Virus record (IMG/VR): IMGVR_UViG_3300020154_000003
Coordinates: 186,001 to 250,000 of that record
DNA: 64,000 bases
Direction: 5' to 3' (one strand)
Shown here: piece by piece, positions 1 to 64,000 of the stretch
Position numbering within the stretch: the stretch's first letter is position 1
How the letters are laid out: each line of letters starts with the position of its first letter
The notes under the pieces: generated by a model
Told to the model about the DNA's origin: nothing
Seen by the model: only the letters and a program-made list of their open reading frames with translations
The model's database searches: none
Program-made: the position numbers and the translations under genes

Positions 1-64
1 TCAGTCTTGCTCATCGAGTCCAGTACCTGCTTACCTTTTGGTTTTATTGTTGCCATTTATTTCT

Positions 65-89
65 TATACGTAAACATGAGGAAATTGTT
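65..89 (-). promoter_or_regulatory. Phage promoter AAC-N16-CGTATA
   Basis: Minus strand AAC-AATTTCCTCATGTTTA-CGTATA; one of 21 copies. Confidence 0.75.
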
Positions 90-96
90 CAAATCC

Positions 97-324
97 TTAA
101 TTAAGGATGTCTGCCATTACTTTCTCATATTCCTCATGTTCGCGGTTCAACTCTTCACACAATCTATTTAACTGATCACGGTGTGGAGAATTGCCAGCAG
201 AGAACCTTGATTTTCTAACGGTTACTTCCTCCACAACCTTCAATCCGTTCATCGTATCTAAAATACCAAAGGTTCGATAATTATGTATGGTCACCGACCT
301 AAGGATATATCTTTTATTCACCAT
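97..324 (-). CDS. Paralog family B small protein carrying the C-terminal tag
   Basis: RY...ILD...LNREHEEYEKVMADIL, shared with six other ORFs. Confidence 0.7.
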   Translation of the reverse strand: MVNKRYILRSVTIHNYRTFGILDTMNGLKVVEEVTVRKSRFSAGNSPHRDQLNRLCEELNREHEEYEKVMADILN

Positions 325-559
325 TATAATGAGGCCAACAACCTAATTCCATCAACTCTTTATTATACCACCTATATTCCCTATTCATCTGCTTACACAT
401 AAATTTAATATTTCTATGCCCATCATCTTCATAATTGAATATATTAAAAAATTCTTCCTTATGAATTATTTGATATTGATTATAAGTATCTCTGAGGATG
501 TAACGATGTTTTGAATCAACCATTTCCACATCCACAACATATCTTTCTTCAACTCCCAT
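314..559 (-). CDS. Paralog family B small protein
   Basis: RY...LRDT...MNREYRWYNKELMEL. Confidence 0.65.
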   Translation of the reverse strand: MGVEERYVVDVEMVDSKHRYILRDTYNQYQIIHKEEFFNIFNYEDDGHRNIKFMCKQMNREYRWYNKELMELGCWPHYNGE

Positions 560-1218
560 TCAACAACTACAGATTGACAATAGCACAATTATAAAAAACA
601 TGAGTAGACCTGACAGGCCAGCAAGACCGAGTATCCAAGGATTGGTTTCCTTTTCCAGTTTTTTGCCTTCCATGTTTATCTATCTTGAAGGGATGCAGTC
701 ACAATAAATTTAGAGGCAATCATCTTGCAGCGTTTCAGCTTAACAAAATTGAATGTGGTTATTGTTGTGGTTTCTCCATCGCGATCACTCACTATCCAAG
801 AATCCTTAGTTTTAGTTCTTGTCTTCCAATTATTCTGATGGAGTTTTGTATATCCGTTACCTCTACGATGTTCCTTTTCCTTTTTATCAACATACTTCCT
901 AGCAGCCTTTCCATTTTCAAATAGAAGGTCACCCATTACGTATGAAGCAGAATGCTCGTAATCAGTTTTATAGTTTGAGTGTTGGATGTGTTTGAGAATA
1001 ACAACCATTACTTAAAATTTAGGATCAAATCTTTCGTCAACATAGGTTCGTCTTGCCCTTGCAGCCATGTTACAGCGATCCTGTATCATTTGGTGCAGCT
1101 TCCAAGCATCTTCTTCTGCAAGGTAGATCACTAATGCTGTTTGACCATCCTCTTGGGTAAAGGTCATCTTGATCTTTCCTTGGTTGTAATCGACTGCTTC
1201 TGGATTTAACATGAGCGT

Positions 1219-1944
1219 TTACTTTATATGTTTTTGAAACCATTCATCGGAAGACATGTGTGTAATTTGGAACTTCTCAGGTGCAGTTCTATTTCCTTCC
1301 ATTGCCTTGATGAAGTTGTGATACTTATAGCAGAAGGTAATCACTTCGTCTCGCGTGTATTTTTCTTCTTCCTCAACACGATGGAGAGTAGTTTTATAGT
1401 TGGAATTTAGTTTGACTTCATATCGCCACTTATATCTATGCTCAACCCTATCCTCTGGATTAGGGTGATACACCTTTTCACATTCTACCAATACCTTATC
1501 ACCATTCTTCATCTTACCATCTACAATTGCTTGCATATGTTCAGGTGAGAATTGTTCAGGTAGGACAAGTACCTTCTTTCCCATTCCATTTGGTTCAAAA
1601 GCACCATAGTCTTTATCTTCTTTAGTATGAATTATATCGCCAGTGAAAGGCATCCACCATTTATCACCTGACTCTATATTCTCTGTTTCAGAAATGATAA
1701 TTGGTTTGTAGCATTTACCTTTAGAATCACCATCTGAGTTTATACCTAGGAATGGCTCACAGAGAAATAATCTACCGTCCGATTTCTTAAAAATTAGATA
1801 TTTATTTTCCTCCCAATGTGTTTCAATAAGAAGAAGTTTACCTTCAACAACAGGCACATCCATCGTTACCATTTGAGGTAGTCCATCATTATTATCAGGA
1901 TATGTGATGGTGTGATTTTTAATGTTTCTAACCTTAATTCCCAT
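1219..1944 (-). CDS. Paralog family A hypothetical phage protein
   Basis: GKLLLIE...KPIIISETE.IE.GD.W...KKVLVLPEQFS.E.MQAI.DGK.K.GDKVLVECE. Confidence 0.8.
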   Translation of the reverse strand: MGIKVRNIKNHTITYPDNNDGLPQMVTMDVPVVEGKLLLIETHWEENKYLIFKKSDGRLFLCEPFLGINSDGDSKGKCYKPIIISETENIESGDKWWMPFTGDIIHTKEDKDYGAFEPNGMGKKVLVLPEQFSPEHMQAIVDGKMKNGDKVLVECEKVYHPNPEDRVEHRYKWRYEVKLNSNYKTTLHRVEEEEKYTRDEVITFCYKYHNFIKAMEGNRTAPEKFQITHMSSDEWFQKHIK

Positions 1945-2764
1945 GTCTTCCTTTTATGAAGTTTTTCTTTTTAAATTCTTCCCATGCAGTTTCATCACTA
2001 CGATCTCCAATAATACCAACAAAGGATTTGGGATTGCAGAAGAATGCTACTTTCACCATTTCCTCACCATACATTTGCTCATTATTTTCTGCAAATGCTT
2101 GAAACTTATCTCCAAGGTAATGCAGGCAAGCGGCCTTAACCATTTCCTTATCGGGATGGTTTAAAAGATAGATTCTAAGATCAGCAATTGTGTTGAATTG
2201 ATCAATGGAAACTTTTGTAGCGACAGTGGGGTATAATGTTAGAGGCGACTTAATTGGATATTGATAAACATATCCATTATATTCGTGGCCAGTACATTCG
2301 ATCATCAATTCTTGCTGATCTTTGAGTTTTTCATCAATGATTGCTTGAAGTTGTTCGTTTGAGAAATTTTCAGGGAGTGCTAACACCTTAGCTGACCAGA
2401 CAGTAACTGTAGGAGATTTACGTCTTATATCATCCATCAACCTTCCCATTTGATTATAGTGATCCGCTTCACGTTCATCCGCAACTTGTTTGAGCAAATG
2501 ATTCGATCTTTTGGCATTACCGTATACCACCCAATCACCGACTTCAATCTTTTCTGTTTCGGAAATAATGATTGGTGCAAACCATAATAATGGGTGAGTA
2601 ATATTACCACCAACAAAATCTTTGAAATAGCAGGTCGTTGTATATCCTCGTTGGTCAACCAGCAGAAGTTTTCCATCCGCTACCAGTACTTGTTCATTAG
2701 GAGGTAAAGCCTTTCCATCAGGCGACTCTCTGAGCCTCCTTGTTACTTTAGCTTTGATGTCCAT
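1934..2764 (-). CDS. Paralog family A hypothetical phage protein
   Basis: DGKLLLVD...PIIISETEKIEVGDW...KVLALPENFS.EQLQAI. Confidence 0.8.
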   Translation of the reverse strand: MDIKAKVTRRLRESPDGKALPPNEQVLVADGKLLLVDQRGYTTTCYFKDFVGGNITHPLLWFAPIIISETEKIEVGDWVVYGNAKRSNHLLKQVADEREADHYNQMGRLMDDIRRKSPTVTVWSAKVLALPENFSNEQLQAIIDEKLKDQQELMIECTGHEYNGYVYQYPIKSPLTLYPTVATKVSIDQFNTIADLRIYLLNHPDKEMVKAACLHYLGDKFQAFAENNEQMYGEEMVKVAFFCNPKSFVGIIGDRSDETAWEEFKKKNFIKGRHGN

Positions 2765-3344
2765 GAGGTTTTTTTTTCAAATGTTCCTTATAAAATTTTT
2801 CAATCTTATCATACCACACGCCTTTTACGTAACCGTTTTCATATCCATCAACGTATGCTTGACGAATTAATTCTTTTACTTCGTCCGTGGTGTAAGTTGG
2901 TTCTTCATTATCGATAGGCAGGAATGTGACATGACCTTCAGAATTCAGTTTGACATAATATTGCACAGGAAGATACCAAGATTTATCCTCAACCTCTTCA
3001 CAGGCAACAACTACCTTTTGGTTTGGTGTGTATTCACCATCTTCAATGGCTTGAAGATACTCTGCTGATAAGTGTTCAGGAAGGACAATAACTTTCTTGC
3101 AATGAGTATGATAACCCTTTGAAGTGATTGTCGTTACATCATGTTCGCTTGCAGTTCTTATGCCAAGGGTAGTGTCTTTAATGTTAACCCATGAATCACC
3201 GAGCGTGATCGGTTCTGTTTCGGAGATGATTACGGATTTAACAAAATCTCCACCATCCTCAATAAGAAGGAATACGCCATCAGTCACAAAACACTTTGTT
3301 TTGTACCTTTGGTATTGTCTGGTATTTTTTACTTGAATTGCCAT
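2748..3344 (-). CDS. Paralog family A hypothetical phage protein
   Basis: DGVFLLIE...VIISETEPITLGD.W...KKVIVLPEHLS.EYLQAI. Confidence 0.8.
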   Translation of the reverse strand: MAIQVKNTRQYQRYKTKCFVTDGVFLLIEDGGDFVKSVIISETEPITLGDSWVNIKDTTLGIRTASEHDVTTITSKGYHTHCKKVIVLPEHLSAEYLQAIEDGEYTPNQKVVVACEEVEDKSWYLPVQYYVKLNSEGHVTFLPIDNEEPTYTTDEVKELIRQAYVDGYENGYVKGVWYDKIEKFYKEHLKKKPHGHQS

Positions 3345-3775
3345 ACTTTATCGTGGTACAAAAATAAGATCGTAACCCATCTTAGAGAGGATATTTTTCA
3401 ATCGCTTGATCTTTTCTTTTACTGTAGTATTTTGATCGTCATTAATTACGATTGCTTCATTTACTTCAGAAGTATTTCTAATCGTTCTACGCATTGAATT
3501 GGTGTGTGCATCAATATGATGATCAGCATATGTAAGATCAGGTATCAGCTTATTTAAGCTGTCAGGTGACACATTCGAAAGTAGATGTCTATCGGTAATG
3601 GTCTCATCCAATTGCATAGAGAATTGACCAAGGCAACACATGAACCCTTGCTCATTTAGAAGTCTGGTACACCCATTACCTCTGGCTGTTTCACTGGTGT
3701 TAATAGTTTCTTCTTGCTCCGTGCCACAACGCCAGAATTCCTCAAACAAAAGAAGGGGTTTCAGTTTAGTTTTTT

Positions 3776-4009
3776 TCATACGGGGAAATTTACTACTGAC
3801 CATGCCACGATTGTCTTACCTCCCGTGTAACCTTCCACAGACCAATGGTCTGTCTTAGAAAAGTAATTACCGAAAGCCACATGTTCAGTTTTGGTGTGTT
3901 GTGAAAGAAAGGCCACTAAGAGTCTTGGTGACACTCCGTTTTCTTTGTTCCACACATCATTTTGATCGATTGGTGGTTTCTTTTTATTGGGTGATGTCCA
4001 CTTTATCAT
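3776..4009 (-). CDS. DUF551-like small phage protein
   Basis: W.S...KPP...LLV...W...IVAW pattern. Confidence 0.35.
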   Translation of the reverse strand: MIKWTSPNKKKPPIDQNDVWNKENGVSPRLLVAFLSQHTKTEHVAFGNYFSKTDHWSVEGYTGGKTIVAWSVVNFPV

Positions 4010-4144
4010 GGTCGTTTTTTTTATCTTTGAGGTACTTATATATTTTCTCAGACGTTCGGAATTTAATGTAGGCTATCCACAATACGCCAAAAGCACAAAT
4101 GGTTAGCACTGACAGACCTATGATTTCTCGTATATCCATTTTTC

Positions 4145-4206
4145 TGGTGAAGGGAGAGGGAATCGAACCCCCGATCAAAAACTCTAACCAACTGAGTTAT
4201 CCCTTC
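4145..4206 (-). ncRNA. 62-nt tRNA-like RNA lacking the entire anticodon arm
   Basis: GAAGGGA/TCCCTTC acceptor stem + ACCA, D arm ACTC-AGTTGGTTA-GAGT, 8-nt linker TTTTGATC, T arm GGGGG-TTCGATT-CCCTC. Confidence 0.8.
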
Positions 4207-4212
4207 ATTTTT

Positions 4213-4371
4213 TCAATTTTCCTTGAATGGCTTAACTTTACCAGTTTCGCTATCCACTACGAACTTTCGTTTCATAAACTCTCGGTTAAGATTGGCCTTA
4301 GGGTCATTCCTTAACACCATCGCTTTCTGAGATAGAGACAGTTCTGTGTAATATTTTATAATTTCAGCCAT
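4213..4371 (-). CDS. 52-aa hypothetical protein, not in the ORF track
   Basis: MAEIIKYYTELSLSQKAMVLRND...KPFKEN*; fills the gap upstream of the tRNA-like element. Confidence 0.55.
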   Translation of the reverse strand: MAEIIKYYTELSLSQKAMVLRNDPKANLNREFMKRKFVVDSETGKVKPFKEN

Positions 4372-4619
4372 ATGTTTATTCATTAACAATCAACATTGCA
4401 GGGGAATTGGCAGGTGCCACCCATAGTACAATTTTGACTACGACCAGTTGGGCTTGAAGGATCACCCCAAAACCCTCTTTTCACCAATTGTATAGAGACT
4501 TGAGCCTCAGTAGCCTTTCTGGAGAGTACTCGATATTTATCGTTGTACTTATCGGCTCTCCTTTTGGCCCTTGCTTTACGTTTTGCTATTTTTTCTGCTC
4601 TGGTCATGATTTACAGTAT

Positions 4620-4644
4620 TATACGCAAAATACTATAAATTGTT
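4620..4644 (-). promoter_or_regulatory. Phage promoter AAC-N16-CGTATA
   Basis: Exact spacing; just upstream of ORF 4383..4607. Confidence 0.75.
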
Positions 4645-5330
4645 ATTTTTCAACATGTTCATTCAAAATCTTCAGCAGTTCATCCAGATGTGCTTCTGTC
4701 TCGCGTGTGCCAAACGATGATCTTCTTTTGTGGATGTTGTCAAGGATTTCCATTACTCCCATCCCTCCACGTTCGTTCAGTCTTTTAAGGGTTTGCCCGT
4801 GGTTTTTTTGTGCCCATTCCTCATTCAATAGAGACATCGGGACAGATTTCGGACAGTTCTTATGAAACCTTCGAGACTCAGAATGAATTTCCATTGTGTC
4901 CATATCCTTAATTAAGTTTTACCTCTTCGCATGGTCAGAGAAAACAACTCATCGGTTGCTTTCGTTTGATTGTAAAAGCCACCGTATTTTGTTAAGGTAG
5001 AATAGATGTCGTTCCAAATCCTTTGATCCTTCAAAGTCTTTTTCTTACGTGGATCGTATATAAGTTTTGCCATGAGTTTAATCGCATTCACCTTGACAAA
5101 CTGATTTCAAATACCCACAGCTTGAGCATCGATTTTCTGATTCCCACGCATCCTGCTTGGCTTGTTCACGGTCATTCAATACCCATTCCTCTTTATCTTC
5201 GTCCCATACCATTCCTTCGTAAAAGCCTCCGGGGCCATTACTGGTAAAGAATTCTCTGTTAGTCATCTCACCTCTGGAACGATGATGGTCATCCCATTTG
5301 GTGTCATTTTCATTGTAACCCGGATATTTT

Positions 5331-5618
5331 TTAGCCATGTTGTAAATTTAGATAGGTCATAATTGTTTCATTATATTGTTTAAATTCAGTGTTTAACGCA
5401 CGTATAAGAACACCTCTGTTTCCGTTTTGTTCAAACTCCCATGCTTCATCTGCAGGGATGACAAATTTGTTTGTGTGTGTATCTAATATATCCCAAATTT
5501 GCTCGGTACGTCTATTCTTTTTGTTTCTTATTACGTATCGAGACTGTGTTTTATATCGTCTCAATCCTTTACGTATCAATCTCTGCTTACGATACTCATC
5601 AACAATATCTTCATACAT
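5331..5618 (-). CDS. Paralog family B small protein
   Basis: RYVIR...WDILDTHTNKF...LNTEFKQYNETIMTYL. Confidence 0.7.
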   Translation of the reverse strand: MYEDIVDEYRKQRLIRKGLRRYKTQSRYVIRNKKNRRTEQIWDILDTHTNKFVIPADEAWEFEQNGNRGVLIRALNTEFKQYNETIMTYLNLQHG

Positions 5619-6059
5619 AACTTACATTTGGATGTAGTGCCTCCTGAGAACTTTTTCGTAAGCAACTAACAATTCTTCGTCATTAAACGTATTGAAATCC
5701 AACGTCTGAATCGACTTACCGAAGATTAGAAACTCACGCCACCGCATGAGACCTTTATCAAAACCATTATGTTCTTTTTTAATGTCTTCGATTCGTTGAA
5801 GAATAAGTTGTCTCATATTATTATGGTTTAAAGGTTTTGCAGTTCACAAACATAAATGTCGGATTCAAATAAAGGTCTGAAATCTCTTTTGAATAAATCG
5901 GCAGGTCTATATGGTTTACCATTTACAGGAGCGTCAGGCAATTTCTTGTATTCCTCATCGGTTAAAAGACAAACATTTTCAAATCTAGCTGGCATAGACA
6001 CATTTCTTCCGATAGACTCTTTTTTTCTCCACGTATGGCCTTTATAACTAAACATTTTA

Positions 6060-6365
6060 TTACGCCCTCACCAAAAAATCATACAAATTTATTTCATATG
6101 CAAAATGCTCGTTGCTCAGTGCAACATATAAGTTCTCCAATTCACCACGCTTATGATGTACCCAACCATCTACTTCATGTAAGAGAAATTTATTTTGAAA
6201 ATTATCCCATATGTCATACCATTTCTTTTCATCAGCATATGTGGTATCGTAAAATTTTCTCTCGGTATATTTATAGCGTCTCAGTTCTTGAGGCATGTAC
6301 TGACAAGTTATGACGATTGCCCTAACCTCTTCCAACTTCTCTAATACCTTTTCATAATCATTCAT
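6060..6365 (-). CDS. Paralog family B small protein
   Basis: RYKY...YDIWDNFQNKF...LSNEHFAYEINLYDFL. Confidence 0.7.
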   Translation of the reverse strand: MNDYEKVLEKLEEVRAIVITCQYMPQELRRYKYTERKFYDTTYADEKKWYDIWDNFQNKFLLHEVDGWVHHKRGELENLYVALSNEHFAYEINLYDFLVRA

Positions 6366-6591
6366 CTTTCAGATAATCATGTATTGTTTTTTCGTAATGA
6401 TAGTGTCCATCATTAAGAAACGACATCAAACCACTTATCTTTGATCTATGTCGTTCATGTCCTTCTTCAGCACTCAACACAAATTCTTTTTTAAATCGAT
6501 CCCATACGTCATCCCAATGAATTATACAATCATGTTCGTCATATCCTTGCCTTGACATCCAGACATACCTAACGTATTCAAAGTGGGGCAT
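6358..6591 (-). CDS. Paralog family B small protein
   Basis: RYVW...DDVWDRFKKEF...LNDGHYHYEKTIHDYL. Confidence 0.7.
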   Translation of the reverse strand: MPHFEYVRYVWMSRQGYDEHDCIIHWDDVWDRFKKEFVLSAEEGHERHRSKISGLMSFLNDGHYHYEKTIHDYLKDE

Positions 6592-6801
6592 TCCTAACGG
6601 CTTCCTGCCACTCCATTTCCAAATCCAACACAGTCTCAGCTTTCAAATCTCCACCAACGCTAGAGACCAAACCCATATGGTTTTCATAACCCATAAACCA
6701 CGTTGGAGTTAGGTCACTAACTTGTACTCGCACATAAGAATATTTGCTACCCTCACCTATTGGTTTGAATATCCAATACTGTGTTGTCTTTATAATGTGT
6801 T

Positions 6802-7035
6802 TCATTTTCTTAAGAAATAATAAACGTCAAGATTGTAATACGTATACTCCATCAGGTTGTACTTGGCTGATAGTTGAATTTCTCTGCTTCGATAAATGGG
6901 TCTGTCTTCGAGAATATCCTTAGCAAATCTTTGCCATAACGATAATTGAGTTTTCCTTTTTAAGGATGGACAAGCATCGAAAAATGTTTTGATGTCATCA
7001 AGCACGTCATCGACTGATTGATTTGTGTGTATCAT
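6802..7035 (-). CDS. Hypothetical protein carrying the C-terminal tag
   Basis: Ends EYTYYNLDVYYFLRK. Confidence 0.55.
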   Translation of the reverse strand: MIHTNQSVDDVLDDIKTFFDACPSLKRKTQLSLWQRFAKDILEDRPIYRSREIQLSAKYNLMEYTYYNLDVYYFLRK

Positions 7036-7856
7036 ATTCCAAGCTTTCTCGCAACAACCACATCAACATAATATATGACGGAAGCATAACTATCATCGGA
7101 GCGACCCTTTTCAAGTAGACCTTGCTTAACAAAGAAGTTTGCTACTCTAATTTCATCACTACTCATCAACTTCCTCAGTACAGGCCCATCTGCAAACCTA
7201 CTTAAAAATTCTAATCCTGTCTTGGAAAGGGGAGGAAGATTATCGAATCGACTAGCATGTTGGATGCACAGCCTAACCTTAGCTTCCTCAACAGCTTCAT
7301 CGAATGTGGTGTGCTCTTTTACGTCAAACATTGCTGGCAGACTACCGTGTCCTATTTCGTGGTATTCGTACAGTCCTTCCTCATTCTTTACTATTCTCCC
7401 ACGATAGGTGTCTTTGAAAAACACCTTAGCGATTTTAGGGTCGTTTAGGTCTTTTATCGGCACCTTTACTTTAACAAAATTTTCTGTATACCACATATTC
7501 ATTATGCGTTTTGTCCTATCAGATTTTCGTAAAGAATCATATACCTTCTACGAATAGAAAAGTTCAACTTGTATTTCTTTTCTACCGCAAGCATTTTCTT
7601 AAAATCTGCCAACGTTATCCAGTAGTTGTTATTGCAGAAATTACCACAAAATCCTGCGATCTCATCTTTCACCTCAATGGGTAAATCTTTTCTACCCGAT
7701 GCCTGTTTCAAGCAGCCAACTAAGGTTTGAACATCAGCAGGATAGACTCTATGGTAGCATAGGATGGCGATGTCTCTCAACTTTTTTAGGGATGCTGGTT
7801 TGATTTCCACTTTAGAATATTGGAGATCACGCAGATGTGGTTCCAGTTCGCTTGCC

Positions 7857-8468
7857 TTAACGATTTTTCTTATAACTATCATTATTAACTACGTTTTCTT
7901 CAAACCAACGATTGATTGTATTCTGTCCTAAGATATTACCAATTTGCCATTCTTTCGCAAATTCGACTGCGATAACTTTCATTTCATCAAGCGAGTATAA
8001 TCTTGGCAAACGAATGATTACATGCCCATTCATTAGTTCAACTCCCCAACAACCAACAGCACCGTAACATTCGATCAATAATTTATCACCTTTTCTCACA
8101 TTACCATCTGCGATCATTTGTAAATCTTTGAATGAAAAGTGATCCGGGAGTGCAAGAACCTTAAACCATCCTAAGGACTTCGCTTCTTCAGGAGGAAAGT
8201 TATTATCACATCTTTCAAGACTGCCGTTATTGTAATAAATCCAATCACCTATTTCAATCGGTTCTTTCTCCGAAATGAGTAACGGTTTTAAATATTTACC
8301 AATTCCCTTAATACGACCGTTGGAGGAAGTGAAGGCAACCCTCAAGGTCGAATTAGTTGCGTACCACAATTTAGCTTCTTCTGGTTGACATTCGATTAAA
8401 ACAAGTTTACCCTCTGCCATTGGGCAATTGGGTAGATCAGGTAAGGTAATGGTATGTTTTACTTTCAT
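7857..8468 (-). CDS. Paralog family A hypothetical phage protein
   Basis: EGKLVLIE...KPLLISEKEPIEIGDW...KVLALPDHFS..DLQMI.DG. Confidence 0.8.
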   Translation of the reverse strand: MKVKHTITLPDLPNCPMAEGKLVLIECQPEEAKLWYATNSTLRVAFTSSNGRIKGIGKYLKPLLISEKEPIEIGDWIYYNNGSLERCDNNFPPEEAKSLGWFKVLALPDHFSFKDLQMIADGNVRKGDKLLIECYGAVGCWGVELMNGHVIIRLPRLYSLDEMKVIAVEFAKEWQIGNILGQNTINRWFEENVVNNDSYKKNR

Positions 8469-8722
8469 GCTTGGGCTGCTAGTTGTGCAAATAACCTCTT
8501 GTCTTCGATTCCATAGCCTGTATTATCTCCCAAAAGTTCCAATGCATCTTTACGCATGGTGTTTACATCCGTTGTTTTGAGGACTTCATCGATGTCTTCA
8601 GGAGTCACATAGTCCCGGCCATTAGCAATGGCGATCTTTACAAGGGAATTATCCTTGTGCGCTTCCTGAAGGTGCTTATGATAATCTTCAATAACTGACA
8701 TGATGACTGGTTTTTAGGTTAT

Positions 8723-8747
8723 TATACGTAAAGATAGTGGATTTGTT
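8723..8747 (-). promoter_or_regulatory. Phage promoter AAC-N16-CGTATA
   Basis: Exact spacing; upstream of ORF 8465..8701. Confidence 0.75.
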
Positions 8748-8784
8748 TTAATATGAAAAACTATTACAAACCATGAATAATGCA

Positions 8785-8792
8785 TATATTTG
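8785..8792 (+). promoter_or_regulatory. Bacteroidota primary-sigma -7 element TATATTTG
   Basis: Matches TAnnTTTG, 6 nt before ATG 8799 of a lone plus-strand gene. Confidence 0.5.
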
Positions 8793-8798
8793 TACCTT

Positions 8799-9269
8799 AT
8801 GGATGAAAAACAGGATTTCGACCTAACTTCTGAAGATGTTCGAGAGGCCAGACGCATGGTCGATGAGGCTAGTGCCATCATAACAATTTATCGTCCCAAT
8901 GGTGGCGATATGAGTATTACCGTGGGCAAACCCGCTAAAAAAGTATTGGTACGCTATTTTCACCTGCTGACAGGGATAGAGTACACACGGGTTAAGGAAT
9001 CCTTAATTAACTATGGTACTAACGATTATTATGATGGGAATGAGATCGATGGTATTAAGAAGATATTTTTTAAAAATACGAAAACTAGATTTTATCACAC
9101 AATAAACGATATTAATCTCTATTACAAGAAAATCATATGTTTATCAAGATATGAATTTTTGGTTTACACCTTAAGTGAGGATGAAAACAGAGAACGTGAA
9201 ATGAAGAAAAAGTTTCGGTTGGATTATGTCGCTACTATGAGGGAATTCATTGCTCAACCAAAAAGTTAG
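8799..9269 (+). CDS. Hypothetical protein carrying the C-terminal tag (start moved to ATG 8799)
   Basis: Ends FRLDYVATMREFIAQPKS; the TTG start at 8790 overlaps the promoter. Confidence 0.6.
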   Translation: MDEKQDFDLTSEDVREARRMVDEASAIITIYRPNGGDMSITVGKPAKKVLVRYFHLLTGIEYTRVKESLINYGTNDYYDGNEIDGIKKIFFKNTKTRFYHTINDINLYYKKIICLSRYEFLVYTLSEDENREREMKKKFRLDYVATMREFIAQPKS

Positions 9270-9462
9270 AAATCTCTAACAGATAATACATATGATCAGC
9301 GACCAGCACCCTACTTTCAAGCGGATAATGAGTTTCAGAGATTAATTTGATGTGACTTCTGAATATAGTGTTTAATCGCAATTCAGTAATCACTTCATAA
9401 TTATTACTTAGAAGTTCGAAAACATTATGTGCTATGTTATTATGACAAGTAGGGATTGGCAT
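9247..9462 (-). CDS. Hypothetical protein carrying the C-terminal tag
   Basis: Ends DHMYYLLEISNFLVEQ. Confidence 0.55.
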   Translation of the reverse strand: MPIPTCHNNIAHNVFELLSNNYEVITELRLNTIFRSHIKLISETHYPLESRVLVADHMYYLLEISNFLVEQ

Positions 9463-10097
9463 CAGTTGACAGGATACAAAATCAATGCCCGTGGCTTGGC
9501 CTTAATTTCTTTCCATTCTTCGTCATCCATGCCTGCATCATACGCACTCCATTTGGTGTCATATACTTCACCAGAATAGGTAGTATCAGGAACGTAAACG
9601 GCATCAGGGTCAACGTCAGCCAACGGTGAGTAACCATTACCTTCAGAATCTTTTTGAAGGATGACTTCCATATCATCAGGCAAGTCTTTGATGGCTGCTT
9701 TTAAATCTTTAACGGTCATATTATCCCAAGTAATTTACACGGTACAAAGAGAACAATCAATCCAACAAGTAAGAGTATGCATTGAATGGTAATGTTTTTT
9801 GGTTGTTTGAATATTGGTTGAAGTCCCATGCCTGCTGAACAACCCAATAGAAGTCCTCCAATCAAAAGTAGTATGTAAGCGATGATTTCTGTCATTTGTC
9901 TTCGATGTCAATCCAACCAACCACTGCTCCCAAGCCAGTAAATACTGCAACCGTGTAGATCACTTCTGCTTTTCCAACTGGCTCCCAATTGCAAGTTACT
10001 GCTTTAACGATACACCTTATTTCACCAATGATGGCGAGTATAACGATAAGTATAATAATCAATCTCATTTTATTTTGGGGGGGGGTTAAATTTAAAA

Positions 10098-11090
10098 TTA
10101 CTCAACTAATGACAGTTTAGAATAAATGGGGTTTCTTTTTTCATCGTCTTTTCTTGTGAAGAAATCAAAGTAATGCTCGATTCGCCACTTACCCTTCTTC
10201 ACCTTCGCCAGTACTGCATCTGCATAAGTATCTGTTTTAGTACTTATCTCTTTAATAGGTTCTTCTGCTTCCTCCAACACTTTTTTGTCAGCACATTGCC
10301 AACGCCAAACGTCAAGTGAGATCATTCCTATTTGTTTGAATCCCTCAAACTCAATCTCATATTCCTCATCCTTTTCTCCATCGTAACCATACGGATTGGT
10401 TACAATAATTTCAGTACCGTCATCTTTTAAATGAATACTAACACTCATATTACCCATTTGAGCATATCCCACATTTTGCTTGGCTAGGTATTGCATCAGA
10501 ACGTTGCGACCTAACACGGAATTAATGTCTGGATGACCATATCTATTTTTGGGATTAACGTACAGCTTTTCGGTTTTGAAAAAATTTTGAAAAATCAATT
10601 CACCAGAAGGAACCTCAATCTCAGAGACGAGTTTCTTTTTTCTTTTTAATGATTTTGCTTCACATGATGGTATTTCTTCTGGTTTAATTTGATAGTCGTA
10701 TTTACTAATGTTTTCCCTTACTGCACCTTCATCTCTTAATTTCCAATATGCGGGAGTAGGTATGAGACTTAGTGTGGTTTCATCTTTAATGACAATATAC
10801 ATTGTGGCACCACAATCGAAACACTGTCTTTCCATTCCAGTATAGCCAAGATAATCACCAATCTCATAAGCATCTGTCAATGATCTTTTATAGTGCTCCA
10901 ACATCCTAGTTTTATCTGCTTTGGAATCTTTTTGAGATTTGCCTTTACCTGTGGTGTATTCGCGAACCATTTCTTTAAGATGGTTGACTTCTTGGTCTAT
11001 TCTCTCCCCAACATCATGTACGCGATGACCCTTTAAATCAATTTTGATCGTGCCAGCCTTTATGCCGTTGTTAATGTCTTGGATATTCAT
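10098..11090 (-). CDS. 330-aa hypothetical phage protein
   Basis: Long ORF with CxxC; no family recognised. Confidence 0.7.
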   Translation of the reverse strand: MNIQDINNGIKAGTIKIDLKGHRVHDVGERIDQEVNHLKEMVREYTTGKGKSQKDSKADKTRMLEHYKRSLTDAYEIGDYLGYTGMERQCFDCGATMYIVIKDETTLSLIPTPAYWKLRDEGAVRENISKYDYQIKPEEIPSCEAKSLKRKKKLVSEIEVPSGELIFQNFFKTEKLYVNPKNRYGHPDINSVLGRNVLMQYLAKQNVGYAQMGNMSVSIHLKDDGTEIIVTNPYGYDGEKDEEYEIEFEGFKQIGMISLDVWRWQCADKKVLEEAEEPIKEISTKTDTYADAVLAKVKKGKWRIEHYFDFFTRKDDEKRNPIYSKLSLVE

Positions 11091-11452
11091 GTCTTACGAT
11101 TCAGGAGTGTATTCTTTAAGTGCTATGTGATAGTGTCCACTCTTTTCAGGTACAGGAATTTTAAGAATGGTGTCAACGCCATTCATTCTGTAAGCGAGTA
11201 ATGGCGCTCCAGCACCACCGAAAAAGTTTATCACTCCTGCGATATTTTTAAACCGACCATCTGGTTCAGCACAAGGTATGATTTCAGGCCATGATGTTGA
11301 ACGAGAGGAATTCATTACAACAACAAAATCTTTATCCGGGTATTCGTCCATAGCTAGTTTAAGGAACGATACTGCAGTACTCATAGGGATATTAATCCCC
11401 GCATAAATTTCACCATGATTCAAGATGGCTAATACCAGTTCCTTAATTGTTT

Positions 11453-11656
11453 TCATTTGATTAATTTCGGGAGATTCGGTTTCTTCATCCAAGCAGTAAC
11501 ACTTATCAAATTACCATCACGGTCTTCCCAATAAGGTTTCTTACGTTTGTCTGATGGAACTACATAGTGTGCTATGTCAACATCCGTTTCGAATGCGACA
11601 ACCAGTACATCCAACATTGGTTCTGGTGTCTTGCTTTTATCCGTTATCCACTTCAT
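11453..11656 (-). CDS. DUF551-like small phage protein
   Basis: MKWI...PE...DVLV...W...VTAWMKKP.LP. Confidence 0.55.
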   Translation of the reverse strand: MKWITDKSKTPEPMLDVLVVAFETDVDIAHYVVPSDKRKKPYWEDRDGNLISVTAWMKKPNLPKLIK

Positions 11657-11949
11657 TGACTTCGGCAGTTTGAGGTTGATCTTCGTAATAGCACATCGCG
11701 AAGGGGTTCATTTTGAAATCCTTCACGAATTGATATTGATGCTCAGGTGCAATGGCATCGAGTACCTTTCTGATATGGGGTGTATCGTTGATTAAAAAGC
11801 CACCTGTCATGAACTCCACACCATCTTTTTTAATTAGTGCCAAATGATTCTTCCTATTGATTCGGTTAGCCAACAGGGTTACTTCTTCGTAACCATTGGA
11901 GGTGGGAGTAATATGGAGAATTTTCATGGTTTTAAGGTGTTTTCAATAT

Positions 11950-11974
11950 TATACGCATTTCAATGAAAAATGTT
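11950..11974 (-). promoter_or_regulatory. Phage promoter AAC-N16-CGTATA
   Basis: Exact spacing; upstream of ORF 11637..11927. Confidence 0.75.
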
Positions 11975-12233
11975 ATTCAACTAAGAAATCATATAGATCG
12001 TTGACATAGCAAGCATAATTGTCATTCAACCCCCGCACCTCAGAATAGACATCGCGTTCAGATAGATTCTTTAATTGTCGTAATCTCGAATATTTAAAAT
12101 CATTCTTCTCCTTATCCCACACATCAACCCATTTGTTGCCATTCTGCAAATCTTCTCTGACTTTGGCAGAGTATCGATCTATAGGAAATCGTTTATAAAT
12201 AACGAAGGCTACATGTCTAAATTCCTCTTCCAT
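11973..12233 (-). CDS. Paralog family B small protein
   Basis: RYS...WVDVWDKEKNDF...LNDNYACYVNDLYDFL. Confidence 0.7.
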   Translation of the reverse strand: MEEEFRHVAFVIYKRFPIDRYSAKVREDLQNGNKWVDVWDKEKNDFKYSRLRQLKNLSERDVYSEVRGLNDNYACYVNDLYDFLVE

Positions 12234-12494
12234 TTACCGTGTCAATACATAAAATAACGTATTCACATAATCAGTGAATGCAACATTCATTTGGTGAACC
12301 CTATCCTTCAATATTGGACGCAAAGGCAGGTTTGCGATCTCATCTTCTGTCAAATAAACAGACTGATCAACCCAAGTTTGTCTCACTTTATCATACACGT
12401 CAAGGTAACTGCTACCATCACGATGATCGTAACGTTCTCGTATACAATACCTTTCTAAGGGTATCTCATCGAATATTTGTTCAATAGCATCCAA
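12234..12494 (-). CDS. Paralog family B small protein
   Basis: RYCIR...LDVYDKVRQTW...MNVAFTDYVNTLFYVL. Confidence 0.7.
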   Translation of the reverse strand: MDAIEQIFDEIPLERYCIRERYDHRDGSSYLDVYDKVRQTWVDQSVYLTEDEIANLPLRPILKDRVHQMNVAFTDYVNTLFYVLTR

Positions 12495-12570
12495 TCGAGT
12501 AAAAGTAAAGAAATTTGTTTATTTCACCAAATCCTTAATTAAGTAAAGGTTTTAGGTCGGTCGCAGTCAG

Positions 12571-12578
12571 TATTTATA
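12571..12578 (+). promoter_or_regulatory. Putative late-promoter motif TATTTATA
   Basis: 3 nt before ATG 12582; same geometry at 23822. Confidence 0.45.
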
Positions 12579-12581
12579 GAT

Positions 12582-13070
12582 ATGACAATAGTACTGATTC
12601 AATCCCTCATATTTTTAGCCTACATATCAATGGTTATTATTAGATTCGGGGTACTCCCATCAATTTCTGATTCGTGGTATGAATTGCAACCGAAAAAGCA
12701 ATCATACCTATTCACATTTTTTATTTGGGGATTGGCAGTACCAATGTTTTTCGTTGGTACGTTCTGGTATGCTTTGGCTTGTGGTTTTCTTTGTTTTGTT
12801 GGCGTTGCAACTCAGTTCAAAGAAGGTGGTATGACGAAGGTAGTACACAATTGGGGTGCTGCAGGAGGTATCGGGTTAGCTTTACTCGCGCTCTTAATTG
12901 AAGGATTCGTATTCCCGTTGGCGTTTACTTTGCTAGGTATAGCCTTCGTAGTTAAGAAGAAACTTCCCAACAAAATCTGGTGGATTGAAATTATTGCTTT
13001 TGTGAATATTGAATTGGCCTTAATCATAAGGGCAATCATTGAAGCTATCGATCCGTCAGTACTGCTTTAG
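12582..13070 (+). CDS. Multi-pass membrane protein (PSISDSWY motif)
   Basis: 5-6 hydrophobic segments; lone plus-strand gene. Confidence 0.7.
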   Translation: MTIVLIQSLIFLAYISMVIIRFGVLPSISDSWYELQPKKQSYLFTFFIWGLAVPMFFVGTFWYALACGFLCFVGVATQFKEGGMTKVVHNWGAAGGIGLALLALLIEGFVFPLAFTLLGIAFVVKKKLPNKIWWIEIIAFVNIELALIIRAIIEAIDPSVLL

Positions 13071-13523
13071 TGGTGTAGCAGATAGTAGATCATCGACTTC
13101 ACTAATCACACTCTCCACAGACATCTTATCAAACCATATGTCGTAATTCTTAGAAAACGAACCGGGAGGTGTTTTCAACATCTTTGCAGTATCAGGTATT
13201 TGATAAACGAATGGGTGATGCTTTGTAGCATTTGCTTCCATCGCAAGTTGATCATTGAACCATTGCTTGAACTCTTCCATTTTCATGCAATAGACTCTAT
13301 CCATGTGACGAATTCTTATTTTTCGTTTCATGATTTTATATATGTTTTTTTAAGACTTCTCGGACTTTTTTATGGAAGGTTCTACCTTTTCTGAATGATA
13401 CGGAGTGATTCGGTAGAACACCAAGCATTCCATGCTTGTTTAATACGCTATTCGCAGTATTTAATGCATTTTCCAAATGAACGATCTTCATTGCTAATGC
13501 GTATGATGTGTCGCCACGGTCTA

Positions 13524-14213
13524 TCATGTGGTTTGAGTTTTCATCCAGTCTTTAAAATTTTCATATACGTAATCCCAATCAGGATGTGTGATTTTTTCTC
13601 TCGCAGCATTAAAGGCTTTTTCTGCGATAGATAGTGGAACCATAATTTCTTGGAGAGGAATTATTCTAACCTCGTTACGTGAATTTAGTTTCACAACGAA
13701 ACCATCATATCCTTTCCAGTTATCGGTATCATAATCGCAAAGTACCGAGATACAACCGATGCGTCCATCGTTAGCACATACACCCTCAACCTCAAGCAAC
13801 ATCACGTCCTGATCTTTCATTCGTTCAATCTCCATATCACGGAAATGGTCAAATGAAAAGTTCTCTGGTTTAGCTAGTACTTTTTTCCATCCATACAACA
13901 TGGCGTGAGATACTGAGTTATGGGAATCAATAAGAAAAAATTGATTCTTGGCACCAACACCGTTCATGTTATATACATAATCCCCGATTTGAGGTTGTTC
14001 AGTGTCTGATACGAGCAGTGGCTTTAGAAATTTATTACCGATGTGTACCATGTGGTTTGATCGGATGTCGAAATCACAATTCTCTTTCAAGACTTCAACA
14101 GTCCAATTCACAAACACCAATCTAACATCAACAACATACAATGCTGGTCGTTTAAGGCGACCGTTTCCACGATCACTAGATAATCGAGCCTCCTTGATTT
14201 TTATCTCATTCAT
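13524..14213 (-). CDS. Paralog family A hypothetical phage protein
   Basis: KPLLVSDTEQPQIGDY...WKKVLAKPENFS...VKLNS. Confidence 0.75.
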   Translation of the reverse strand: MNEIKIKEARLSSDRGNGRLKRPALYVVDVRLVFVNWTVEVLKENCDFDIRSNHMVHIGNKFLKPLLVSDTEQPQIGDYVYNMNGVGAKNQFFLIDSHNSVSHAMLYGWKKVLAKPENFSFDHFRDMEIERMKDQDVMLLEVEGVCANDGRIGCISVLCDYDTDNWKGYDGFVVKLNSRNEVRIIPLQEIMVPLSIAEKAFNAAREKITHPDWDYVYENFKDWMKTQTT

Positions 14214-14525
14214 AAATCTTGTTGCCGTTGGTTTTTATGTTTCTGTATAGTCTCAACTAATTTCTTTATCTTATGATCAACATTTAAAGCTTCTGCTATC
14301 TTGTGGGAAACATTCGCATCTATTGCAATTTGTGCATCCTCCAAGTTGTCCCAAAAAGTAGTGAAATCATCATGAACCTTAAACGTTTTATCGCTCATGG
14401 ATTCCCATTTCGGTGATCCTATTGATCTTATGTCCCGGAAGAAATTAATACATTCCTGCTGACGTTTGGTCAGATCATCAACGATAGATATTAAACTTTC
14501 AGTTGTCATTTTAACACGTTTAAAG

Positions 14526-14682
14526 TGGCGAAGGGAGGGACTCGAACCCTCATTCTGTAGATCGGTCTTGCTCGTCTACAGCGTTGGTCTCAGCCTTGGG
14601 CAAGAAATCGTAAGCCTTTACCTCACGACCTATCCATATTGGCCTGATCCACAACTGCGTTTACCAATTTCGCCACCTTGCC
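14526..14682 (-). ncRNA. 157-nt tRNA-like RNA (class II, Leu-type body) with the anticodon arm replaced by an extended structured domain
   Basis: GGCAAGG/CCTT(C)GCC-A acceptor, D arm GCG-AAATTGGTAAA-CGC, ~70-nt insert closed by GTTG/CAAC, variable arm CTGTAGA/TCTACAG, T arm GAGGG-TTCGAGT-CCCTC. Confidence 0.75.
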
Positions 14683-14692
14683 AAAATATCTT

Positions 14693-15052
14693 TTAATTAA
14701 CTGAAATAAATTTCATAACCGCCCTATCATATTCTTTGAAGCCCTCACTGTTTTTAATGCTAACCCATTTCAAATAATCGTCAACTTTTTCAACGTCTTC
14801 TTTTCTTATCACATTCACTGTGATAAGCTTTTTGTGATTCATAAATTTATTCACATCGATAACTCCTTTGATGGTTGCCACATTTAATTTTCTTAATTGT
14901 GGTGTAGTAGCTGTCGTAATCACAAATCCCTTTGGTGGCTTACCTGATTTAACACAATCAATAAGAACCTCATTACTTAGTTTCAATTCTTCTATTGACG
15001 AATATATGATCTTAGGTTTATTCTTTACCTTCTTCGCCATTTCAATTACCAA
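14693..15052 (-). CDS. Hypothetical basic protein carrying the C-terminal tag
   Basis: Ends GFKEYDRAVMKFISVN. Confidence 0.6.
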   Translation of the reverse strand: MVIEMAKKVKNKPKIIYSSIEELKLSNEVLIDCVKSGKPPKGFVITTATTPQLRKLNVATIKGVIDVNKFMNHKKLITVNVIRKEDVEKVDDYLKWVSIKNSEGFKEYDRAVMKFISVN

Positions 15053-16018
15053 TTATTAAAGATGAAACGATATTTTTGATTGGGACTACCTATCTCCGCA
15101 ACTTCATCATTCTTAACGTTCATATAAACGTAATCTCGTCTAGTACCATCCACCGTCACTTCCTTAATGAACGAATGGTTACATTGGGCTTCAATTTGAA
15201 ATTTTTCTTCTTCATTGAAAAATGCTTTGAAGATTTCAAGCACATTACTATTACTTGAAATGTAATTGTCAATATAAATACCTGAAGGTTTCAGCGTATA
15301 GTGATACGCAATAATGCCTTTATAGTGGAACTGGTTAGAGATTAATTCCTGATAACTTCTCGCGCTTTTGTAATCGTTGGGCTTAATACCCCGTATAGGA
15401 AGATATATTGATTCCATACTTATGTGGGTTGTTACCATAACAACCGGCTCATTTATTGTATCAGTCATATAATTCTTTGAGTATGATTTTTCGACAATGA
15501 TTTTTTTCTTCAACGACAATCTCACCTGTCTTTCTATTTTTGAATTCGACTCGCTCTATCACACCACCATCAATAGGGAGTGGTATGATGTTTATCACTT
15601 CATGATCATGGAGAATGATTGTCATTCGAAGGTCTTCCTCAAATGGAAATTCCAACAAGAAATCACCAACATTACCCTTTTCAATTTCCTGACTGCTTTT
15701 AAGCCATTTGAAATTGGGTGTTTTAAGTTTTTGAACTGCAGCCTCCTTCATGAAGTCCAATACTTCATCTGGTATAGTGTGATCGGTCTTCCTGATCTTA
15801 GCCCATGCGTCAATAATGTCTCGTTCTTTCATATTAATATTTTCCTAAACCGACATAATCATCTTCTGGAACGTCAGTATAATCAAATTTGATGGTGATA
15901 GTTTTATTGACTTGATCAACTTCAATTATTTTATCCTCCCATCTATAGACCTCTCCATTTATGGTTGCCAAGCATTCATCCAATTCATTGGTGATTCGCT
16001 TTGCGATGTCTTCGTTTG

Positions 16019-16237
16019 TCATTTGATTAGGAAATTTTCAACTGAATCGCATGGAACTGTCGCAATACTCACAGTATAGAACCCCGAATGTGTGAATGAG
16101 GAAATCTGTGCAAAACATAATCCAGTACGATCATCCTTAAAATATGTGATTCTATCCTTTACTTCTTCGGATGTGCTAACTTCAGCATTGCAACTAATTA
16201 GTGTAATTGAGAGTAGAATTAGAATAATTTTTTTCAT
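16019..16237 (-). CDS. Small lipoprotein
   Basis: MKKIILILLSITLISC signal peptide II with lipobox. Confidence 0.65.
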   Translation of the reverse strand: MKKIILILLSITLISCNAEVSTSEEVKDRITYFKDDRTGLCFAQISSFTHSGFYTVSIATVPCDSVENFLIK

Positions 16238-16481
16238 TTAATTTCGTTAATCATTGCCTTCAATTTTGCTATTTCATCATTCAAAGCAACAATTGTGTTT
16301 GCCGCTAATTGATGGAATTTGGTGTACGCATCGCGCTGTAGTTTGGCTTCAATTTGATAGTAAACCAATCTATCATAAAGCCATTCCCATTCTTTGGCAT
16401 TCTCCAAAAGAGCATTAACATCCTGTCCATCAGGATGATGTTCCTTGATAAAAGAAAGAAATAATGGATTCATATGTGAAT

Positions 16482-16506
16482 TATACGTAAAACGTATAAA
16501 AATGTT
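16482..16506 (-). promoter_or_regulatory. Phage promoter AAC-N16-CGTATA
   Basis: Exact spacing; upstream of ORF 16234..16473. Confidence 0.75.
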
Positions 16507-16885
16507 TTTATTTACATAAAATACGTCTTTTTAACGTTTTTATGCTTTAAAAACACGGAAACCATATTTATTCACATATGGGTCGCTTTCCTCTTGCCAT
16601 TGAAGAGGATCAACGTGCTTGCGGGTTGGCTTGGGCAGGTCTTTAATGTCTTTGACAACACAATAATACTTGTCGTCAACCGCATACACTGCGCGGGTAA
16701 ACCTTCCGGGTTGGTAAGTGTAATCTCTGAGATCACGCATATCCATCCCTAAATGGGTGGCTAACGCCTCTTTGTTACTTTTCATAATCGGTTCAGTTAT
16801 AGGAAGGATCAAATATAGGATAAAATCTGGAAGAACAAATAAAACCCCATATTTTTATGGCTAAACCACCCTACGACTGGCAAGA

Positions 16886-16910
16886 TATACGGTAAATTCG
16901 TAGAATTGTT
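16886..16910 (-). promoter_or_regulatory. Phage promoter AAC-N16-CGTATA heading the left minus block
   Basis: AAC-AATTCTACGAATTTAC-CGTATA. Confidence 0.7.
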
Positions 16911-16956
16911 TTAAAATTTCTTACATGAGTTATCTTTTTTGTCTGAACGGTTATTA

Positions 16957-17064
16957 GTTTATTGTGTTGTACGATTTCACGTTTATTGTGTTGTACGATT
17001 TCACGTTTATTATGCGGAATAAGCTAATTTACGTACAGCAGAATAAGCTAATATCAGTACAATT
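16957..17064. repeat. 24-bp-period direct repeats in the divergent intergenic region
   Basis: GTTTATTGTGTTGTACGATTTCAC x2 (16957-17004) + GTTTATT; GAATAAGCTAAT at 17017 and 17041. Confidence 0.85.
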
Positions 17065-17110
17065 CTTAATTAAGTCGCGAAGAAAAAGTTAAAATATTTT
17101 ATAACTTCGT

Positions 17111-17135
17111 AACCTTTTTAAATAGTTTACGTTAG
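17111..17135 (+). promoter_or_regulatory. Phage promoter, GTAACCTTTT subclass (AAC-N16-CGTT)
   Basis: Heads the plus-strand block. Confidence 0.65.
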
Positions 17136-17161
17136 AATACGTATATTTAAATGTCATCAAA

Positions 17162-18001
17162 ATGAAAGAGATCAAAACTTGGAAGGAATTTTACGGCATC
17201 TTGAACCCAAAGTTTCATGGAAGCTTCAACCAGAAGGTCTACCGTAGACTTTTCTCGTATGCTGTGCGTAATGCCTTCACGGTTTACTCAGATGAGAAGA
17301 ATTACGAGTTTAAAAGAGTTAAAGGAAACTTCGAAACCATTTGTAGAGGTAGCCATTTGACCGATAGTTCGCGTTATACAAAAGTGCCAACTGGCTTTAA
17401 GGCTACACTGCTGCGTTGTATTAGTACTGGCTATGAAGTTCAAATGCCTTGGAAGGGAGGTATCGAAGCAATCAAAGATTCGAAAGGAAACTACAAGGTA
17501 GGTAACTTCACCCACTTCAATTCGATAATCAATTCAGGATTGGAGGATGTTGCATGGTCAGGTCGTAAGGATGATCTCGAAAGAGATTTCTATTACGATA
17601 AGAACTATATCGTGGAAGTAGAGTACAAACATGCAAGAAGCTACGCTCTGAAACTTGTCGTTAAGGATTTCTTATGGTACAAAAAAGGGCAGTTGATCGA
17701 CTTCTACTACCAGCACAAGAAGTTTAATTACCATGATCGTAATCCGTTAGATTTGTTTTACGGTAGCTACGCTCATTCGGTGTATAATGTGGGTAACGAC
17801 TCACTTGCGTGTGACCTGAATAAGGTTACGTTGGAGCAGTTGAAAGCAATCAACGTCTCGCCATACTCTTGTTCTAAACAGCAGTTTGGATGCCAGCGTG
17901 GTTGTACTTCTTACTGCTATGCCGATTCAAGCAACCGTGCGGACGCAGCACGTAAAGCATTCTTAATTAAGGTGTACACTGACCTAGGGCTTGGAAAATA
18001 G
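17162..18001 (+). CDS. 279-aa hypothetical protein, Cys-rich C-terminus
   Basis: First gene of the plus block; no family recognised. Confidence 0.7.
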   Translation: MKEIKTWKEFYGILNPKFHGSFNQKVYRRLFSYAVRNAFTVYSDEKNYEFKRVKGNFETICRGSHLTDSSRYTKVPTGFKATLLRCISTGYEVQMPWKGGIEAIKDSKGNYKVGNFTHFNSIINSGLEDVAWSGRKDDLERDFYYDKNYIVEVEYKHARSYALKLVVKDFLWYKKGQLIDFYYQHKKFNYHDRNPLDLFYGSYAHSVYNVGNDSLACDLNKVTLEQLKAINVSPYSCSKQQFGCQRGCTSYCYADSSNRADAARKAFLIKVYTDLGLGK

Positions 18002-18015
18002 TCCTAGGTTTTTGT

Positions 18016-18040
18016 AACCTTTTCATATATGTTACGTTAT
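18016..18040 (+). promoter_or_regulatory. Phage promoter, GTAACCTTTT subclass
   Basis: AAC-N16-CGTTAT; implies the next ORF starts at ATG 18062 rather than 18029. Confidence 0.65.
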
Positions 18041-18311
18041 TATCATTATAACAACAAAATCATGACACTCAATAGCTTACTCCACATACCAAAGACAGAC
18101 CTGAAAGCTAATGTCATCACAGGGTCGTTTGCTACTGTGGTTCTCTCATACTTCAAAGACAAGGGCGTAGAGGTGGTTAGCATCACTCCTGACGCATCCA
18201 AAACCTTTGACACCTTGGTGGTTATCTACAATGGTAAACGCAAGAAATTGAAGATCAATCGTGATGTCAGCGCATATAAAATTGGCAAGCGTATTGGTTG
18301 TGAAACTAAAT

Positions 18312-18336
18312 AACATATTCGAACTTTTTACGTATA
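18312..18336 (+). promoter_or_regulatory. Phage promoter AAC-N16-CGTATA
   Basis: 7 nt before ATG 18344. Confidence 0.75.
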
Positions 18337-18777
18337 AATATATATGAAAATCAAGGTATTTAGGTTCCTAATTAAAAACAAAAGTGTACTTGCAATCATC
18401 TATATAACATTGCTGGTTGCTCTGTGCCCGATACTGCATTTCGTAACAACCGCGAATTCGACAATAGGGTTTTATCTTTTCGGTTTCATGTTATCCCTCG
18501 TTTTGGTTCTGGCATGGCATATGACAATATTGTTTCCTGATCGTAGCAACCCTCATTTTTTTTAACCTTATGGCACGTACAACACGCGAGTTTAAAGGGA
18601 AAGAATACCCTGATAAATCCAAAAAGAAGCCTAAAGACAGAAAATGGTTCGGATGGCCTGAGGATTCATACGCTAGATTGGGTGGCCGCAATGGGAAAAA
18701 GAGAAGCTATGGTCACTTCAGTTCAATGGGTTCCCCCCGTACTGGTTCGAATTACAAGGTAATGAAAAACAAACCGA

Positions 18778-19143
18778 TTGACGATAATGAGTGATCACAT
18801 TATGAAGAAGCCTTGCAAGCATTGTCCCTACAGGAACGATGTTAAACCCTTTCTGACACCAGAGCGGGGTGAGGAACTTGCATATCTTGCTCAGAACCGT
18901 TACAACTCATTTCCCTGCCATAAAACCACTGTATTCGATGAAAATAGCGAAGAAGGCGGTATGATGGCGACCAGTGATTCTAAAACTTGTGCTGGTTTTG
19001 TTACCTTGCAATGCAACGAAGGCATGAGCATACCCAAGGGGTTCGAACCAGCTTTTGAAATCGTCTATACTGATGCTTGCGAAATGTCACAAGCCTATAG
19101 TGAGGAATATCGGGATGAAGCCCTCAATCCACAACATTCTTGA
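18778..19143 (+). CDS. DUF6283-like Cys/His metal-binding protein
   Basis: PCKHCPYR...FPCHK...CAG motif set. Confidence 0.5.
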   Translation: MTIMSDHIMKKPCKHCPYRNDVKPFLTPERGEELAYLAQNRYNSFPCHKTTVFDENSEEGGMMATSDSKTCAGFVTLQCNEGMSIPKGFEPAFEIVYTDACEMSQAYSEEYRDEALNPQHS

Positions 19144-19157
19144 ATTGTTTACGTATA
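19133..19157 (+). promoter_or_regulatory. Phage promoter AAC-N16-CGTATA
   Basis: Upstream of ORF 19181. Confidence 0.75.
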
Positions 19158-20051
19158 AGTAATTACAAACGCAAGAAACCATGAAAGATTTATTTTATTC
19201 TCACCACGAAGGCATCCTTTTTTACATTGGTGGTTATGAAGATACCACCAACGTTAAGACGATGATCTCCATCCTGCAGAATAATTACAACTTCTTCGAG
19301 AAGCTTGCTAAGGTGAAAGAAATTCACACTGACGTTATCACCAAATCCAGTAGGTACAAGAACATGCGAGTTTATTGGGCTGTAACTTCCGAGAGACCTA
19401 TAGACGCATTCGTGATAGGTGCGAATGATTCTTCAGATAATCTGAAAAAATGGACGATGCGTAAATGGTTGGAGAATTAAAGTATGCACAGCGAGAAGTT
19501 TTTATGGAGAAAAAATAATCCTTACGGTTTAAGTAAACCTGAGGCTGAACACATTGAACATTTCATGCAAAGGATGTTGGAAAGATTCAATATCATCATT
19601 TCCATAGGTGAATACTACGCCATCATAAACGACATCCAAAACAATAAGGCGAGACATATCTACAGCACCAATTCCTCAAATGGTATTTTTTCAATCAACT
19701 TGCATGGTCAAGAGGTTTGGGTCATGTATGGTGGGGTATCTGATGACATACCTGCTCGATTGAAAACTGCAATAAGACCACACGATCAATTTATCCTGCC
19801 TGATGCTTTATCCCACGTCTATAATCAAACGAGTTTTAGTAAGGCTGTTTATGAAGTTATTGAACAATTCAAACAACTCTCAGAGCAGATCGATCTAAAT
19901 GATAAGAAAATATTTTTTATGACCAGTAAAGCACATCCAGTACTCAAGAAAGGTGCTTTGATGTATAAGCAATACGGAGAGAATTGTGACAAACTACATT
20001 TTTATTCGATGGCTATCCGACATTTAATTCGAGAAAATCAAGTAAAAGTGT

Positions 20052-20076
20052 AACCTTTTACTGCTGGTTCCGTATT
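20052..20076 (+). promoter_or_regulatory. Phage promoter, GTAACCTTTT subclass
   Basis: AAC-N16-CGTATT upstream of ORF 20098. Confidence 0.65.
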
Positions 20077-21544
20077 AATACATATAAACAAACAGTCATG
20101 GATTACACGGATTACAAAAAAGAAACAGCATCAAAGAATGCTACCGCCATCTGCGATTTGCTAAATTCTAGTGGTGCCTATCCGATGGAAACAGGTAAGG
20201 CCATCACGAATGAACATCGCTATCTTCAATCAGAGTTCTGGAACGTGGTTGAAGGGTTCATCCAAGAATCGGCTGTCAGACATGCTGCAGGATATTACGA
20301 TGATCGCAATTCATATGCAGTAAAAATGGCTGCAAAGATTGCTCCCCTCCTTGATCAATTCAGACAAGAAATCGCAAACGAAAGAAGTAAATAATTATGA
20401 AAAAGCCAGTAAGTATAGCATTGGAATTTCTTGCACAGAGAAATCCGTTCGATGTGTCTCAAGCAGAATGGGTAATTATGCTCATGGACTTTACAGACAT
20501 TCATGGTGAGGATGCTCTCATTGCTTTGGCAGGATTTTACATCTACGCCATTAAAGAGATGGGAGAGAAAAGCACCCATGCGATTAAATCTACTTTCATG
20601 CATGACGTGATGGGTAGGAAAGATCGTTTCATGTGCCCTCGCTCATCAGCTTACGGAGAAATTTTTCGTACAGAATTTAACCTTGCAGCATAACCATGAA
20701 AATCGAGAAATTTAATTGTGGCGACAGTTTCCGGGCCAAGTACTTCAAAGGTCTGGTCACCGTGAAAAGTGTTCTTGACAAGGACAACATACTCAAAGTC
20801 GAAATCGATCCTCAGGAAAAGGGCCGCTTTACTTGGGAAGAAGATTGGGATTTGCAACACACCATTTGGGGATTCGAACGTGGAGATTATAATCTTTATA
20901 AGCCAGCACCCGTGAAAAGCGAATTTGATTCTGCTCTTGACGAATACGTTAAGTATCATATCGATGAAGCTTGGAGAGATGAAAAAGAGCAAAAGGCTTT
21001 AAAAGCCAGTGACGGTACTGTCTCGTATCTTGACGTGTTAAGGCAAAACGTGATGAATGCTGCCGTTAAAGAAAGTATCCCGCTCCTTAACTTAGATTAA
21101 TTCCAATGGACGAATTAGTTAATTTCAACTTTGAAGTGATTGTCAATCTTTCAAACGGAGAAAATGCTGCTTGCGGTGCAATGTCATTTAAGCAGGTAAG
21201 GCGAGTGATGGACTCAGTACAAGAGTTCAAATCATCCAAGGGGATAAGCATTGTAAATGCAGAAATATACCCACAAACGGCTAAAGGTCGCCATCAAATG
21301 GAAAAAGATTTCGCGATCATGAACGCATCAGGAAACATCAATCACTATTCTTTTAAAGAGAAAGTCCCAACACAGACCGTTGAAATATGATTTCTAAATT
21401 GCGCTACTACGACTATATTGCATTTCTTGTCGGCATATCACTTGCTGTCTTTACACAATATTTCTTCAAATTACCGGGAATGTTCATATGGGCGTTTGTC
21501 TTGATTGAAGTTGTAATTTACTTAAGATTAAGACCATTATCGTA

Positions 21545-21569
21545 AACATTGTCAGAAATTTTACGTATA
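21545..21569 (+). promoter_or_regulatory. Phage promoter AAC-N16-CGTATA
   Basis: Exact spacing; drives a unit with no real ORF. Confidence 0.7.
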
Positions 21570-21574
21570 TTTAA

Positions 21575-21695
21575 GTCCTAAGTATTTCTTATTTGTAGAA
21601 ATCATTTTATTAAATCTAATGTTACAGCCATGAAAAAGTAATTGATTTAAGTTGTTGAACGAAAACCCCGAATTATGTTTGGGGTTTTTTCGTTT
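21575..21695 (+). ncRNA. Candidate ~120-nt small RNA containing an MKK minigene
   Basis: Own promoter and an intrinsic terminator AACGAAAACCCCGAA/TTTGGGGTTTTTTCGTT; no ORF longer than a few codons. Confidence 0.45.
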
Positions 21696-21701
21696 ATATG
21701 T

Positions 21702-21726
21702 AACCTTTTACTGCCGCATCCGTTTA
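21702..21726 (+). promoter_or_regulatory. Phage promoter, GTAACCTTTT subclass
   Basis: GTAACCTTTTACTGC is identical to the 20050 copy; AAC-N16-CGTTTA. Confidence 0.65.
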
Positions 21727-22252
21727 ATAAATTAAGGTCAAAAAGCAAGTAAACATCAAAATTTCCTCATATTAATGCCCAACACAATGAATAAGATAGA
21801 AAAATTTTTAGGAGAGAAGTTAGAGAAATTCATCCTATCCTTATTTGGGTCATCGAAAAATCGAGTACAATCCAAATATATCCCTGAATTAGGGGATAGA
21901 GTTCGTTTTGTTGGTACTCATTATAAGTATGGAGAATCTGCATATTACGGCTTTGAAGGGGTTGTAGATCAGGTAGGTGATGACTATATTTCCATCAATT
22001 CAGGTACTGGCATACTGGTTTGCAGCTTTCTAAAGAGCAGACACACTCGCTTCCAACGTGTTGAGGATCAGGTTCGTGGTTAGTTTTCCCCAAAGTGTTG
22101 ATTGAATTCCACTTTAAATAGTATAAACCTGTCAAAAAAGCGTGATTTTACCATAAAATAGGAACTTTTCAAGATTGGCACGAGTTTGAATAATAGTAAC
22201 GTAAAACAAGGACTTAAAACCAAACTTTTACAAAACCTTTAAAGCCCAATTT

Positions 22253-22789
22253 ATGAAAACTAACGCAAATCCGAAAAACGTAATCAAAGCCGTTGAAACA
22301 GTTTCAAAGAACATCTATGGTGGAAACGTAATCTTCAGGCGGTATCCTGAGAAATTGACCAAGAACGTGATTCGCTTCACCTTGAAGACAAAGGATGCCA
22401 ATAAACCCGGATCGATGGTCACCAAAGAAGGGTTGAAGCAACCCAAGGCCAACTGGCAGGTGCATGAGGACGTGATGAAGGAGTTATTCAAACTCGAACC
22501 CAAGCCAAACATCTACGTGGACACCACATATGGTCGCCAGTACAACGAAAACTTCTCCACGACCGAAGTTTCTGAGGCAGTTCGCGAAGAAAATACTGAA
22601 GAAACTGAGGCTGCGGAAGAATCTTCCCAAAAATCCGAAACTCTTACACGTAAAGAGAAAACCCCCCGAAACGCTCGTAAAGTTGCGAAGGTAACTAAGA
22701 AGCAGCAAAAAATGGAGTTTTCCAAGTTCGTTAAAGCCCTGAAATATGTCTTCGATCACAAAGAACTTCTTGACGAAGTGGAGGCATAG
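22253..22789 (+). CDS. Hypothetical protein with an acidic then basic low-complexity tail
   Basis: E/T/S-rich linker followed by a K/R-rich segment. Confidence 0.65.
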   Translation: MKTNANPKNVIKAVETVSKNIYGGNVIFRRYPEKLTKNVIRFTLKTKDANKPGSMVTKEGLKQPKANWQVHEDVMKELFKLEPKPNIYVDTTYGRQYNENFSTTEVSEAVREENTEETEAAEESSQKSETLTRKEKTPRNARKVAKVTKKQQKMEFSKFVKALKYVFDHKELLDEVEA

Positions 22790-22816
22790 CAACTATAAAA
22801 GCATTTTCTGCAATCT

Positions 22817-22849
22817 AACCCTTGATATTACCTATCAAGGGTTTTTTTT
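22817..22849 (+). terminator. Rho-independent terminator
   Basis: AACCCTTGATA/TATCAAGGGTT + T run. Confidence 0.85.
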
Positions 22850-23270
22850 GGTCTATATCGATTAACCCTTTACATTTGTTAATGTCAAACAGCAGCAGTA
22901 TATTTACCACTGTATTTACCACTTAATAACCTATATTTTTTATGACAAAAACTAGTAACAGCAAAGGGGCTTCGGGCAACTGCAATGAACAAGAATTCGA
23001 TTTACTCTGCAATTATGGAGTGGTCGTGGCATCCAGATCAATTGTAGTTGAAAATGACGAGAGGGACAAGTATAGATACTCCCTATACAAAGTTCTCGAA
23101 CCATTCCCAACATTCGATGAGTATGTTAGGGGTGAAGAGTTTGACGAAGGTGAATTGATTGTGAATTGTAGGACGATGGATGAAATTCTTTTCGCTCAAA
23201 ACAAATATAAAATACAAGTAAACTCTCCCATATTGGTATAGGTGAAAGAAACAAGTTCACAAATCAAAAC

Positions 23271-23302
23271 ACCTCTTATCTAGCCCAATAAGAGGTTTTT
23301 TT
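23271..23302 (+). terminator. Rho-independent terminator
   Basis: ACCTCTTAT/ATAAGAGGT + T run. Confidence 0.8.
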
Positions 23303-23317
23303 ATGCGCTGTTATTAA

Positions 23318-23346
23318 AACAATTTTGAAAAGTATACGTATATTTG
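23318..23346 (+). promoter_or_regulatory. Phage promoter AAC-N16-CGTATA overlapping a TATATTTG -7 element
   Basis: Directly upstream of the ~440-nt structured RNA. Confidence 0.75.
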
Positions 23347-23349
23347 TGC

Positions 23350-23797
23350 ATAGGCTGCTAAAACAGCATAGATAGAATCCCGGAGGGATTGCTGGACGGT
23401 TGATCGGTTAGTTTAGATAGGATTTTAAAACATGCCTCCCGAATGAGGCAGAAGCGGGTGACAACCCCGCACGATCAGAGTAAAACATATGTTCTAATAG
23501 AAGGATGCCTGACTTTCATCAGGAGGTATCGGGTGAACCAATTCCCGGTTATGTTGAAATAAAGACCGATAGTACGAATCCGGGTGCAAAGTCCTGATAA
23601 ACGGCATAGCGAGTGTTGTAAACAGGCAGGCGGGAATCTCGCTTACATACCCGTTGGGATGGCTCCCGTTGACAAGCTGCAGGCATGTTAGTGAGTCAAT
23701 GACACAAAATGGGTTAGAGGTGACAGTTGATGGAACCTTAAAGTTGGTGGGAGTCCAACATTAAAGCCATCGGGGAGTAATCTTCGGTGGCTTTTTT
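23350..23797 (+). ncRNA. Candidate ~440-nt highly structured ncRNA
   Basis: No ORF of 60 aa or more, raised GC, many hairpins (AATCCC/GGGATT, TGCCTC/GAGGCA, GCGGG/CCCGC, CCTGA/TCAGG, GTTGG/CCAAC), own promoter and terminator. Confidence 0.7.
23763..23797 (+). terminator. Rho-independent terminator
   Basis: AAAGCCATCGGGGA-GTAA-TCTTCGGTGGCTTT + T run. Confidence 0.8.
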
Positions 23798-23832
23798 AAA
23801 TACAAATTTCCACACTTAACCTATTTATAGTC

Positions 23833-23925
23833 ATGAAAAGATTTATCTGGACTCTTATTGTCATTGTGATGGTACTGGCTACAGTTGCTGCTTGCAGCCC
23901 GCACACTTGCCCTACATATCATTAA
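23833..23925 (+). CDS. 30-aa micro-lipoprotein, not in the ORF track
   Basis: MKRFIWTLIVIVMVLATVAA|CSPHTCPTYH*; lipobox VAAC; preceded by TATTTATA. Confidence 0.65.
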   Translation: MKRFIWTLIVIVMVLATVAACSPHTCPTYH

Positions 23926-24078
23926 TTAGCTGATTGCCCACGGTGGTAAAACAGTTACGAACCCGTTCAACTCAGTTGTAGCGGGTTTTGCCATTTTATA
24001 ACATCCTTAATTTACTGTTAACTATTTTTTACAAAATCAGCGATCCTGATAAATATACCTAACGTTATTGCCAACTAA

Positions 24079-24103
24079 AACAATTTCCTTAACTTTGCGT
24101 ATA
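24079..24103 (+). promoter_or_regulatory. Phage promoter AAC-N16-CGTATA
   Basis: Upstream of membrane ORF 24135. Confidence 0.75.
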
Positions 24104-24444
24104 AGTTAACAAGTTCACGAAACAAAAAAATAAAATGGGTTTCCTCTTAATTTTAGGTATTTTCATCCTCATGATCCTCTGGAATGCATTTTCATGGGGA
24201 GTCGTATTCTTCAATTTTTACAATTGGTTCATCTTCCCTGTATTTGGTTTCGGTATGATGCCAGAAATTGTGTTGAGTCAAGCTATCGGTATTATGTTGG
24301 TAATTGGTCTTTTCAAAAATCATGATGTCGGTACATTAAAGGAAGAGTTCTATGCGAATGATTTCATTAGCAGAATGCTTCTAGGACTTGCCTCACCTTG
24401 GCTAACGTTGTGTATAGGATGGCTCGTAAAAAATACTTTGCTTT

Positions 24445-24588
24445 GAGTGAAGTGGGTGTGTGAAGACGGTGAGTTTTCACGCCCCTTAAAAGTGAGGTGA
24501 GCGAGTTGAGGAAAGGTGATTCGCTATATGCGAAGGGTTGCGATACTACCTTAGAACCAAGTAACACAGTGCTCCCTCAGCTTCATTC
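24445..24588 (+). ncRNA. Candidate ~145-nt structured intergenic RNA
   Basis: Closing stem GAGTGAAGT/GCTTCATTC enclosing GTGTGAAGAC/GTTTTCACGC and GCGAGTT/GATTCGC hairpins. Confidence 0.5.
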
Positions 24589-25213
24589 AACTACAAAAAA
24601 ATATCAACCATGAAAAAATACGTAGTAGTAAGTCTCGATCAAAACCCATACGATTATTCGTTCAATACGCCAGTACTGGCTTTGATCGAACTCGATGAGA
24701 AAGGTGAACGTATTAATGATGGAGATTTCCCAATACTCTATGGAGAGCAGGCCAGTAAACTTGTTGCTGGCAATGTCGTAGATGAAAGTCGCATCAAATT
24801 AGAATGGACATCAAAAAAATCTAAACACCTTTGTGTCAACGATAAGGTTGTCTTTGGTAAACATAAACATTGTGTTGGAACTGTATCAAAGATTGTGGAG
24901 CAAGATGAAGACCTTGACGCATTCTGGACAGACGAATTTCATCTTACAGACTGTCACATTCCTGCACACGAAATTTTTGTGAACGAAGCAATAGAAAAAG
25001 AAAAAATAATTAAAAGGAAGGATTTAGAGTGTCGCCCTTGGTTGGTAGCCACCATATCTTGTCCTTGTTGCGGAAGATTTTAAGTAAACATATTTTTAAC
25101 TTTTAAACCCCCTTTAAAATGCCACGTAGTTCAAAATTAGGTCTGCAAACAGTAGGTATCATGATGGTTGTTTTTGCTGCAATTGCAGGTTTCATTCATT
25201 TGTTCATGTTATA

Positions 25214-25780
25214 ATGATATTGGAATATAAAGCGCAGAAGCATCAAGGTATTAATCCGGGTGGTGATTGTGGGCCTTGCTGTCTTGCGGGAATTACTGGC
25301 CTACCAGTACGAGAAATTTACGACAAATACCTCAGACGTATCGATGGCACTTCATATGATTGCATCATTGAAGCTTTATGGAAGCTAAGATTCGCAGGTA
25401 TCGTTCAATACCACCATACCGAATTACCAATAAGACGTAAACGGGACGATCATCAATACCAGACTTTTGGCAATCCTTCATGGGAAGGGTTTCGAGATTG
25501 GGCCGAGCATGTTGATGGGCTTATCCGTCAAGGTTATGTGGGTATTGCTGAGGTACATCAGGACGGTAATGCAATGGGTGATCGCAAGCACCAATGGCAC
25601 ACCAATCATTGGGTCTTAATTAAGGGAATTGATTATGACAAGCAAGCTGGTGGTAAGGAACTGATCGTTCATATATCTTGTCCAACCTACGGTGAATACT
25701 CGAAGCCAGTAATGGAGTTCCTTATGAACTATGGAGGGTATAATGCTATTTGGGTCTACATGCCAAAGAAAGATAAATAA
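25214..25780 (+). CDS. Peptidase C39-like (papain-fold) protein
   Basis: Q...GDCGPCCLA and HWVLIKG motifs. Confidence 0.65.
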   Translation: MILEYKAQKHQGINPGGDCGPCCLAGITGLPVREIYDKYLRRIDGTSYDCIIEALWKLRFAGIVQYHHTELPIRRKRDDHQYQTFGNPSWEGFRDWAEHVDGLIRQGYVGIAEVHQDGNAMGDRKHQWHTNHWVLIKGIDYDKQAGGKELIVHISCPTYGEYSKPVMEFLMNYGGYNAIWVYMPKKDK

Positions 25781-25794
25781 TTCATCTTTTACGC

Positions 25795-25820
25795 AACCTT
25801 ATTGACCCATATTGCGTATA
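25795..25820 (+). promoter_or_regulatory. Phage promoter AAC-N17-CGTATA
   Basis: 17-nt spacer variant upstream of ORF 25845. Confidence 0.6.
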
Positions 25821-26702
25821 ATAACATAGTTAAACAATACAACTATGATTAACGAAATGGAAGCAGTACAGAATTCAATATACGGATGGCCAATCATCAT
25901 AATGGTGCTCATCGCATTCGTACTTAATTTCATCATCGCCCGGAAACTCACGATAGTTCTGATCAATCAGGGCTTTCTGAATCATAAGAGCACAAACCCG
26001 AAGGACATCGATACGTTTGAGAAGTGCGTTCTTGCTTGGTTTATACCCATAGTTGGTCTTGCTTCAATTTTCATGCTTTTGTTAACCCATTGTGTTATCC
26101 GCACTTTCAAGAGCACTCGTAAGAGACTATTCCTTAAACACGTCTAAGCATGGACACACCCGAAAAAGCCTTTAAACTCAAATCTATCTTGGACTTAGGT
26201 AGCATGACCAAGGAAGAATTAATAACCTACATTGACAGCCTTCACAACACCGTCCTGAATTATCAGTTGGTTATTGATCAGGTGGTCGCAAAAAATGTGA
26301 ATGTGAAAAGATGAGTGCAGACCAATTAACAATGTTCAGTATGGTGGCCATCATGGTCATGCTGTACATCTGCGAGAAGTTCTACGAAATCAAGCTAGAC
26401 CCTGAATTTCCTCCCGCATTGATAAAGATCAAGAATACGATCTTGAATTTTATCATAATTTTCATCACCTTTGTTCTTATATCCAAAGCACTATGAAACG
26501 GAAACTCGATAAAAGCGAAAGAACAGCCATATTGATTGCTGTTCTTTCTGCATTAGTATTGATCTCCATCATGGTGTTTACATAAATAGTACTGGCAGCG
26601 TCCACGATCTCACCAGACGCATTTTAAGCCGTTTCGCACACCAGTACTAGCAGAACAATGTTCCCTCGCATATCATCGAATTAGCACATTGTAATGCATT
26701 GT

Positions 26703-26872
26703 GGATGATGACAGGACTCGAACCTGCATCGGAAGTCGATTGCCTCTATCCCGAACCTAAGTGTTTTTATTACCTTACTAAATTAAGGGAGCATTGAATG
26801 CGATCAGCTTAATCGAGAAGGATTGTGGTGTCAGTCCACGGGTAGCGGATAACCCATTTCGCCACATCATCC
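26703..26872 (-). ncRNA. 170-nt tRNA-like RNA with the anticodon loop replaced by a four-hairpin domain
   Basis: GGATGATG/CATCATCC acceptor, D arm GCG-AAATGGGTTATC-CGC, CCCG/CGGG stem enclosing ~85 nt, variable arm GAGG/CTTC, T arm GCAGG-TTCGAGT-CCTGT. Confidence 0.75.
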
Positions 26873-26881
26873 ATGACAATT

Positions 26882-27421
26882 TTATAGAACAGTTTTGTCC
26901 AAGTAATACATGAAGATTTTTGAGACTGGATTTGATGTCTCGTATTTATTTTCTCTTAAAACTTTAACCGCCTTATCCGATGGTCTGAAATCGTAGAAGT
27001 CCTTCGATCTATCTTTACCTTCAAATATAAACTCCTTATAGAAATCGCTGAAACTTTTAATCTCTGTTTCTTTGATCACTTTAACCTGAGGTTTGGATGT
27101 CTTTTCCTCTTCATCTTCGTCATCAGTCTTTTTAACTGCAACTGCCTTGTTAGTCTTAATTAAGAAATCATCTTCCCACGATTCGAATAATGTGGATTCA
27201 GCGACAACTTCAAGAGTAACCTTTCCAGAATTCTTAGGACAATTTTTCAGTGCTGGCACCTTAACCTTGCATTTACCAGAATCGCTCACAGTGCCTTTAA
27301 ACAAATAGCAAATACCATCGAAGTCTAATATCAACCTAACAAAAGTATCGTCCATAGAGGCTCCTTCGACCTCTACGTTACATTTAAATACCTTTTCCTT
27401 ATCTGTGTAAAAAACTTCCAT
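26882..27421 (-). CDS. Hypothetical protein, possibly virion-associated
   Basis: Beta-rich N-terminus, preceded by the late-type motif GTATTTATG; last gene of the structural cassette. Confidence 0.5.
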   Translation of the reverse strand: MEVFYTDKEKVFKCNVEVEGASMDDTFVRLILDFDGICYLFKGTVSDSGKCKVKVPALKNCPKNSGKVTLEVVAESTLFESWEDDFLIKTNKAVAVKKTDDEDEEEKTSKPQVKVIKETEIKSFSDFYKEFIFEGKDRSKDFYDFRPSDKAVKVLRENKYETSNPVSKIFMYYLDKTVL

Positions 27422-27444
27422 ACTGCTATTGTCATAAATACTAT

Positions 27445-27816
27445 TTATTTGGCCAATTTTATATTGATACGTGGTTTATTCTTTGTTTCAATAATTTCCA
27501 CCTCAATATTGTCAATTGACACGTTTATGTCTTTAAACTTCTTCGACTTCTTAAGAACAACGCCATCTTTCTCGCACGTCACAGTAACAATCTTTACTTT
27601 TTTCTGTTCAGGTTGCCTGTAAATCTTGTTTGTTGATACTCCACCACCAACGCCAATGCCAGCATAATAATCAGGTACTGGTTTAGGTTGAACATTTGGT
27701 GCTGGACTATCATTAATGACAATCTCAACCTGCCATCCATTGAGAACCATGTTCAACGGTTTCGATCCAGCATAGATACCTTGCAACGCTATACTCAAAG
27801 GATCGATCTTAATCAT
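27445..27816 (-). CDS. Hypothetical protein in the structural cassette
   Basis: IDPLSIALQG N-terminus and Gly-rich linker. Confidence 0.5.
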   Translation of the reverse strand: MIKIDPLSIALQGIYAGSKPLNMVLNGWQVEIVINDSPAPNVQPKPVPDYYAGIGVGGGVSTNKIYRQPEQKKVKIVTVTCEKDGVVLKKSKKFKDINVSIDNIEVEIIETKNKPRINIKLAK

Positions 27817-27818
27817 AA

Positions 27819-28361
27819 TTAATTTCTTTGTATGGTGACTTCATCACCATTCTTTATGATACTTTGATCGATGTCAGTATCCACATATCTCTTAAGTGGA
27901 TTAACCACCAAAGGTTTAGCTGGATTCAAACCATGAATCTTATGTAATTCATTTAATTGTATGGACTGCTCATTACTTAAACCACTACCAGCTTGTATTA
28001 ACTGTGTAAGTGAAGAGAAACCTTGACGAATTGCAACGGTATAATTACCAACAGTACCCAAGAATAATTCTATTGATGTATTCTCTGCAAATAAATTACC
28101 GTTGATGGTTAGCGTATGATTTTTTTCTTCAGGTTTTATTCTCCAGCCAGCAACATTGTTTAAGAAATAAAAGTCACCAGCAAAGCTACCACCACCCAAA
28201 GGGTCACCACCAAAGGTTCTGAAAGCAGGCTCCCATTGAGGATTTGTAAGTATCCATTCTTTCCATCTCGAATAAATTTCTTTTGCAGTAATAGTTACAT
28301 CAAATCCTTCATCTGAAATCGTTATTGTCTTTTCTCCACCATTTATCGTAACTGTCGCCAT
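27819..28361 (-). CDS. Putative virion structural protein
   Basis: TAKEIYSRWKEW...FL.N..GW domain resembling the N-terminus of 30737..32383. Confidence 0.55.
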   Translation of the reverse strand: MATVTINGGEKTITISDEGFDVTITAKEIYSRWKEWILTNPQWEPAFRTFGGDPLGGGSFAGDFYFLNNVAGWRIKPEEKNHTLTINGNLFAENTSIELFLGTVGNYTVAIRQGFSSLTQLIQAGSGLSNEQSIQLNELHKIHGLNPAKPLVVNPLKRYVDTDIDQSIIKNGDEVTIQRN

Positions 28362-28364
28362 ATC

Positions 28365-29876
28365 TTATGGATTTAAATATTGTCTATCAATAATTTGTTG
28401 TATCGGTAATGTTGCATCATTCGTAGTTGAATATGCTTTTATTCTTTGTATCTGATATGCGAGTGCTAAAATACTAATATCAACTGACACTCCTGCACCA
28501 GTTGAGAATACGAATGTTCCAGTCGTTACGTTCTCTTGTCCTGCAATTTCAGTTGTAGTTCCAGAGTTATATACTCTAACCTCACTAGGATTCACCAAAC
28601 CTGTTAATGTTATTTGAACGTTCGCATTGACTGTAGTTGAAGCACCAGCACCATTTCTTACTGACGGAGTGCTACCACCATTGGTAATATTAAGTGTGAC
28701 TGCACCACCAGAATTGTTGTATATTGCCTCATTACCAGTACTTCCATTAGAACCAGCATAACCAACAAATACGTTGCCTGAAAAAGTGTATGTGCCCGGA
28801 GTTGTGATTTGTATTGCATGACCAGTACCGGGACTAGTAAAGGTGGTACTCGTAATCAAGTTAGGAGCATTTGATAATAACGCAGCCGTTCCTGTTTGAC
28901 CTGCCACAGTACATTCAGTAATTGTTGCACCAGCCTGTGTGATTAAACCAGTAGAAGAAATATTACAGGATGTTAATGTTACTGCTGACGTTAACGTGAT
29001 AGCGCGAAGATTAGATAGTGTCATTGAGACTGCATCGAAATCACCCGCAGTGCCTGTAACTATGATGTCGCCTTTAATAGTGTTATTGGCTGAACGAATC
29101 ACACCAGATGCCCAATCTATATTTGTACTTGCGTTTTGAAGATCAATTGTTATTCCCATGAATGTCGTTGAAACAAGTGGCTGATCTGCGAATACTAATA
29201 CGAAGTTACTTTGATTGAAAATTAATGACGATGCTGACCCTAACGTAAGTCTGGCATAGCAATAATAGATTGCGGAGTTAACAATCAATACACCATATTT
29301 ATTTGCAGCAAGATTATCTGCAGTTGTAAAATCAGACCAAGCACCTGCTGTACCTGTCAATAATAACCCACCAGTGGTATAGTCTATTGCATCAAGGATC
29401 ATGTTGGCAACGTTACCACCAACTGTTGGAATTGTTAGCACAGGGCCAACATATCTAACAGCAGCTTCATCCAGTCCAGTACCACCAACTTCTTCTGGAG
29501 TTCTTGAAATATCTATCCATACTCTCATCCAACCACCAGTTGCGGGAATTGACGATAATGGTACTAGGTGTTGATCATAATTGGTTACAGCACTATTACT
29601 TGCAATCCTTATTTTCATGGCAGTTACCACAGAATAGTGAGTAACCCATACCCATGCTGCAATGTGAACATTATCTGCTGAAAGGTTGTTTGATGTGGCA
29701 TCATCTATTAAGTATCCACCATCCGTAACGTTGGAGGTACGTCTACCTAATGATTGAGCACCTTGAATGAAAATATCAGTATTGGCTGCAGCCCCCGGCC
29801 CACCACCTATAGAAACGGTGACTAGCGTTCCTTCAAGATCGTGTATTCGAGTAAGTTGAGATGTAACTGTAGCCAT
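28365..29876 (-). CDS. Putative virion structural or tail-associated protein with a beta-helix-like region
   Basis: T/G/S/N-rich, 503 aa, ends DRQYLNP. Confidence 0.6.
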   Translation of the reverse strand: MATVTSQLTRIHDLEGTLVTVSIGGGPGAAANTDIFIQGAQSLGRRTSNVTDGGYLIDDATSNNLSADNVHIAAWVWVTHYSVVTAMKIRIASNSAVTNYDQHLVPLSSIPATGGWMRVWIDISRTPEEVGGTGLDEAAVRYVGPVLTIPTVGGNVANMILDAIDYTTGGLLLTGTAGAWSDFTTADNLAANKYGVLIVNSAIYYCYARLTLGSASSLIFNQSNFVLVFADQPLVSTTFMGITIDLQNASTNIDWASGVIRSANNTIKGDIIVTGTAGDFDAVSMTLSNLRAITLTSAVTLTSCNISSTGLITQAGATITECTVAGQTGTAALLSNAPNLITSTTFTSPGTGHAIQITTPGTYTFSGNVFVGYAGSNGSTGNEAIYNNSGGAVTLNITNGGSTPSVRNGAGASTTVNANVQITLTGLVNPSEVRVYNSGTTTEIAGQENVTTGTFVFSTGAGVSVDISILALAYQIQRIKAYSTTNDATLPIQQIIDRQYLNP

Positions 29877-29926
29877 AACTGATTAGTATTCATGTTTACT
29901 GAAGGGTCTTTAAACATTTTTTATCA

Positions 29927-29967
29927 AAAAAATGGAGTATCTATACCAACTGTATAGATACACCATT
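29927..29967 (-). terminator. Terminator-like hairpin
   Basis: AATGG.GTATCTATAC/GTATAGATAC.CCATT followed by a T run on the minus strand. Confidence 0.6.
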
Positions 29968-29989
29968 CAAATTTTACACAATTAAATTT

Positions 29990-30487
29990 TTATTCAAATG
30001 TTTCACCAAAAATACTTACATTGACTGACTGAAATGAGCCAGCTTCTCCATAACCATTTTCTTGGCATACAAGTTTAACACGAAAATTTGAACCTAATTT
30101 TCCTTGTTGACGTGAAATTTTTGCAATGGTGTTACCTGCAACATACATATCATCATCGATACCAGCATTATCAGTACTAATATCAGGTTGTAATAAAATA
30201 ATTCTAGTATCTCCATTACCCGGAGTATTGAAATTATTAAATTGATATGCAATAGGGAACCACTTAGTTCCTATTTGAGATTCAACTACTATAGTAATTC
30301 CGAAAGTGTTTGCCACATTGCTACTTCTACTATCAGGTACGATATTCGCATACTCGGTAATTAGTCTCAATGATGGTATTGAGTTACTGTTGTTGATGAT
30401 ATTACTAGTCCAGATGTTAAAAACACCGTTACCAGTAATTGCTTCATTTGTCACTAATAAATTGTCTGCTAGACTGATTTGTGCCAT
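29990..30487 (-). CDS. Putative structural beta-sandwich protein
   Basis: N/S/I-rich beta pattern within the structural cassette. Confidence 0.45.
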   Translation of the reverse strand: MAQISLADNLLVTNEAITGNGVFNIWTSNIINNSNSIPSLRLITEYANIVPDSRSSNVANTFGITIVVESQIGTKWFPIAYQFNNFNTPGNGDTRIILLQPDISTDNAGIDDDMYVAGNTIAKISRQQGKLGSNFRVKLVCQENGYGEAGSFQSVNVSIFGETFE

Positions 30488-30534
30488 GTTTTGTTTCCCT
30501 TGTTTGTTTTTGTTGTTTAAGTTATTTGTTTATT

Positions 30535-30732
30535 TTAGTTGTTTAATTCCCATGCTTCATCAATTCTTAATTCTTCGGGTAGTTCTGTTTGACCGCCATT
30601 ATCAGGATTGTATAAAGACCATTGATTACAGTTGATACATTTGTTGACACAACTATTCTCATATGGATGTGAAATACCATAAAAAGTATCATTCAATTCA
30701 GTGCAACCGCTATATGGACAATATCCCTTCAT
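30535..30732 (-). CDS. Small Cys-rich (Zn-ribbon-like) protein
   Basis: CPYSGC...CINC. Confidence 0.45.
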   Translation of the reverse strand: MKGYCPYSGCTELNDTFYGISHPYENSCVNKCINCNQWSLYNPDNGGQTELPEELRIDEAWELNN

Positions 30733-30736
30733 TTAA

Positions 30737-32383
30737 TTAAGGGTTTTGATAGTTACGTTCAAGAGCAGCAACCAATGAAACACTGTTAGTAGTACTTCTT
30801 GCAATTGTACCAGTAGCTTTTACATACTGACCAGTTGTCAAACCAATACCTACAACAGTCACATCAGCATCCGTAGCTGCAGTTCTACCACCTTGCTCGT
30901 TAGCATCATAATTGAAAGATAATTGAATGCTGTTCTGACCTGAAATATCACCAGTCATTGGATTACCATCATTGTCTTCAACTAACACTGCGCCAGATTC
31001 ATTAAAATCATTTCCAGCACCCGGAAGAGTGGTAAAATAAACCCAATATTTAGCACTAGCATCAGCAACCAAGTTAGCACCAAAGTTAAGAGTTAATACC
31101 GCAACGAATGGATATGTTCTTAATGTTCCGGTATTATCCGTAAACTGAATTCTGTTAGTATCTGCAGACTGGAATCCTTCAATTAATACACCACTACCAC
31201 CACCGTTAGGGTTAGTTGGGAGTGCGCTACCGCAAACCAACGTATCACCTACAAATCTTAATAATTCGTCTGTTGTCTTACCAATAACTGAATTTGTGGT
31301 TGAATCGATGTCAGTGTCTTGACGCAATTGATATTGCACCTTTTCATAAATTTCTTCCGCAGTTGCAGAGACAGGAACTGCTCTGTATAATGTGAATGAT
31401 TGATTACTCACAGCACTTGCGAAAGTTGTAGTTATTACAACTGTTGTTGCTCCCGGAGTACCACTTATATTATAAGTACCAGCATTTGCCCCTTCATGGA
31501 TAATTAACGTTCCACCAATGTAATCAGAACCAGCTATTCCACCTTCTGCACTTGTCAACGTAGTACCGCCTGCAGTAGTTGAACCATCAACTCCTGAATG
31601 AGTGCCTACATCTATTACGATACCAAAATTTCTATCTGTTGTTGAATCAATATCTTTAGTGAATGGCTGATCGAAATATTTAATGGTTATTTCACTATAT
31701 GGTGTATCACCAGATATAGTGCTATCATCTTCACTAATTTTCAAATCAGTACTTGTGTTTAACGCGAAGGCAAACACTTTAGGTGCTAAGAGATCAGTTG
31801 CACCAATTGAATTCAATGAAGACTGAGAGTAGACCTGACCTTGTTCACGCAAGAAGACCTGAAATGTTGACGATCTATTATAACCATCACCATAGTTTGC
31901 ATCACCATTAGGGTCATCAATGATTTGAACAACTTCGTTAACGGCACCTAAATAAACAAAATCAGTAGCACCATTGCCTTGGTTATAATAAACTTGGTCA
32001 TCTCCTTCTACTGTACCGATAGTTCTAATCCCTGCAAAATGCTTAATTACGTTGCCTGAGGTATTTCTTACAAGAAATCCACCATCACGAATGAGTTGAA
32101 TTGCGCCAGCATCTAGTAACTCCCAACCATTAACAAATTCGAAGAATTCGTCCGTGATAGGGTTCATCGGGAAGTCAAAGGCAGCTAAATTTTTGGTTTG
32201 AGGGTCATTACGCCATTCTTCCTTTAAGAAAGAGTAAAGGGCTTTAATGGTAAGACCGTCACTGGATAAATCACCAGTTTCGTTTAATTTAATGGTCTTA
32301 TTTGTTGTATTAATATAGACTTCGGTAGAGCCATTGTCAACCGAACCATCTGCCAGTAAATCTGGATCAATAATTTTTGCCAT
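30737..32383 (-). CDS. Putative virion structural or tail-associated protein
   Basis: 548 aa, T/G/D-rich, MAKIIDPD...ERNYQNP; late-type motif upstream. Confidence 0.65.
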   Translation of the reverse strand: MAKIIDPDLLADGSVDNGSTEVYINTTNKTIKLNETGDLSSDGLTIKALYSFLKEEWRNDPQTKNLAAFDFPMNPITDEFFEFVNGWELLDAGAIQLIRDGGFLVRNTSGNVIKHFAGIRTIGTVEGDDQVYYNQGNGATDFVYLGAVNEVVQIIDDPNGDANYGDGYNRSSTFQVFLREQGQVYSQSSLNSIGATDLLAPKVFAFALNTSTDLKISEDDSTISGDTPYSEITIKYFDQPFTKDIDSTTDRNFGIVIDVGTHSGVDGSTTAGGTTLTSAEGGIAGSDYIGGTLIIHEGANAGTYNISGTPGATTVVITTTFASAVSNQSFTLYRAVPVSATAEEIYEKVQYQLRQDTDIDSTTNSVIGKTTDELLRFVGDTLVCGSALPTNPNGGGSGVLIEGFQSADTNRIQFTDNTGTLRTYPFVAVLTLNFGANLVADASAKYWVYFTTLPGAGNDFNESGAVLVEDNDGNPMTGDISGQNSIQLSFNYDANEQGGRTAATDADVTVVGIGLTTGQYVKATGTIARSTTNSVSLVAALERNYQNP

Positions 32384-32547
32384 AAAGATGGGAAATTGTT
32401 ATTTATAATGAGATTGCTAATTTGTATGTACAACTAATGTACTATACACAAAATAAATACAAGATTTTTGTCCAAAAAATACCCACCTAAGGCAAAATCC
32501 CCACTTTTTTTCAAAAATATCATAAATTTATATAATATTTTATAAAT

Positions 32548-32841
32548 TTAATGCTCGTAGTCGTTGTCGTAGGTCACATTAACCTTTTTACGTGGAGGTG
32601 CCCCATGATCTTCCATGCAATGAACTGAGATACCGCCTATCTTACGAATAACGTCCAATGCTTGCTCACAGCCCGGATTTAGCGTCCATTGGCGCACCAA
32701 TTCCATCTGATAATGTTGTAGCATCGTAATATAATCCCCTACAGTTCTATTTACACCATCAGTTCTATCGGTTCCTAGCGAATCTTGATACTCCCGCTCA
32801 CCGTCAAGGAGCCTGTAAACCTCTTCTCTATTCATTTTCAT
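32548..32841 (-). CDS. Helical protein, possibly MazG/NTP-pyrophosphatase-like
   Basis: EREYQD...IRKIGGI.V..ME pattern; weak. Confidence 0.3.
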   Translation of the reverse strand: MKMNREEVYRLLDGEREYQDSLGTDRTDGVNRTVGDYITMLQHYQMELVRQWTLNPGCEQALDVIRKIGGISVHCMEDHGAPPRKKVNVTYDNDYEH

Positions 32842-33636
32842 ATACTTATCTTTAAAGATGTACCTTTTTTATTTTTTTTAAATTTTTACAACGTCACCCC
32901 CTAAGTGTTTTCCCTTAGAGATTCGAACGATATTTTTATTAGTTTGTCCTTTTTAAAATTTTTCCACGTAAATGAATCAACGTATAGCGTAGATACTTCT
33001 GCTTCCATCGTAATAGTATTACCATACAAAGTTCTGAGATCGTTCACATATTTGGAAACTACTGGCGATTGATAAAACTTCACAACATCTTCAATCAAAT
33101 CCTTGGCAAACGTCTCTGCCTTACGTTTTGTTTCAATTATATCTTTACTTTTTGAAAATCTTTTCAACTTACCCCGATCATATAATCGTCTCGTTATTCC
33201 GAACGCAAGTGTGTAGATGAATGATGTTTCTCTTTGTATTTCAAAACTTGTATGTGCATTAATTACATGTCTTAATAACTCTTCAAGCATCACTGTCATT
33301 ATGAATTTATCGCCTTCTTCCAGACCATTCAGCACACCCGTACCAATCCATTTCGGAATAGCTGCATTTATCTTAACTTCAGTCCACACTTCCTTGCTTC
33401 TCTTCCTCTCCTTTTCGATAATGATTGATTGAATCAGATCATATGTCACTTCATCTAAAAGTTCGTCAAGTCGATCAGGATCGAACTTCAACTCTTTTCT
33501 TTTCTCTCTCATCTACAGACAATTGGTTTCTTTGCTCCATCGCAATTTCTACAGTCTGTGATGATCACACCTTTTGTACTCTTAGGTTGATACTTACCAC
33601 AGTTGCAGTACTTTTTGATGATGATTCCTTTACCTC

Positions 33637-33999
33637 TCAAAACTTAATTACTTTGACTTTAAGTTTATGTTTTCTCGCCAGATCAATCATGTGACCAGTA
33701 CCTGAACTTATTCCATCCCAAAAACAAACACATCCTCCATCGGGTGCTGCATACATTGCCATCTCTTCATTGCGAATATAACCAGCCCTAAGTCCATATT
33801 TTCCCCAATCGGCAGGCATCCGCTTAATTAAGTAACCACGTTCCTCAGCATACCTCTCTCCAAGCTTATCTGCACCACGGGCTGTACCAGACACGATCTC
33901 GATCTCATCCTCAATTTTGGATAAATAATAATCTAACCTTTCTTTAAGAAAGCCATAATTATTAAAACCTCTGGAGCCAGCAACAATTAATTTGAACAT
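33637..33999 (-). CDS. SLOG superfamily (YspA-like/DUF2493) protein
   Basis: IVAGSRGF, IVSGTARGAD, AGYIRNEEM, FWDG.S.GT. Confidence 0.85.
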   Translation of the reverse strand: MFKLIVAGSRGFNNYGFLKERLDYYLSKIEDEIEIVSGTARGADKLGERYAEERGYLIKRMPADWGKYGLRAGYIRNEEMAMYAAPDGGCVCFWDGISSGTGHMIDLARKHKLKVKVIKF

Positions 34000-34007
34000 A
34001 ATTAATC

Positions 34008-34502
34008 TTAACTCCTGAAAGCTTCCCTTTCTTCTTCTTCAAAATTTGATCTTACTGTGGTTATGATTTCACCCAACCAATTGGTTCCTTGCCAAGTATT
34101 GCGATCTAACGCACGGCTATCGCTTTCACGTAATCCAATACCCCAAATCTTATCTTCAGGAGAAGCTTCAACTAACGTTGTTCCTCTGGTGAGCATTAAT
34201 CCATCATAGAGATCACTGTCTTGTGAGAACTTTGCATAATTGGCATCGTAAACAAATTTTCTACACCATTTCTCCCACAAATCTTTGTTGAAGTTCTTCA
34301 CTTCCCGACCAAATTGTTTCTGATCTTTTGGTTTTTTTGTGGCCATAATTTTGGCTGCAGTTTCAAAATCATTGAATAGCAATGCTTTCTTAACCATCAT
34401 GTATTGCTCACAGCAGTTATATTCAACACCATCTATAATGAATTTAGATGGACACCATTGACTGAAAATGCCTCCCCAAAAAAATGTGAATTTTTCTTTC
34501 AT
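34008..34502 (-). CDS. ybiA: NADAR family (YbiA-like) N-glycosidase / ADP-ribosyl hydrolase
   Basis: FSQW, EQYMM.KKA.LF.D, KF.Q, LVEASP.D.IWGIG, W.G.N.LG. Confidence 0.9.
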   Translation of the reverse strand: MKEKFTFFWGGIFSQWCPSKFIIDGVEYNCCEQYMMVKKALLFNDFETAAKIMATKKPKDQKQFGREVKNFNKDLWEKWCRKFVYDANYAKFSQDSDLYDGLMLTRGTTLVEASPEDKIWGIGLRESDSRALDRNTWQGTNWLGEIITTVRSNFEEEEREAFRS

Positions 34503-34749
34503 ATATTATTTACTTATAATTTTAAAGCGTCAACTAATTTTAATATTGATTTCCATTTCTCCGGGGTATTGTACTCACAAACAATCATCTTGGTTGGGGT
34601 GTGGTATTCAATACAATAGGTGCAATCTGCATTCTTATAAGCATGAATACCTATCAAATCACTTTGTTTAATGGCAACGTGTAATGTATCGTCAAGATAT
34701 ATCTTAATGTAATTGTTATGTATCTTGACTTCGTATTTTATTTCGCCAT

Positions 34750-36015
34750 TCATTTTACAATTCTCCAGAAGAATCCACCAGTCTTGCTTAGTCTGCCAGC
34801 ACAGCAGTTTGAAATACTGCTTGCTCTACAGCCAGAAGCTTTAGAAGCTTCGCGAAGATTATCGAATTCATTGATCAAGTTCCAGTTCAAATCATATTGT
34901 TTAATGATCTGGATAGGTTGAATCTTTTGAGCGATCTCGCCATCCTGCTTGTACCGCCATGCGAATCCACCAACTTTCTTAAGTTTACCTTCGCAACATG
35001 CTACTATGCTTGTTCTGATGATACCTAGTTCAGCGACAACATCTTTGATTGATGTCCATTCCTTCATGAACTCACCGTTAAGTTTATATTGAAGAACGGG
35101 GATGTGATTTGTTTTCCGTTTGGCAACCTCAGGTTTAATTAATGATTGAATCTCCAATGGATATGTAGTATCCGTCATTTCCAACCACTGATAACCACCT
35201 GCTGTTTTTTGGGTTCCTTTAATGCAGCCATAGATGCCTTCCTTATCTACACCAATTTCTTTTTCGATGACGTATAGACGTTCCCATTCTCTAATGAATT
35301 TACCGTCCAACCCATACTGAAGAAACGTTTTGATGGGCTGTATTTTCATCGGGTAATTATCTGTTTTGTACCTCCACTGATAATTCCATGCACTGTGATG
35401 TTTGTTGGTTAAACAAGCACTGATCATGCTGCCGTTTGTTTTTCCGTAATGACTTGATGCTTCAACGATGCTATCCCATTCTCTTACGAAATCACCATTG
35501 AGTTTGTATTGAAGGATCGGTTTGAAACCTTTGTTGGTGTTATCATAAGGTTCGATTGTGAGGGGAGTTTTATATGGTTCAATGGTGTCATGGTTTTCGA
35601 CTTCATCCACCGTCTTATATTTCCACTTAAAACCTACGGCAGTTTTTGACTTACCATTAACACAAGCATTCAAAGATGATGGATGAATGTTGTAATGACG
35701 AGCGGGTAAATTAATTGAATCCCATTCCTTAATCAAGTTATCTTGTAGATCGTACTGTTCGACAACTCGTTTAACTGTTTCACCATAACGCCACTGGAAA
35801 CCTCCAACGCTCTTTGCCTTTTTACGGCAACACTTAATGAGTAAATTATAATCTAATTTTAAATCTCTGGAAGCCTGTGCGATACTTTCCCACTCTTTAA
35901 TGAAGTTGCCTTCGAAATCGTATTGAAGTATTGTGTTTTTATGTCGTCCTGATCTTTCTTTACTGTGTCTCAGTTTTTCTTCTTCAGTCCAAGTTCCTCT
36001 ACCTGCTTGTTTCAT
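34750..36015 (-). CDS. Protein with six tandem NUMOD1-like DNA-binding repeats and no nuclease domain
   Basis: 6x QY.L.G.F(I/V)(K/R)EW.S...C...K..GG(F/Y).W.Y. Confidence 0.8.
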   Translation of the reverse strand: MKQAGRGTWTEEEKLRHSKERSGRHKNTILQYDFEGNFIKEWESIAQASRDLKLDYNLLIKCCRKKAKSVGGFQWRYGETVKRVVEQYDLQDNLIKEWDSINLPARHYNIHPSSLNACVNGKSKTAVGFKWKYKTVDEVENHDTIEPYKTPLTIEPYDNTNKGFKPILQYKLNGDFVREWDSIVEASSHYGKTNGSMISACLTNKHHSAWNYQWRYKTDNYPMKIQPIKTFLQYGLDGKFIREWERLYVIEKEIGVDKEGIYGCIKGTQKTAGGYQWLEMTDTTYPLEIQSLIKPEVAKRKTNHIPVLQYKLNGEFMKEWTSIKDVVAELGIIRTSIVACCEGKLKKVGGFAWRYKQDGEIAQKIQPIQIIKQYDLNWNLINEFDNLREASKASGCRASSISNCCAGRLSKTGGFFWRIVK

Positions 36016-36489
36016 CTATTCTATGTTAGTTATGTTTTTAATAATAAAATCCGTTACCTTGAAATGTCTATGGAAATCTTCGGGTGCTAAAAAAATAGCA
36101 ATCGTATTCTCATCATAAGGGTGTGGTGTGAAAAATATTGTGTAGTGTTCGTCAGGAGGGAGTTCACCGCGCCTTGCTTCTATAGATAATGGAGTATAGA
36201 AATACTCGTATTCTTTACCAACAATAAATTTCTCAGTTTGTTTAAATGAGTATATTTCATGAATGCAGACACATATATCTTCTGCATATTCTATATCGAA
36301 ATCCACTTAGCAAAAATACATCATTTCTTGAATAATGCAAACTTTTCAAGAAAAGATGAAAAAAATTATTTTTTCTGGAGAGGGCAAAAATCCGGGTATT
36401 TCCTTAATTTATAATGGAGAAAACGGTCGCTATCGAAGCAGCTAACAATAGACCACCCAAAACGTCTCAGAATTGGATTTAAAAGGAGT

Positions 36490-37002
36490 TTAATTAGCGA
36501 TCTGTGCTGTTTCATACAACATCTTATGTTCGCTGAAATGCTTCCCTACGCCCCTCCAAAGGTCAGATATATTCTCAGGAAGACACTTTAATTCTTTGGC
36601 TAGTACTCGTGAGGTTTTTATCCCTTTCATCGAATAGATGTAAAAAGATTGCCTTTTAGTGAATCTGGCGTTCGGTCGTTTCTTCCCACCTCGAAGTTTT
36701 TTCAACTCCATGTTTTCTTGGTGGGTAACCCATTTGAGATTCCATGCGGCATTATTGGTCACATCGTTATCTCCGTGATCGACAAAAGGTTTGTTTTCTG
36801 GATTATCTACAAAGACGCTGGCAACCAGTACGTGAACACGTCTGCGTTTTCTGCCGATATTTACACTCAGATACCCACTCTTAATGAATGGGGTGAGTTT
36901 CATGATATAATCTTTACTTCTTACTCTTCCTTGGTTGGAAACAAAATAGGTGGTGTTTTCAAATCCTAATATGGAAGAAGGTATTAGCTTCCAAATCTCC
37001 AT
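36490..37002 (-). CDS. NUMOD4-HNH homing endonuclease
   Basis: EIWK.I...Y.VSN.GRVRS; VHVLVA..F...VDH.D....NN...NL.W....EN. Confidence 0.85.
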   Translation of the reverse strand: MEIWKLIPSSILGFENTTYFVSNQGRVRSKDYIMKLTPFIKSGYLSVNIGRKRRRVHVLVASVFVDNPENKPFVDHGDNDVTNNAAWNLKWVTHQENMELKKLRGGKKRPNARFTKRQSFYIYSMKGIKTSRVLAKELKCLPENISDLWRGVGKHFSEHKMLYETAQIAN

Positions 37003-37634
37003 CAGTCTTTCTTTTCCTTATTGGCGTTTATTCTGTTTTGAATTTCCCTGAATACCAAATTTGATCTTTCTTCAAGGTCGTCCAAATCAACAGGTTCAAT
37101 GATTCTATTAACCCATTGATCTTTATCCAGACCATCAATGTTTACAAAGTTATCTGCTTTGAGATGCCTAACGATTAAACGTGAATGGGTGATTATCATC
37201 ACACCGAGACATTTCTCATTTTTAATTAGATTTCTCAACGTTTTGTTGAGATAGTGAACAAGACCCATCACGGTTTCCTCACCCATCCCGATCTCAGGTT
37301 CATCTATGACTATATAGCGATCTCCACAATTTTTGATCAAAGCTTTTATCTTACCAATAGTCTCAATAGATGTCGGAGACCAATCAACGTCACGCATGAT
37401 GCCACTTAATGCACCGAAGTCTGGACGCGATTCAGTTCTTTGTTGCATACTGGTTTGAGCCACGATATTTTTTGTTTCATCGCGTTTGAGTTTTGCAGCA
37501 ATTCTTGGCCCTAAGATTTTCCGAATCATACTCTTACCAGCACCATTGGAGCCAGTAAGAACTGTGATCTTATAAGGTTCGATGTTTTCTGCAATCTCGA
37601 TGAGATCATCAACATGATCGATGACATTCTTCAT
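37002..37634 (-). CDS. ABC/AAA-type ATPase
   Basis: Walker A GSNGAGKS, Walker B IVIDEPE, H-loop ITHS. Confidence 0.8.
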   Translation of the reverse strand: MKNVIDHVDDLIEIAENIEPYKITVLTGSNGAGKSMIRKILGPRIAAKLKRDETKNIVAQTSMQQRTESRPDFGALSGIMRDVDWSPTSIETIGKIKALIKNCGDRYIVIDEPEIGMGEETVMGLVHYLNKTLRNLIKNEKCLGVMIITHSRLIVRHLKADNFVNIDGLDKDQWVNRIIEPVDLDDLEERSNLVFREIQNRINANKEKKD

Positions 37635-38104
37635 AACAGTTCAAATGCTTTTTCAATCCCAACTCGTACAGCATCGTAGTAATTTTCATAGGATTGAATA
37701 ATCCCTATGCGCTCCCACTTACCTACAACATTATCATAGTTCCAACGCCATAGGGCCACTCTGTTGGTTCCAACCGCATCACTGTGACCTATATCAATTT
37801 TGATTTTATGAGTTTCCCGAAACCAATCAATAAGTTGTTGGTACATGGGCACTTCAAGAAGATGGTAAGCAAACTTATGTAATTCCGTTTCAGTGTCGTG
37901 GACATCCAAATTAGTGTCAGGATTAACACCCTCAATGAATAGATATGGTTCAGTTTCACCATACCTCCCATTTTCGTTCAATCGCCCACTTCCAAAAACA
38001 TAATAATTAGCAATACAATAGTCCTGAAAACCAGATTCTTTAGCTTTTTCAGCTAGTTCTTCAGGAACCAAAAGGTCAGCAATTGAAAACTTTCGTCCAT
38101 TCAT
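37631..38104 (-). CDS. Hypothetical phage protein, paralog of 59443..60084
   Basis: LV..ELA...KE.GF...P.YQQ.IDWFRE...GIEKA. Confidence 0.55.
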   Translation of the reverse strand: MNGRKFSIADLLVPEELAEKAKESGFQDYCIANYYVFGSGRLNENGRYGETEPYLFIEGVNPDTNLDVHDTETELHKFAYHLLEVPMYQQLIDWFRETHKIKIDIGHSDAVGTNRVALWRWNYDNVVGKWERIGIIQSYENYYDAVRVGIEKAFELL

Positions 38105-38111
38105 ACCTTTT

Positions 38112-38136
38112 TATACGTAAAAAACGTACAAAAGTT
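38112..38136 (-). promoter_or_regulatory. Phage promoter AAC-N16-CGTATA
   Basis: 7 nt before ATG 38104. Confidence 0.75.
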
Positions 38137-38550
38137 ATTTTTTTATAGATACTATTTTGTAGGTGCGGAATAACAAAGGGTGAGTTTCCAAAGCTTTATT
38201 GATTGCCGCTCTAGCAGCTATTTCGCTATGGAAACGTCTGGCTCTATTATAGTCCAAAGTACGTGGTGGGTCACCAGCAGTACCTTCAGTTAACCAGCAA
38301 TTATCATCACCCACTGTCACTACAAATCTAGGCTTGACGTTTTCAGTAGGTGCTGGTATGATTTCAGGCTTACGTAAAAGATTAACCAGCGATGGATTTT
38401 TATTGAACAATTCAACTATTGCTTCCCAATCTTCACGCTTAACTATGACATGTTCATACGATAAACCAACTTCTCTTCCTAACGAAACATGTCTTTCAAG
38501 AAAATTGTGCCCAACAATTATTTTTTCTCTTCTATCCATCGCCGCATTAT

Positions 38551-39444
38551 TTATTCTTCCCAATCAATACCGGGGCAGTTGTCCTTCTTCAATGCTTTCA
38601 GTACTTCCCACAAAGTTGCAATTCCATTCCCCAACCATACGAAAGGAGATACAGTGGTTCTCAATGCACCACCAATCTTGGCTCTGCGCTCTTCGCAAGG
38701 GATGCAGTATTTTGCATATTTACATATCAGCATTATTATAAGCCTAATAATACCATAAAGAATTAGAAGTGCAGCACTAATGATGACGCAGGCCACGAGA
38801 ATAAGTAACGTCCATTTACCTATAATCAACCAATTCAGTGTGATCAACCAACTAACTAACAAATATAAAAGATATAGAACACCAATACCGATGGCAGCTA
38901 GAATGAATTTTGCTGATTTTTTTATCCACATCGTGGTATTTGCAATTCGCTTAGTTCTGCTTACTTCTCGCTCTTTAGCCAACTCTTTTTCCCTTTCGTT
39001 TTGGGCCACCAGTTTTTGATAGTATTTTAATTGAACTGTTTGGGTCGTTTCATAATCCAAATTGTACCAAAGTGATCTGTATTTCTTACCACCTTTAAAA
39101 TCTTTTGTATGCATTGCAAAAAGTCTTCTCAGGAACTCAGTATCCTTTCCATCAGCAATGTCTTTTTGAACTTTCAATCGCATTTGATCTACCCATTCAC
39201 GATGCTTGCGATCACAATAGTCGTTATACATATCAAACGGTATTGAAAGTTGCTTTCCAATTGATATAAGTAAGTTCTTTACACCAACGAAAATTGCGAA
39301 CGGAGTCACAATAATGACATTAAGAACTGATAACCAGAAATATGGACACATATTCCTAAATTCATAATATTCGTAACCCCAAATCCACCTCATCAGCTTT
39401 ACGTGCCACGAATTCTTTTTTAATACAAATACATCTTTAATCAT
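38551..39444 (-). CDS. Membrane protein, paralog of 49578..50138
   Basis: W...WI.G...N.CPYFW motif plus TM helices. Confidence 0.6.
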   Translation of the reverse strand: MIKDVFVLKKNSWHVKLMRWIWGYEYYEFRNMCPYFWLSVLNVIIVTPFAIFVGVKNLLISIGKQLSIPFDMYNDYCDRKHREWVDQMRLKVQKDIADGKDTEFLRRLFAMHTKDFKGGKKYRSLWYNLDYETTQTVQLKYYQKLVAQNEREKELAKEREVSRTKRIANTTMWIKKSAKFILAAIGIGVLYLLYLLVSWLITLNWLIIGKWTLLILVACVIISAALLILYGIIRLIIMLICKYAKYCIPCEERRAKIGGALRTTVSPFVWLGNGIATLWEVLKALKKDNCPGIDWEE

Positions 39445-40275
39445 CTTGAATATTGTTTATTGTTCAAATTTAGCTTTTAATCTTAGATATTCCAAACGTT
39501 CTCGTTCTTCAAATTCTTTTTTTCTATCTTCTTCGATTTTTACTCGCTTAAAGTACTCGTCATCCGTTTCAGGTCTTTTTCTCGCAACAATTATGTAAAA
39601 CGTGTAGTATGTCCTTTCCGTATCGTCACAACTGAACGGCACCGCGCTAGTTTCCTCTCGCCACGTAAAATTTAGAACTCGATCAGTTTTGAGCAATACT
39701 TTACATTCGAGAAAATCGCCCCATGTAATATCACACTTATAACCTTCATTATGCTTTATTGCAAACTCTAGTGTGTCTTCAACAGTTCTACGTGGTTCCA
39801 TGATTTTATTGATCAAAAGACATTTTACTCAATTCCTCCAAAGTATAACCTTTATACTTTTCAACGGTTGGTATGAGGACTTGTTTTATCCATTCAGGAT
39901 GTGTGGTATCAATTTCAAAACTATCGCAGGCACCAAAGAATGAAGCAATAAAGCCAGCATGTCGAATTATTAACCAAGGTTTATCCTTGTATGGTCTACT
40001 TATTCTTCGCGTATCGCCTCTCATAGATATTTTTTCTGCAACTCCAAACCTTTGGCGTTCAACCCATAGCACCAGTACTCGTCATAATGGCCACCATCTT
40101 TCTTTTCAGTTAATTCAGCATCCTTGAATATTCTGATTTCTTTATCCCATTTCGCAATGAATGCATCATCACTTGATCGACCAGACCACCTATTTTTATG
40201 AGTTTCCTTTGCAGCTAATGCCTTCAAAAAAGCGATCTCACGGTCGGTTAAATTATACGTTATTTCCATAATATT

Positions 40276-42369
40276 TTAGAGGCCACTACCGTTTCTTATC
40301 GCAGCTTCCTTAAGAAGTTGATTCAACATAATATTTTGTTTATTCAACACATCCACATTAACAACATCAGTGACACCCTCATGACAACCAGTTGCATTAT
40401 TGACATGTATTCTTATTTTGGCTATCTCATGTTTAATTCTAGGATCATTTTTCTTCAAAGATGAATTAGAAATATATACTAAATGATTGATTTTAGTTGA
40501 TATTTCGCTTCTTAATTTTCTAGCTTTTTCCGCAGGACTTATGTTATCGTCAACATTTTCATTTGATAGTAATGGCATTTGAGTAATTTCAAACTTAGGT
40601 TTGGATTCTAGTTTAGCTTTTTCAATTTCAATCAAAATATGTCTAGTTTGATCAATTGACATACCTAATCGGGAAGCACACATCCCAATAACATTCTCCG
40701 TAACATTTTCGTCATTATTTGTTGATATGCCATTTTCTGTAAAACTTATGCCATGAACTGAAATATCACTGTAATTTAATAACGGTAATGGTTGAGTCCC
40801 CTCAAATTCTGTATCAGAACTAATCATTTTATCAAATTCTTCTTCTCCGATCAAATGCTTCATATTAAATGTAATGTCTCTGGCAAGTCGTGTAAGTGGA
40901 GCATAATCAAACATGAAAAAATAAGCTAGATCATATATACGTGTACCTTTACTATCAACTAAATTGACGTTGGGGTTTCGTACACATCTACCAGAAACTT
41001 GACTAAAAAATAATGGTGTTGTTTTTGCACTCAAATACACAATACATCGTATTCTTGGTATATCAACGCCCTCACTAATCATATTCACTGAAATCAACCA
41101 TTTCTTATTTGATTTCTTAAATTCTTGAATTTTTTGATGAGAATCTTCATTTTCTGTATTAGAAACTATTAATGATGCATCTGCAGAAGGCAATGAATTG
41201 TAAAGATTAGTCGCATATTCAATTTTATCACAAACAACCAAAATTGCTGCGTTAGGCATATATTTCCTTACTTCATTTACCTTATTATTAGCTTCATGAA
41301 GTATTGTCTTAATTGCATTAGTTAGATGGTTTGACGATATATTGAGTAATGCACCATATTTACGTGAATCTTCAATAGAATCACTTAATATTTCTTGTTT
41401 GATACCACCAATTTCAAAATCTCTCAAATGGAAAAATTGGATTGGACAACATACATTATCACGTACTGCTTGAGCATACGAATATGAATAATCAGTAACT
41501 AATTCCTCCACTAAAGATTCACCAACAAGTTTGGTCACATACTTTACGTTAGGTATTGGATTTCTATCCGATCTGTATGGTGTACCAGTTAAATTCAATA
41601 TAAATTTCACATATTTGCTTAATTCTCTTATCGCATCCCCCCACGATTTATTATCCCCTAAATGGTGTACTTCATCACAAATTAGCAACACTTTCATATT
41701 TGCGTTCTTTATGATGTTAATAATAAACTCAAGATTATTTTGTTGGCTTAAGGTTGCATATGTTAATGAGATGCCTTGATAGTATTTATCTGTGGCATAT
41801 GCGATATTGCTCCAATCATTTCTGAATTTGTATTTCTCATTTAATACAATTCCTCCTTTTCTAAAGGTCTCTTCCCAATTATGTTTAATACTTATTGTTG
41901 GAGATATTGCAATAACTTGAAATTCTTCTCTTGAAACAAATAATTTTGCACTTTCAAATCCTGCACGGGTTTTACCCCCTCCAACGCTTGCATGTAAGAG
42001 AAATGCATTCCAATCTGGATTGGGAGAAAAATGATTATTCAAATACCGATTAAAAGGCAGACTATAAAAATCTTGTTGCCACGGACGCAATCCTTCAATT
42101 ATCTCTGGTTGAATTAATGTCTGCTCTTCTCTTATTTTCGGTATTCTTTTCTTCATTTCTAATTGATTAAAACTATATTTATTGCCTTTTTTTAAATTAC
42201 ATGGTTCACAAAGTGCTTGTCCGTTTACTAAGGTTGTTTCACCCCCTTTACTATAGGGCATGATATGATCGCTATGCCATCCATCTTCAAGAGGATTTCC
42301 GCAACGCTTACATTTTCCTTTCGCATCAATATATAGCTGCTGTTGTTGTCGTTTGGAAAAAAATCTCAT
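40276..42369 (-). CDS. HNH endonuclease fused to an SF2 (ResIII/DEAD-like) helicase
   Basis: CKRC...DHIMPYSKGG.T...N.QALCEPCN; GGGKT, DEVHH, TGTP, EGVDIP, QVSGRCVR. Confidence 0.85.
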   Translation of the reverse strand: MRFFSKRQQQQLYIDAKGKCKRCGNPLEDGWHSDHIMPYSKGGETTLVNGQALCEPCNLKKGNKYSFNQLEMKKRIPKIREEQTLIQPEIIEGLRPWQQDFYSLPFNRYLNNHFSPNPDWNAFLLHASVGGGKTRAGFESAKLFVSREEFQVIAISPTISIKHNWEETFRKGGIVLNEKYKFRNDWSNIAYATDKYYQGISLTYATLSQQNNLEFIINIIKNANMKVLLICDEVHHLGDNKSWGDAIRELSKYVKFILNLTGTPYRSDRNPIPNVKYVTKLVGESLVEELVTDYSYSYAQAVRDNVCCPIQFFHLRDFEIGGIKQEILSDSIEDSRKYGALLNISSNHLTNAIKTILHEANNKVNEVRKYMPNAAILVVCDKIEYATNLYNSLPSADASLIVSNTENEDSHQKIQEFKKSNKKWLISVNMISEGVDIPRIRCIVYLSAKTTPLFFSQVSGRCVRNPNVNLVDSKGTRIYDLAYFFMFDYAPLTRLARDITFNMKHLIGEEEFDKMISSDTEFEGTQPLPLLNYSDISVHGISFTENGISTNNDENVTENVIGMCASRLGMSIDQTRHILIEIEKAKLESKPKFEITQMPLLSNENVDDNISPAEKARKLRSEISTKINHLVYISNSSLKKNDPRIKHEIAKIRIHVNNATGCHEGVTDVVNVDVLNKQNIMLNQLLKEAAIRNGSGL

Positions 42370-42382
42370 CTAGTAAATAAAA

Positions 42383-42416
42383 ATACCCCACAACCAAAAA
42401 TTGTGGGGTTTAAAAA
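42383..42416 (-). terminator. Terminator-like hairpin between the ParB-like gene and the HNH-helicase
   Basis: CCCCACAA/TTGTGGGG followed by TATTTT on the minus strand. Confidence 0.55.
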
Positions 42417-43313
42417 TTATGAAAAAATAAAATGTTTATCTATTCTGGAACTACTCATTAATGACGACTGCCGTATAATTTTATCTGGAGTATTAAAATA
42501 TGTGTTATATGCTTTTATTATACAATCAACTAATACAGTAGGACTTGAACGCTTATCTTTTGTCTTGCTTAACTCTGCTACCAATAAGTTTCGACAAACC
42601 AAAACCATTCCATCGGCCTCCTTGCCAGTAAATAAACCTTTCCAAAATTCATTTTCGGCACGATCCCTATATATGCTGTGCATACGAGTATATAGCATCA
42701 TCCCGCCTATAAGTGATGGGCCAATAATCCTGAATGGCTCCCAATATTCTATTGATATTTTGTTTAATTCATCAGCATCTTCTTTCATTGATGCATAAAG
42801 TTTATATATGTCATCGGAACTAAGTCTATAAGCAACTAATGCACCGTCAACTTTTCTTGATTTTTGGTTTTCTGTACGACTGCGTAGTCTTGCATAAAAA
42901 GCGATTAGTGGTGCAATTCGTCTTCCATATGGAACTTGTTTTATATCAAACATGTCGCCTACAGTTCTTTTCGCTCCTATATCAATTGTGGTAAACACAT
43001 CCATAGGTAAACCCGTAACCACTAAAAAAGGTAAAGTTACGTTGGCTTCAATTAATGCAGTTAATCTGTGTTGTCCATCAAGTAATTTTCCTGACGTTAG
43101 TGAACCCGATATGCTGATTGTTTGACCATTCAGAGATTGAAAATTATTGTTTCTCATCAATTCAGCATATGTTTGAACATGATGAGGTTTGAGATTTCTA
43201 TTCATATCGTTTCTCGATAATAAATTATCAGCCAATTCAGGGGTGATGTTAATTATCTGAGAATTAATAGATGGCTTAGTTTGAGGTAAAGAATTAATTG
43301 TTAATGTATTCAT
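42417..43313 (-). CDS. ParB/Srx-like N-terminal domain protein
   Basis: ITPELA..LL.RN..NR.L....V..YA..M...LLDGQHRL.ALI...D.G..RT. Confidence 0.75.
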   Translation of the reverse strand: MNTLTINSLPQTKPSINSQIINITPELADNLLSRNDMNRNLKPHHVQTYAELMRNNNFQSLNGQTISISGSLTSGKLLDGQHRLTALIEANVTLPFLVVTGLPMDVFTTIDIGAKRTVGDMFDIKQVPYGRRIAPLIAFYARLRSRTENQKSRKVDGALVAYRLSSDDIYKLYASMKEDADELNKISIEYWEPFRIIGPSLIGGMMLYTRMHSIYRDRAENEFWKGLFTGKEADGMVLVCRNLLVAELSKTKDKRSSPTVLVDCIIKAYNTYFNTPDKIIRQSSLMSSSRIDKHFIFS

Positions 43314-43430
43314 TTGTTTATTATTTTATTTGAAAATATTGAGGTATTGCAATAATACGGTTTATGATGAAATTATCAAACTTTTTTTTATATATTATAA
43401 ATAATTTCAAACTTCAGATGGGATGAGATA

Positions 43431-43673
43431 TTACTTATCACCTATTTTCATTTTCAAGAAATCCTTTATTGATGAATTATAGTCTTTATAAGGAAGGGTT
43501 TCTCTTTCAAATATGATTAGTGGCGCACTACTCCCATCCTTTGGCATCAAAAATTCTTTCATGCGCCAACCTTCTTTGCTGTGAGTATCTAATGCGCATT
43601 TAATGGCCACTTTATACGGATCATACGCAATAGATAGTTCAACAACTTTATATTCGTACCTTTGTTCGTGCAT
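43431..43673 (-). CDS. DUF4177-like protein carrying the C-terminal tag
   Basis: YEYKVV...L...SKEGWR...IFERE, then PYKDYNSSIKDFL. Confidence 0.6.
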   Translation of the reverse strand: MHEQRYEYKVVELSIAYDPYKVAIKCALDTHSKEGWRMKEFLMPKDGSSAPLIIFERETLPYKDYNSSIKDFLKMKIGDK

Positions 43674-44513
43674 GATCAGTCTCTTTTTTTATAAAAACAC
43701 CACAATCCAAGGATGGGTAGGTATTTGACTTTTTTGTACTTCCTATATTTAGCAACCTGAGGATCATCAAACTGGCACAGCATCCATCCTGCCCAAATCT
43801 GCTGGTTAAACGTGAACTTCATTTTTCTTAGCTTTCTCTTGTTTATTTAGCGGAAGAATTTTACTGGATGGTTTCGGCAAGCCACCTAATTCGATAATTG
43901 TCGAATTACTTAATTTAGACAAGAAATACCATAAGGTCGCTTCATAGTAATCGTAGGTTTTGGAAGCGAGTTCTGGCCATCTTTCAACTGCCCAACGATG
44001 ATCTTTTGTGTAGTAGCCGTGCTTCCAACAATTGTGAGGACTGATAGATGAAATTAAATCCATAGTGTAATGCTCTATTCCCCATTGCTTAAATAATGGC
44101 GCAACGTTATTGGTGATGATGCTAAGAACATCATACTTTGTTTGAGGCTGATAATCATCTGCTTCAAGGCATTTGATCAAGTCGCCCCACACATCATCAG
44201 TGCGCTTGTACCAATGTTTGGAATAAAGGGCTACGTGTTTTAAATTCATTTTGATAATGCTTGTGTTACTGCAATTCTTCTATTGTTATCGTAGGTATTC
44301 GCACCATCCACATAACCAGCATCAAAACCAGTGCGGTACATGTCAAGGAGGCCAGCCATGATGGCTAATTTACGATGGGACTTAGAGGCTAGAGCATTTT
44401 GGGAGGAACTGAACGGTTTGAACGTTTCATCCATCTGGTCGGATAGGGCAATGATGCGTTCAGCTTTTTCAGCCAAAACTTCATCTGTGGGTTGATTCTC
44501 CATATTTGTATAT

Positions 44514-44538
44514 TATACGTAATACTTAAGAATTTGTT
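44514..44538 (-). promoter_or_regulatory. Phage promoter AAC-N16-CGTATA
   Basis: Upstream of ORF 44246..44503. Confidence 0.75.
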
Positions 44539-44926
44539 AAACTATTTTTTTAGCATTTTCCTTAAAATCATAATGGAAAATCTTGCAATCCGGGTTCAAT
44601 TTGCTGAAATCCGGGTAAAAAGTGTCACCCATGTCATCGTTATCGATTTTAGAGATGTGAAGTTCAGTAAACAAAGGAGCGTATTTTTCATAAGTCTTTT
44701 TCCCTCCAATACACCAATCCACGTCATCCCGATATGTGCCTCTTTGATCAAGGATGACAGTACGGTTCTTTAATGGTGGTAATGAATGAAATGTATTGTA
44801 ACCTGCGAGTAGTACTTGACCCTCTGTAAGTTTTTTGAAGTGCTTCAGGTCATCTGAACATCGCCAAGGCAACGTATTATCTTTTCCGATGATACCACGG
44901 TTATTAACTGCAATGATTGCTTTCAT
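44537..44926 (-). CDS. folA: Dihydrofolate reductase
   Basis: IIAV...IIG..N.LPW...DL.HFK.LT...G..TF.SLPPL.NR, IGG, GDTFYP. Confidence 0.9.
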   Translation of the reverse strand: MKAIIAVNNRGIIGKDNTLPWRCSDDLKHFKKLTEGQVLLAGYNTFHSLPPLKNRTVILDQRGTYRDDVDWCIGGKKTYEKYAPLFTELHISKIDNDDMGDTFYPDFSKLNPDCKIFHYDFKENAKKIV

Positions 44927-45183
44927 ATTTTATTTGTGGGTAAAAATTTATATTTTGCTATTATTAAAAGAAAGAACATGTTCATAATATAGTTGGCGAT
45001 TAGTGGTAAGTCACCCATATCCCAAACATAAATTAACATAAAAACTTCTCCGAGGAACCAATATATCAAATACCATTTTGATACGCCAGTTGCATGTTTT
45101 TCTCTGTAAGATTTTAATGCCTGTGGTATTGCGCAAATAGCGAAGAAAGCCGAACCTAACCAACCAAATACTTCGATGTCCAT
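44923..45183 (-). CDS. SemiSWEET / PQ-loop transporter
   Basis: GW.G..FAIC.IPQA.KSY...A.GVS; three TM helices; PLIANY. Confidence 0.8.
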   Translation of the reverse strand: MDIEVFGWLGSAFFAICAIPQALKSYREKHATGVSKWYLIYWFLGEVFMLIYVWDMGDLPLIANYIMNMFFLLIIAKYKFLPTNKI

Positions 45184-46351
45184 ATTATTCTAACCGACCT
45201 CTCCTTATTGCAAACACATCATCTCTATCCTTGCTTCTGATGATGTCATGGCTAGGGACTGTTTTATATTTTTCTTTTATACCCTTGAGGTAACTCTTAT
45301 AGTCGCTTGACTGCACCTCCACATACTCACCACCTTCATCCTTATGAACAATACCATGAAAAAAGATACTGGAATCTTTACTCGGATCAGAATCCCAACA
45401 AACACTACTCCCCTTCTCAAACATTTTCATTCGTAATTAACTATATAATAATGCGTAACTTTCTCTGTTAATCGCTTAATTAATTCATCTTTTTCTTCGC
45501 CAGTACATGTAAACCAGTTTACTGGTTGATTATAATAATCAACACCATCATTGAGAAGTCTGGCGTTAATTCTTATGAATCCTAACCCCCATCCGTCCCA
45601 CGCTAATATTGAAAATCCACCTTTATACATAACTCACATTTTACAGTAAATTTAAGTCAGCCAATATTTTCTGAGTTTGTTTTGGCATCCAAATCCATAT
45701 CCAATGCTGCCCGTTTTCATCAATACGAGTTGCTGCAGCCCAATTCCATTTCACATAAACAATCTTATACTGTTCTTTGGTTACTGGTATTGGCCTTTTT
45801 AAATCTATCGCGGATTTCATCGATTTTATTGTTGATTTGGTCGTTAATGTCTTTCCTAAATTTCTCTAAAGATTCAACGAATAAATCATGATCCGAAGGT
45901 TGTTGGAATGACTCTTCTTTTATTTCTATTGCATAGTCTTCAGCCTCTTCATCAAACACAATTTCACCCATGACTTCCATACCAGTATTTACCATTCCTG
46001 CTTTAATGACTTTTTTCCACTGATCAATCAATACTAGTAAACTCGTATGAGTTTTGATATATGACTTTCCTGTTTCGTGATCACCATTAACGCCAACTAT
46101 AGAAACTCTATCCGTTTCGTAAACAAACACTATCTCACTCAGTTTTTTCTTGTGAGTGCATTGCGATCTTGGAGATGTTGGATAAGGCATTATATCTATT
46201 GAACTATCTGCATCCATTGGAGTTTCCAACACCTCCCACACTTTAACTTTTGACGGACAACCAGTATAATAGACAGGCATACCTCCGATCACAATATCGA
46301 CTGGCTTTGTCTCAATGCGTCCCTTTAAAAACTCTCCTGTCTTTCTGTAGT

Positions 46352-47134
46352 TCATAATGAAACTGTCTTACTTTCCCCAAATGCAGCTTTTTTCATTCTT
46401 GGGTTGTCCGAACTGAAAATGAAAGTTTTCTTATCTACAAACGTGACTTTCACATCCATTTCGTTACCAATACTATTTTTGTGGAGTTCCCTTAACCAGA
46501 AGACTAGGAAAGTCAATTCTGCTGAATGCGAAGCAAGCATGTTATTATAATGCTCATCCGACTCTTTGCTTAGTTTCTTTCCTTCTTCAGAGGTTTCCAA
46601 CCATTCATCAAACCATTCTATTTCGTCATCAGTCTGTGGGAATACAGTGGAATCATTACTTGAAAGTCTTTCAAAGAATATTTCTTTTTCTGTTTTCTCA
46701 GGCTTAATGAGTAAGAAGTTCAGTACTGAAGTCCAATCAGGAAATTCTTCACTCCCAAAATGAATGTGCTTCCCTTCAAATTCTTCAACACCATTTACTT
46801 TCCGATCATCAATGAGGTAATCACCTTTAAGCAATCCTTTATTGTGTGAAAGGATTAACTTTTTCATACAAACTTCATCTCCGAATTGATGTTCTATCCA
46901 AACACGCTTTTCTTTCCATGCATATGGATTTGACCAAGGAGCAGTTGATAAAAAGTAAATCTCATATAACCCTGAATCGAACAATCTGTTAACCGCAGCA
47001 ATGGCTCCGGGTATTTGTGGTAGGTTTTGAAATAATCCTTCAACTCTTTTCTCACTGTCGGTTTTATTTGCAGCCACTAAATCATAGTCAGCGAGTACGC
47101 CATCCATGTCTATGTAAACAATGGGTTTTTTCAT
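46352..47134 (-). CDS. 5'(3')-deoxyribonucleotidase (HAD, NT5C family) with a C-terminal extension
   Basis: YIDMDGVLAD, LSTAPW, EKR.W, GDYLIDDR. Confidence 0.9.
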   Translation of the reverse strand: MKKPIVYIDMDGVLADYDLVAANKTDSEKRVEGLFQNLPQIPGAIAAVNRLFDSGLYEIYFLSTAPWSNPYAWKEKRVWIEHQFGDEVCMKKLILSHNKGLLKGDYLIDDRKVNGVEEFEGKHIHFGSEEFPDWTSVLNFLLIKPEKTEKEIFFERLSSNDSTVFPQTDDEIEWFDEWLETSEEGKKLSKESDEHYNNMLASHSAELTFLVFWLRELHKNSIGNEMDVKVTFVDKKTFIFSSDNPRMKKAAFGESKTVSL

Positions 47135-47356
47135 TTCTTTCTTTTAGCTTGTATGATTGAGCGGACTTTTTTGCTTGAGAAGATGTGCTTCTTAAAATCA
47201 TCGATGGTGATTTTATTCTCTGCGATCATTAAATCGGCAAACTCATTGAACTGTTTGAGAGAATAATTTTTCCTCTCAACCAATTCCTGAAGTTCAATGA
47301 TCTGTCTTTTATGGTAGTTAACCCTTTTTTGATATGTTGATACCGCCTTTGACTGA

Positions 47357-48373
47357 TTACTTTTTGCTGTCATAATGTTTGTTAATAATTTTGAAACTAC
47401 CTCTGCTATGCTTCACTACAACACCTTCAAACGGTTTTCCGTTTATTTTATTGATGCCAATTGAATATTTTTCAACAAGTTCACGGGTGAGAATGACATT
47501 TTCTTCGATCATGTCAGCAATCGGTAAGCCAAGTTCTTTAGCCACATTTACAAAGTAGTATTTATGACCTTTTTCAGCATATTCACGTTCATCCACCAAA
47601 TATGTGGCAAACATGGCCCAACCTTTTGGAAGCTTTGAATGCGGATTATTCTCATTAGCCTGAATACCTTCACCATAGCTTTCGCCCCGGATGCATAAAG
47701 ATACATTATTCTCTTTGCAAAATGCAACAAGTTTGTTCTTTAAATCATATCTTTCAATATGAGCGGTGTAATTATTCGAGAATATTTCATGTAATTCTAA
47801 AGAACGGCCCAATACTGAAAATTTATCATCCGTCAATTGGTACAAGTATGACGATGACTGACCATCCACTTTTAATTGAATATCAACAAGTTCACCATAT
47901 GGTAATTTATTCACCATATTCTCGAAACGCTCTTCATCGGTTTTAGGAACACCATATGGCAGTCCACCCTTCGCATTAAGTTCTTGAGGTACTGGTGGTT
48001 CGTAATGGGTAACGCCCAACAAACCAGAAACATCGTCACCTATATTGAATTTAGGTAAGTGTTCTCTCACATTCTCAGGAAGAATATCAAAAGGCACAAT
48101 AATACCTTCAGACCACATGTTTCTTAGCTTAACGGCTTTGATGCGCTTTGGCGAATATTTTCTATAATCTTCAGTCCACGGTTCAACAGGCAACAACGAG
48201 TCAGGTCTAATGTAGACTACTGTATCGCCTTCTTTATATAAACCTAGTTGAGTGATGCATTGAAAACCTAGAATTTTTACTAACTCAAGTCTGTCTGCCT
48301 CAGGGTGTTTGGTAATCGAATCGATTTTTTCGATTGTAGCATCTTTATTTTTGCTACCTTCTTGTATTTGCAT
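47357..48373 (-). CDS. RNA ligase, DRB0094 family (Rnl2-like)
   Basis: N-terminal HPEADRLE OB-like domain, KTDEER, motif I KVDG, RGE, EGVV, FKII. Confidence 0.85.
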   Translation of the reverse strand: MQIQEGSKNKDATIEKIDSITKHPEADRLELVKILGFQCITQLGLYKEGDTVVYIRPDSLLPVEPWTEDYRKYSPKRIKAVKLRNMWSEGIIVPFDILPENVREHLPKFNIGDDVSGLLGVTHYEPPVPQELNAKGGLPYGVPKTDEERFENMVNKLPYGELVDIQLKVDGQSSSYLYQLTDDKFSVLGRSLELHEIFSNNYTAHIERYDLKNKLVAFCKENNVSLCIRGESYGEGIQANENNPHSKLPKGWAMFATYLVDEREYAEKGHKYYFVNVAKELGLPIADMIEENVILTRELVEKYSIGINKINGKPFEGVVVKHSRGSFKIINKHYDSKK

Positions 48374-48422
48374 TTCTTGAATAATTTAAACTATTCAGCA
48401 AATCTAAGAGTTTTAGTATAAA

Positions 48423-49274
48423 TTACAAATTATTATCTGCAAGACCGATTAAATACTTTTCCTGCTTCATTAATTCTTCCATTATTTTCTCATCGAATTG
48501 AGCAAGATACAGCGTCTTGGCTGCGATCAATTGTTCGACAGTCAAACCCTTGGCTCCACGAAAATCAGCCTTATAAAGGCTTGCATTTGTGAAATCAGCC
48601 CCCATCAGGTAAGTGTTACTAAGATTGGCCTCCATTAGAAATGCTCCCCGGAAACTTGTCTTAATTAAGAATGCGTTTGAAAAATCAGCCTTGATTAGAA
48701 AAGTATTCTCGAAATTGGCTGCATTGGCATAGGCTCCTTTTAAACTCGCTTGATTCATATTTGAATCAGCGAAATTTGTTTGGTTTAATCTGGTGGAATC
48801 CAGTACTGTCTCAATAAAGGATGACTTTATGAGAGTCCCGGAATTAATGTTTGAATTAGTTAAATTAATATGACTTAAATTAACGTTGGGTAAATAAATA
48901 TTAACAAGATCGATCTCGTAAATCTTATGACGATTTAATCTTTTGATATTACCGACAGTTCGAAATGCAGATTCTTCCGACTTCCAAGTTCTGAAGTCAT
49001 CGATCTCATCTCGATACATCCTTATCTCTTTTCGTTTTTCACCATTTTGATTTAACCAAAACAGCAGAATACCAATGATGGCAATATCGAAGATCATTCC
49101 ATGCGCTTCGACTAGGACTTGCTCGTAAAATTTTATAAAGTTTGCAGTGTAGAAGGGAAGACTGAGAAGGATAACAACAGTAACAACAAATATAAATACA
49201 ACGAACGTTGTAATTAACGGTTTTTCAATGATACGACTAATTTTTTTTAGTAGTTTTTTTGCCTTTACCCTCAT
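48423..49274 (-). CDS. Membrane-anchored pentapeptide-repeat protein
   Basis: Two TM helices followed by A(N/D)(L/F)xx repeats. Confidence 0.85.
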   Translation of the reverse strand: MRVKAKKLLKKISRIIEKPLITTFVVFIFVVTVVILLSLPFYTANFIKFYEQVLVEAHGMIFDIAIIGILLFWLNQNGEKRKEIRMYRDEIDDFRTWKSEESAFRTVGNIKRLNRHKIYEIDLVNIYLPNVNLSHINLTNSNINSGTLIKSSFIETVLDSTRLNQTNFADSNMNQASLKGAYANAANFENTFLIKADFSNAFLIKTSFRGAFLMEANLSNTYLMGADFTNASLYKADFRGAKGLTVEQLIAAKTLYLAQFDEKIMEELMKQEKYLIGLADNNL

Positions 49275-49577
49275 ACATATTAAATACCGTCAGGCAAATA
49301 AACTTTTAACTACTACTTTGTAGTTTAGCCCAAGCAGTGCTCTTTCCTGTATTTGAGGATCAATAAAATTGAAAAATATTTCTTTGTAGAATAGTCCGTA
49401 AAGCCAAGTCAGATGGATGGTGATAAGAACATCATATTCACTATCAGGATCATCCCATTTGTCTTCAACAATTACTTTTTTTACGTGTGGACTTATACCG
49501 TAGACGAAATTTTGAACATCATCCTTTGTTGCCAGCTTTGAAAAATACATTAATAACCAGAGGGTATTAAGATAAAA

Positions 49578-50138
49578 TTATTCCGATTCAAGGGTTTTTG
49601 TTTTCCAAACTATTTTGGTACAATATTTACTTCTGATATTATCTATCATAAGTCTTAATTGACTTGGGCCTTGTGGGATTGATTGAGCATTCTTAAATTT
49701 TTTCTTAAATTTTCTTTCCCTAAGTTCGTCATGAATATATGAATACCCACCTAAGATCAATACAATACACACTAAAGCACCAACTATAGTAAGTATTCCA
49801 CACACTAGTGATATTAAAATTAACCATCCACCTAAGTTCCAACCATGTATCACTTCGGCACTCCATATTTCCTCCATGATGCTACCACCAAATCCGGCAG
49901 TTAAAATCAGCCCAATATAGATAAGTAAGCTGATTACAATTTTGGCGTAAAGGGGCCGCTTTGATCTTCCATCGGTAAGATAATTATTTTGAATTTCAGA
50001 AGGAATTACCAACGGAAATAATAATATTGCTGCTAACAATTGCCAGAAGAATGGACAGAAATTGTCAGGCAATTCGCCATAAATGAATTTGTGGTATCTG
50101 GCGAACCAGTTGGTATCATTAAGTTCAATATTTTTCAT
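49578..50138 (-). CDS. Membrane protein, paralog of 38551..39444
   Basis: WF...FIYG..P.NFCPFFW plus TM helices. Confidence 0.6.
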   Translation of the reverse strand: MKNIELNDTNWFARYHKFIYGELPDNFCPFFWQLLAAILLFPLVIPSEIQNNYLTDGRSKRPLYAKIVISLLIYIGLILTAGFGGSIMEEIWSAEVIHGWNLGGWLILISLVCGILTIVGALVCIVLILGGYSYIHDELRERKFKKKFKNAQSIPQGPSQLRLMIDNIRSKYCTKIVWKTKTLESE

Positions 50139-50139
50139 A

Positions 50140-50913
50140 CTATTTAATAAGTGGTGTTATGACTTGTTTAACAAATATATCCATATCATCGTAATTCGCC
50201 AAATTAATTGTATCTCTTGTTGTGTGACAATTATACAAAATACTGAAATCCAGTTTACCCTTGGCATCCAGTGGCAGAGGGTTAAGTACCAGAGAATCAA
50301 TACCATTCCTTCTTAAAATTACTCCATCATGGAACGGTACTCTGGTGGTGTAAGTATTTGGAAATATGGACATAATTTTTTTATAAAGATTGCTGTCCGG
50401 GTAAGGTTCTGTAAAGAAATTCAATCCACCTACGGCAGTCAATTCAAGATTCACCACATACTCAATCTCACCAAAATGGCCTTCCTTGATCTTATCCGAA
50501 ACTCTTTGGGAACCCACACCCCCAAACTCTTCGCCATCGGTGATAGCCACATTCAGTTCAGGGTTCAAAATTTTGGCAGCAATGGCATTGATCACGGACG
50601 CACTGTTATCATTACAATTATCAACTTTGTGATTGGCCACATCATGGTGAGCCATTACCATTTTATTGCCAGTACCATGCAAATAAATGTTAAACAGATG
50701 AGTTGTGGTTTTTTCAGGTGAGACAGGGTATCGATTTGGCATTTCCCAAACATCTAATTCGTAGTCCAAATGTAGATCAGCCAAAAGATGACGAAGAAAT
50801 ACGATTCGTGGTGTTGTCTCAGTCGCATCCCCGTTGTCGAAGAAAGTTCCCTTATTTCTAACCGCACAAAACGCAGGTAGTATTTCGCTGAATGGAATTA
50901 TGTGGTTATTCAT
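50140..50913 (-). CDS. M28-family Zn-dependent peptidase
   Basis: AHHD, NDNSASV, DGEEFG..GS, NLE, late CH...D. Confidence 0.75.
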   Translation of the reverse strand: MNNHIIPFSEILPAFCAVRNKGTFFDNGDATETTPRIVFLRHLLADLHLDYELDVWEMPNRYPVSPEKTTTHLFNIYLHGTGNKMVMAHHDVANHKVDNCNDNSASVINAIAAKILNPELNVAITDGEEFGGVGSQRVSDKIKEGHFGEIEYVVNLELTAVGGLNFFTEPYPDSNLYKKIMSIFPNTYTTRVPFHDGVILRRNGIDSLVLNPLPLDAKGKLDFSILYNCHTTRDTINLANYDDMDIFVKQVITPLIK

Positions 50914-51719
50914 AATGGATTATTATTTTCTCTGATAAATATTTTACGTTACCGTCATCGTTCAGTTCAACAAAGCATTTCTTATCGTACTTCAATTGTT
51001 CTGGCTTAATTTCTTCATAGTAGGTGTGATGATCAACTGGATACCCACCACTCTTAACAACTCTACGACCAATTTCCACATACCCAATCTGCTCGTGGTT
51101 GGCAACTACTCGTTTTATAGTATCGGGTCGGGCCTCACCATAGTCACCATTGTAATAGATGACCTCTTTGCGGGCCGTGTCGTATGCCAGCCCTTCCCTC
51201 CAATTCGAATCATCCGAGATAAGGTAAATCCTATCTTTGGATTCGATTATCGATACTTCAAGTTTTTTCATGGGAAAGTGTATGCTGCTCTTACCCCTAC
51301 CGAATTAATGGCTACTGCCATTGCACCCGATATGGAAGATGGTTTACGTGTCAAATTATTGATGATAAATGTGTCGTGTTTAAATGGATTGTAAGTTACG
51401 TTTGCAGGAAGTAAACATTTTTCGCTTTCTTCTCCACCCTTCGCAGTAACACCCATAGCACCATGCAAACAAATTTTACCTTTCATATAGGCATGGACGT
51501 TTCGCTGCTTGGTCATTCGTGCTCTATTCTGTCCAGCTTTATTAACAAAGAATTTCACGTTGCGTAACATGAGGCAAGTTGCATGTGCAACAACCACACG
51601 ATTCTGACGTATGGAGTAAATCCTGCCCTTCCGAGTAAGACAACGATATACCTCAACCTCTGATTTGAAGTCGATTGTCCTTCCCTTAAATTGAGTTATC
51701 TCATTTCCAAGTCCTTGTA

Positions 51720-52034
51720 TCATAATTCATTTTGCGGATATAGCAGAGTCTGCAATTCTTTGAGATATTGATCTCTTTCATTATCCTCACTACTTCGAAC
51801 AACTCTCAAATCTCGTATTTTTATTGCAATTAAATCACCTTTCTTCCCTAGAGGTATTTTATTACCACGCTCATCTTTCAAGAGACGATCAACTTCGTCT
51901 GCAAGTCTTTCACACACCGCAACGTATCCATCACTGTCTGAATGGGTGACAGAGTGTAAACGATATGTCTCACTAGGAATACGATGACGATTATACGCCT
52001 GATCTAGTATCGATTTTGGGACTACTTTCATCAT
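51720..52034 (-). CDS. Hypothetical protein carrying the C-terminal tag
   Basis: Ends ERDQYLKELQTLLYPQNEL. Confidence 0.55.
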   Translation of the reverse strand: MMKVVPKSILDQAYNRHRIPSETYRLHSVTHSDSDGYVAVCERLADEVDRLLKDERGNKIPLGKKGDLIAIKIRDLRVVRSSEDNERDQYLKELQTLLYPQNEL

Positions 52035-53402
52035 ATCATTTCGTATTTAATAACCAACAGATTCCATTATATGCCAAAATAATGATACCTAGTACCAACA
52101 CAATATAACTGACAAGGGCAACTATCATTTTACAGAAAACAATGATAGCTTCAATATTGGTTTTAAACTCCTTCCTGAGGCTGAAGCAAAGTCGGTCGCC
52201 TTCAGAATGAGATACAAAGGTACTGGCACTCACTTCAAGGTCTCTCCTACCACGGTCATCGAAATCAATGACCATAATAAATTTATCGGATGCAGTATAT
52301 TTTCCAATTTCAACCGAAGTAATTTTTTTGAAAATCTTACCACAACAACGCTCGTCCAATGAATCATTCCCAATCATATCATAACCCCAAAACAATCCCT
52401 GAAAGAATAAAAATCCCAAGAGGAAGATGGTTATACCACGCAAAATTTTTCGAGTTTTCATACTTAGCGATATTGAAGGTTTCTAATATTAAAATCAATT
52501 ACAGGGTTTCCAGTTTCATCCAATGCCAGTCGGTATCTTGATCGAACCATTTCGCACATATTTACCTCAGGCATTTTCATTATAACTCTAAGAGATGCCT
52601 GAACGAATGAATCTCTAATTGCCTCAGCAAAAAACTTGTTGGAAATATTTATTTCCTCATCTGTCGCTTGCACGGCAAAGTTCAAAGCTTCCTCATATTC
52701 AGATATGATCATACCCGTGTTGAAGCCTCTCAGCCCATATCTGTTCACAAATCGATCTGCATTACACCAAACATAAACAGCATTTGGTTTCTCTCTTAAC
52801 AAATATACAAAGGTTGAATCTATGACCATTCTCTTATGGCCTATGAGACCTTTTTCAGTACCATGACCCAACATAACGATAAAATCATGCTCCTTTATAG
52901 ACTGCTTTAAATGCGATTTAGAGCATGGTTCATTTATGACGGTAGCACCATTCAAATCCTTGTATATTTCACGTAGGAAATCAGTCGTATGATCCTTTGG
53001 ATGTATTACCAATATTTTCATCTCATTACTGCTTGCAGCTTTGAAACGTGATCATTTTCAACCAACCACCGCTTGGCCTCATCCAGAATGAATTGAAAAT
53101 CGTCAGGTCTGCCAACTTCTCCAAGGCTTTCCTTCATTTCAGGGGATAGGGTTGCAAGCAACTTCTCCCGCACTTGCATGACATTATAAGCGGGGGTGAT
53201 TACCTCCCCATCTTCCAGTACTGCTGCTACCCAATGGCCATAAGGCTCTGGATAGATGACCAGTAGCGGCTTTTTGTCAAGTTTTATGTGTTGAAAATAG
53301 TCGGTTGGGAGGTTCCTGAAGTCATAATGACTGTACGGGACATCAAGGATGTCGCATATTTTGAGCACAATATCAGTAATTTCAGGACTCTTCATGCTCA
53401 AA

Positions 53403-53427
53403 TATACGTTAAAAGTCTGAAAATGTT
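53403..53427 (-). promoter_or_regulatory. Phage promoter AAC-N16-CGTATA
   Basis: Exact spacing; upstream of ORF 53018. Confidence 0.75.
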
Positions 53428-53851
53428 ATGTTTTACGAATCGATAGTCAAATCCACTACGGATTCAAGAATGATTTCGTGCTCATTTTCCTTATACCTTT
53501 CCTTAATTAAGCGACTGCGAACGTTGTTGAAACTGGCATCTTTCGGGGCATAAATGAAGGCGTACTCAGAACCACGATCCGGGGTTCCTTGGGCATATTT
53601 AATATAATCGTATTTGAGTAACCTCGCTTTAATATCTTCTTCTTTCAGGAAGGAATTGATATTACTATTATATTCAACTGAGGCAGGGTCGGAATCTAAA
53701 AAAACAACCTCCCTTACGCCAAATATTGTTAATTTTCCAAAGTCTTCTTTACTATGTGGATTTAATGGCAGACATGCAATTGTATCGCCAACAAATCCAA
53801 CAAATTCATAAATATTCCATTCGGTAGTGTTGCCGTGAAAACGTAATCGTC

Positions 53852-54298
53852 TCATAAATCTTCAATTTCGCGTAGGTATTTTTGGCGTTCTTCGTGCCAT
53901 TTCTTAAACTCTTTTTTTATCATCAAATACAATAGCGATGCTAAGTAATCGTCAAAAGCTTCTAATGTGTTACCTGCTTTATCGAAAGAAACGCCCAAAC
54001 GTTTTGACTTCCAAAGATGCATCACGAAGACTCGGATTTCTTTCTTTTTATTTGGGACACTATCACTTATTTGTCTTTCGAATTTACAAACGTAATACGT
54101 TGTCCTCTTTTCTAAGTCGATACCGTCTTCAACAACAACACCACCATTAACAAGTGCGGAGCCTATTTTAGTATCTATCCGAATTTCACCTTTCCTAAAG
54201 ACTTGGAGATAGTAAATATCATTACGGTTAATAAGACGAGCACCTGATATTACTCGTAATAATACTTCTTTAACCGTATAGGTATCTACTTTTCCCAT
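53852..54298 (-). CDS. Hypothetical protein with a truncated C-terminal tag
   Basis: Ends ERQKYLREIEDL. Confidence 0.55.
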   Translation of the reverse strand: MGKVDTYTVKEVLLRVISGARLINRNDIYYLQVFRKGEIRIDTKIGSALVNGGVVVEDGIDLEKRTTYYVCKFERQISDSVPNKKKEIRVFVMHLWKSKRLGVSFDKAGNTLEAFDDYLASLLYLMIKKEFKKWHEERQKYLREIEDL

Positions 54299-54706
54299 TC
54301 GTTAGGGAAATTATCAGCATCAATAATTGGTTTGTTGAATGCCTCGCTAATAAGTTTATGTGTTGACATAACATCCTCCAAAGAATCAAACTCGTAAAAA
54401 TTTTCTTTGGTAGAATAACCATCCAGCACACCATTGGTATAGTAGCATTCAGTGACGTAAAATGTTCTTGAGTCGTGTTCCTTGTGAAATTTCGTGAACA
54501 CTCTATAATTCCAATGGGTCTTAGGAAAACTCATACTGCTTTAGGTTTTATTTCGTATCCAGCCTTATCCAATTCTTCAAAAATATCAGCAACCATTTGC
54601 TGTGCTTCCTCAGGAGTTAACACTGAATGCATTGAAGTTTTTTCTTTATTCCATCTCATCACCCAAATGGCTTCGAGTAATGCTTCTTCTACCTCGTCTG
54701 GTTTAT

Positions 54707-55507
54707 TCATGATTTTAAAGCCTCTTTTTGTAACCTTTGTGATAATGCAGCATAGAATGTTTTAGGATTAATCTCGCTGAGTCCACCCATTTGTGCATCG
54801 TTAATTTCAACTACAACCCAACCACCGGAAACTTTTTCTGCAATATCGATCACATAAAAGTTAGAATATTTGCGAACCAAACTGCTCATCTTAGCTGCAA
54901 ATTGGTAACCTTCCAAACCTATTTCCCGTTCAGTCTCTTTAGCCATAGTCCAATAATAACCATAGGCAAGTAGTTTACCTTTATAGAAATAAAATCTATA
55001 TTCGTTTGTGAATGGCAATCCATTGTTCCCGATCTCATAAGTTACCAATGGCTCATACTTCCTAAACACTACACCTTGCGGAGCAATGAGTGAATCCTCA
55101 TTAAGTGCAAGCATGATCTCAATAGCACGTTGCTTGTTTTCAGCAAACATCAATCTATTCCACTCATGCTTCCGGGAATTAGTGCGACCCTTAACTACGA
55201 ATTGTGTCCCATCATCTGGCAAGTCTTGTGCCCTGAACCAAGTTTTGAAAGTATACTCAGACAAGGCTTCGTACCAATCAAAATTAGCAATCCAGTTGTA
55301 CTGACTGAAACTATTAACCAACTTAGAATCGTTATTGAGCAAATCAATTTCCAGTTCCTTATAAAATGGAAGTGTTGAGTATCTACCAAACACCAGAGAC
55401 TTCGCAGGAACTTCACTCCGATATTCATATACATCAAAGTATCGCTTTGCAATTTCGAATTCTTCTTCGGTGTTATAATCCTTGCGGAAAAGTAGTACTG
55501 GCTTCAT
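54707..55507 (-). CDS. ATP-grasp domain protein (DUF4343/R2K-like)
   Basis: FVVKG..NS.K, NEYRFYF, FYVIDIA....G.W.VVEIND.Q.GG. Confidence 0.75.
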   Translation of the reverse strand: MKPVLLFRKDYNTEEEFEIAKRYFDVYEYRSEVPAKSLVFGRYSTLPFYKELEIDLLNNDSKLVNSFSQYNWIANFDWYEALSEYTFKTWFRAQDLPDDGTQFVVKGRTNSRKHEWNRLMFAENKQRAIEIMLALNEDSLIAPQGVVFRKYEPLVTYEIGNNGLPFTNEYRFYFYKGKLLAYGYYWTMAKETEREIGLEGYQFAAKMSSLVRKYSNFYVIDIAEKVSGGWVVVEINDAQMGGLSEINPKTFYAALSQRLQKEALKS

Positions 55508-55869
55508 TCACTTAAAAATTTTTGTATTTTATCATCATATCTTCGTTCTTCCTCGAACGCAACAATTTCATCAAAACTCATGAAGCTGTAAAGAATCTTT
55601 AATTGCTTTACCTTATTGTAAAGACCAATTTCAGTTTCATCTATATCAACAACCAATTGATTTTGACCCAATAACAAATAGACAATTTCCTCACCCTTTC
55701 TCACGGTGAAAGCAACGTACTCTAATTTAGGATGCTTTCCACCGCCCCACAAATAATCATCCTTTTGTGCAAATTGTGTTAGATTCTTATTGACGTACCA
55801 CTCGTACCCTTCTTCATTAACGAAGTATGGCTTCTCACCATTTTCCCAAGGGTAGAAAAGAAGATTCAT
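55504..55869 (-). CDS. Hypothetical protein carrying the C-terminal tag
   Basis: Ends EERRYDDKIQKFLSE. Confidence 0.6.
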   Translation of the reverse strand: MNLLFYPWENGEKPYFVNEEGYEWYVNKNLTQFAQKDDYLWGGGKHPKLEYVAFTVRKGEEIVYLLLGQNQLVVDIDETEIGLYNKVKQLKILYSFMSFDEIVAFEEERRYDDKIQKFLSE

Positions 55870-57097
55870 ACGACATTCTGTTTGAGTTCGTCAGAACCAT
55901 TTAAAATATTGTCTATATCCACAAAAAGGTTTGATGAAACTTGAATCAAACCAAGTACGGTGAACATATTGTTTTCTAACAGATACGGCATCGTAGTTTC
56001 CTTTTGATTTGTCTCTGGATTTGGCATGACCTTACCTTCTTTGGTGGCTACCATAAAAGTGACAGTTTTCTTAGTTTTATCAATAGAACTAAAGAAAATA
56101 TCAAAATTATTATTAGGTAATGTCAGTTTATAGTAATGCTTCATGTTCTGTCAATGCTTTTTTAAATTCTTTGTCATTTCCATTCCAGAATTCTCTCATG
56201 AATTCAGGTGAAAATAATCTTAGGAAAACGGCCAGTATCGCAGCACCTGAGTCTACCCCATAGATGTCGATAGCCGCATTCAACTCCAATTGATTTTCTT
56301 TGCTTAAATATCTTCTAGTATCTTTAGATGCTCTGTATAGTTTGTAACTATTCCACATATTTCTTAATAAGTTTTAGCTGTTCCAGTAATCCGTGGTCGC
56401 TTTCTTTTTAAGAGTGGTTTCTCATAATTAGCAATTTCGGATAATTCATTGAATTTCTTAGCAGCAGATTCAATCAATCTATTTTTTTCGGTTTCATCAC
56501 AGGATTCAGGAAGCACGATAATGACATCTGAATCACTATTTTTAATGGCATTACCTAAACCATTCAATGAAACAATATTAATCGATGGCTTCATTTTCCT
56601 TTTTACTCCAGTACTTTAGGAAGCCTTTCAACATACCCATCCTTACAAGGAAGAATAGCCCATACTCCCATGTTGCTGCACCGATCAAGAAAGTGAGTGC
56701 ATCGACCAATTGTTCGTTCAATAAGAACTTAATAAAAATCAACACGCCAATTATAAAAATTGGTACTCTGAATAATAATTCAGTTAGTTTGAAGTTTTTC
56801 ATTTTTATTCGCTCGGTTTTTACCTAGATGATACCCATCACAAAAAAGACATTTATAGTTACTGAACCACACACCATGCTTTTCAGACATTTTTTTAGCA
56901 GCCTTTGTCGCACTAGCCTTCGTATTATACATCACTTTGGCCTGACCATTTTCCCTATAGTGGCTCCGCTTATGGAACAACCCCAAAACATGTCCTTTCA
57001 AGAGATTTCTTACGAATCTCGTAAATGGGCCTTGATCCTTTAGTGCCAATATGATGTTCTTAACTTTCATCCGATGCCAAGATATGAATAATTTACA

Positions 57098-58522
57098 TTA
57101 TTCACAAAATATTTCTTTGAACCCCAAAATAGTTTCATCCAAAATCACATCTTTTTCATAAATGGGACGTTTTAACTTCAAACGTTCGAGCGTTCTGCAT
57201 CGAGACAGTGCAACATATGTTTGGCCGCTCGTAAAGGCACCACCAGCACCCATATCAATGAGTACATCATCATAAGTCTGACCTTGACTTTTGTGTATTG
57301 TTATCGCCCATGCGAGACGTATCGGATACTGTTCAAATGAACCAACAATATACTTTTCAAGCTTTTCAGTACCGGGAATTGGGTCGCCATTCTCGTCCTT
57401 CTGAACTATCTTTCGATACTTAATTTTGTCCCATTTCTCCTTTTCCAGCGTGAGCATTTTTTCTCTGCACTCAACAGTAATCGAATTCTTATCAAGCTTT
57501 CTAACGATAGCAACGTCACCATTCACGAATTTGCGCATACTATCATTCTTGATCATTATCAGTTTAGCCCCTTCCTTAAGGACAAGAATGCGTTCAGTTG
57601 GATACGACTTCTCATCAAAATCACCAGTTATTCTTCCCTCATATGAATAAGGCATAGTATCTAACTTATTCAAAAAGAAGTCATTTATTTCTTTGGCTTT
57701 TGAATTTGTTGAACAAAGCACAATAGTCCCATTTTCTCGCAATCCCTTTACATTGGTCACTAACCGCTTATTCAGTTTGGCTAATGTCGCTCGAAGGTTT
57801 TTTTTCTCTCTGATATTATTAAGAATACTGATGAATTCAGGATCGGTTTGCCTGTGAATTTTTTCAAGGCTAATTAAGGGAAGGCGCAGTCCTTTAAATA
57901 CATTAGCATGGAAGAAATATGGACTTTGGTAGTAATTGTTATACAGTGCTGTTAATTCAGTTTCCAGTACTGGAGGAAGTTGATGCAGGTCACCGATAAA
58001 GATCATTTGAACGCCTCCAAACGGTGCGTCATTATTACGATGTATCTGCAAGGATTTGTCGATGGCATCAATTAAGTCTGCACGACACATTGATATTTCA
58101 TCTATAACGATGGTGTTGACAGTTCTTAGAATAGGGAGTAATAATTCTTGTACTCTAATCCTATTCAAACTAATAAAGCCGACAGGGAAATGAAAAAAGG
58201 AGTGAATCGTTTGACCTTCAACATTGATTGCTGCAAGTCCTGTGAAAGACAATACTGCAACATTTTTCTGCGTGATTGATCTGAAATACTTCAGCAATGT
58301 GGACTTACCAGTTCCTGCCTTACCTGTGATAAAGGTCGATTGATTATTATGTTCAAGAATATTAACGGCTCGAACAAACTCTTCAGTTTTTTTTATCTTG
58401 ATGATGTCCTTACCAAGGACTAAGGAAATTTCTTCGTCAATAGCAGCATCTTCAGAAAAGAAGTTATTTATTTCTGCCAAGTAAGCTTTCTTCTCCTGCT
58501 CCTTATTTCCTAATTTGCTCAT
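57098..58522 (-). CDS. PIF1/RecD-like SF1B DNA helicase
   Basis: TGKAGTGKS, DEISM, GDLHQLPPV, HRQ, AWAITIHKSQGQT, YVALSR. Confidence 0.9.
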   Translation of the reverse strand: MSKLGNKEQEKKAYLAEINNFFSEDAAIDEEISLVLGKDIIKIKKTEEFVRAVNILEHNNQSTFITGKAGTGKSTLLKYFRSITQKNVAVLSFTGLAAINVEGQTIHSFFHFPVGFISLNRIRVQELLLPILRTVNTIVIDEISMCRADLIDAIDKSLQIHRNNDAPFGGVQMIFIGDLHQLPPVLETELTALYNNYYQSPYFFHANVFKGLRLPLISLEKIHRQTDPEFISILNNIREKKNLRATLAKLNKRLVTNVKGLRENGTIVLCSTNSKAKEINDFFLNKLDTMPYSYEGRITGDFDEKSYPTERILVLKEGAKLIMIKNDSMRKFVNGDVAIVRKLDKNSITVECREKMLTLEKEKWDKIKYRKIVQKDENGDPIPGTEKLEKYIVGSFEQYPIRLAWAITIHKSQGQTYDDVLIDMGAGGAFTSGQTYVALSRCRTLERLKLKRPIYEKDVILDETILGFKEIFCE

Positions 58523-59442
58523 TTCTTGTTTTCCAATTTTTTATTAATGGATGTTAAGAATAGAATGATCAGAGATAGACAAATAATAAGAACTATTTCA
58601 ATCCCCAAGAAGTGGTTAAGTAGTACTAATGCCAATACGAATAATATATATGACCAGTTCATGTTTTATTGTTTATAGTCATCATCCCCTTCGACAGCCT
58701 TGGGCCAAAGGTTTTCAGATATTTCCAAGATTTTATCAGATTGGTCTATAAGATTTTTAGCCCAATTGATAAATGTTTCTTTGCTTATGCCACTAATATC
58801 GCCATCGTGATTGACAATATACTCACCAATCCTTCTCGTGGTTGATGCACTTTGATTCAACCTAAACGCTTTGTCATATATCTCTCGTTGACTATACTCA
58901 ACTGTTACTCTTTTCTTTGCCATCTTGGATTGAATTAACTATTGTGTGTGCTTCCAGTAAATGCTGATCTATATCTTTGAGATTTTCTTGACATACACGG
59001 AATTCTTTCACAAAAATCTCATTAAAAGCTTCATCCTCAAAGGGCATATTGAATGACTCGTGGTGCGACAACATTGAAACCAAATTCATGAAAGGAGATA
59101 ATTTATTTCTTAACCTTTCAATAGGATCGTTTTCTGTTGGAGTTAAAATCTCTTGAAGAACAGGTTTAAGTTCAGCAAATATTTTGGCACCAATTTGATC
59201 TCCTTCGTCTGGCGTAATTACCTTAGAATTCCTCCACAAGGCATTAGATATTATTTCAATCCAATACTCATCATCTCTAATTAGTTGCGCTCTACTTATC
59301 ATTCCACTTGTTATTTTTCCTTCGATTCTTATTTCTGTTCTCTAATTTAAGTTTTGTCATTTTCAACTGATATTCCCAAAACTTAACACCATATTCATCT
59401 TTTTTGATTTGTGCTTGACGGATGTATTCGGGATATGTTACT

Positions 59443-60084
59443 TCAATTTTCTTTTTTAGATTCTTCGAGTCCTGCATTGAATGGATTTCCTAATTTTGTT
59501 ACAATAATTTGCATTTGTTCCATAGTCAAATCTCTGAAACTCCATTCACCCAATTCATTGGAGAATGGCTTGATGCGAGTCAACATCTCATTCATTGAGA
59601 TACTATAGGCTTTCGCTAACTTATCACATGAATTATTCATACACAGAGGATCAAGTTTCATCAGTCCCATATGTAATGCTGCTTCGAGTGCTTGGTGTCG
59701 TGTTGGAAATTCACCATTGTCGCCATACCAACCAGTACCATCTGTAATGTGGGTAGGGACTTTCTCACGACCATTCTCAGTGTCTATTTCCGTATATTTC
59801 CATTCTTCCTTAGGAAGATACCACAACACCTGCCAATTCCAATTAATACCATCAACATACATTTCAGGCATCAATGGTAGAAACATCCCCTTACCTTCGA
59901 GAAAGGCTATTGCATCATCCTGAGTGGGTCTAAATAAAACCTCATCGTCCGTTTCATCACCAACCCAATCATTGGATTCCGTAACCGTACCGTCAGTACG
60001 AATTAAGAAAGCATTTTCTGTAGGTTTATCGAAACCACGCTTTTGTAATAATTTAGCTACTTCTAACCCTACTAATTTGCTCAT
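59443..60084 (-). CDS. Hypothetical phage protein, paralog of 37631..38104
   Basis: LV..EVAKLL...GF...RPTQ..AI.FL...ALEAAL. Confidence 0.55.
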   Translation of the reverse strand: MSKLVGLEVAKLLQKRGFDKPTENAFLIRTDGTVTESNDWVGDETDDEVLFRPTQDDAIAFLEGKGMFLPLMPEMYVDGINWNWQVLWYLPKEEWKYTEIDTENGREKVPTHITDGTGWYGDNGEFPTRHQALEAALHMGLMKLDPLCMNNSCDKLAKAYSISMNEMLTRIKPFSNELGEWSFRDLTMEQMQIIVTKLGNPFNAGLEESKKEN

Positions 60085-60457
60085 AATGTTTATTTAATAT
60101 TCTTTGTAAATGTAGCGTTTCTCCTTCAACAATTTCACCATCCTTCGAAATTTGTTTGATTAAATTTACGGGATGATTTTCCAACGTGTTTAAAATCGAT
60201 AAATTATAGAATTCATCATCACCTAAACCAACTGGAAATATTTTTACGCCATGTATGTCATCCTTCAAAACAAGATCACCATCAAAATCAAGAAAACAGG
60301 ATTCATAGACCAGTCCGTCATATAGTACTGGTTTGGTTGAATCTTGGAATTGAACAATTTCAATATCCACCCTAGGCTCGATGATTTGTGGTTTTAAATT
60401 TTTCTTGAATTTGCTGACTATTTCTTTTAATAAAGCTGACACGACTTTCACGGCGAT

Positions 60458-60667
60458 TTATGTTTCACTTACAAAATTAATTACTTCAGATATATAAGCT
60501 TGATAGAGTTCCAGACGAACAATATAAAGATGTTCCATCCTCAATGACTCTTTCAATCTTTTGTATTTTGGAACATTCATACAATCATCACATTCCAACC
60601 CATCAGCAACAATTCCAAATTCGCTAGGACGTTTCCCACAAATGAAACATTCACAATTTATTTCCAC
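60458..60667 (-). CDS. Small CxxC/CxxC Zn-finger protein carrying the C-terminal tag
   Basis: CFIC...CDDC; ends LYQAYISEVINFVSET. Confidence 0.55.
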   Translation of the reverse strand: MEINCECFICGKRPSEFGIVADGLECDDCMNVPKYKRLKESLRMEHLYIVRLELYQAYISEVINFVSET

Positions 60668-62008
60668 AGAACGTGAGCATTTAACATTTTCATGACTTCA
60701 TCATAAGGCATGTTGAGTATGCTGTTAAAGTACGCCTGATCACTCAAATCCACATCCAACTCCAGAAAATTCATCACGTCATTCAAATGTTCATTTCTAT
60801 CCCACTTCTTAAAATCGATTTTAAGCAATTGAGCCTCGTATGCTGCTCTTTTCGCAATAAACATCTCTTTTATTTCTTCATTCATCTCTACACTTCAAAT
60901 CCCTTTATGAAAATCACCACTCCCACAAATATAAGTGAAAAATAGAACCTATGCTTGAACATAGGTTTGTTACGGTGAAGATAGATTTTTGGCCTAAATT
61001 TGAATTTAGGTGCCAGATAAATTCGAATCGACATCTCTTAGAGTTTACCGATACAGTCCGGGCAATTCAAGTAACCGTCCAGTACATCGACTGGATTCTG
61101 GTTGCAACATGCACACATAATCAAGATCGGTTGTTGAACTTTTGCCTTTGGAGAAACCTTGTTATCCTTGGGCTTCATGGTTTGAGTCTTCATTTTAATA
61201 TTGCTTTAGCACTATCAAGTTTTTCAATGGCTAGTTTTTCGAGTTCTTCCCTTGACATACTCTTAATTTTTTCAAGATTCGGGTCAAGTTCCATATTCAA
61301 ATCAGCAGTAGCTTTAAGAATTTCAGCACGAAGGAATTTTGTAATGTCAGCAGGGAGTGCCTTTGCATTTGCATCGGTAGTGACAAACTCTCCAACAGCA
61401 CCGCCTGCGATGATCAAAAGCATATCTTTTTTTGCGGGAGTTGCAATGTAAGCAAGCCAGAAAAATATAAACATAGGAGTGGAGTACCACAGCCATTTAC
61501 GCATAATTCTGAGATTTTCTTTATCTTCGTCAGTTTCATCTTTAGAAGTAATAGTACCATCGTAGGTCGTTTTCGTGTTTGCAGAAAATTTATAGCAAAC
61601 AAAAATAAGGAACGATACAGCAAAAATGATAGTTGTAAGAACGCACATCCATCCGAAGAAGGTGCTCAGGTTATCGACAATTGAAAACAAGTAGAAAATT
61701 AGATACCAATTCATAATGATTTTTATTTAGATTTTTTTCTTTTTTTAGGTTGATTATAAGGTTGCTTCAAAAACGACACTAATTCGGCATGATTCAGTTT
61801 TCCTGAACTGATGTCGAAATAGATTTTTCGCAATGTGTCAACTCTTGGGTTATTGATGTTCACTACATCATCAAGCACTTTATCCAGAACTTTCATCGCA
61901 TCCACCTTAACGGAGCGAGAAACCTTCCTAGACACAGGTTTTTGTGCGATAATTTCCTCGTGTTTCTGTGGTTTTGCGGGTATGTTGAATAAGTTAAACA
62001 TATTCAAA

Positions 62009-62033
62009 TATACGCAAACCAGAGGAAAATGTT
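62009..62033 (-). promoter_or_regulatory. Phage promoter AAC-N16-CGTATA
   Basis: Exact spacing; upstream of ORF 61723. Confidence 0.75.
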
Positions 62034-62289
62034 ACAAAAAAGGCTACTTTTTTATCATCCTGAATTAAGGATGGAGGTAGTAAACAAGGGTGTTAAAGAC
62101 AAGAAATGCAGCACCGAATGCTACTAGTATTGAAACCACTATTGAAATTTTTAACGCCCTTGCCCTTGCTTTATTTTTTGCGATCTCCTTCCTCACGTTT
62201 CTTTTCAATAAATTGGTATAATAAGATGAACAGGATAAGAGTGACATAAAAGCTAATGAATAGGTTTATAAACATTCTTATAAATAGTA

Positions 62290-63597
62290 AAAGTTTTAGG
62301 CAAGTGCATCGACCATTTGGGTTCGCAGCAATGGTCTTGCCTAAAACATAACTGAGAGTTTCTCAGTTTTTCTTTAAATAGTAACCCACGCCTTAATAGT
62401 ATAGGTTCGGTTCTTACTCTGTTCGAGCACTGAGTTTTTCAGAACCTACGACTGTTTGTACATCTGCCAGTACGACCCACAGACAAATTACTGGCATCAT
62501 GGTATTCCAATGGCTCTCACGTTCGCCAATCCTCTCTTCCCTCTCTTTTGCTTGGCCATCATGACGATGGTTTTCATTCTGACAAGGATCAAGGTCGCTA
62601 CAATACTTACGGGTTTGTAGGGCATATTGCAAGCCCCTTGCAACACGACCGAGTTTTTTTAGAGATAGATAGAAATGCTTACTTATGTGTTCAAGTTCGG
62701 CATCCCCGTGTGGCAGCTTTGCAATCCGTACTTCACGATGAATGAGACCGTGGAGCAAAGTTTTCTCTTTAAGTCGCTAACCATGCGACAGCCAGTCTTA
62801 TTTTCAATGTCACGATCTAAAGGATGTTTAACAGTCGATCTTAATGGGTATTTCAAGGTTCCTGACTTCATCCACTACTACGAACCCTTTTTCGTAACCA
62901 TGACATTCAAAAAAACAGCAACTACACAGAAGGTTTTTTAATGTTGTTTCACTCAATCAGCAGCTATACAACTGTGTAGTCCCTTACGTTATCCCCCTTA
63001 TCATCAGTGTGGCCACACGGATTTACGGTTGGTTCCCATATCAGTTTACCGTTCAAAAATCATTATGTTGTGATCAGCCATCGAGTACTTTTATCCACCA
63101 ACGCCACTCTATGTATTGGCGCACAACTTTGGCTGGCTATGGTCACCATCTTAAAATCACAACATTAAATAACATGTGGTCAGGGATTATGGCATCTCGC
63201 TTGCAGTGCCAAACTTGCGGATAATCCTCCCCTCCACAATGAGATAATAAATTGACGAATGATCGAGATTTATATAGCCGCGAAGTAGAACAACGCTCTC
63301 TTTCTGTGCTGCGCATTTATCGCCAATTTAAAATAAAAAATTAAGTCTCATCACTACAGTTGTAATGAGATTGTCGTAACTTCCTCTTACTTTCTTCAGA
63401 GCGAGATTTAATATGATCAGAGCGTACTCGCGAAGGAGCGACACATTTAAGCGTTCTAAGACCAGTACCGAAGTACCGACCCAATGAGTAATCACATTAC
63501 GAAACCAACTTTACCAACTTACTGTACGCATACACAGGTGTCATTACTCTGTTTACCAATGTGTGTCGGTGAGCCTCTGCAGCGAGACCCTTGGCTT
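62290..63597 (-). ncRNA. Candidate giant (~1.3 kb) structured ncRNA in a GOLLD/ROOL-like context
   Basis: No credible ORF, raised GC, more than ten 7-12 bp nested helices; downstream of a promoter, tRNA-like element and boxA; ends in a 12-bp stem + TTTT. Confidence 0.7.
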
Positions 63598-63608
63598 AAT
63601 TTCTATTT

Positions 63609-63620
63609 TTTCAAAGAACA
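63609..63620 (-). promoter_or_regulatory. rrn-type boxA antitermination element
   Basis: TGTTCTTTGAAA on the minus strand, matching the GTTCTTTGAAA boxA of rRNA leaders. Confidence 0.55.
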
Positions 63621-63729
63621 ATGAGGTGCAGGAAGGTCGGTTATGCCTCCTTTTTCCAATACGTACATTTAAACGTTCATCCTGCAAACCTTGCAGTAAC
63701 CACACCTCCAACCCTATAGGAGTTGTTTG

Positions 63730-63819
63730 TAGGGGTGAGAGGATTCGAACCTCCACTCTTCGGGGCTTCAGTAATGCAACCACAGCCCCGATGTTTTATC
63801 CAGTTAAACTACCTCCCCT
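63730..63819 (-). ncRNA. 90-nt tRNA-like RNA with an extended anticodon arm
   Basis: AGGGGAGG/CACCCCT-A acceptor (imperfect), D arm GTTT-AACTGGATA-AAAC, 8-bp stem TCGGGGCT/AGCCCCGA capped by 16 nt, T arm GGAGG-TTCGAAT-CCTCT. Confidence 0.75.
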
Positions 63820-63834
63820 GTAATCATATGCAAT

Positions 63835-63859
63835 TATACGGAGAATAATGTGAATTGTT
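63835..63859 (-). promoter_or_regulatory. Phage promoter AAC-N16-CGTATA driving the tRNA-like + giant RNA unit
   Basis: Exact spacing; 15 nt upstream of the tRNA-like 5' end. Confidence 0.75.
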
Positions 63860-64000
63860 CACACTATTCAATCTTTTTTCGACAAAATTCTTTATTCGCT
63901 TTTTTCTTTTTGTCAGGGACAACCATAGGTTTGGGCATGATATTAGTTTCACGACTAATTTTTTTAGCCATCTTAAGTCTGTCCAAATTCGTTATGGTTT

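What the first reader, a model, noticed from the sequence alone, without database searches (positions are those of the whole stretch)
65..63859. 21 copies of an ECF-sigma-like promoter, AAC-N16-CGT(A/T), in two subclasses
Seen: AAC-N16-CGTATA at 65, 4620, 8723, 11950, 16482, 16886, 38112, 44514, 53403, 62009 and 63835 (minus strand), and at 18312, 19133, 21545, 23318 and 24079 (plus strand), with an N17 variant at 25795. A GTAACCTTTT...CGT(T/A) subclass occurs at 17111, 18016, 20052 and 21702, only in the plus block. Every copy lies at a gene boundary and is co-oriented with the downstream gene. Established: -35 AAC / -10 CGT with 16-17 nt spacing is the classic ECF sigma signature (e.g. Bacillus SigW TGAAAC-N16-CGTA). 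Inference: the phage runs its early or middle programme through a phage-encoded or hijacked host ECF sigma, possibly two different ones.
Basis: partly seen in the sequence, partly recalled or inferred. Interest (0 to 1): 0.68.

Follow-up and report, generated by a model that had tools for sequence, protein, structure and literature searches.

The report
Jumbo phage ECF-sigma promoter regulon
The repeated AAC-N16-CGT motif is a real set of promoters of the extracytoplasmic-function (ECF) sigma type in a 366-kb uncultured soil jumbo phage that has no RNA polymerase genes but carries two ECF sigma genes, so it is a new, well-populated example of a phage reprogramming host RNA polymerase with its own sigma factors.

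Summary
The window has 16 exact AAC-N16-CGTATA sites (0.32 expected), one N17 variant and four GTAACCTT...CGTT sites. All lie between genes and point at the downstream gene.

The window is part of a 366,038-bp virus record from soil. The genome has 47 exact copies, or about 50 class A and 32-34 class B sites by weight matrix. More than 93% are intergenic. An unseeded search for two-part motifs recovers the same two motifs.

No polymerase gene was found. The genome has two bona fide ECF sigma genes (sig1, sig2) and a divergent third (sig3), all outside the window.

- Class B heads a cluster of small early-type genes, including sig1.
- Class A heads DNA-metabolism genes, a tRNA and ORF-free stretches.
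- Late genes (portal, terminase) carry a third motif, aGTATTTAT.

The sigma trio and the motifs recur in six other 320-370-kb metagenomic phages. The spacer is 16 or 17 nt depending on the genome.

An ATG is never closer than 10 nt to CGT and sits at exactly 10 nt in 16 promoters. This places the start site there and implies leaderless mRNAs.

Which sigma reads which class, and what starts class B transcription, remain open. No start site was mapped. Verdict: a new member of a known kind.

The parts
65..89 (-). Class A promoter (AAC-N16-CGTATA); ATG 11 nt after CGT, ORF runs off the window start
   Evidence: (matrix score 28.9 bits)
4620..4644 (-). Class A promoter; ATG of a 74-aa ORF (4383-4607) 15 nt after CGT
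8723..8747 (-). Class A promoter; ATG of a 78-aa ORF 24 nt after CGT
11950..11974 (-). Class A promoter; ATG of a 96-aa ORF 25 nt after CGT
16482..16506 (-). Class A promoter; ATG of a 79-aa ORF 11 nt after CGT (near-leaderless)
16886..16910 (-). Class A promoter followed by about 100 nt without an ORF. That stretch contains a Bacteroidota-type sigma-A-like promoter (TTG-N18-TATATTTG, 16810).
17109..17143 (+). Class B promoter GTAACCTTTT-N11-ACGTTAGAATAC; ATG of a 279-aa ORF 29 nt after CGT
   Evidence: (36.9 bits)
18014..18048 (+). Class B promoter; an in-frame ATG at 18062 lies 24 nt after CGT (83 aa from there). The longest ORF in this frame (94 aa) starts at 18029, inside the promoter, so the downstream ATG is the more likely start.
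18312..18336 (+). Class A promoter; ATG of a 73-aa ORF exactly 10 nt after CGT (leaderless type)
19133..19157 (+). Class A promoter; ATG of a 99-aa ORF 26 nt after CGT
20050..20084 (+). Class B promoter with a CGTA -10 (hybrid type: AACC with CGTA); ATG of a 98-aa ORF 24 nt after CGT
21545..21569 (+). Class A promoter followed by 208 nt without an ORF; class B promoter 21700 lies inside this stretch
21700..21734 (+). Class B promoter; ATG of a 102-aa ORF 51 nt after CGT. A related soil strain carries GCAACCTTT...CCGTTTAAC at the same place.
   Evidence: loose end
23318..23342 (+). Class A promoter followed by an ORF-free stretch of about 790 nt (23343-24134): candidate non-coding RNA
   Evidence: (no Rfam family)
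24079..24103 (+). Class A promoter; ATG of a 103-aa ORF 34 nt after CGT
25795..25820 (+). Probable promoter with a 17-nt spacer (AACCTT-N14-CGTATAAT); ATG of a 100-aa ORF 27 nt after CGT. Not significant on its own.
38112..38136 (-). Class A promoter (AACT variant); ATG of a 157-aa ORF exactly 10 nt after CGT
44514..44538 (-). Class A promoter; ATG of an 85-aa ORF 13 nt after CGT
53403..53427 (-). Class A promoter; ATG of a 125-aa ORF exactly 10 nt after CGT
62009..62033 (-). Class A promoter; ATG of a 92-aa ORF exactly 10 nt after CGT
63835..63859 (-). Class A promoter heading a tRNA gene
63730..63818 (-). tRNA gene (Rfam RF00005, 44.3 bits) that begins 19 nt after the CGT of promoter 63835
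   Evidence: not found by ARAGORN

Best explanation
The 21 sites are promoters of the ECF (group IV) sigma type. The window belongs to a 366-kb jumbo phage from soil. Its terminase is T4-like, and it has no Shine-Dalgarno signal but Bacteroidota-type A-rich start contexts. No RNA polymerase gene was found, so the phage must use the host core enzyme. It redirects that enzyme with its own sigma factors: two true ECF sigmas (sig1, sig2) and one divergent sigma-like protein (sig3).

Three promoter classes fit three gene sets:
- Class B, G(T/C)AACCTT-N12-cCGTTaAtATAC, has about 32 copies. They sit in a divergent cluster at genome 156-177 kb plus window 17-22 kb. It drives small early-type genes and sig1 itself.
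- Class A, aAACAwTTT-N9-tTTrCGTATAa, has about 50 copies, 17 of them in the window. It drives helicases, RNA ligase, SbcCD, a tRNA and probable non-coding RNAs, so it is the middle class.
- A third motif, aGTATTTAT, heads the portal, terminase, lysis and baseplate genes, so it is the late class.

Transcription should start 9-10 nt after CGT. About one promoter in five would then give a leaderless mRNA.

My committed wiring is a cascade in which sig1, made from a class B promoter, turns on class A. Class B would be read by sig2, with sig1 feedback or a host ECF sigma as alternatives.

Shown: the motif statistics, positions, orientation and conservation; the sigma genes; the lack of any detected polymerase gene.
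Inferred: that the sites are promoters, the start-site position, the timing of each class, and every sigma-to-class assignment.
For: **Excess and placement**
- The window has 16 exact sites against 0.32 expected. The genome has 47 at N16 against 1-4 at N14, N15 and N17-N19.
- At 14 bits or more, 45 of 48 class A and 32 of 34 class B sites are intergenic, although intergenic DNA is 11.6% of the genome.
- 75% of class A and 82% of class B sites have an ORF ATG 10-40 nt after CGT, against 14% for random positions.
- An unseeded search for two-part motifs upstream of genes returns only these motifs.

**Sigma genes**
- sig1: Pfam Sigma70_r2 7.6e-13 and r4_2 2.8e-14. Its best solved relatives are AlgU, E. 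coli sigma-E and B. subtilis SigW (1e-12 to 4e-13).
- sig2: r2 2.6e-10, Sigma70_ECF 4.2e-8; best solved relative SigW.
- sig1 has K56, D84 and K171 at the positions that set ECF specificity, as SigW has R56, D84 and K171 (PMC7776599). SigW promoters read tGAAACnTTTt ... CGTA (PMC5758882).
- No RNA polymerase beta-prime family was found.

**Gene sets**: helicases and RNA ligase are in the window, portal and terminase sit behind aGTATTTAT, and SbcCD sits behind a class A promoter.

**Conservation**
- sig1, sig2 and sig3 recur as a trio in six other 320-370-kb virus records. Each has 24-58 AAC-N16/17-CGTATA sites.
- In G0 (this genome), G1, G2, L006 and L008 the sig1 gene is directly preceded by a class B promoter.
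- In G4, G9 and G11 the promoter array starts just after the sig1 gene; in G6 it starts about 2 kb downstream.
- K56 and D84 of sig1 are invariant in all seven genomes, as is CGTATA.

**Two classes**
- The base after AAC and the base after CGT are coupled, Fisher 1e-10.
- The genes behind class B promoters are not paralogues, so selection rather than duplication keeps the motif.

**Start site**: the ATG is never closer than 10 nt to CGT, and is exactly 10 nt away in 16 promoters.

**Precedent**: the sigma of phage 7-11 reads GTAAtg-N16-aCTA, with starts 6-9 bp away (PMC8948821).
Against: - No transcription start site, RNA profile or biochemical test exists. The runs labelled metatranscriptomic are kept as contigs and are probably DNA, so they say nothing about RNA ends.
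- The sigma-to-class wiring is ambiguous.
  - The spacer (16 or 17 nt) changes in both classes together from genome to genome. This fits one sigma reading both.
  - The four distant relatives keep both ECF sigmas but show only one AAC/CGT class.
  - sig2 has no class A or B promoter upstream and no motif class that can be tied to it.
  - Residue-to-base rules did not separate the two sigmas.
- If sig1 reads class B, its own promoter, something else must start the circuit. Only 14 intergenic Bacteroidota-type sigma-A promoters were found, and none lies in the class B cluster.
- The host assignment rests on translation signals and a 26%-identical Flavobacterium phage terminase only.
Confidence: 0.72

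Rival explanations
1. One phage sigma (sig1) reads both classes. Classes A and B would be sub-families of a single AAC-N16-CGT regulon, set apart by promoter strength or by extra DNA-binding regulators. sig2 would have another target not yet seen.
For: - The spacer length shifts together in both classes: G0 16/16, G1 17/17, G2 16 with some 17 in both.
- The distant relatives G4, G6, G9 and G11 carry both sigmas but a single class, GTAAC(A/C)...CGTATA.
- The sig1 gene carries a class B promoter in five genomes, the usual mark of ECF autoregulation (PMC7776599). It also sits next to class A arrays.
- Palindromes lie inside class B spacers (CCTTAATTAAGG, ACGTACAaTGTACGT) and could be operators that give class B its own timing.
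Against: - The -35 and -10 variants are tightly coupled in this genome, with only two AACA+CGTT hybrids against 39 AACA+CGTA. A single sigma does not predict that.
- A purely self-activated sigma cannot start from zero after infection.
- Spacer co-variation rests on only three genomes that have both classes.
Confidence: 0.3
2. A host ECF sigma is hijacked. The motif, or at least class B, would be read at the onset of infection by a host ECF holoenzyme. The phage sigmas would serve later steps.
For: - Class B heads the early-type cluster and the sig1 gene, and no Bacteroidota sigma-A-type promoter was found in that cluster.
- Something present at time zero must read class B.
- The motif is of the generic ECF type (PMC5758882).
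Against: - Host ECF sigmas are normally held inactive by anti-sigma factors (established knowledge).
- The motif and its spacer differ between related phages in step with phage lineage.
- The phage carries two ECF sigmas of its own.
- The host is unknown, so no host regulon could be compared.
Confidence: 0.12
3. The sites are read by the host primary sigma factor. CGTATAAT would contain a TATAAT -10 box and nnAACA a weak TTGACA-like -35 box at 17 nt.
For: - 21 of the 37 CGTATAAT octamers in the genome lie within 100 nt upstream of genes.
- The geometry nnAACA-N17-TATAAT can be drawn on class A (direct reading).
Against: - The conserved core is CGTA, not TATAAT. Strong sites read CGTAAAAG, CGTATTTA or CGTATATT, and class B reads CGTTAA.
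- Start contexts point to a Bacteroidota host, whose primary sigma reads TTG-N19-TAnnTTTG. A separate small set of such sites exists (PMC6847099).
- TTGACA-N16-18-TAnnnT is not enriched between genes: 4 found against 2.6 expected.
Confidence: 0.05
4. The sites are not promoters. They would be binding sites for a repressor, or a recombination or packaging signal, that happens to lie between genes.
For: - No RNA data exist.
- Palindromic elements do accompany some sites.
Against: - The motif is asymmetric, has a strict strand relation to the downstream gene, and never sits closer than 10 nt to the ATG.
- It is two-part with a fixed spacer that shifts by exactly 1 nt between genomes.
- It matches the ECF consensus, and matching sigma genes are present.
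Confidence: 0.03

Closest known systems
Bacillus subtilis SigW / SigX / SigM / SigV promoters (ECF sigma regulons)
   Same: - The architecture is the same: a -35 AAC followed by a T-tract (tGAAACnTTTt), a 16-17-nt spacer, and a -10 CGTA or CGTC.
- Single bases next to CGT sort promoters between closely related sigmas (PMC5758882).
- sig1 aligns with SigW at 1.6e-12 and shares K/R56, D84 and K171.
   Different: - Here the sigmas are encoded by a virus, and no anti-sigma partner was identified (none was searched for).
- The regulon is the phage's own early and middle genes, not an envelope-stress response.
- The host is probably a Bacteroidota, not a Firmicute.
- The extended consensus differs: AACAwTTT/CGTATAa and GYAACCTT/cCGTTaAtATAC.
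Sigma factor gp47 of Salmonella phage 7-11 (and gp36 of phiEco32)
   Same: - A phage-encoded sigma binds the host core enzyme.
- It reads a two-part promoter, GTAAtg-N16-aCTA, with starts 6-9 bp downstream (PMC8948821).
   Different: - Phage 7-11 has eight such promoters, all late, and one sigma in a small podovirus genome.
- Here there are about 80 promoters in two classes, placed before early and middle genes, with two ECF sigmas plus a third sigma-like protein in a 366-kb genome.
- Homology between sig1 and gp47 was not tested.
Bacillus phage SPO1 sigma cascade (gp28, then gp33/gp34)
   Same: There are successive promoter classes, each read by a phage sigma made in the preceding stage, on host core polymerase (established knowledge; PMC13401047 abstract).
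   Different: - SPO1 early promoters are of the host sigma-A type, and its sigmas are not typical ECF proteins.
- Here the earliest class is itself ECF-like, so its reader at time zero is unknown.
Group 2 jumbo phages (T4-like core, no polymerase, own sigma factors; Iyer et al. 2021)
   Same: No polymerase genes, phage sigma factors, and a T4-type terminase. The group includes phages of Bacteroidetes (PMC7824862).
   Different: - That survey reports a minimal gp55-like sigma and RpoD-like sigmas, and no promoter motifs.
- Here two ECF-type sigmas and their likely promoters are laid out.
- sig3 has no relative among 50,697 deposited phage records.

Membership tests
ECF (group IV) sigma-70 family: the proteins sig1 and sig2 | [quoted passage not shown] | tested here: met
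   - sig1 is 187 aa: TIGR02937 94.6 bits (cut-off 42.9), Pfam Sigma70_r2 48.5 bits and r4_2 52.9 bits.
- sig2 is 190 aa: TIGR02937 79.1 bits, Sigma70_r2 40.4 bits, Sigma70_ECF 33.8 bits. Its r4 match is below cut-off (21.8 against 24.1).
- Neither has a significant region 3 match.
ECF (group IV) sigma-70 family: the proteins sig1 and sig2 | Binds core RNA polymerase and directs initiation | not testable with these tools
   This needs purified proteins or a reporter assay.
ECF-type promoter | A -35 element containing AAC and a -10 element containing CGT, separated by a fixed 16-17-nt spacer | tested here: met
   - Spacer distribution for N14 to N19: 2, 3, 47, 4, 3, 1.
- The unseeded two-part motif search returns AACAT-N14-CGTA and AACCT-N14-CGTT.
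ECF-type promoter | Lies upstream of, and co-oriented with, the transcribed gene | tested here: met
   Of sites scoring at least 14 bits, 94% are intergenic, and 75-82% have an ATG 10-40 nt after CGT against 14% for random positions.
ECF-type promoter | Transcription starts about 6-10 nt after the -10 element | not testable with these tools
   - There is only indirect support: the ATG is never closer than 10 nt to CGT, and is exactly 10 nt away in 16 promoters.
- The available runs are contigs, which cannot show RNA ends.
ECF-type promoter | The sigma gene is preceded by its own target promoter (autoregulation) | tested here: inconclusive
   - sig1 is preceded by a class B promoter in G0, L006, L008, G1 and G2, but not in G4, G6, G9 or G11.
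- sig2 has no such promoter.
T4-type late system (gp55-like sigma with a single -10-like element): considered for sig3 and the aGTATTTAT motif | Homology or fold of gp55 / sigma region 2 | tested here: inconclusive
   - Pfam Sigma70_r2 gives 19.5 bits (cut-off 24) and TIGR02937 28.4 bits (cut-off 42.9).
- The model has pLDDT 73. Its best fold matches are mostly sigma factors, including gp55 (7d7c_F, target TM 0.49), but none reaches E <= 0.001.
- There is no sequence match to any solved structure.
Bacteroidota primary-sigma promoter (TTG-N19-TAnnTTTG): considered for the motif | A -7 element TAnnTTTG and a -33 element TTG | tested here: not met
   - Only 3-4 of the 16 window sites happen to read CGTATATTTG.
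- The TTG/TAnnTTTG pattern forms a separate small set: 14 intergenic against 4.8 expected.

The most novel reading that the evidence does not exclude
The earliest promoter class (class B) would be read at time zero by a sigma factor that the virion brings with it. sig2 lies in a conserved primase-sig2 unit with no class A or B promoter upstream, and late-type motifs lie further upstream in the same strand block. It would be made late, packaged, injected with the DNA, and would load host core polymerase onto about 30 early promoters, including that of sig1. An injected sigma factor has, to my knowledge, no precedent; injected whole polymerases do. A milder novel reading also stands: the clade is a natural experiment in sigma-promoter co-evolution, because the whole regulon switches between 16- and 17-nt spacers from genome to genome.
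Probability: 0.1. Interest if true: 0.8.

Novelty: new member of a known kind. Interest (0 to 1): 0.55.

Why it matters
Phage-encoded sigma factors are often annotated in large metagenomic phages, but their promoters are almost never known. Here about 80 promoters in two classes, a late motif and three sigma-family genes can be read from sequence alone. The pattern holds in seven complete genomes of an uncultured clade with no relative among deposited phages.

- This gives a ready map of early, middle and late genes for a group of 320-370-kb phages that probably infect soil and freshwater Bacteroidota.
- It provides compact, probably orthogonal sigma/promoter pairs for synthetic biology in a phylum whose primary promoters are unusual.
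- The clean 16-to-17-nt spacer switch across a whole regulon could show how ECF sigma spacing preference evolves.
- It raises a sharp question that can be tested: what reads an ECF-type early promoter at the first moment of infection?

Tried and rejected
- Megablast of 11 kb of the window against 50,697 phage records found no match. tblastn with sig3 found none either. The helicase and terminase gave only distant hits of 32% identity or less.
- A search of the viral contig collection with sig1 alone found nothing. Relatives came from sig2 and sig3 alignments instead.
- Sequencing runs: the best holder is a soil DNA run that may be the source. Four runs labelled metatranscriptomic hold 90-99%-identical fragments, but as contigs and probably DNA. 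They give no start sites, strand or expression.
- Rfam over 21400-24200 gave no credible family for the ORF-free stretches.
- I tried to assign sigmas to classes from specificity residues (RpoE positions 56, 84, 171, 172, 175; PMC7776599). sig1 looks like SigW. Position 84 of sig2 varies between N and D without tracking the class B -10 box. The result was inconclusive.
- I looked for co-variation between the sig1 region 4.2 helix and the AACA/AACC -35 variant across seven genomes and saw no simple rule.
- I tested whether class B similarity comes from duplicated gene cassettes. This is rejected: only one paralogous pair among 60 genes.
- I searched for a further two-part motif that could belong to sig2 in G0 and G11. 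None stood out.
- No shared AAC/CGT promoter lies upstream of the sig1-like genes of the distant relatives.
- The fold of sig3 gave weak, sigma-enriched but non-significant matches.
- The Pfam T7-type polymerase search found nothing in this genome or in any control genome, so it is uninformative.

Full report
**1. The observation**

Dinucleotide shuffles give 0.32 +/- 0.60, with a maximum of 2.

- The N17 site at 25795 exists but is not significant alone: 1 found against 0.47 expected.
- GTAACCTTTT occurs four times without mismatch, at 17109, 18014, 20050 and 21700, all on the plus strand. Each is followed 11 nt later by (A/C)CGT(T/A).
- 16 of 21 sites have the ATG of an ORF of at least 73 aa 10-34 nt after CGT, and 21702 has one at 51 nt.
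- Site 65 has an ATG at 11 nt whose ORF leaves the window.
- Site 63835 heads a tRNA at 63730-63818 (Rfam 44.3 bits).
- Three sites (16886, 21545, 23318) are followed by 103, 208 and about 790 nt without a convincing ORF.

So the claim that every copy lies at a gene boundary and is co-oriented holds. Four of the transcription units, however, begin with RNA genes or long untranslated stretches.

**2. What the window is**

The window is bases 186001-250000 of a single 366,038-bp virus record with 36% G+C. It was found whole in one soil metagenome run. Related strains of 90-99% identity occur in other soil runs.

- No deposited phage is similar at the DNA level.
- The terminase is T4-like. Its best cultured match is a Flavobacterium phage at 26% identity.
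- Genes have no Shine-Dalgarno signal: 8.8% carry a GGAG-type tetramer at -20 to -4, against 8.4% at random positions. Adenine peaks at -3, -6 and -13/-14.
- That is the pattern described for Bacteroidetes (PMC6847099), so a Bacteroidota host is likely but not shown.

**3. The motif in the whole genome**

The genome has 47 exact N16 copies, against 1-4 at N14, N15 and N17-N19. Octamers enriched upstream of genes point to three separate signals: CGTATAAT/TTTACGTA, GTAACCTT and GTATTTAT.

Weight matrices give 52 class A and 36 class B sites at 14 bits, against 1.4 and 0.6 in shuffled genomes. After each site is assigned to its better-scoring class, there are 48 class A and 34 class B sites.
- 45 of the 48 class A sites and 32 of the 34 class B sites are intergenic, although only 11.6% of the genome is intergenic.
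- 75% of class A and 82% of class B sites have an ORF ATG 10-40 nt after CGT, against 14% for random positions.

Among all 91 intergenic AAC-N16-CGT sites, the base after AAC and the base after CGT are coupled: AACA+CGTA 39, AACC+CGTT 25, hybrids 8 and 2 (Fisher 1e-10). The two subclasses are therefore real and discrete.

The consensus sequences are:
- Class A: aAACAwTTT-N9-tTTrCGTATAa
- Class B: G(T/C)AACCTT(t/a)-N11-cCGTTaAtATAC

The genes behind class B promoters are not paralogues: there is one pair among 60 genes. The likeness of these promoters is therefore kept by selection, not by duplication.

**4.

The genome has three matches to sigma-70 region 2.

- sig1 (genome 175356-175919, +, 187 aa) and sig2 (300487-301059, -, 190 aa) are bona fide ECF sigmas. 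TIGR02937 scores are 94.6 and 79.1 bits against a cut-off of 42.9, and each has region 2 and region 4 matches and no region 3.
- The closest solved relatives of sig1 are AlgU, E. coli sigma-E and B. subtilis SigW, at 4e-13 to 2e-12. The closest for sig2 is SigW.
- sig3 (31400-32173, +, 257 aa) is much more divergent. Its region 2 match is below cut-off. Its fold matches are mostly sigma factors, including T4 gp55, but none is significant.
- No beta-prime-like polymerase family was found. The T7-type model rang nowhere, not even in the controls, so that search says nothing.

The phage therefore has to use host core polymerase. This matches what Iyer et al. describe for their group 2 jumbo phages (PMC7824862).

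**5. Which genes each class heads**

- **Class B.** Sites are confined to genome 156-177 kb, in a divergent cluster of mostly 50-300-aa ORFs of unknown function, and to window 17-22 kb. sig1 lies inside the cluster. A class B promoter, GCAACCTTTACGTACAATGTACGTTAGTATAC, ends 30 nt before its ATG.
- **Class A.** Sites are spread over 44-290 kb. In the window they head operons that hold an HNH-helicase, a PIF1 helicase, an RNA ligase, homing-endonuclease-like genes and a tRNA. Elsewhere they head an SbcCD-like nuclease.
- **The third motif.** aGTATTTAT(a) lies 4-25 nt before the ATG of the portal, large terminase, an endolysin-like protein and many large unknown proteins in the structural regions.

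The layout is that of an early, middle and late programme. The timing itself is inferred.

**6. Start site**

Across all 82 sites, an ORF ATG is never closer than 10 nt to CGT. It lies at exactly 10 nt in 16 of them, 10 class A and 6 class B. Four of these are in the window: 18312, 38112, 53403 and 62009.

It agrees with starts 6-9 bp after the -10 box in phage 7-11 (PMC8948821). These 16 mRNAs would be leaderless or nearly so, which is uncommon in Flavobacterium johnsoniae, where 87% of leaders exceed 10 nt (PMC6847099).

**7. Relatives**

sig1 has few homologues, 9 in 5.8 billion proteins. sig2 has about 50 and sig3 more than 560, many on contigs of 200-370 kb.

I fetched six complete or near-complete virus records of 321-372 kb. 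In this report G0 is this genome, G1 and G2 are the closer relatives, and G4, G6, G9 and G11 are the distant ones. L006 and L008 are shorter related contigs.

- All six records carry the trio sig1, sig2 and sig3.
- All carry 24-58 AAC-N-CGTATA sites and the aGTATTTAT motif.
- The spacer is 16 nt in G0, G2, G4 and G11, and 17 nt in G1, G6 and G9.
- G1 and G2 also have a class B cluster, at 254-270 kb and 9-24 kb, with sig1 inside it and a class B promoter directly before sig1. The same holds on contigs L006 and L008.
- In G1 both classes use 17 nt. In G0 both use 16 nt.
- The four distant relatives show one class only, tGTAAC(A/C)wTT...CGTATAa. In G4, G9 and G11 the array begins just after the sig1-like gene; in G6 it begins about 2 kb downstream.

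**8. How it most likely works, and what is open**

The general claim is well supported by sequence evidence: these are ECF-type promoters served by phage ECF sigma factors on host core polymerase. I put it near 0.7-0.8. The wiring is not settled.

For a cascade in which class B leads to sig1, which turns on class A:
- Phage sigma genes are normally transcribed by the preceding stage.
- sig1 heads the CGTATA arrays in distant relatives.
- K56 and D84 of sig1, which are SigW-like, are invariant in all seven genomes, as is CGTATA (PMC7776599, PMC5758882).
- The region 4.2 helix of sig1 varies, as the class A -35 box does: AACA in G0, G1, G4 and G11, and AACC in G2, G6 and G9.
- The sig2 helix YSLTSSTVSNKINY is identical in G0, G1 and G2, as is the class B box AACCTT.
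- The coupling of -35 and -10 variants also suggests two readers.

For a single reader:
- The spacer changes in both classes together.
- Distant relatives have two sigmas but one class.
- The position of the class B promoter before sig1 is the classic mark of ECF autoregulation.

The cluster has no Bacteroidota-type sigma-A promoter, and sig2 has no class A or B promoter of its own. A host ECF sigma, early expression of sig2 from an unrecognised host-type promoter, or a sigma brought in by the virion all remain possible.

**9. Comparison with what is known**

The motif works like the B. subtilis SigW, SigX, SigM and SigV promoters, including the T-tract after AAC and sorting by bases next to CGT (PMC5758882). 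It is not a member of those regulons.

The system works like the phage 7-11 and phiEco32 sigmas (PMC8948821) and like the SPO1 cascade. It differs in using true ECF sigmas, in the number of promoters, in serving early and middle rather than late genes, and in its probable host phylum.

I found no paper that describes this clade or its promoters in four searches aimed at that question, out of six in all (the other two were). That is absence in the library searched, not proof.

**10. Verdict**

This is a new member of a known kind, with some unusual traits: two classes, leaderless starts, a spacer switch across the whole regulon, and an ECF-type early class with no evident reader.

Noticed in passing
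window 12570-12577 (+), 27434-27441 (-), 32453-32460 (-); genome-wide: A third upstream motif, aGTATTTAT(a), has 87 exact copies in the genome, 53 of them within 100 nt upstream of genes. It lies 4-25 nt before the ATG of the portal, large terminase, endolysin-like and many structural-region genes. It is enriched upstream of genes in all six related genomes examined. It is probably the late promoter, perhaps read with sig3.
   Followed up: partly
window 96, 4907, 12534, 17065, 17962, 25615, 27155, 33823, 48660, 53502 (10-nt palindromes); 41 in the genome: The palindrome CTTAATTAAG occurs 41 times in 366 kb, where base composition predicts about one. 27 copies lie inside coding regions. In class B promoters at genome 158-164 kb it abuts the -35 box (AACCTTAATTAAGGTT). 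It may be a binding site for a phage DNA-binding protein. Its function is unknown.
   Followed up: partly
genome 174312-174347 and 175290-175325 (outside the window); L006 8351, 8955, 9942; L008 4133: The spacers of the class B promoters around sig1, including its own, are filled by the perfect palindrome ACGTACAaTGTACGT. It is kept in relatives (GTACAATGTAC in L008, CCAGTACTGG or GGACAATGT in G1). It looks like an operator laid over the promoter of the sigma gene.
   Followed up: no
window 23343-24134 (+): A stretch of about 790 nt without a convincing ORF follows a top-scoring class A promoter (23318). No Rfam family matches it. It is a candidate long non-coding RNA.
   Followed up: partly
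window 63730-63818 (-) and 4148-4206 (-): Two tRNA matches were found by Rfam (44.3 and 45.4 bits) but not by ARAGORN. The first is 89 nt long and sits 19 nt after the CGT of a class A promoter. The second is only 59 nt long.
   Followed up: no
genome 163735-163765, 171184-171215, 172288-172315 (outside the window); L006 4738, 6065; G1 254529, 264441: Several class B promoters are followed by a conserved leader, ATACATACGAAyGC...CAAGTAGGAGAGsCGAA, with no ORF start for 190-1300 nt. It is kept in relatives. It is a candidate small RNA or regulatory leader of the early region.
   Followed up: no
window 16810 (-), 21652 (+), 22848 (+), 24068 (+), 48399 (-): There are candidate host-type (Bacteroidota primary sigma) promoters, TTG-N18-20-TAnnTTTG: 14 intergenic in the genome against 4.8 expected. 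Three outside the window (90318, 101814, 113410) share a longer motif, TTGsAA..yCGTATTTA..TTACmTTTG.
   Followed up: partly
genome-wide; window 18312, 38112, 53403, 62009: In 16 promoters the ATG lies exactly 10 nt after CGT, and it is never closer. This implies leaderless mRNAs in a phage whose probable host phylum mostly uses leaders longer than 10 nt.
   Followed up: yes
related genomes G001, G002, G004, G006, G009, G011: The whole regulon uses a 16-nt spacer in four genomes and a 17-nt spacer in three. Where two classes exist, both use the same length. No matching insertion or deletion was evident in the sigma linkers.
   Followed up: partly
genome 300487-302117 (outside the window) and the same place in G1, G2, G4, G6, G9, G11: sig2 always lies directly downstream of a DnaG-like primase gene, and in this genome next to an Hsp20 gene. 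It has no recognisable promoter of its own, and a terminator-like hairpin lies just upstream of the primase gene.
   Followed up: partly

What the first reader, a model, noticed from the sequence alone, without database searches (positions are those of the whole stretch)
97..60667. Shared C-terminal peptide tag on about 16 small proteins, many otherwise unrelated
Seen: the motif Y-x3-[ILVM]-x2-[FYILV]-[LIV], usually with H/Y/F/R 3-4 residues before the Y, sits within about 8 residues of the C-terminus. Instances are 97 (YEKVMADIL), 314 (YNKELMEL, partial), 5331 (YNETIMTYL), 6060 (YEINLYDFL), 6358 (YEKTIHDYL), 6802 (YNLDVYYFL), 8799 (YVATMREFI), 9247 (YLLEISNFL), 11973 (YVNDLYDFL), 12234 (YVNTLFYVL), 14693 (YDRAVMKFI), 43431 (YNSSIKDFL), 51720 (YLKELQTLL), 53852 (YLREIEDL, partial), 55504 (YDDKIQKFL) and 60458 (YISEVINFV). 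It also occurs internally in 53433 (YNSNINSFL). The carriers include family B, a DUF4177-like protein, a Zn finger and orphans. None of the recognisable enzymes carries it. The i, i+4, i+7, i+8 spacing forms one face of an amphipathic helix. Inference: this is a portable addressing signal that docks diverse cargo onto one hub, for example capsid loading (as with the N-terminal T4 capsid-targeting sequence), a phage compartment, or a protease or adaptor.
Basis: partly seen in the sequence, partly recalled or inferred. Interest (0 to 1): 0.88.

Follow-up and report, generated by a model that had tools for sequence, protein, structure and literature searches.

The report
Shared C-terminal helix on phage proteins
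About twenty small, mostly unrelated accessory proteins of an uncultivated 366-kb jumbo phage end in the same conserved 13-residue tyrosine-containing helix; it looks like a transferable interaction module, but its binding partner is unknown.

Summary
Y-x3-[ILVM]-x2-[FYILV]-[LIV] lies 0-8 residues from the stop in 16 of 149 window proteins, plus two partial copies, against 1.1 expected. Internal matches are at chance.

- The signal is specific to Tyr, to the 3+2 spacing and to the C-terminus. It is encoded at protein level, not DNA level.
- It recurs in held-out flanks of the same 366-kb jumbo-phage genome (5 of 88 genes against 0.7 expected). It is absent from 120 genes of three related jumbo phages.
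- Seven window carriers (ten in the sampled genome) form one paralog family, a beta-hairpin plus a long helix, and the motif ends that helix.
- The other carriers (a DUF4177 protein, a Zn-ribbon, helical and larger orphans, a 232-aa protein) share only the last ~13 residues: E-[FYH]-x2-Y-[NE]-x-[ET]-[ILV]-x2-[FY]-[LI].
- Orthologs keep motif positions (82% identity) better than interleaved (56%) or trailing residues (34%). DUF4177 homologs at 36-40% identity in other phages keep the tail.

Best reading: a transferable C-terminal helical interaction module. A common partner is inferred, not shown, and nothing points to capsids specifically. No flexible linker precedes the tail, so a shared structural or oligomerisation helix spread by gene fusion remains a serious rival.

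The parts
103..141 (-). tail EHEEYEKVMADIL of gene 97-324 (75 aa), paralog family
341..379 (-). degenerate tail EYRWYNKELMELG of gene 314-559 (81 aa), paralog family; 8 residues follow
5349..5387 (-). tail EFKQYNETIMTYL of gene 5331-5618 (95 aa), paralog family
6072..6110 (-). tail EHFAYEINLYDFL of gene 6060-6365 (101 aa), paralog family
6370..6408 (-). tail GHYHYEKTIHDYL of gene 6358-6591 (77 aa), paralog family; AF2 model: end of helix 49-76
6811..6849 (-). tail EYTYYNLDVYYFL of gene 6802-7035 (77 aa), non-family orphan; only the tail aligns to the family profile; ortholog in L001 keeps it
9213..9251 (+). tail FRLDYVATMREFI of gene 8799-9269 (156 aa), the only + strand gene in a minus-strand block; shares a 33-aa C-terminal module with a flank carrier
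9259..9297 (-). tail DHMYYLLEISNFL of gene 9247-9462 (71 aa), non-family orphan
11982..12020 (-). tail NYACYVNDLYDFL of gene 11973-12233 (86 aa), paralog family
12243..12281 (-). tail AFTDYVNTLFYVL of gene 12234-12494 (86 aa), paralog family
14705..14743 (-). tail GFKEYDRAVMKFI of gene 14693-15040 (115 aa), non-family; its 51%-identical ortholog keeps F..Y...[LV]..F[LI]
43455..43493 (-). tail PYKDYNSSIKDFL of gene 43431-43673 (80 aa); the DUF4177 domain covers residues 6-58 and the tail helix 60-78 lies outside the Pfam model
51741..51779 (-). class-2 tail ERDQYLKELQTLL of gene 51720-52034 (104 aa)
53855..53890 (-). class-2 partial tail ERQKYLREIEDL at the very end of gene 53852-54298 (148 aa)
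55513..55551 (-). tail EERRYDDKIQKFL of gene 55504-55869 (121 aa); its stop overlaps the start of the R2K ATP-grasp gene by 4 nt
60470..60508 (-). tail LYQAYISEVINFV of gene 60458-60667 (69 aa), CxxC...CxxC Zn-ribbon followed by a long helix
19991..20029 (+). weak strict match KLHFYSMAIRHLI in gene 19484-20053 (189 aa); lacks E at -4 and an aromatic at -3; possibly chance
26249..26287 (+). weak strict match TVLNYQLVIDQVV in gene 26150-26314 (54 aa); possibly chance
43806..44249 (-). gene with an internal tail-like segment (TYDYYEATLWYFL, Y at residue 102 of 147), followed by a 37-residue basic extension; conserved in the L013 ortholog
53433..53855 (-). gene with an internal copy (YNSNINSFL, residues 62-70 of 140)

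Best explanation
The tail is a transferable 13-residue C-terminal helical interaction module, consensus E-[FYH]-x2-Y-[NE]-x-[ET]-[ILV]-x2-[FY]-[LI]. It has been placed on several unrelated small accessory proteins of this jumbo-phage lineage.

It presents one hydrophobic face (positions -3, 0, +4, +7, +8) edged by semi-conserved polar residues (-4, +1, +3). That face would bind the same groove on a common partner. The partner could be a conserved phage or host protein, or the tails of the other carriers.

Shown: the module exists, is at protein level, is under selection, and sits on unrelated scaffolds. Inferred: that it binds a common partner. Unknown: the identity of the partner and what binding achieves (sorting, packaging, recruitment or inhibition).
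For: - C-terminal enrichment is specific to Tyr, to the spacing and to the terminus.
- It was validated on held-out flanks and is absent from control phages.
- Third codon positions are nearly free, so this is not a DNA element.
- Non-family carriers align to the family profile, and to each other, only through the last 11-33 residues.
- The two predicted folds differ in topology.
- Across ortholog pairs, motif positions are 82% identical, against 56% for interleaved and 34% for trailing residues.
- The only DUF4177 relatives found in 1.84 billion representatives (36-40% identity, from other phages) all keep the tail. Y62, Y65, N66 and I69 are as invariant as the domain core.
- A distant phage locus (L010) has the tail on a second, unrelated 108-aa protein.
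- Position 0 is always Tyr, while -3 and +7 exchange H/F/Y and F/Y/I/L/V. F in place of Y shows no C-terminal enrichment (1 against 1.8 expected). This points to a specific contact rather than generic packing.
- Precedent for interchangeable C-terminal docking peptides on unrelated phage proteins: T4 gp43, gp33 and gp55 (PMC2988020).
Against: - No partner was identified.
- The tail is not tethered by a flexible linker. It is the end of a longer helix, or starts directly after the last strand, and AlphaFold2 predicts it with pLDDT 76-91. That is more typical of a helix packed on its own domain.
- About half of the instances come from one paralog family.
- Without that family, the blind pattern search is not significant after multiple-test correction.
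- The hydrophobic moment is only modestly above background (0.38 against 0.29).
- The motif was defined after seeing these same sequences.
Confidence: 0.45

Rival explanations
1. The tail is a shared structural or self-association helix with no common partner. It would be an amphipathic C-terminal helix that completes each small protein's own hydrophobic core or makes homodimers. It would have spread because new genes in these tightly packed, translationally coupled arrays arise by fusing novel 5' parts to the retained 3' end of a resident family gene. The conservation would then reflect folding rather than addressing.
For: - In the family the motif ends a 28-residue helix whose hydrophobic stripe runs on at -7, -10 and -14 (9/9, 9/9 and 8/9). 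pLDDT there is 84-91.
- In the DUF4177 protein the helix begins one residue after the last strand.
- No flexible linkers precede the tails.
- Carriers are confined to small-gene blocks where the family is expanded, and many overlap the next gene by 4-11 nt.
- Carriers are so small (54-232 aa, median 95) that every helix is probably needed for a core.
Against: - Unrelated folds would not be expected to need the same Tyr, nor the same flanking E and N. F, W or L in place of Y is not seen at C-termini.
- No DNA similarity remains that would document fusion events.
- In non-family carriers the upstream helix shows no common phase, so only the last 13 residues are shared.
Confidence: 0.3
2. The tail is a capsid-loading or compartment-sorting signal in the strict sense the first reader proposed. 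It would dock cargo to a scaffold, the capsid interior or a phage compartment, so that the carriers are packaged or sequestered.
For: - There is analogy only. T4 internal proteins are diverse anti-defence proteins that share only a targeting sequence (PMC3012670). Encapsulin cargo uses C-terminal peptides that dock on an HK97-fold shell (PMC8229669).
- The carriers are small, diverse accessory proteins.
Against: - No virion data exist.
- The carriers lie in arrays beside replication and host-takeover genes, not beside structural genes.
- No protease-site pattern is visible, no linker precedes the tail, and no chimallin or tubulin was seen in the 101 kb sampled.
- Known phage-nucleus import uses folded surfaces rather than terminal signals (PMC11087766).
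Confidence: 0.12
3. The tail is a C-terminal degron. An exposed aromatic-rich helix end would be recognised by a host or phage protease and would limit the lifetime of early accessory proteins.
For: C-terminal position; hydrophobic and aromatic content; an M28 peptidase gene lies in the window.
Against: - The extreme C-terminal residues are the least conserved part (34% identity) and vary from 0 to 8 in number, unlike terminal degrons.
- The conserved part is helical and internal to the tail.
- There is no evidence of instability.
Confidence: 0.06
4. The finding is largely an artefact of paralogy plus chance. One family supplies the signal, and the non-family matches are coincidences picked up by a regex fitted after the fact.
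For: - Seven of the 16-18 window carriers are one family.
- The non-family signal alone fails multiple-test correction in a blind search.
- Two carriers (19484, 26150) look like chance matches.
Against: - Held-out flanks yield 3 further non-family carriers, among them a 232-aa protein whose tail opens with the same EFKQYN as family member 5331.
- Orthologs conserve the motif positions.
- Distant DUF4177 homologs keep the tail.
- Control phages have none.
Confidence: 0.05

Closest known systems
T4 capsid targeting sequence (CTS) of internal proteins
   Same: A short conserved peptide is the only feature shared by a highly diverse set of small accessory or anti-defence proteins of a large phage (PMC3012670).
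   Different: The CTS is N-terminal and is removed by the prohead protease. Here the peptide is C-terminal and helical, and no link to virions is known.
C-terminal sliding-clamp-binding epitopes (T4 gp43, gp33, gp55; PIP-box Qxx[I/L]xxFF; bacterial QL[S/D]LF)
   Same: Short hydrophobic/acidic peptides at the extreme C-terminus of unrelated proteins dock into one hydrophobic cleft of a hub, and they are interchangeable (PMC2988020; PMC9690074). Counted from the residue after Tyr, the h-x2-aromatic spacing is the same as in the PIP-box.
   Different: Q occurs at position 1 in only 1 of 18 tails. The last position is aliphatic rather than aromatic. The invariant Tyr has no PIP counterpart. No flexible linker precedes the tail. 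The carriers are not replication or transcription factors.
Bacterial microcompartment encapsulation peptides
   Same: They are terminal amphipathic helices of about 15-20 residues on unrelated cargo. The hydrophobic face binds the shell, and a short hydrophilic terminal fragment often follows (PMC4594438). Here 0-8 poorly conserved, mostly polar residues follow the motif.
   Different: Encapsulation peptides lack sequence conservation and are joined by a poorly conserved linker. Here the sequence is conserved and there is no linker. No microcompartment shell genes were seen.
Encapsulin cargo-loading peptides
   Same: A C-terminal peptide docks diverse cargo on the inner face of an HK97-fold (phage-capsid-like) shell (PMC8229669).
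   Different: Cargo-loading peptides are about 10 residues, extended rather than helical, and follow Ala/Pro/Gly-rich linkers. None of these features applies here.
Helix-in-groove motifs with i, i+4, i+7 spacing (for example transactivation-domain peptides bound by MDM2; own knowledge, not tested)
   Same: Three to four hydrophobic side chains on one helical face at the same spacing.
   Different: The system is eukaryotic and the motifs lie in disordered regions. The resemblance is in geometry only.

Membership tests
T4-type capsid targeting sequence | located at the N-terminus of the cargo | tested here: not met
   All tails are 0-8 residues from the C-terminus. Only 1 regex match lies within the first 12 residues of any non-family protein.
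T4-type capsid targeting sequence | cargo is found inside virions and is cleaved by the prohead protease | not testable with these tools
   This needs virion mass spectrometry, and the phage is uncultivated.
T4-type capsid targeting sequence | the short peptide is the only feature shared by diverse small proteins | tested here: met
   similarity is restricted to the tail.
PIP-box / clamp-binding motif | conserved Gln at motif position 1 | tested here: not met
   The residue after Tyr is E/N/V/L/D/I/S; Q occurs once in 18 tails.
PIP-box / clamp-binding motif | aliphatic residue at position 4 and two aromatic residues at positions 7-8 | tested here: not met
   Positions 4 and 7 fit ([ILVM]; F/Y in most). 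Position 8 is L/I/V in every tail.
PIP-box / clamp-binding motif | a sliding clamp is encoded by the phage or host and binds the peptide | not tested
   Only 101 of 366 kb were read, no clamp gene was looked for, and the host is unknown.
T4 gp45-binding C-terminal epitope | the epitope is joined to the protein by a divergent flexible linker | tested here: not met
   No Pro/Gly-rich or low-complexity stretch precedes the tails. The helix is contiguous with the domain.
BMC encapsulation peptide | terminal amphipathic alpha-helix of 15-20 residues | tested here: inconclusive
   The tail is helical in both AlphaFold2 models. The mean hydrophobic moment is 0.38, against a background of 0.29 and a 95th percentile of 0.56.
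BMC encapsulation peptide | poorly conserved linker between the peptide and the functional domain; no sequence conservation among peptides | tested here: not met
   There is no linker, and the tail sequence is conserved.
Encapsulin cargo-loading peptide | about 10-residue C-terminal peptide after an Ala/Pro/Gly-rich flexible linker | tested here: not met
Membrane-targeting amphipathic helix (MinD/FtsA type; own knowledge) | basic polar face | tested here: not met
   The mean net charge of positions -3 to +7 (the 11 residues scored) is -0.3, and the polar positions are mostly D/E/N.
C-terminal degron of the terminal-residue type | conserved residues at the extreme C-terminus | tested here: not met
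   Residues after the motif are 34% identical between orthologs and vary from 0 to 8 in number.
Pfam DUF4177 (gene 43431-43673 only) | match to PF13783 above the gathering score over the whole model | tested here: met
   31.4 bits against a cut-off of 25. Residues 6-58 match model positions 1-65 of 65, and the tail lies outside the model.
Single paralog family covering all carriers | full-length homology among all carriers | tested here: not met
   This holds for 7 window genes, 3 flank genes and their orthologs. All other carriers align only by the tail.

The most novel reading that the evidence does not exclude
This jumbo-phage lineage has a genuine C-terminal 'zip code'. One receptor would read the Tyr-containing helix and sort twenty or more otherwise unrelated accessory proteins to one destination: the virion interior, a replication compartment or a host hub. 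New cargo would be enrolled simply by acquiring the 13-residue tail. This would be the first linear C-terminal sorting signal described for phage proteins.
Probability: 0.2. Interest if true: 0.85.

Novelty: new variant of a known kind. Interest (0 to 1): 0.6.

Why it matters
Linear signals that sort or dock phage proteins are very rare. The T4 capsid targeting sequence and the clamp-binding tails are the textbook cases, and searches for import signals in nucleus-forming jumbo phages found none (PMC11087766).

A conserved, transferable C-terminal helix on many orphan proteins would do three things:
- It would give a handle on the function of about twenty genes that have no homologs in Pfam, PHROGs or NCBIfam.
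- It would point to a hub protein in a jumbo-phage lineage that is otherwise uncharacterised.
- It could serve as a portable tag for loading or recruiting foreign proteins.

If the tail is instead only a shared structural helix spread by gene fusion, it still documents how new small genes are built in hyperplastic phage regions.

Tried and rejected
1. A DNA-level element (promoter, RBS or recombination cassette) under the tails. Rejected: third codon positions carry 0.05-0.47 bits, Leu and Ile codons vary, and the downstream DNA shows no similarity.
2. All carriers being one family. Rejected by BLAST, iterated HMM and hhalign, with and without tails.
3. A generic property of phage C-termini. 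Rejected: 0 of 120 genes in three related jumbo phages, and the residue, spacing and orientation controls are negative.
4. V in place of Y as extra carriers. Those 7 hits are heterogeneous, including transmembrane segments.
5. Carriers differing in pI, charge or aromatic content from other small proteins. They do not.
6. Expression timing from T4-type late promoters or sigma-70 promoters. Neither is enriched.
7. Back-translated tail patterns scanned in IMG/VR. The first gave 2 chance hits. The second gave 13 hits: 2 self hits, one homologous ~185-aa family with the string at its N-terminus, and one 47-codon ORF. This is chance level.
8. A search of the related jumbo phages (L005-L007) for a counterpart of the carrier-rich array. 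None was found.
9. A fold search of the family model against the PDB. No match reached E <= 0.001.
10. A fold search against viral models, and any fold search of the DUF4177 model. The tool was not accepting jobs.
11. Measuring burial of the motif side chains. Model coordinates are not exposed, so only pLDDT and secondary structure could be used.
12. An early statement that 6802 and 12234 lack orthologs in L001. This was wrong: the tool's gene list had missed them (one search corrects).
13. A possible link to the adjacent R2K ATP-grasp, a predicted protein-peptide ligase (PMC4431377). It rests on a single adjacency and was not pursued.

Full report
**Context**

The window is positions 186001-250000 of a 366,038-bp contig (IMGVR_UViG_3300020154_000003 = Ga0196965_1000004). 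This is an uncultivated jumbo phage with 37% G+C.

It has no close relative among 50,697 deposited phage genomes. Its Dda-like helicase is at most 41% identical to anything there. A 548-aa structural-like protein is 44-55% identical to proteins of a Maribacter phage and of Synechococcus phage Syn5.

I called 149 genes with a self-trained codon model. Most are small, tightly packed minus-strand genes with no family assignment.

Recognisable genes in the window:
- Dda-like helicase, an HNH-helicase fusion, a homing-endonuclease-like protein and an RNA ligase.
- NT5C and an R2K ATP-grasp.
- A pentapeptide-repeat protein, an M28 peptidase and NADAR.

The flanks add rIIB-like, GmrSD_N, RNA ligase 1, Macro, PTH2 and a sigma factor.

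The strict regex Y-x3-[ILVM]-x2-[FYILV]-[LIV] matches 32 times. Seventeen matches (in 16 genes) lie within 10 residues of a C-terminus, against 1.1-1.2 expected from shuffles. The internal rate equals the shuffled rate.

Two weaker matches (19484, 26150) were missed.

**It is not only paralogy**

- Seven carriers (97, 314, 5331, 6060, 6358, 11973, 12234) are full-length homologs, with or without the tail.
- With them removed, 10 genes still carry a C-terminal match against 2.3 expected by position.
- The excess disappears if Tyr is replaced by any other residue, if either gap is changed, or if the motif is reversed. It is absent at N-termini.
- A PSSM trained only on the family puts 8 of its top 20 non-family hits at C-termini (P = 2e-4).
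- A blind enumeration of four-position patterns ranks Y...h..[FW]h first of about 72,000 with all proteins. Without the family it ranks ninth of about 68,000, which is not significant after correction on its own.
- A three-position enumeration did not find the motif.

**Independent validation**

- In 88 genes from flanks of the same genome that played no part in defining the motif, 5 end in it, against 0.70 expected (P = 8e-4). Three of these are non-family, among them a 232-aa protein ending LEFKQYNKSVKSFVNA.
- In 120 genes around the RNA ligase of three related jumbo phages (56-72% identical ligase), none does.
- Carriers are confined to small-gene blocks at roughly contig 166-201 kb and 229-247 kb. 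Blocks of larger genes have none.

**The signal is at protein level and under selection**

- Across the 18 tails, second codon positions of the hydrophobic residues are fixed and third positions carry 0.05-0.47 bits. Leu and Ile use many codons, and the DNA downstream has nothing in common.
- In nine ortholog pairs from a related phage (loci L001 and L013, proteins P0007, P0009 and P0011; about 45-95% identical), the five motif positions are 82% identical. The interleaved positions are 56% identical, the rest of the proteins 66%, and the residues after the motif 34%.
- The 14693 ortholog, 51% identical overall, keeps F..Y...[LV]..F[LI].

**What is shared, and by whom**

An alignment of 27 tails gives the consensus E(-4)-[FYH](-3)-x2-Y(0)-[NE]-x-[ET]-[ILV](+4)-x2-[FY](+7)-[LI](+8).

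A possible second flavour, R-x2-Y-[LIM]-[KR]-E-[LI]-x2-[LF]-[LI], occurs on 51720, 53852 and two flank genes.

In the family, the hydrophobic stripe continues upstream at -7, -10 and -14 (9/9, 9/9 and 8/9). In the other carriers nothing upstream of -4 is shared.

hhalign of the family profile against 127 other window proteins aligns 43431, 6802, 14693, 51720, 9247 and 8799 only through profile columns 56-74, which is the tail. 43431 is the best-scoring non-family protein.

With the last 22 residues removed, the non-family carriers show no similarity to one another. 8799 and one flank carrier share a 33-residue C-terminal module and nothing else.

No carrier has a PHROG or NCBIfam family. Only 43431 has a Pfam domain above threshold: DUF4177, residues 6-58, covering the whole model and leaving the tail outside.

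**Structure**

- AlphaFold2 on the family (15 sequences, 6358 first) gives pLDDT 86.5. The model has strands 9-17 and 23-31, helix 41-46 and helix 49-76, and the motif is the last two turns.
- No solved structure resembles the family model.
- The DUF4177 carrier (5 sequences) gives pLDDT 83.4. The model has strand 6-12, helix 20-33, strands 37-42 and 52-58, then the tail helix 60-78 directly after the last strand.
- The two scaffolds therefore differ in topology, and profile-profile comparison aligns only the tails.
- In neither model, nor by sequence in the other carriers, is there a flexible linker before the tail.

**Age and spread**

An exhaustive phmmer search of 1.84 billion representatives with 43431 found four proteins. 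The three distant ones (36-40% identical) all end in EY-x2-YN-x-EI-x2-[FY][LI]. Y62, Y65, N66 and I69 are as invariant as the DUF4177 core.

These proteins lie on fragments of other low-G+C phages that share several further genes with the window. In one of them (L010), an unrelated 108-aa neighbour ends VEFEIYNKNIINFIE.

The family itself is known only from this phage and its close relatives. Scans of IMG/VR with two back-translated tail patterns found nothing beyond chance.

**Interpretation**

The data show a conserved, transferable C-terminal helix on unrelated scaffolds. I favour an interaction module that presents one hydrophobic face, edged by E(-4), N/E(+1) and E/T(+3), to a common partner or to the other carriers. 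Confidence is 0.45.

The main reasons:
- Tyr at position 0 is invariant on every scaffold, while its neighbours on the same face vary freely.
- The flanking polar residues recur across scaffolds.
- The tail persists over long divergence.

The strongest rival (confidence 0.30) is a structural or self-association helix spread by fusing new 5' parts to a resident gene's 3' end. The missing linker, the confident helix prediction and the family's dominance speak for it.

Capsid loading, compartment sorting or proteolysis are not specifically supported.

**Comparison with known systems**

- The tail works most like the interchangeable C-terminal clamp-binding epitopes of T4 gp43, gp33 and gp55 (PMC2988020). 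It is also like the T4 capsid targeting sequence, which is the only feature common to diverse internal proteins (PMC3012670).
- It shares the h-x2-aromatic spacing of the PIP-box (PMC9690074). It lacks the Gln, the second aromatic residue and the linker, so it is not a member.
- It differs from microcompartment encapsulation peptides (PMC4594438) and encapsulin cargo-loading peptides (PMC8229669). It has sequence conservation and lacks a linker.
- Known phage-nucleus import uses folded surfaces, not terminal signals (PMC11087766).

**Limits**

- Only 101 of 366 kb were read.
- Model coordinates could not be inspected.
- Two fold searches could not be run.
- The host and the expression timing are unknown.

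Noticed in passing
window 4148-4206 (-): A 59-nt tRNA-like RNA (45.4 bits to Rfam tRNA) with intact acceptor, D and T arms, but with the whole anticodon arm replaced by 3 nt. ARAGORN does not call it. It lies in an intergenic gap.
   Followed up: partly
window 63730-63818 (-): An 89-nt tRNA (44.3 bits) with 22 nt where the 7-nt anticodon loop should be, possibly a small intron. ARAGORN misses it.
   Followed up: partly
window 54707-55507 (-): An R2K-clade ATP-grasp (a predicted protein-peptide ligase with unknown targets, PMC4431377). Its start overlaps the stop of tail carrier 55504-55869 by 4 nt. It is a single adjacency; a link to the tails is pure speculation.
   Followed up: partly
window 1219-1944, 1934-2764, 2748-3344, 7857-8468, 13524-14213 (-): A second paralog family of 198-276-aa proteins (pairwise E-values down to 2e-19) with no Pfam or PHROG match. 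It is interleaved with the tail carriers.
   Followed up: no
window 40276-43313 (-): The HNH-helicase fusion (697 aa) and the adjacent 298-aa phrog_5931 protein are missing from the close relative L013, between the orthologs of 43431 and 40021. This looks like an insertion or deletion of a mobile block.
   Followed up: no
window 8799-9269 (+): A single + strand gene with good coding score inside a long minus-strand block. It converges on 9247-9462, with the two 3' ends overlapping by 23 nt, and both genes carry the tail.
   Followed up: no
window 16957-17011: A perfect 24-nt tandem repeat (2.3 copies) in the divergent intergenic region between the minus-strand block and the + strand block that starts at 17162. 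It is possibly regulatory.
   Followed up: no
window 32400-32407 (-): TATAAATA (the T4 late-promoter consensus) lies 17 nt upstream of the start of the 548-aa Syn5-gp53-like structural gene. The octamer is not enriched in the window overall.
   Followed up: no
window 43806-44249 and 53433-53855 (-): Tail-like segments occur internally. In 43806-44249 the Tyr is residue 102 of 147 and is followed by a basic 37-residue extension, and the segment is conserved in the ortholog. In 53433-53855 the copy spans residues 62-70 of 140. These may be carriers that gained a C-terminal extension or fused with a downstream gene.
   Followed up: partly
L020, L021, L023, L025-L027, L029-L031 (IMG/VR contigs): A conserved ~185-aa protein family in several low-G+C viral contigs begins with ...LEFKQYNFRI[IV][DN]F at its N-terminus. 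The string is the same as the tail of 5331 but at the opposite end. I counted it as one chance event.
   Followed up: no

What the first reader, a model, noticed from the sequence alone, without database searches (positions are those of the whole stretch)
4145..63819. All four tRNA-shaped genes have a re-engineered anticodon arm: a possible natural tRNA-scaffold RNA family
Seen: elements at 4145-4206, 14526-14682, 26703-26872 and 63730-63819 keep paired acceptor stems, D arms with GG, and GTTCGA T loops. The anticodon arm is, in order, absent, replaced by a ~70-nt domain, replaced by a ~95-nt four-hairpin domain, or lengthened. The inserts are themselves base-paired, which random pseudogene decay would not produce. 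Established: RNase P, 3'-processing nucleases and CCA-adding enzyme recognise the acceptor/T/D elbow rather than the anticodon, and engineered tRNA scaffolds exploit this by placing cargo RNA in the anticodon stem. Inference: the phage uses tRNA bodies to excise and stabilise cargo sRNAs, to punctuate polycistronic mRNA, or as decoys for tRNA-targeting defences such as anticodon nucleases.
Basis: partly seen in the sequence, partly recalled or inferred. Interest (0 to 1): 0.9.

Follow-up and report, generated by a model that had tools for sequence, protein, structure and literature searches.

The report
Phage tRNA-shaped RNAs without anticodons
Four genes in this giant phage fold like transfer RNAs at their ends, but the decoding arm is deleted, stretched or joined by extra RNA; they are strongly conserved and resemble many unannotated elements in other phage contigs, and their job is still unknown.

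Summary
All four elements lie on the minus strand at the stated coordinates. E1 (4145-4206) and E4 (63730-63818) pass Rfam's tRNA threshold with the anticodon arm missing or over-long. E2 and E3 keep a type-II (Leu-like) acceptor, D arm and T arm around about 75 to 115 extra bases. ARAGORN calls none of them a tRNA.

They are not decaying pseudogenes. A related phage differs at 51% of four-fold degenerate sites, yet E1 differs at 0 of 60 bases, E2 at 5 of 157, E3 at about 13 of 172 and E4 at 0 of 89.

They are probably not intron-bearing tRNAs. E1 has no anticodon, and a test across 21 related sequence clusters found no more canonical loops than chance predicts.

A pattern scan of viral contigs found 36 further loci (19 sequence clusters) with the same Leu-type frame around unrelated structured middles. 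It also found several other armless tRNA-like elements. Many of both kinds sit inside phage tRNA arrays.

My best reading is that these are tRNA-framed, non-decoding stable RNAs cut out by tRNA-processing enzymes. Function is untested. The closest precedents are T4 RNA C and RNA D, whose roles are also unknown, and mascRNA or plant t-elements.

The parts
4145..4206 (-). E1: anticodon-armless tRNA-like gene. It has a 7-bp acceptor stem, a D arm, an 8-nt linker, a T arm and A73, followed here by CCA.
   Evidence: Rfam tRNA 45.4 bits, with 18 model positions replaced by 3 nt. It is 60/60 identical to the relative L151:14266-14324, while both flanks are only ~50% identical. It lies 6 nt after the upstream stop codon and 8 nt before the next ATG.
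14526..14682 (-). E2: Leu-type (type II) tRNA frame with the anticodon arm turned into a long irregular arm.
   Evidence: Sequence read directly. It matches the Leu-frame search pattern (L114). It shows 5 changes in 157 nt against the relative, with diverged flanks. The acceptor 3' strand carries a bulged C.
14583..14655 (-). E2 extended arm (73 nt), closed by GUUG/CAAC. It stands where the anticodon arm would be and contains a 7-bp hairpin with a 7-nt loop.
   Evidence: MFE fold z = -2.2. The single substitution against the relative (C to T) keeps a G-U pair.
14555..14581 (-). E2 long variable arm (7-bp stem).
   Evidence: Folds. Identical in the relative.
26703..26872 (-). E3: type-II tRNA frame with about 115 nt between the D and T arms. 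The acceptor is 7/7 paired, with a possible extra G-1:C73 pair.
   Evidence: Sequence read directly. It matches the Leu-frame search pattern (L110). About 92% identical to the relative, with the conservation boundary exactly at the 5' end. The T-stem G-U becomes G-C in the relative.
26825..26839 (-). E3 hairpin just after the D arm: 4-5-bp stem with 7-nt loop ACUGACA. It is anticodon-arm-like but lacks U33.
   Evidence: RNAalifold structure. In the relative, a C to U change adds a U-A pair at the base of the stem.
26729..26823 (-). E3 extra domain (~95 nt): a branched hairpin, an A-rich linker, and a 6-bp stem next to the T arm.
   Evidence: A G to A change in the relative turns a G-U into an A-U in the 6-bp stem. 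Folding energy is not better than shuffles.
63730..63818 (-). E4: class-I tRNA-like gene with a 7-bp anticodon stem, an 18-nt loop, and two mismatches in the acceptor stem.
   Evidence: Rfam tRNA 44.3 bits. Identical in relative L157 and absent from relative L158.
63833..63861 (-). Sigma-70-like promoter (TGAACA, 17 nt, TATAAT). It overlaps an inverted repeat and ends 14 nt upstream of E4.
   Evidence: Promoter scan, 10 of 12 matches. Conserved in L157 and L158.
63620..63729 (-). About 110 nt that travels with E4. Together with E4 and a few bases upstream of it, it forms the ~205-nt segment missing from relative L158.
   Evidence: Alignment A4; coordinates.

Best explanation
The four loci are genuine, selectively maintained genes for tRNA-derived RNAs that cannot decode.

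What each keeps: the acceptor/T-arm half and a D arm with the elbow nucleotides. By established knowledge this is the part that RNase P, the 3'-end nucleases (RNase Z or exonucleases) and CCA-adding enzyme recognise.

What differs in the anticodon branch:
- E1: deleted.
- E2: rebuilt as a 73-nt irregular arm.
- E3: accompanied by a ~95-nt extra domain.
- E4: a 7-bp stem with an 18-nt loop.

Inferred mechanism: E1-E3 are transcribed with the neighbouring minus-strand genes, and E4 from its own promoter. Host tRNA-processing enzymes cut them out, and they persist as stable RNAs of about 60-175 nt. The tRNA frame is the excision and stability module. The variable middle is the lineage-specific working part, and E1 is the empty frame.

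Shown: tRNA-like anatomy, inability to decode, strong constraint on frame and insert, and wide occurrence in phage contigs and tRNA arrays.

Inferred: processing, stability, and that the middle is the effector. The molecular target is unknown.
For: Anatomy:
-.

Selection:
- 4-fold degenerate sites in 10 flanking orthologous genes differ at 331 of 653 (51%) between the window phage and the Logan relative.
- Against that, E1 differs at 0/60, E2 at 5/157 (1 change in the 73-nt arm), E3 at ~13/172 and E4 at 0/89.
- Conservation starts exactly at nucleotide 1 of the acceptor in E1, E2 and E3.

Elements of the same design elsewhere:
- The pattern TGGCGAAATNGGT-N(100-130)-GGTTCGARTCC found 110 stretches in IMG/VR.
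- Of 43 listed hits without an internal T loop, 37 have 7/7 acceptor pairing. That pairing was not part of the pattern; chance is about 0.1% per hit.
- The hits fall into 21 sequence clusters with unrelated middles.
- Across them there are 16 distinct acceptor strands with 147/147 cells paired, and T-stem pairs 49-51/63-65 are 63/63 paired. A73 occurs in 16 of 21 and C74 in 17 of 21.
- One cluster shows compensatory changes inside its middle domain.
- Many members lie within phage tRNA arrays on the same strand.

Armless elements like E1:
- They occur in other phage contigs, several inside tRNA arrays, with different acceptor sequences that stay paired.

Precedent:
- T4 RNA C has a T arm and a weak acceptor stem around large hairpins.
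Against: - There are no expression, end-mapping or binding data.
- E3's middle is no more stable than shuffled sequence.
- E2's acceptor stem is bulged, and its 3' strand and discriminator are the least conserved part. This might impair tRNA-type processing.
- E4's acceptor has two mismatches, and E4 is absent from one close relative, so it is dispensable.
- A more distant relative (65% identity at the 330-aa syntenic protein) has no T-loop element at the E1 and E2 positions, so the elements are young.
- No antisense target for the inserts was found in the window.
- The Leu-frame set was collected with one narrow pattern, so its true breadth and homogeneity are unknown.
Confidence: 0.45

Rival explanations
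1. The working part is the tRNA frame itself, not the insert. The RNAs act as tRNA-body mimics. They would bind, occupy or be modified by factors that read the acceptor end and elbow without needing an anticodon. Candidates are host toxins or defence enzymes that act on tRNA 3' ends, synthetases such as LeuRS or HisRS, CCA-adding enzyme, and EF-Tu. Some may be aminoacylated and used off the ribosome.
For: - E1 has no cargo, yet all 60 positions are identical to the relative, D loop and linker included.
- Armless elements recur in other phages.
- A73 and C74 are kept in most Leu-frame elements. By established knowledge, bacterial LeuRS does not read the anticodon.
- E3 has G-1 opposite C73, the main HisRS identity element, seen directly.
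- The phage encodes several tRNA-end enzymes: a T4 Rnl1-type RNA ligase 0.7 kb upstream of E4, a second RNA ligase at 47357-48373, and a Pth2-type peptidyl-tRNA hydrolase about 4 kb beyond the window start.
Against: - E2's acceptor 3' strand and discriminator are its least conserved part, and they pair imperfectly in both phages.
- E4's acceptor has two mismatches.
- The inserts of E2 and E3 are as conserved as the frames. A pure frame function would not require that.
- No defence target is identified.
Confidence: 0.2
2. They are only processing signals ('punctuation'). RNase P and RNase Z cleavage at the tRNA-like fold separates neighbouring cistrons and sets mRNA ends, as in mitochondrial transcripts and plant t-elements. 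The excised RNA itself has no role.
For: - E1, E2 and E3 sit in gaps of 0-16 nt between same-strand ORFs. E1 is 6 nt after a stop codon and 8 nt before an ATG. E2 is 10 nt after a stop and 16 nt before an ATG.
- E1 is the minimal fold such enzymes need.
Against: - E4 follows its own promoter and is followed by non-coding sequence.
- E3 is the last element of its transcription unit.
- Similar elements in other phages lie in pure tRNA arrays.
- A cleavage signal would not need 75-115 conserved extra bases.
Confidence: 0.15
3. E2, E3 and E4 are true tRNA genes interrupted by short introns that are removed, for example by cleavage and phage RNA ligase, to give decoding tRNAs.
For: - In E2 the 7 nt before the 3' strand of the closing stem read CUGAGAC, a canonical loop with Leu anticodon GAG that fits the Leu-like body. 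In E4 they read CUGAAGC.
- The phage has two RNA ligases.
Against: - E1 has no anticodon at all.
- Across 21 clusters, only 3 of about 91 candidate closing stems are preceded by a canonical loop. About 6 are expected by chance, and the three read Leu, Phe and Ser.
- ARAGORN's intron mode gives mutually inconsistent isotypes.
- No group I intron or self-cleaving ribozyme was found by Rfam, and the inserts are far shorter than group I introns.
- In the L039 cluster the 'insert' appears to pair with the variable region, so it looks like part of the fold; this is read by eye from alignment A5.
Confidence: 0.07
4. They are decaying remnants of tRNA genes with deletions or insertions and no function.
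For: - Acceptor stems are imperfect in E2 and E4.
- E4 is absent from one close relative.
- The elements are absent from a more distant relative.
Against: - Divergence is 0-7.5% in the elements against 51% at neutral sites and ~50% in adjacent spacers.
- The few substitutions fall at tRNA-variable positions or keep pairs.
Confidence: 0.03

Closest known systems
Bacteriophage T4 RNA C and RNA D (species 1 and 2 stable RNAs, genes rnaC and rnaD)
   Same: They are phage-encoded and lie in the tRNA gene cluster on the same strand. RNA C ends in a canonical T arm and a short acceptor-like pairing that encloses large hairpins. Their function is still unknown (PMC3014915, PMC9697503).
   Different: - No sequence similarity is evident by eye; it was not formally tested.
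- T4 RNA C has no D arm and only a weak acceptor stem.
- The elements here keep a full D arm and elbow, and in E2 and E3 a Leu-type frame.
- The window elements are scattered among protein genes rather than in a tRNA cluster.
mascRNA (from MALAT1) and plant mitochondrial t-elements
   Same: These are tRNA-like folds without decoding function. RNase P and RNase Z cut them, which defines the ends of neighbouring transcripts (PMC1920247 for t-elements; mascRNA from general knowledge). E1 matches in size and in its position between cistrons.
   Different: They are eukaryotic or organellar, and no homology is implied. Rfam's mascRNA model matches only E2's T arm, at chance level. E2 and E3 carry large conserved inserts that those elements lack.
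Engineered tRNA scaffolds for recombinant RNA expression (e.g. PMC3753655)
   Same: The design is the same: cargo placed in the anticodon branch of a tRNA, so that the cell processes and stabilises it.
   Different: Those are artificial. Here the design is natural and conserved, and it is mostly built on a type-II Leu-like frame. In some elements (E3, L111) the extra RNA seems to sit in the variable region instead.
tmRNA and bacterial Y RNA (YrlA) tRNA-like domains
   Same: These are non-decoding RNAs that mimic the acceptor/T/D part of tRNA.
   Different: - tmRNA has a tag ORF, pseudoknots and G3:U70. ARAGORN finds none, and Rfam matches only the T arm.
- YrlA has its 5' and 3' ends in the Ro-binding stem that replaces the anticodon stem, which is the opposite topology. 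There is no Rfam hit.
Irregular or pseudo-tRNAs: Bacillus cereus tRNA-Other, and allo-tRNA-like polycistrons
   Same: These are tRNA-shaped genes that do not serve normal translation, some in polycistrons and possibly regulatory (PMC3399842, PMC7609411, PMC5389517).
   Different: Those keep a normal-sized anticodon arm. None is described with the arm deleted or replaced by a 70-115-nt domain.

Membership tests
Canonical decoding tRNA (Rfam RF00005) | T arm with a 5-bp stem and a TΨC-type 7-nt loop, plus a D arm with G18 G19 | tested here: met
   All four have GGTTCGA-type T arms and D loops with GG. E1 also keeps U8, A14, G15/C48, A21 and A58, read directly.
Canonical decoding tRNA (Rfam RF00005) | 7-bp acceptor stem joining the 5' and 3' ends, followed by a discriminator base | tested here: inconclusive
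   The stem is perfect in E1 and E3. E2 has a bulged C, plus a mismatch in its relative. E4 has two mismatches.
Canonical decoding tRNA (Rfam RF00005) | Anticodon arm: 5-bp stem and 7-nt loop with U33 and a purine at position 37 | tested here: not met
   - E1: arm absent.
- E2: 73-nt arm.
- E3: a 7-nt loop (ACUGACA) without U33, plus a ~95-nt extra domain.
- E4: 7-bp stem with an 18-nt loop.
ARAGORN finds 0 genes.
Intron-containing tRNA (group I, or protein-spliced) | A recognisable intron core, or removal of one segment that leaves a canonical anticodon arm with a cognate anticodon | tested here: not met
   No Intron_gpI or ribozyme hit. The test across 21 clusters gives chance-level canonical loops. 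ARAGORN -i isotypes are inconsistent.
tmRNA | tRNA-like domain plus an internal tag reading frame and pseudoknots | tested here: not met
   ARAGORN finds no tmRNA. Rfam's tmRNA model matches only the 17-nt T arm, at 9 bits.
T4 RNA C / RNA D-type phage stable RNAs | Non-decoding RNA with a tRNA-like 3' domain, encoded with phage tRNAs and processed with them | tested here: inconclusive
   The architecture is comparable, and many similar elements in other contigs lie in tRNA arrays. There is no curated model or defining sequence to test against. Processing is not testable here.
mascRNA / t-element-type processing signals | Cleavage by RNase P at the 5' end and by RNase Z at the 3' end | not testable with these tools
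   This needs in vitro cleavage or end mapping. Only the fold and the intercistronic position are seen.
Bacterial Y RNA (YrlA) | RNA ends in a Ro-binding helix that replaces the anticodon stem, with the acceptor-like stem closed by a loop | tested here: not met
   Here the ends are at the acceptor stem. No Rfam match.

The most novel reading that the evidence does not exclude
Phages widely encode a modular class of 'tRNA-framed' RNAs. In this reading, a conserved tRNA top half and elbow hijacks the host tRNA-processing and stabilising machinery. A fast-evolving middle domain, or the bare frame alone, then acts on host or rival-phage factors, for example as an inhibitor or bait for tRNA-directed immunity or translation control. 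That would be a natural counterpart of the engineered tRNA scaffold, and a functional explanation for the 50-year-old puzzle of T4 RNA C and RNA D.
Probability: 0.3. Interest if true: 0.85.

Novelty: new variant of a known kind. Interest (0 to 1): 0.72.

Why it matters
Phage tRNA genes are now seen as weapons against tRNA-cleaving defences. Standard tRNA finders skip the elements described here (ARAGORN gave 0 calls), so they go unannotated.

This work shows three things:
- The elements are strongly conserved.
- Elements of the same design occur in many phage contigs and tRNA arrays.
- They are built on one repeated plan, a conserved frame around a variable middle.

That defines a concrete, testable class of phage non-coding RNA. 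If the frame does drive processing and stability, these are natural RNA expression cassettes whose cargoes may reveal new host targets. They may also explain the T4 RNA C and RNA D puzzle. At the least, phage annotation and tRNA-array analyses should count them.

Tried and rejected
- Pseudogene decay: rejected by comparing the elements with neutral sites.
- Simple intron model: ARAGORN intron mode gave inconsistent isotypes. My own closing-stem and loop test over 21 clusters was at chance. E2's CUGAGAC loop is therefore not significant on its own.
- Known RNA families: Rfam at gathering and E-value thresholds gave only tRNA or T-arm matches on the window, the E2 and E3 regions, 10 related loci and the E4 region. 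There was no group I intron, ribozyme, tmRNA, YrlA, GOLLD or ROOL.
- Close relatives in cultured phages: none by megablast or blastn. The only hit was an unannotated human faecal contig for the L039 cluster.
- Isotype of origin for E1 and E4: blastn gives only generic D-arm and T-arm matches to many isotypes.
- Synteny in distant relatives: IMG/VR relatives of the 503-aa protein (29-57% identity; L002-L015) have no tRNA-like element at the E3-syntenic position. One of them (L006) carries tRNA genes elsewhere, including one with a 24-nt stretch in place of 13 model positions. The relative at 65% identity to the 330-aa protein (L154-L156) has none at the E1 and E2 positions.
- Stop-codon recoding as an explanation for the ORF-free 1.7 kb after E4: rejected, because all three stop codons occur in all frames.
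- Antisense or paralogous matches of the elements within the window: none.
- Function of neighbouring ORFs: 10 flanking proteins have no Pfam or PHROG match.
- Metagenome scan for E1-like cores: only the source contig and four unrelated soil sequences.

Full report
**Source and context.** The window is bases 186001-250000 of a 366-kb viral contig, IMGVR_UViG_3300020154_000003 (also Ga0196965_1000004). GC content is about 37%. Genes are mostly small and on the minus strand. They include a Dda-like helicase, an HNH-helicase fusion, an RNA ligase, a NUMOD homing-endonuclease-like protein and a pentapeptide-repeat protein. No cultured phage matches at the DNA level. The helicase is at most 41% identical to anything in the phage collection.

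**Check of the observation.**
- ARAGORN finds no tRNA or tmRNA in the window.
- Rfam's tRNA model passes its gathering score twice, both on the minus strand. E1 (4148-4206) scores 45.4 bits, with the 18 positions of the anticodon arm replaced by 3 nt. E4 (63730-63818) scores 44.3 bits, with 22 nt where the 7-nt loop should be and two acceptor mismatches.
- E2 (14526-14682) and E3 (26703-26872) give only T-arm matches. Read directly, both have a bacterial type-II (Leu-like) frame: a 7-nt acceptor strand, U8, the D arm GGCGAAAU-GGU..CGC, later a GGUUCGAGUCC T arm, and then the complementary acceptor strand.
- A scan for G+C-rich T arms finds only these four in 64 kb.
- The coordinates and the description are therefore right, with four caveats.
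  - E2's acceptor has a bulged C, and E4's has two mismatches.
  - E3 can be read as keeping a 4-5-bp stem with a 7-nt loop (ACUGACA, no U33) next to the D arm, with the ~95 extra bases in the variable region.
  - E2's arm folds moderately better than shuffles (z = -2.2), but E3's middle does not (z = -0.3).
  - E1's encoded CCA is not conserved.

**Are the elements maintained by selection?** Searches with three flanking proteins found a related phage in Logan assemblies of SRA runs SRR306424xx. The neighbouring proteins are 51-92% identical. In ten orthologous flanking genes, four-fold degenerate sites differ at 331 of 653 positions, which is 51%.
- E1 is identical at 60 of 60 positions, from acceptor nucleotide 1 to A73-C74. 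The spacers on both sides are only about half identical.
- E2 has 5 changes in 157 nt. Four lie in the tRNA frame: position 20, a T-loop base, the variable-arm/T junction and the acceptor 3' strand. One lies in the 73-nt arm, a C to U change that keeps a G-U pair. The flanks are rearranged.
- E3 is about 92% identical, and conservation begins exactly at its first base. A T-stem G-U becomes G-C, and two other changes improve predicted pairs.
- E4 is identical in one relative contig (L157). A ~205-nt segment holding E4 and the following ~110 nt is missing from another contig (L158).
- Decay is therefore excluded. The inserts are as constrained as the frames, and E4 is an optional module.

**Elements of the same design elsewhere.** I searched IMG/VR for the Leu-type D loop followed 100-130 nt later by the T loop. 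That spacing is too long for a normal tRNA. The scan gave 110 stretches, of which 80 were listed.
- About half of the listed hits are simply a tRNA-Leu next to another tRNA.
- Of the 43 listed hits without an internal T loop, 37 have a perfectly paired 7-bp acceptor stem, which the pattern did not ask for.
- Counting E2 as well, these fall into 21 sequence clusters. E2 and E3 are two of them.
- Elements are 143-172 nt long to the discriminator.
- The middles are unrelated in sequence and predicted fold.
- Across 21 elements (two members of one cluster; E2 left out) there are 16 different acceptor strands with 147 of 147 cells paired. The three T-stem pairs outside the pattern are 63 of 63 paired. 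A73 occurs in 16 of 21 and C74 in 17 of 21.
- One cluster from human-gut contigs shows compensatory changes in the acceptor stem and in three helices of its middle domain.
- Many members lie inside phage tRNA arrays on the same strand, sometimes 2-3 nt from the next tRNA.
- In one-per-species bacterial genomes the same pattern mostly hits adjacent tRNAs. Only 5 of the first 100 matches are true long-insert elements: Bacteroides, Chryseobacterium, a Bacteroidia MAG, Parabeggiatoa and a Chloroflexia MAG. One is nearly identical to a viral-contig member, so a prophage is likely.
- A second pattern, with D loop and T loop only 4-15 nt apart, recovered E1 and several other armless tRNA-like elements in unrelated viral contigs. 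Some sit inside tRNA arrays, and one lies 36 nt downstream of a long-insert element.
- Six of these armless elements have quite different acceptor sequences that remain 97% paired. This set was partly chosen for pairing, so the count is indicative only.

**Are they intron-bearing tRNAs?**
- In E2 and E4, the 7 nt before the 3' strand of the closing stem look like anticodon loops (CUGAGAC and CUGAAGC). The first would fit a Leu body.
- E1 has no anticodon at all.
- Across the 21 clusters I tested every 5-nt segment that could close a stem with the bases after the D arm. Only 3 of about 91 are preceded by a canonical loop, where about 6 are expected by chance. They read Leu, Phe and Ser.
- ARAGORN's intron mode returns a scatter of isotypes.
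- Rfam finds no group I intron or small ribozyme.
- I therefore treat splicing as unlikely, about 7%.

**Genomic setting.**
- E1 lies 6 nt after a stop codon and 8 nt before the next ATG.
- E2 lies 10 nt after a stop codon and 16 nt before an ATG.
- E3 follows a stop codon by 9 nt, and by 0 nt in the relative. It ends the minus-strand unit.
- E4 lies 14 nt downstream of a good sigma-70-like promoter, TGAACA-17-TATAAT. It heads a 1.7-kb ORF-free stretch.
- Flanking proteins have no known domains.
- About 81 kb of the contig, which is the window plus roughly 8-9 kb on each side, holds no canonical tRNA.
- The contig does encode a T4 Rnl1-type RNA ligase 0.7 kb upstream of E4, a second RNA ligase inside the window, and a Pth2-type peptidyl-tRNA hydrolase. 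The phage therefore invests in tRNA-end biochemistry.

**Most likely mechanism.** It is established that RNase P, RNase Z and 3' exonucleases, and CCA-adding enzyme recognise the acceptor/T-arm helix and the D/T elbow, not the anticodon. All four elements keep exactly those parts.
- I infer that they are cut out of their transcripts like tRNAs and persist as stable RNAs.
- I infer that the frame is the processing and stability module and that the conserved middle (E2, E3, E4's loop) is the working part. Confidence is about 0.45.
- The main rival is that the frame itself is the effector, as a tRNA-body mimic that may be aminoacylated. Points in favour are the perfect conservation of cargo-less E1, A73/C74 in the Leu-frame set, and G-1:C73 in E3. 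The point against is that E2's acceptor end is its least conserved part. Confidence is about 0.2.
- Pure mRNA punctuation fits E1 and E2. It does not fit E4, E3 or the array-borne elements in other phages. Confidence is about 0.15.

**Comparison with known systems.**
- The nearest precedent is T4 RNA C and RNA D, stable RNAs from the T4 tRNA cluster with unknown roles (PMC3014915, PMC9697503). RNA C ends in a canonical T arm and a weak acceptor pairing around big hairpins.
- mascRNA and plant t-elements work like E1 would (PMC1920247).
- Engineered tRNA scaffolds share the design (PMC3753655).
- tmRNA and YrlA mimic tRNA but fail the membership tests on tag ORF and topology.
- I found no paper describing phage tRNA-like genes with the anticodon branch deleted or replaced (searches; review PMC7609411). 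Absence from this library is not proof of novelty.

**Verdict.** The scaffold interpretation is partly supported in anatomy, selection and breadth, and untested in function. I rate it a new variant of a known kind (tRNA-like non-coding RNAs), with interest 0.72.

Noticed in passing
window 62007-63730 (minus strand), downstream of E4: About 1.7 kb has no ORF longer than ~120 codons in any frame, with all three stop codons present. Yet it is 85-88% identical to three relative contigs, in blocks of 92-98% separated by short variable patches. A ~240-nt core (62750-62990) is 97-98% identical in all four genomes, against 51% divergence at neutral sites. It has its own promoter and no Rfam match. It looks like one or several unknown structured RNAs.
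   Followed up: partly
window 26320-26702 (minus strand), downstream of E3: About 380 nt of non-coding sequence is 86-96% identical to the relative. It lies between E3 and the convergent plus-strand genes. No terminator-like site was found.
   Followed up: partly
window 63620-63823; L158:4128-4144: E4 and the ~110 nt after it form a ~205-nt indel. The segment is present and identical in L157 and absent in L158, with no flanking direct repeat seen. Parts of E4's 18-nt loop (UGUGGUU, UUACUG) recur about 40 nt downstream of E4.
   Followed up: partly
L287:6159-7238 and L288:14764-15189 (same contig, outside the window); window 47357-48373: The phage encodes a T4 Rnl1-type RNA ligase next to rIIA/rIIB-like genes just upstream of E4. 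It also encodes a second RNA ligase (PF09414), a Pth2-type peptidyl-tRNA hydrolase and a Macro-domain protein. No canonical tRNA was found in about 81 kb.
   Followed up: partly
L039:7277-7441, L057:874-1038, L088:4510-4678, L056:4603-4772: In a human-gut cluster of long-insert elements, a 4-bp hairpin has a 7-nt anticodon-like loop. The loop reads CUUAAAA in some members (anticodon UAA, Leu) and CUUUAAA or UUUUAAA in others (anticodon UUA, ochre-suppressor-like). The stem shows one compensatory change.
   Followed up: no
L021, L022, L027, L028, L032, L034, L036 (viral contigs of ~30 kb): A conserved element contains TGGTTAGAG, a short linker and a T arm. Mostly it lies a few hundred bases from the end of the fetched locus, and in L027 it sits just after three tRNAs. 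It may be an att-site or a truncated-tRNA feature.
   Followed up: no
L176, L208, L234 (CPR and Thiotrichales genome contigs): Here a 5' fragment of a tRNA-Leu gene is followed, after 60-80 nt, by a complete tRNA-Leu with the same acceptor. These look like integration-site duplications and are false positives of the long-insert pattern.
   Followed up: no
window-wide, e.g. 4137-4148 and 14507-14525: Start codons near the elements are preceded by A-rich sequence without a Shine-Dalgarno motif. One homologue of a window protein is filed under a Richelia (cyanobacterial) MAG, and other relatives come from Bacteroidota-type phages. The host is unresolved.
   Followed up: no
L113:3014-3270 and L042:77-205, 721-879: Other phage contigs carry two non-canonical tRNA-like elements close together: a long-insert element plus an armless one (L113), or two long-insert elements (L042). 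This mirrors the mix seen in the window.
   Followed up: partly

What the first reader, a model, noticed from the sequence alone, without database searches (positions are those of the whole stretch)
14526..14682. Leu-type tRNA body carrying a long rod-like insert and an oversized variable arm
Seen: the anticodon stem continues as GTTG/CAAC and TCAG(G)CC/GGCTGA and ends in hairpin TCGTGAG-GTAAAGG-CTTACGA. The variable arm is CTGTAGA-13 nt-TCTACAG, and the acceptor stem has a single bulged C. Established: bacterial tRNA introns are group I self-splicing introns far longer than this insert, and many LeuRS enzymes ignore the anticodon. Inference: it might be chargeable yet unable to decode.
Basis: partly seen in the sequence, partly recalled or inferred. 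Interest (0 to 1): 0.7.

Follow-up and report, generated by a model that had tools for sequence, protein, structure and literature searches.

The report
Phage tRNA-like RNA carrying cargo arms
A 366-kb soil phage carries a 157-base RNA gene with the upper half of a leucine tRNA. A long, highly conserved rod sits where the anticodon arm should be, so it almost certainly cannot read codons. It is most likely a stable tRNA-shaped carrier for another RNA function, and similar genes are common in phage metagenomes.

Summary
On the minus strand, window 14682-14526 folds without constraints into acceptor stem (one bulged C), class-II D arm, 73-nt rod in place of the anticodon arm, 27-nt variable-arm hairpin and canonical T arm. 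ARAGORN and Rfam do not call it a tRNA.

It is not decay. In a sister lineage whose neighbouring genes are about 75% identical in DNA, the element differs at 5 of 156 positions. The rod and variable arm have one change, C-G to U-G. The high identity starts exactly at G1.

No excision yields a normal anticodon arm, so decoding is very unlikely. The acceptor pair 3:70 and the discriminator change in the sister lineage, so leucylation is doubtful.

The same phage has at least four more aberrant tRNA bodies. A sample of IMG/VR gave about 40 distinct Leu-type bodies with unrelated 39-178-nt middles.

The closest precedent is T4 species 1 RNA (rnaC), which has the same layout without a D arm and an unknown function.

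Best reading: a non-decoding tRNA-derived RNA whose tRNA chassis gives processing and stability, and whose conserved arms carry the function. The partner is unknown. I found no covariation and no expression data.

The parts
14526..14682 (-). Whole tRNA-like RNA gene ('E2'), 157 nt, from G1 (14682) to discriminator A (14526). CCA is not encoded; the next base is C.
   Evidence: Searches give the fold. Searches show 97% identity to the sister lineage, and one search shows about 75% identity in the flanks.
14676..14682 (-). Acceptor stem, 5' strand: GGCAAGG.
   Evidence: It pairs with 14527-14534. Related strains diverge or break immediately upstream of 14682.
14657..14675 (-). U8 G9 plus the class-II D arm (GCG / AAAUUGGUAAA / CGC), with A14, A15 and G18 G19.
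   Evidence: Read from the sequence. The exact 19-nt motif occurs in 32 distinct canonical phage tRNA-Leu genes in IMG/VR.
14583..14655 (-). 73-nt rod in place of the anticodon arm. It contains helices GUUG/CAAC, G-C, tandem G.A/A.G, UCAG/CUGA and CC/GG, then an internal loop.
   Evidence: MFE and centroid. There is one substitution in three lineages, C41U at window 14642, which keeps the pair as U.G.
14608..14628 (-). Tip hairpin of the rod: a 7-bp stem and the 7-nt loop GUAAAGG. The loop is anticodon-loop-like (U at loop position 2, purine at 6) but lies far from the canonical position.
   Evidence: It is invariant in all lineages.
14555..14581 (-). Oversized variable-arm hairpin: CUGUAGA(CG)...(CG)A-UCUACAG.
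   Evidence: z = -4.8. Invariant between lineages.
14535..14551 (-). T arm: GAGGG UUCGAGU CCCUC.
   Evidence: the only part matched by the Rfam tRNA and tmRNA models. The only variant is G59C in the loop, at window 14541.
14527..14534 (-). Acceptor stem, 3' strand: CCUU-C-GCC, with bulged C153 at 14530. G154 (14529) is C in lineage B.
14210..14509 (-). Downstream ORF (99 aa, no known family). Its start codon lies 16 nt after the element, and it is linked to the element in all lineages.
14693..15052 (-). Upstream ORF (119 aa, no known family). It ends 10 nt before G1. In related strains it is replaced or absent.
   Evidence: One search shows a joint from 14682 to 15047. One search shows loose ends at 14682 and 14686.

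Best explanation
This is a functional, non-decoding RNA gene derived from a class-II (Leu-type) tRNA.

The tRNA 'top half' is kept: acceptor/T-arm stack, D arm, and the D-loop/T-loop elbow nucleotides.

Inferred, not shown: the RNA is cut out of the polycistronic minus-strand transcript by the tRNA-processing enzymes (RNase P at the 5' end, RNase Z or exonucleases at the 3' end). It is then completed by the phage's own CCA-adding enzyme and folds into a nuclease-resistant L-shape.

The anticodon arm is replaced by a 73-nt rod, and the variable arm is enlarged. These two 'cargo' arms are the most strongly conserved part. I infer that they carry the function by binding a specific partner. A protein is more likely than an RNA, because I found no antisense target. 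The action would be in trans during infection, plausibly in the tRNA-centred conflict between phage and host.

The RNA does not deliver an amino acid to the ribosome.
For: Shown:
1. The fold is the unconstrained MFE and centroid. The tertiary-contact nucleotides are in place: U8, A14, A15/U48, G18 G19, U54 U55 C56, A58, G53-C61.
2. Purifying selection is strong. Lineage B is about 75% identical across 6-20 kb of synteny, and its neighbouring proteins are 63% and 79% identical. The element differs at 5 of 156 positions, and positions 27-131 differ at 2 of 105 (P = 6e-13 and 2e-10).
3. In an intermediate lineage found in four soil runs there are 3 changes inside the element, against 16 in 192 flanking bases.
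4. The conserved block coincides with the RNA. The upstream sequence is non-homologous right up to G1.
5. The substitutions fall in the D-loop (position 20), T-loop (position 59) and a linker. One more is a C-G to U.G change in the rod.
6. No canonical anticodon arm exists, and none can be produced by excision.
7. The phage encodes a CCA-adding (PolyA_pol) domain. Its tRNA genes, like this element, lack an encoded CCA.
8. The element is not unique. The same genome has four more aberrant tRNA bodies. One of them, a 59-nt body with no anticodon arm, is 60/60 identical between lineages while its flanks have diverged.
9. About 40 distinct Leu-type bodies with unrelated 39-178-nt middles occur in the sampled IMG/VR contigs. 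They seem far more frequent per base in viral contigs than in GTDB genomes: 29 against 9 hits, a rough comparison since the viral collection's total size is my estimate.
10. T4 species 1 RNA has the same layout.

Inferred: tRNA-type processing, stability, and action in trans through the arms.
Against: - There is no expression or end-mapping data. The runs that hold the phage are assembled contigs with even coverage.
- There is no covariation, because the element is too conserved: 45 of 47 pairs never vary. The rod's pairing therefore rests on thermodynamics with z of only about -2.
- Near-identity of a helix-rich region could also reflect recent transfer of the cassette between lineages rather than site-by-site constraint.
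- The acceptor helix is imperfect (a bulge, and one pair lost in lineage B), and positions -1 and 73 can pair. This might impair RNase P site choice.
- A competing 8-bp terminal helix exists.
- No partner was identified. The neighbouring ORFs have no known family, and the protein-RNA complex job was not folded.
Confidence: 0.55

Rival explanations
1. Decoy or inhibitor for a tRNA-targeting host defence or toxin, such as an anticodon nuclease, an acceptor-end modifying toxin or a Schlafen-type tRNase. The tRNA body would be bound, but there is no cleavable anticodon loop, so the RNA would titrate the enzyme. This is a specific version of the best explanation.
For: - tRNA-targeting immunity and phage tRNA-based escape are well documented (papers listed; PMC13056530 read).
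- The phage invests heavily in tRNA biology: 54 tRNAs, a CCA-adding enzyme and two RNA-ligase-family genes.
- Several anticodon-less tRNA bodies are conserved in the same genome.
Against: - A simple decoy needs no 73-nt rod conserved at nearly every base.
- Middles differ completely between phages.
- No defence system or target is known for this uncultured host.
- There is no abundance data.
Confidence: 0.15
2. Cis-acting processing signal ('tRNA punctuation'). The tRNA-like fold exists only so that RNase P/Z cut the polycistronic mRNA between the upstream ORF and the 99-aa ORF, setting the latter's 5' end and stability. The excised RNA would have no function of its own.
For: - The element lies 10 nt after one ORF and 16 nt before the next, on the same strand.
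- It has no promoter or terminator of its own above chance.
- It is always linked to the downstream ORF, while the upstream neighbour varies.
Against: - A processing signal needs only the acceptor/T-arm minihelix. Here the acceptor end is the least conserved part, and the rod and variable arm are the most conserved.
- Paralogous elements sit in other contexts, one of them inside the tRNA cluster.
Confidence: 0.12
3. A chargeable but non-decoding Leu acceptor. LeuRS would load it, and the Leu-RNA would serve a non-ribosomal purpose or sequester LeuRS or EF-Tu.
For: - Leu-type D arm, A15/U48, a long variable arm, and A73 in lineages A and A'.
- From established knowledge, bacterial LeuRS does not read the anticodon.
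Against: - In lineage B the discriminator is U (or C in another register) and pair 3:70 is lost.
- The acceptor stem carries a bulge.
- The phage has no L/F-transferase and no class-Ia synthetase gene.
- Discriminators other than A occur in 12 of 49 non-canonical relatives of the class.
Confidence: 0.08
4. An interrupted tRNA gene. The rod would be an intervening sequence removed by an unknown, possibly phage-encoded cut-and-ligate pathway, giving a decoding tRNA.
For: - The phage has two RNA-ligase-family genes.
- Some other members of the class, such as L009, L045 and L126, do retain a perfect Leu(UAA)- or UUA-type anticodon arm next to a 75-nt insert.
Against: - For this element no excision yields a canonical arm. 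The best by eye is GUUGG-GCUGAGA-CCAAC, with C33 instead of U33. ARAGORN on all deletions gives mutually inconsistent solutions that reuse the variable arm.
- 73 nt is far below group I size, and there is no Rfam intron or ribozyme hit.
- The geometry is not bulge-helix-bulge, and the phage has no RtcB.
- An intron would not be expected to be the best-conserved part.
Confidence: 0.05
5. A decaying tRNA-Leu pseudogene disrupted by an insertion, or a chance fold.
For: - tRNA finders do not recognise it.
- The acceptor stem is imperfect.
Against: - 97% identity against 75% flanks, with the conserved block co-extensive with the RNA.
- All tertiary-contact nucleotides are intact.
Confidence: 0.03

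Closest known systems
Bacteriophage T4 species 1 RNA (rnaC; also rnaD/species 2), small stable RNAs of the T4 tRNA region
   Same: - Phage-encoded and about 140 nt.
- The predicted fold has the same order of elements: an imperfect terminal helix formed by the 5' and 3' ends, a long irregular rod, a second hairpin of about 26 nt, and a canonical T arm (CCGGG-UUCGAAU-CCCGG) abutting the 3' strand (z = -4.6).
- Its biological role is still unknown (PMC3014915).
   Different: - rnaC has no recognisable D arm and sits inside the tRNA cluster, whereas this element has a perfect class-II D arm and lies 75 kb from the cluster.
- There is no sequence similarity (blastn against 50,697 phage records, including T4, found nothing).
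- Homology is therefore not shown, only the same architecture.
Canonical class-II tRNA-Leu of bacteria and phages
   Same: Acceptor/T-arm stack; U8; 3-bp D stem with an 11-nt loop identical to that of 32 distinct phage tRNA-Leu genes; A15/U48; a variable-arm hairpin; A73; no encoded CCA, like the phage's own tRNAs.
   Different: - The anticodon arm is replaced by a 73-nt rod.
- The variable arm is 27 nt with an 8-13-nt loop.
- The acceptor has a bulged C.
- ARAGORN and Rfam do not recognise it.
- The D arm differs from those of this phage's own four decoding tRNA-Leu genes.
tmRNA
   Same: The topology matches: a tRNA-like acceptor/T-arm domain whose 'anticodon side' is a long helix leading to other RNA modules. 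It is a non-decoding tRNA mimic.
   Different: No G3.U70, a full D stem is present, there are no pseudoknots or tag reading frame, and it is 157 nt rather than 300-400 nt. ARAGORN tmRNA mode is negative, and the Rfam tmRNA model matches only the T arm at 11.9 bits.
tRNA-Leu(UAA) genes with a group I intron
   Same: A Leu-type tRNA gene with extra sequence in the anticodon region. One such case, L073, surfaced in the same motif search with 258 nt between the D and T arms.
   Different: The insert here is 73 nt, has no flanking anticodon-loop halves, and has no group I core (no Rfam hit).
tRNA-scaffolded RNAs: gammaherpesvirus MHV68 tRNA-miRNA (TMER) genes and the engineered 'tRNA scaffold' for recombinant RNA
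   Same: A tRNA chassis recruits the tRNA-processing enzymes and protects an unrelated RNA module. In the engineered scaffold the cargo replaces the anticodon stem-loop, exactly as here. This rests on my own knowledge; the scaffold papers PMC3753655 and PMC3401473 were listed but not read.
   Different: Those are eukaryotic-viral or man-made. In TMERs the hairpins follow the tRNA-like unit rather than replacing its anticodon arm. No natural bacteriophage example of the anticodon-arm-replacement type turned up in my literature searches.
Bacterial and phage Y-RNA-like YrlA (Ro/Rsr-bound tRNA mimics)
   Same: A tRNA-like elbow (D and T arms) joined to a long helix with a bulged nucleotide. Some are phage-encoded (own knowledge).
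   Different: The topology is permuted: in YrlA the RNA ends lie in the long helix and the acceptor-like stem is closed. There is no Rfam hit, and the phage has no TROVE/Ro gene.

Membership tests
Elongator tRNA (tRNA-Leu) | 7-bp acceptor stem contiguous with a 5-bp T stem | tested here: inconclusive
   There are 7 pairs but with a bulged C153. In lineage B, C3-G154 becomes C.C.
Elongator tRNA (tRNA-Leu) | D and T arms with the conserved elbow nucleotides (U8, A14, G18 G19, U54 U55 C56, A58) | tested here: met
   Read directly from the sequence. The T arm is matched by the Rfam models. The D arm is identical to that of canonical phage tRNA-Leu genes.
Elongator tRNA (tRNA-Leu) | 5-bp anticodon stem and 7-nt loop with U33 and an anticodon at the canonical position | tested here: not met
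   A 73-nt rod sits there instead. ARAGORN is negative with and without introns. Rfam tRNA scores 14.2 bits against a cut-off of 29. The deletion scan gave no coherent solution.
Elongator tRNA (tRNA-Leu) | Conserved discriminator A73 (LeuRS identity) and aminoacylation | tested here: inconclusive
   The discriminator is A in lineages A and A', and U in lineage B. Charging is not testable with these tools.
tmRNA | G3.U70, D loop without a stem, pseudoknots, tag-encoding reading frame | tested here: not met
   Pair 3:70 is C-G, a full D stem is present, and the length is 157 nt. ARAGORN -m is negative. The Rfam tmRNA model matches only the T arm.
Group I intron in a tRNA gene | Intron of 200 nt or more with a P3-P8 core, inserted in the anticodon loop | tested here: not met
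   The insert is 73 nt, there is no Intron_gpI hit at E up to 10, and no anticodon-loop remnants flank it.
Archaeal/eukaryal-type protein-spliced tRNA intron | Bulge-helix-bulge motif (3-nt bulges on opposite strands around a 4-bp helix) | tested here: not met
   The 4-bp helix UCAG/CUGA is flanked by a symmetric G.A/A.G loop on one side and a 1-nt bulge on the other. The phage has no RtcB.
YrlA / Y RNA | RNA ends in the Ro-binding helix, a closed acceptor-like stem, and association with Ro/Rsr | tested here: not met
   The ends are in the acceptor stem. There is no Rfam hit and no TROVE gene in the phage. The host's Rsr status is unknown.
T4 rnaC-type phage stable RNA (an informal group, not a curated family) | Phage RNA of about 140-160 nt with a terminal helix, long rod, second hairpin and canonical T arm | tested here: met
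   Predicted folds of both RNAs have this layout.
T4 rnaC-type phage stable RNA (an informal group, not a curated family) | Sequence homology to T4 rnaC; co-transcription and processing with tRNAs | tested here: not met
   No blastn similarity. The element lies outside the tRNA cluster. Processing is not testable here.

The most novel reading that the evidence does not exclude
The element may be one example of a widespread and apparently undescribed class of phage 'cargo tRNAs'. In this class a Leu-type tRNA chassis has its anticodon arm, and sometimes its variable arm, replaced by diverse, lineage-specific structured RNA modules. Phages would be using this as a natural expression, processing and stabilisation scaffold for small functional RNAs, for example inhibitors of host tRNA-directed defences. 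T4 species 1 RNA would be the long-known but unexplained first member.
Probability: 0.3. Interest if true: 0.8.

Novelty: new variant of a known kind. Interest (0 to 1): 0.62.

Why it matters
Phage tRNA genes are currently read either as codon-supply genes or as escape copies for anticodon nucleases. In both views the anticodon is the point.

Here a jumbo phage keeps at least five tRNA-shaped genes that cannot decode. In two of them (this one and the 59-nt armless body) selection is as strong as on a working tRNA. In this one it is strongest on the non-tRNA arms.

If the chassis-plus-cargo reading is right, three things follow:
- It gives a comparative handle on the 50-year-old question of what T4 RNA C and RNA D are for.
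- It shows that tRNA finders miss a sizeable class. About a third of the closed genes carrying this D-arm motif in an unbiased IMG/VR sample had an aberrant middle of 40-199 nt.
- It supplies natural designs for tRNA-scaffolded RNAs.

Tried and rejected
Homologue searches
- Searches for homologues beyond two sister lineages all failed. These were: blastn against INPHARED phages; an exact hairpin pattern in IMG/VR; flanking-protein scans of IMG/VR; a D-arm + gap + T-loop pattern in JGI metagenomes, which returned only the window's own contig and an unrelated tandem tRNA pair; and two searches of the 5.8-billion-protein set with the neighbouring ORFs, which returned only lineage B. No covariation test was therefore possible.

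Known families
- Known RNA families are rejected. Rfam found nothing for the element at gathering score or at E up to 10, apart from the T arm. It also found no ribozyme or intron in 14 loci holding other members of the class.
- The intron reading is rejected for this element.

Target and partner
- I found no antisense target: there is no complementarity of 13 nt or more between the insert and the phage genome, other than the antisense strands of other tRNA genes.
- No partner genes were found. The phage has no RtcB, TROVE/Ro, class-Ia aaRS, L/F-transferase or reverse transcriptase. The neighbouring ORFs have no Pfam or PHROG family.

Other readings
- The 76-aa plus-strand ORF 14466-14696 that overlaps the element is rejected as the reason for conservation. 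Its ends lie in diverged sequence, and neighbouring coding DNA is only about 75% identical.
- No promoter or terminator of the element's own stands out above shuffles.
- Resemblances of the variable-arm loop to the sarcin-ricin loop, and of the rod to a k-turn or a Ro-binding helix, were considered by eye and dropped as too weak.

Class and literature
- RNAalifold on one family of the class gave a non-tRNA fold and no support.
- Seven literature searches found no description of this class. An eighth retrieved the T4 rnaC papers, and Fremin & Bhatt 2023 note unspecified tRNA-like candidates in IMG/VR.

Full report
**Context**

The window is bases 186001-250000 of a 366,038-bp IMG/VR virus record from a soil metagenome. 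CheckV rates the record complete. GC content is about 37%.

ARAGORN finds 54 tRNA genes in the genome. Almost all lie in a cluster at 89-126 kb, two of them carry the amber-suppressor anticodon CUA, and none has an encoded CCA. The phage encodes a PolyA_pol/CCA-adding domain and two RNA-ligase-family genes.

Genes around the finding are short, tightly packed, on the minus strand, have no known family, and lack Shine-Dalgarno motifs. The Dda-like helicase has its nearest cultured relatives, at about 35% identity, in Flavobacterium and Bacteroides phages. A Bacteroidota host is a reasonable guess and no more than that.

**The observation**

The RNA lies on the minus strand. All the stated helices are present.
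- Acceptor: GGCAAGG pairs with CCUU-C-GCC, with one bulged C.
- U8 G9, then a 3-bp D stem with the loop AAAUUGGUAAA.
- A rod at positions 28-100, made of GUUG/CAAC, a bulged U, G-C, tandem G.A/A.G, UCAG/CUGA, a bulged G, CC/GG, an internal loop, and the tip hairpin UCGUGAG-GUAAAGG-CUUACGA.
- A variable-arm hairpin, CUGUAGA...UCUACAG.
- A T arm, GAGGG-UUCGAGU-CCCUC.

Folding the 157-mer without constraints returns exactly this structure as both the MFE and the centroid, at -53.1 kcal/mol. Thermodynamic significance is modest for the whole RNA and for the rod (z about -2) and strong for the variable arm (z = -4.8). With two extra 3' bases a competing terminal helix wins.

ARAGORN does not call the element, with or without introns. 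The Rfam tRNA and tmRNA models match only the T arm.

**Conservation**

Conservation is the strongest evidence that the element is real. Three lineages are available.
- Lineage A is the window.
- Lineage A' consists of contigs in four soil runs. It has only three variant sites inside the element: C41U, A130U and G142C. Over the same stretch it has 16 variant sites in 192 flanking bases. Contigs break or diverge exactly at 14682-14686, and one contig joins 14682 to 15047, which removes the upstream ORF.
- Lineage B was found through the 63%-identical homologue of the downstream ORF. It is syntenic over 20 kb at about 75% DNA identity.

In lineage B the element differs at 5 of 156 positions plus the discriminator:
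- U20C in the D loop;
- C41U, which turns C41-G89 into a U.G pair;
- A130U in the linker;
- G142C at T-loop position 59;
- G154C, which breaks C3-G154.

The probability of 5 or fewer differences at 24% divergence is 6e-13. For the 105 nt between the D and T arms (2 differences) it is 2e-10. Upstream, homology stops at G1, so the conserved block is the RNA itself. Because 45 of 47 pairs never vary, no covariation test is possible.

**What it is not**

- It is not a decoder. No canonical anticodon arm exists. A scan of every internal deletion with ARAGORN gave only mutually inconsistent solutions that reuse the variable arm. The best excision by eye leaves a loop with C33 instead of U33.
- It is not a group I intron. 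The insert is 73 nt and has no Rfam hit.
- It is not a bulge-helix-bulge intron. The geometry is wrong, and the phage has no RtcB.
- It is not tmRNA.
- It is not YrlA. The topology is permuted, and the phage has no Ro gene.
- It is not a pseudogene, given the conservation.

The acceptor end is the part that changes in lineage B: the discriminator goes from A to U, and pair 3:70 is lost. In another register lineage B has a 7-layer stem with a C.C mismatch and discriminator C. The phage also has no L/F-transferase and no class-Ia synthetase.

**It is not alone in this genome**

I wrote a script that looks for a T arm, acceptor closure and a D arm while allowing inserts up to 400 nt. In this genome it found the following.
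- Genome 115090-115263 (+), 174 nt, inside the tRNA cluster. It has a normal-sized hairpin with loop CGGUCUC and an insert of about 95 nt in the variable arm.
- The finding itself.
- Window 26703-26871 (-), 169 nt.

Rfam adds two more.
- Window 4148-4206 (-): a 59-nt tRNA body with no anticodon arm.
- Window 63730-63818 (-): an 89-nt body with a 7-bp stem and a loop of about 17 nt.

The 59-nt body is 60/60 identical between lineages A and B while its flanks have diverged. The 169-nt element shows about 13 differences in a region that is 84% identical overall. The three long elements share a D arm of the type GUGGCGAAAU(U/G)GG, which differs from the D arms of the phage's four decoding tRNA-Leu genes.

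**It is not alone among phages**

Of the 90 genes in that sample whose acceptor stems close, 34 (27 distinct) have 40-199 nt between the D and T arms instead of the normal 23-35 nt.

A second pattern, aimed at inserts of 55-85 nt, hit 29 viral contigs. It hit 9 of 185,579 GTDB species genomes. Some of those are MAGs in which the anticodon arm is a near-perfect hairpin of about 20 bp.

Pooling both scans gives 32 distinct canonical tRNA-Leu genes and 49 distinct non-canonical elements, of which about 40 have middles of 39-178 nt. A73 is present in 37 of the 49.

The middles are unrelated between families. Rfam recognises no ribozyme or intron in them. In one pair, L016 and L153, nearly the same middle sits in different acceptor stems. 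A few families (L009, L045, L126) keep an intact UAA or UUA anticodon arm beside a 75-nt insert, so the class is heterogeneous.

**Closest precedent**

T4 species 1 RNA (rnaC, 139 nt) folds with z = -4.6. Its predicted fold has an imperfect terminal helix, a long irregular rod, a 10-bp hairpin and a canonical T arm. That is the same order of elements as here, without the D arm. Its role is still unknown (PMC3014915). There is no sequence similarity between the two.

A large-scale survey noted unspecified tRNA-like candidates in IMG/VR (PMC10690425). My other literature searches found no description of tRNA bodies with replaced anticodon arms in phages.

**Mechanism proposed**

Shown: the tRNA top half is intact; the cargo arms are the most constrained part; there is no decoding arm; the element is embedded in an operon without its own promoter or terminator above chance; and the phage has a CCA-adding enzyme.

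Inferred: the RNA is excised by RNase P and a 3' processing enzyme, receives CCA, and persists as an L-shaped RNA. Its rod and variable arm then bind a partner. I found no antisense target of 13 nt or more in the phage genome, so a protein or a host RNA is the more likely partner.

Inhibition or titration of a tRNA-directed host enzyme is an attractive special case, but it does not explain why nearly every base of the rod is fixed. Recent exchange of the cassette between lineages could exaggerate the apparent constraint. Even so, the exchanged unit would be exactly the RNA.

**Verdict**

- I file it as a new variant of a known kind, the phage tRNA-derived stable RNA of the T4 rnaC type. There is a reasonable chance that it represents a broad, unrecognised class.
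- Interest: 0.62.

Noticed in passing
window 26703-26871 (-): A second long tRNA-like gene, 169 nt. It has acceptor GAUGAUG/CAUCAUC, a class-II D arm, about 115 nt of other structure, and a canonical T arm. In lineage B it shows about 13 differences, including G.U to G-C in the T stem, within a region that is 84% identical.
   Followed up: partly
window 4148-4206 (-): A 59-nt tRNA body with acceptor, D and T arms but no anticodon arm (an 8-nt linker instead). Rfam tRNA scores 45 bits, yet ARAGORN misses it. It is 60/60 identical between lineages A and B while the flanks have diverged, and the encoded CCA is not conserved.
   Followed up: partly
window 63730-63818 (-): An 89-nt tRNA-like gene with a 7-bp 'anticodon' stem, a loop of about 17 nt, and an A.A mismatch in the acceptor stem. 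Rfam tRNA scores 44 bits; ARAGORN calls it only when introns are allowed.
   Followed up: no
G000:C1:115090-115263 (+), outside the window: A 174-nt Leu-type body inside the main tRNA cluster. It has a normal-sized hairpin (loop CGGUCUC, G at position 33) and an insert of about 95 nt closed by GGGGAG/CUCCCC in the variable arm. The insert holds a partial copy of the D-arm region.
   Followed up: no
G000:C1:123540-123613 and 125586-125659 (+), outside the window: Two tRNAs with anticodon CUA (amber suppressors). They suggest that TAG may be read through or recoded in part of this phage's genes.
   Followed up: no
window 47357-48373 (-): A 338-aa protein with an OB-fold (PHA02142) and an RNA_ligase (PF09414) domain. 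A second RNA-ligase-family gene lies next to the tRNA cluster at genome 111338-111799. Together they suggest tRNA repair capacity.
   Followed up: partly
window 14599-14604 (-), RNA positions 79-84: The rod's 3' internal loop contains CUUGCC, a perfect complement of the acceptor 5' strand GGCAAG (1-6). In addition, GUGGCGAA (7-14) can pair with the 3' end UUCGCCAC. These are possible alternative conformers, or coincidence.
   Followed up: partly
window 10098-16812 (-): None of 18 consecutive likely genes has a Shine-Dalgarno-like motif upstream, and their leaders are A/U-rich. This is typical of Bacteroidota hosts.
   Followed up: partly
L009:7280-7441 (-), L045:877-1038 (-), L126:4510-4675 (+): An IMG/VR family of 162-166-nt Leu-type genes. 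It has a 75-nt insert between the D arm and an intact anticodon arm, whose loop switches between CUUAAAA (Leu UAA) and CUUUAAA/UUUUAAA (UUA, ochre-suppressor type).
   Followed up: no
L157:6090-6179 (-), L158:5717-5812 (+), L164:6394-6488 (+): Bacterial MAG contigs (Woeseiaceae, Patescibacteria, Thalassospira) carry tRNA-Leu bodies with ordinary acceptor stems. CCA is encoded in two of them (L157, L164). The anticodon arm is replaced by a long hairpin, near-perfect and about 20 bp in L157.
   Followed up: no
L018:5938-6409 (-): A tmRNA gene encoded on a phage contig (Rfam 71 bits). It lies about 300 nt from one of the long-insert Leu-type elements.
   Followed up: no
window 40276-42369 (-): A 697-aa protein that combines an N-terminal HNH-endonuclease-like region with a DNA helicase.
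   Followed up: no
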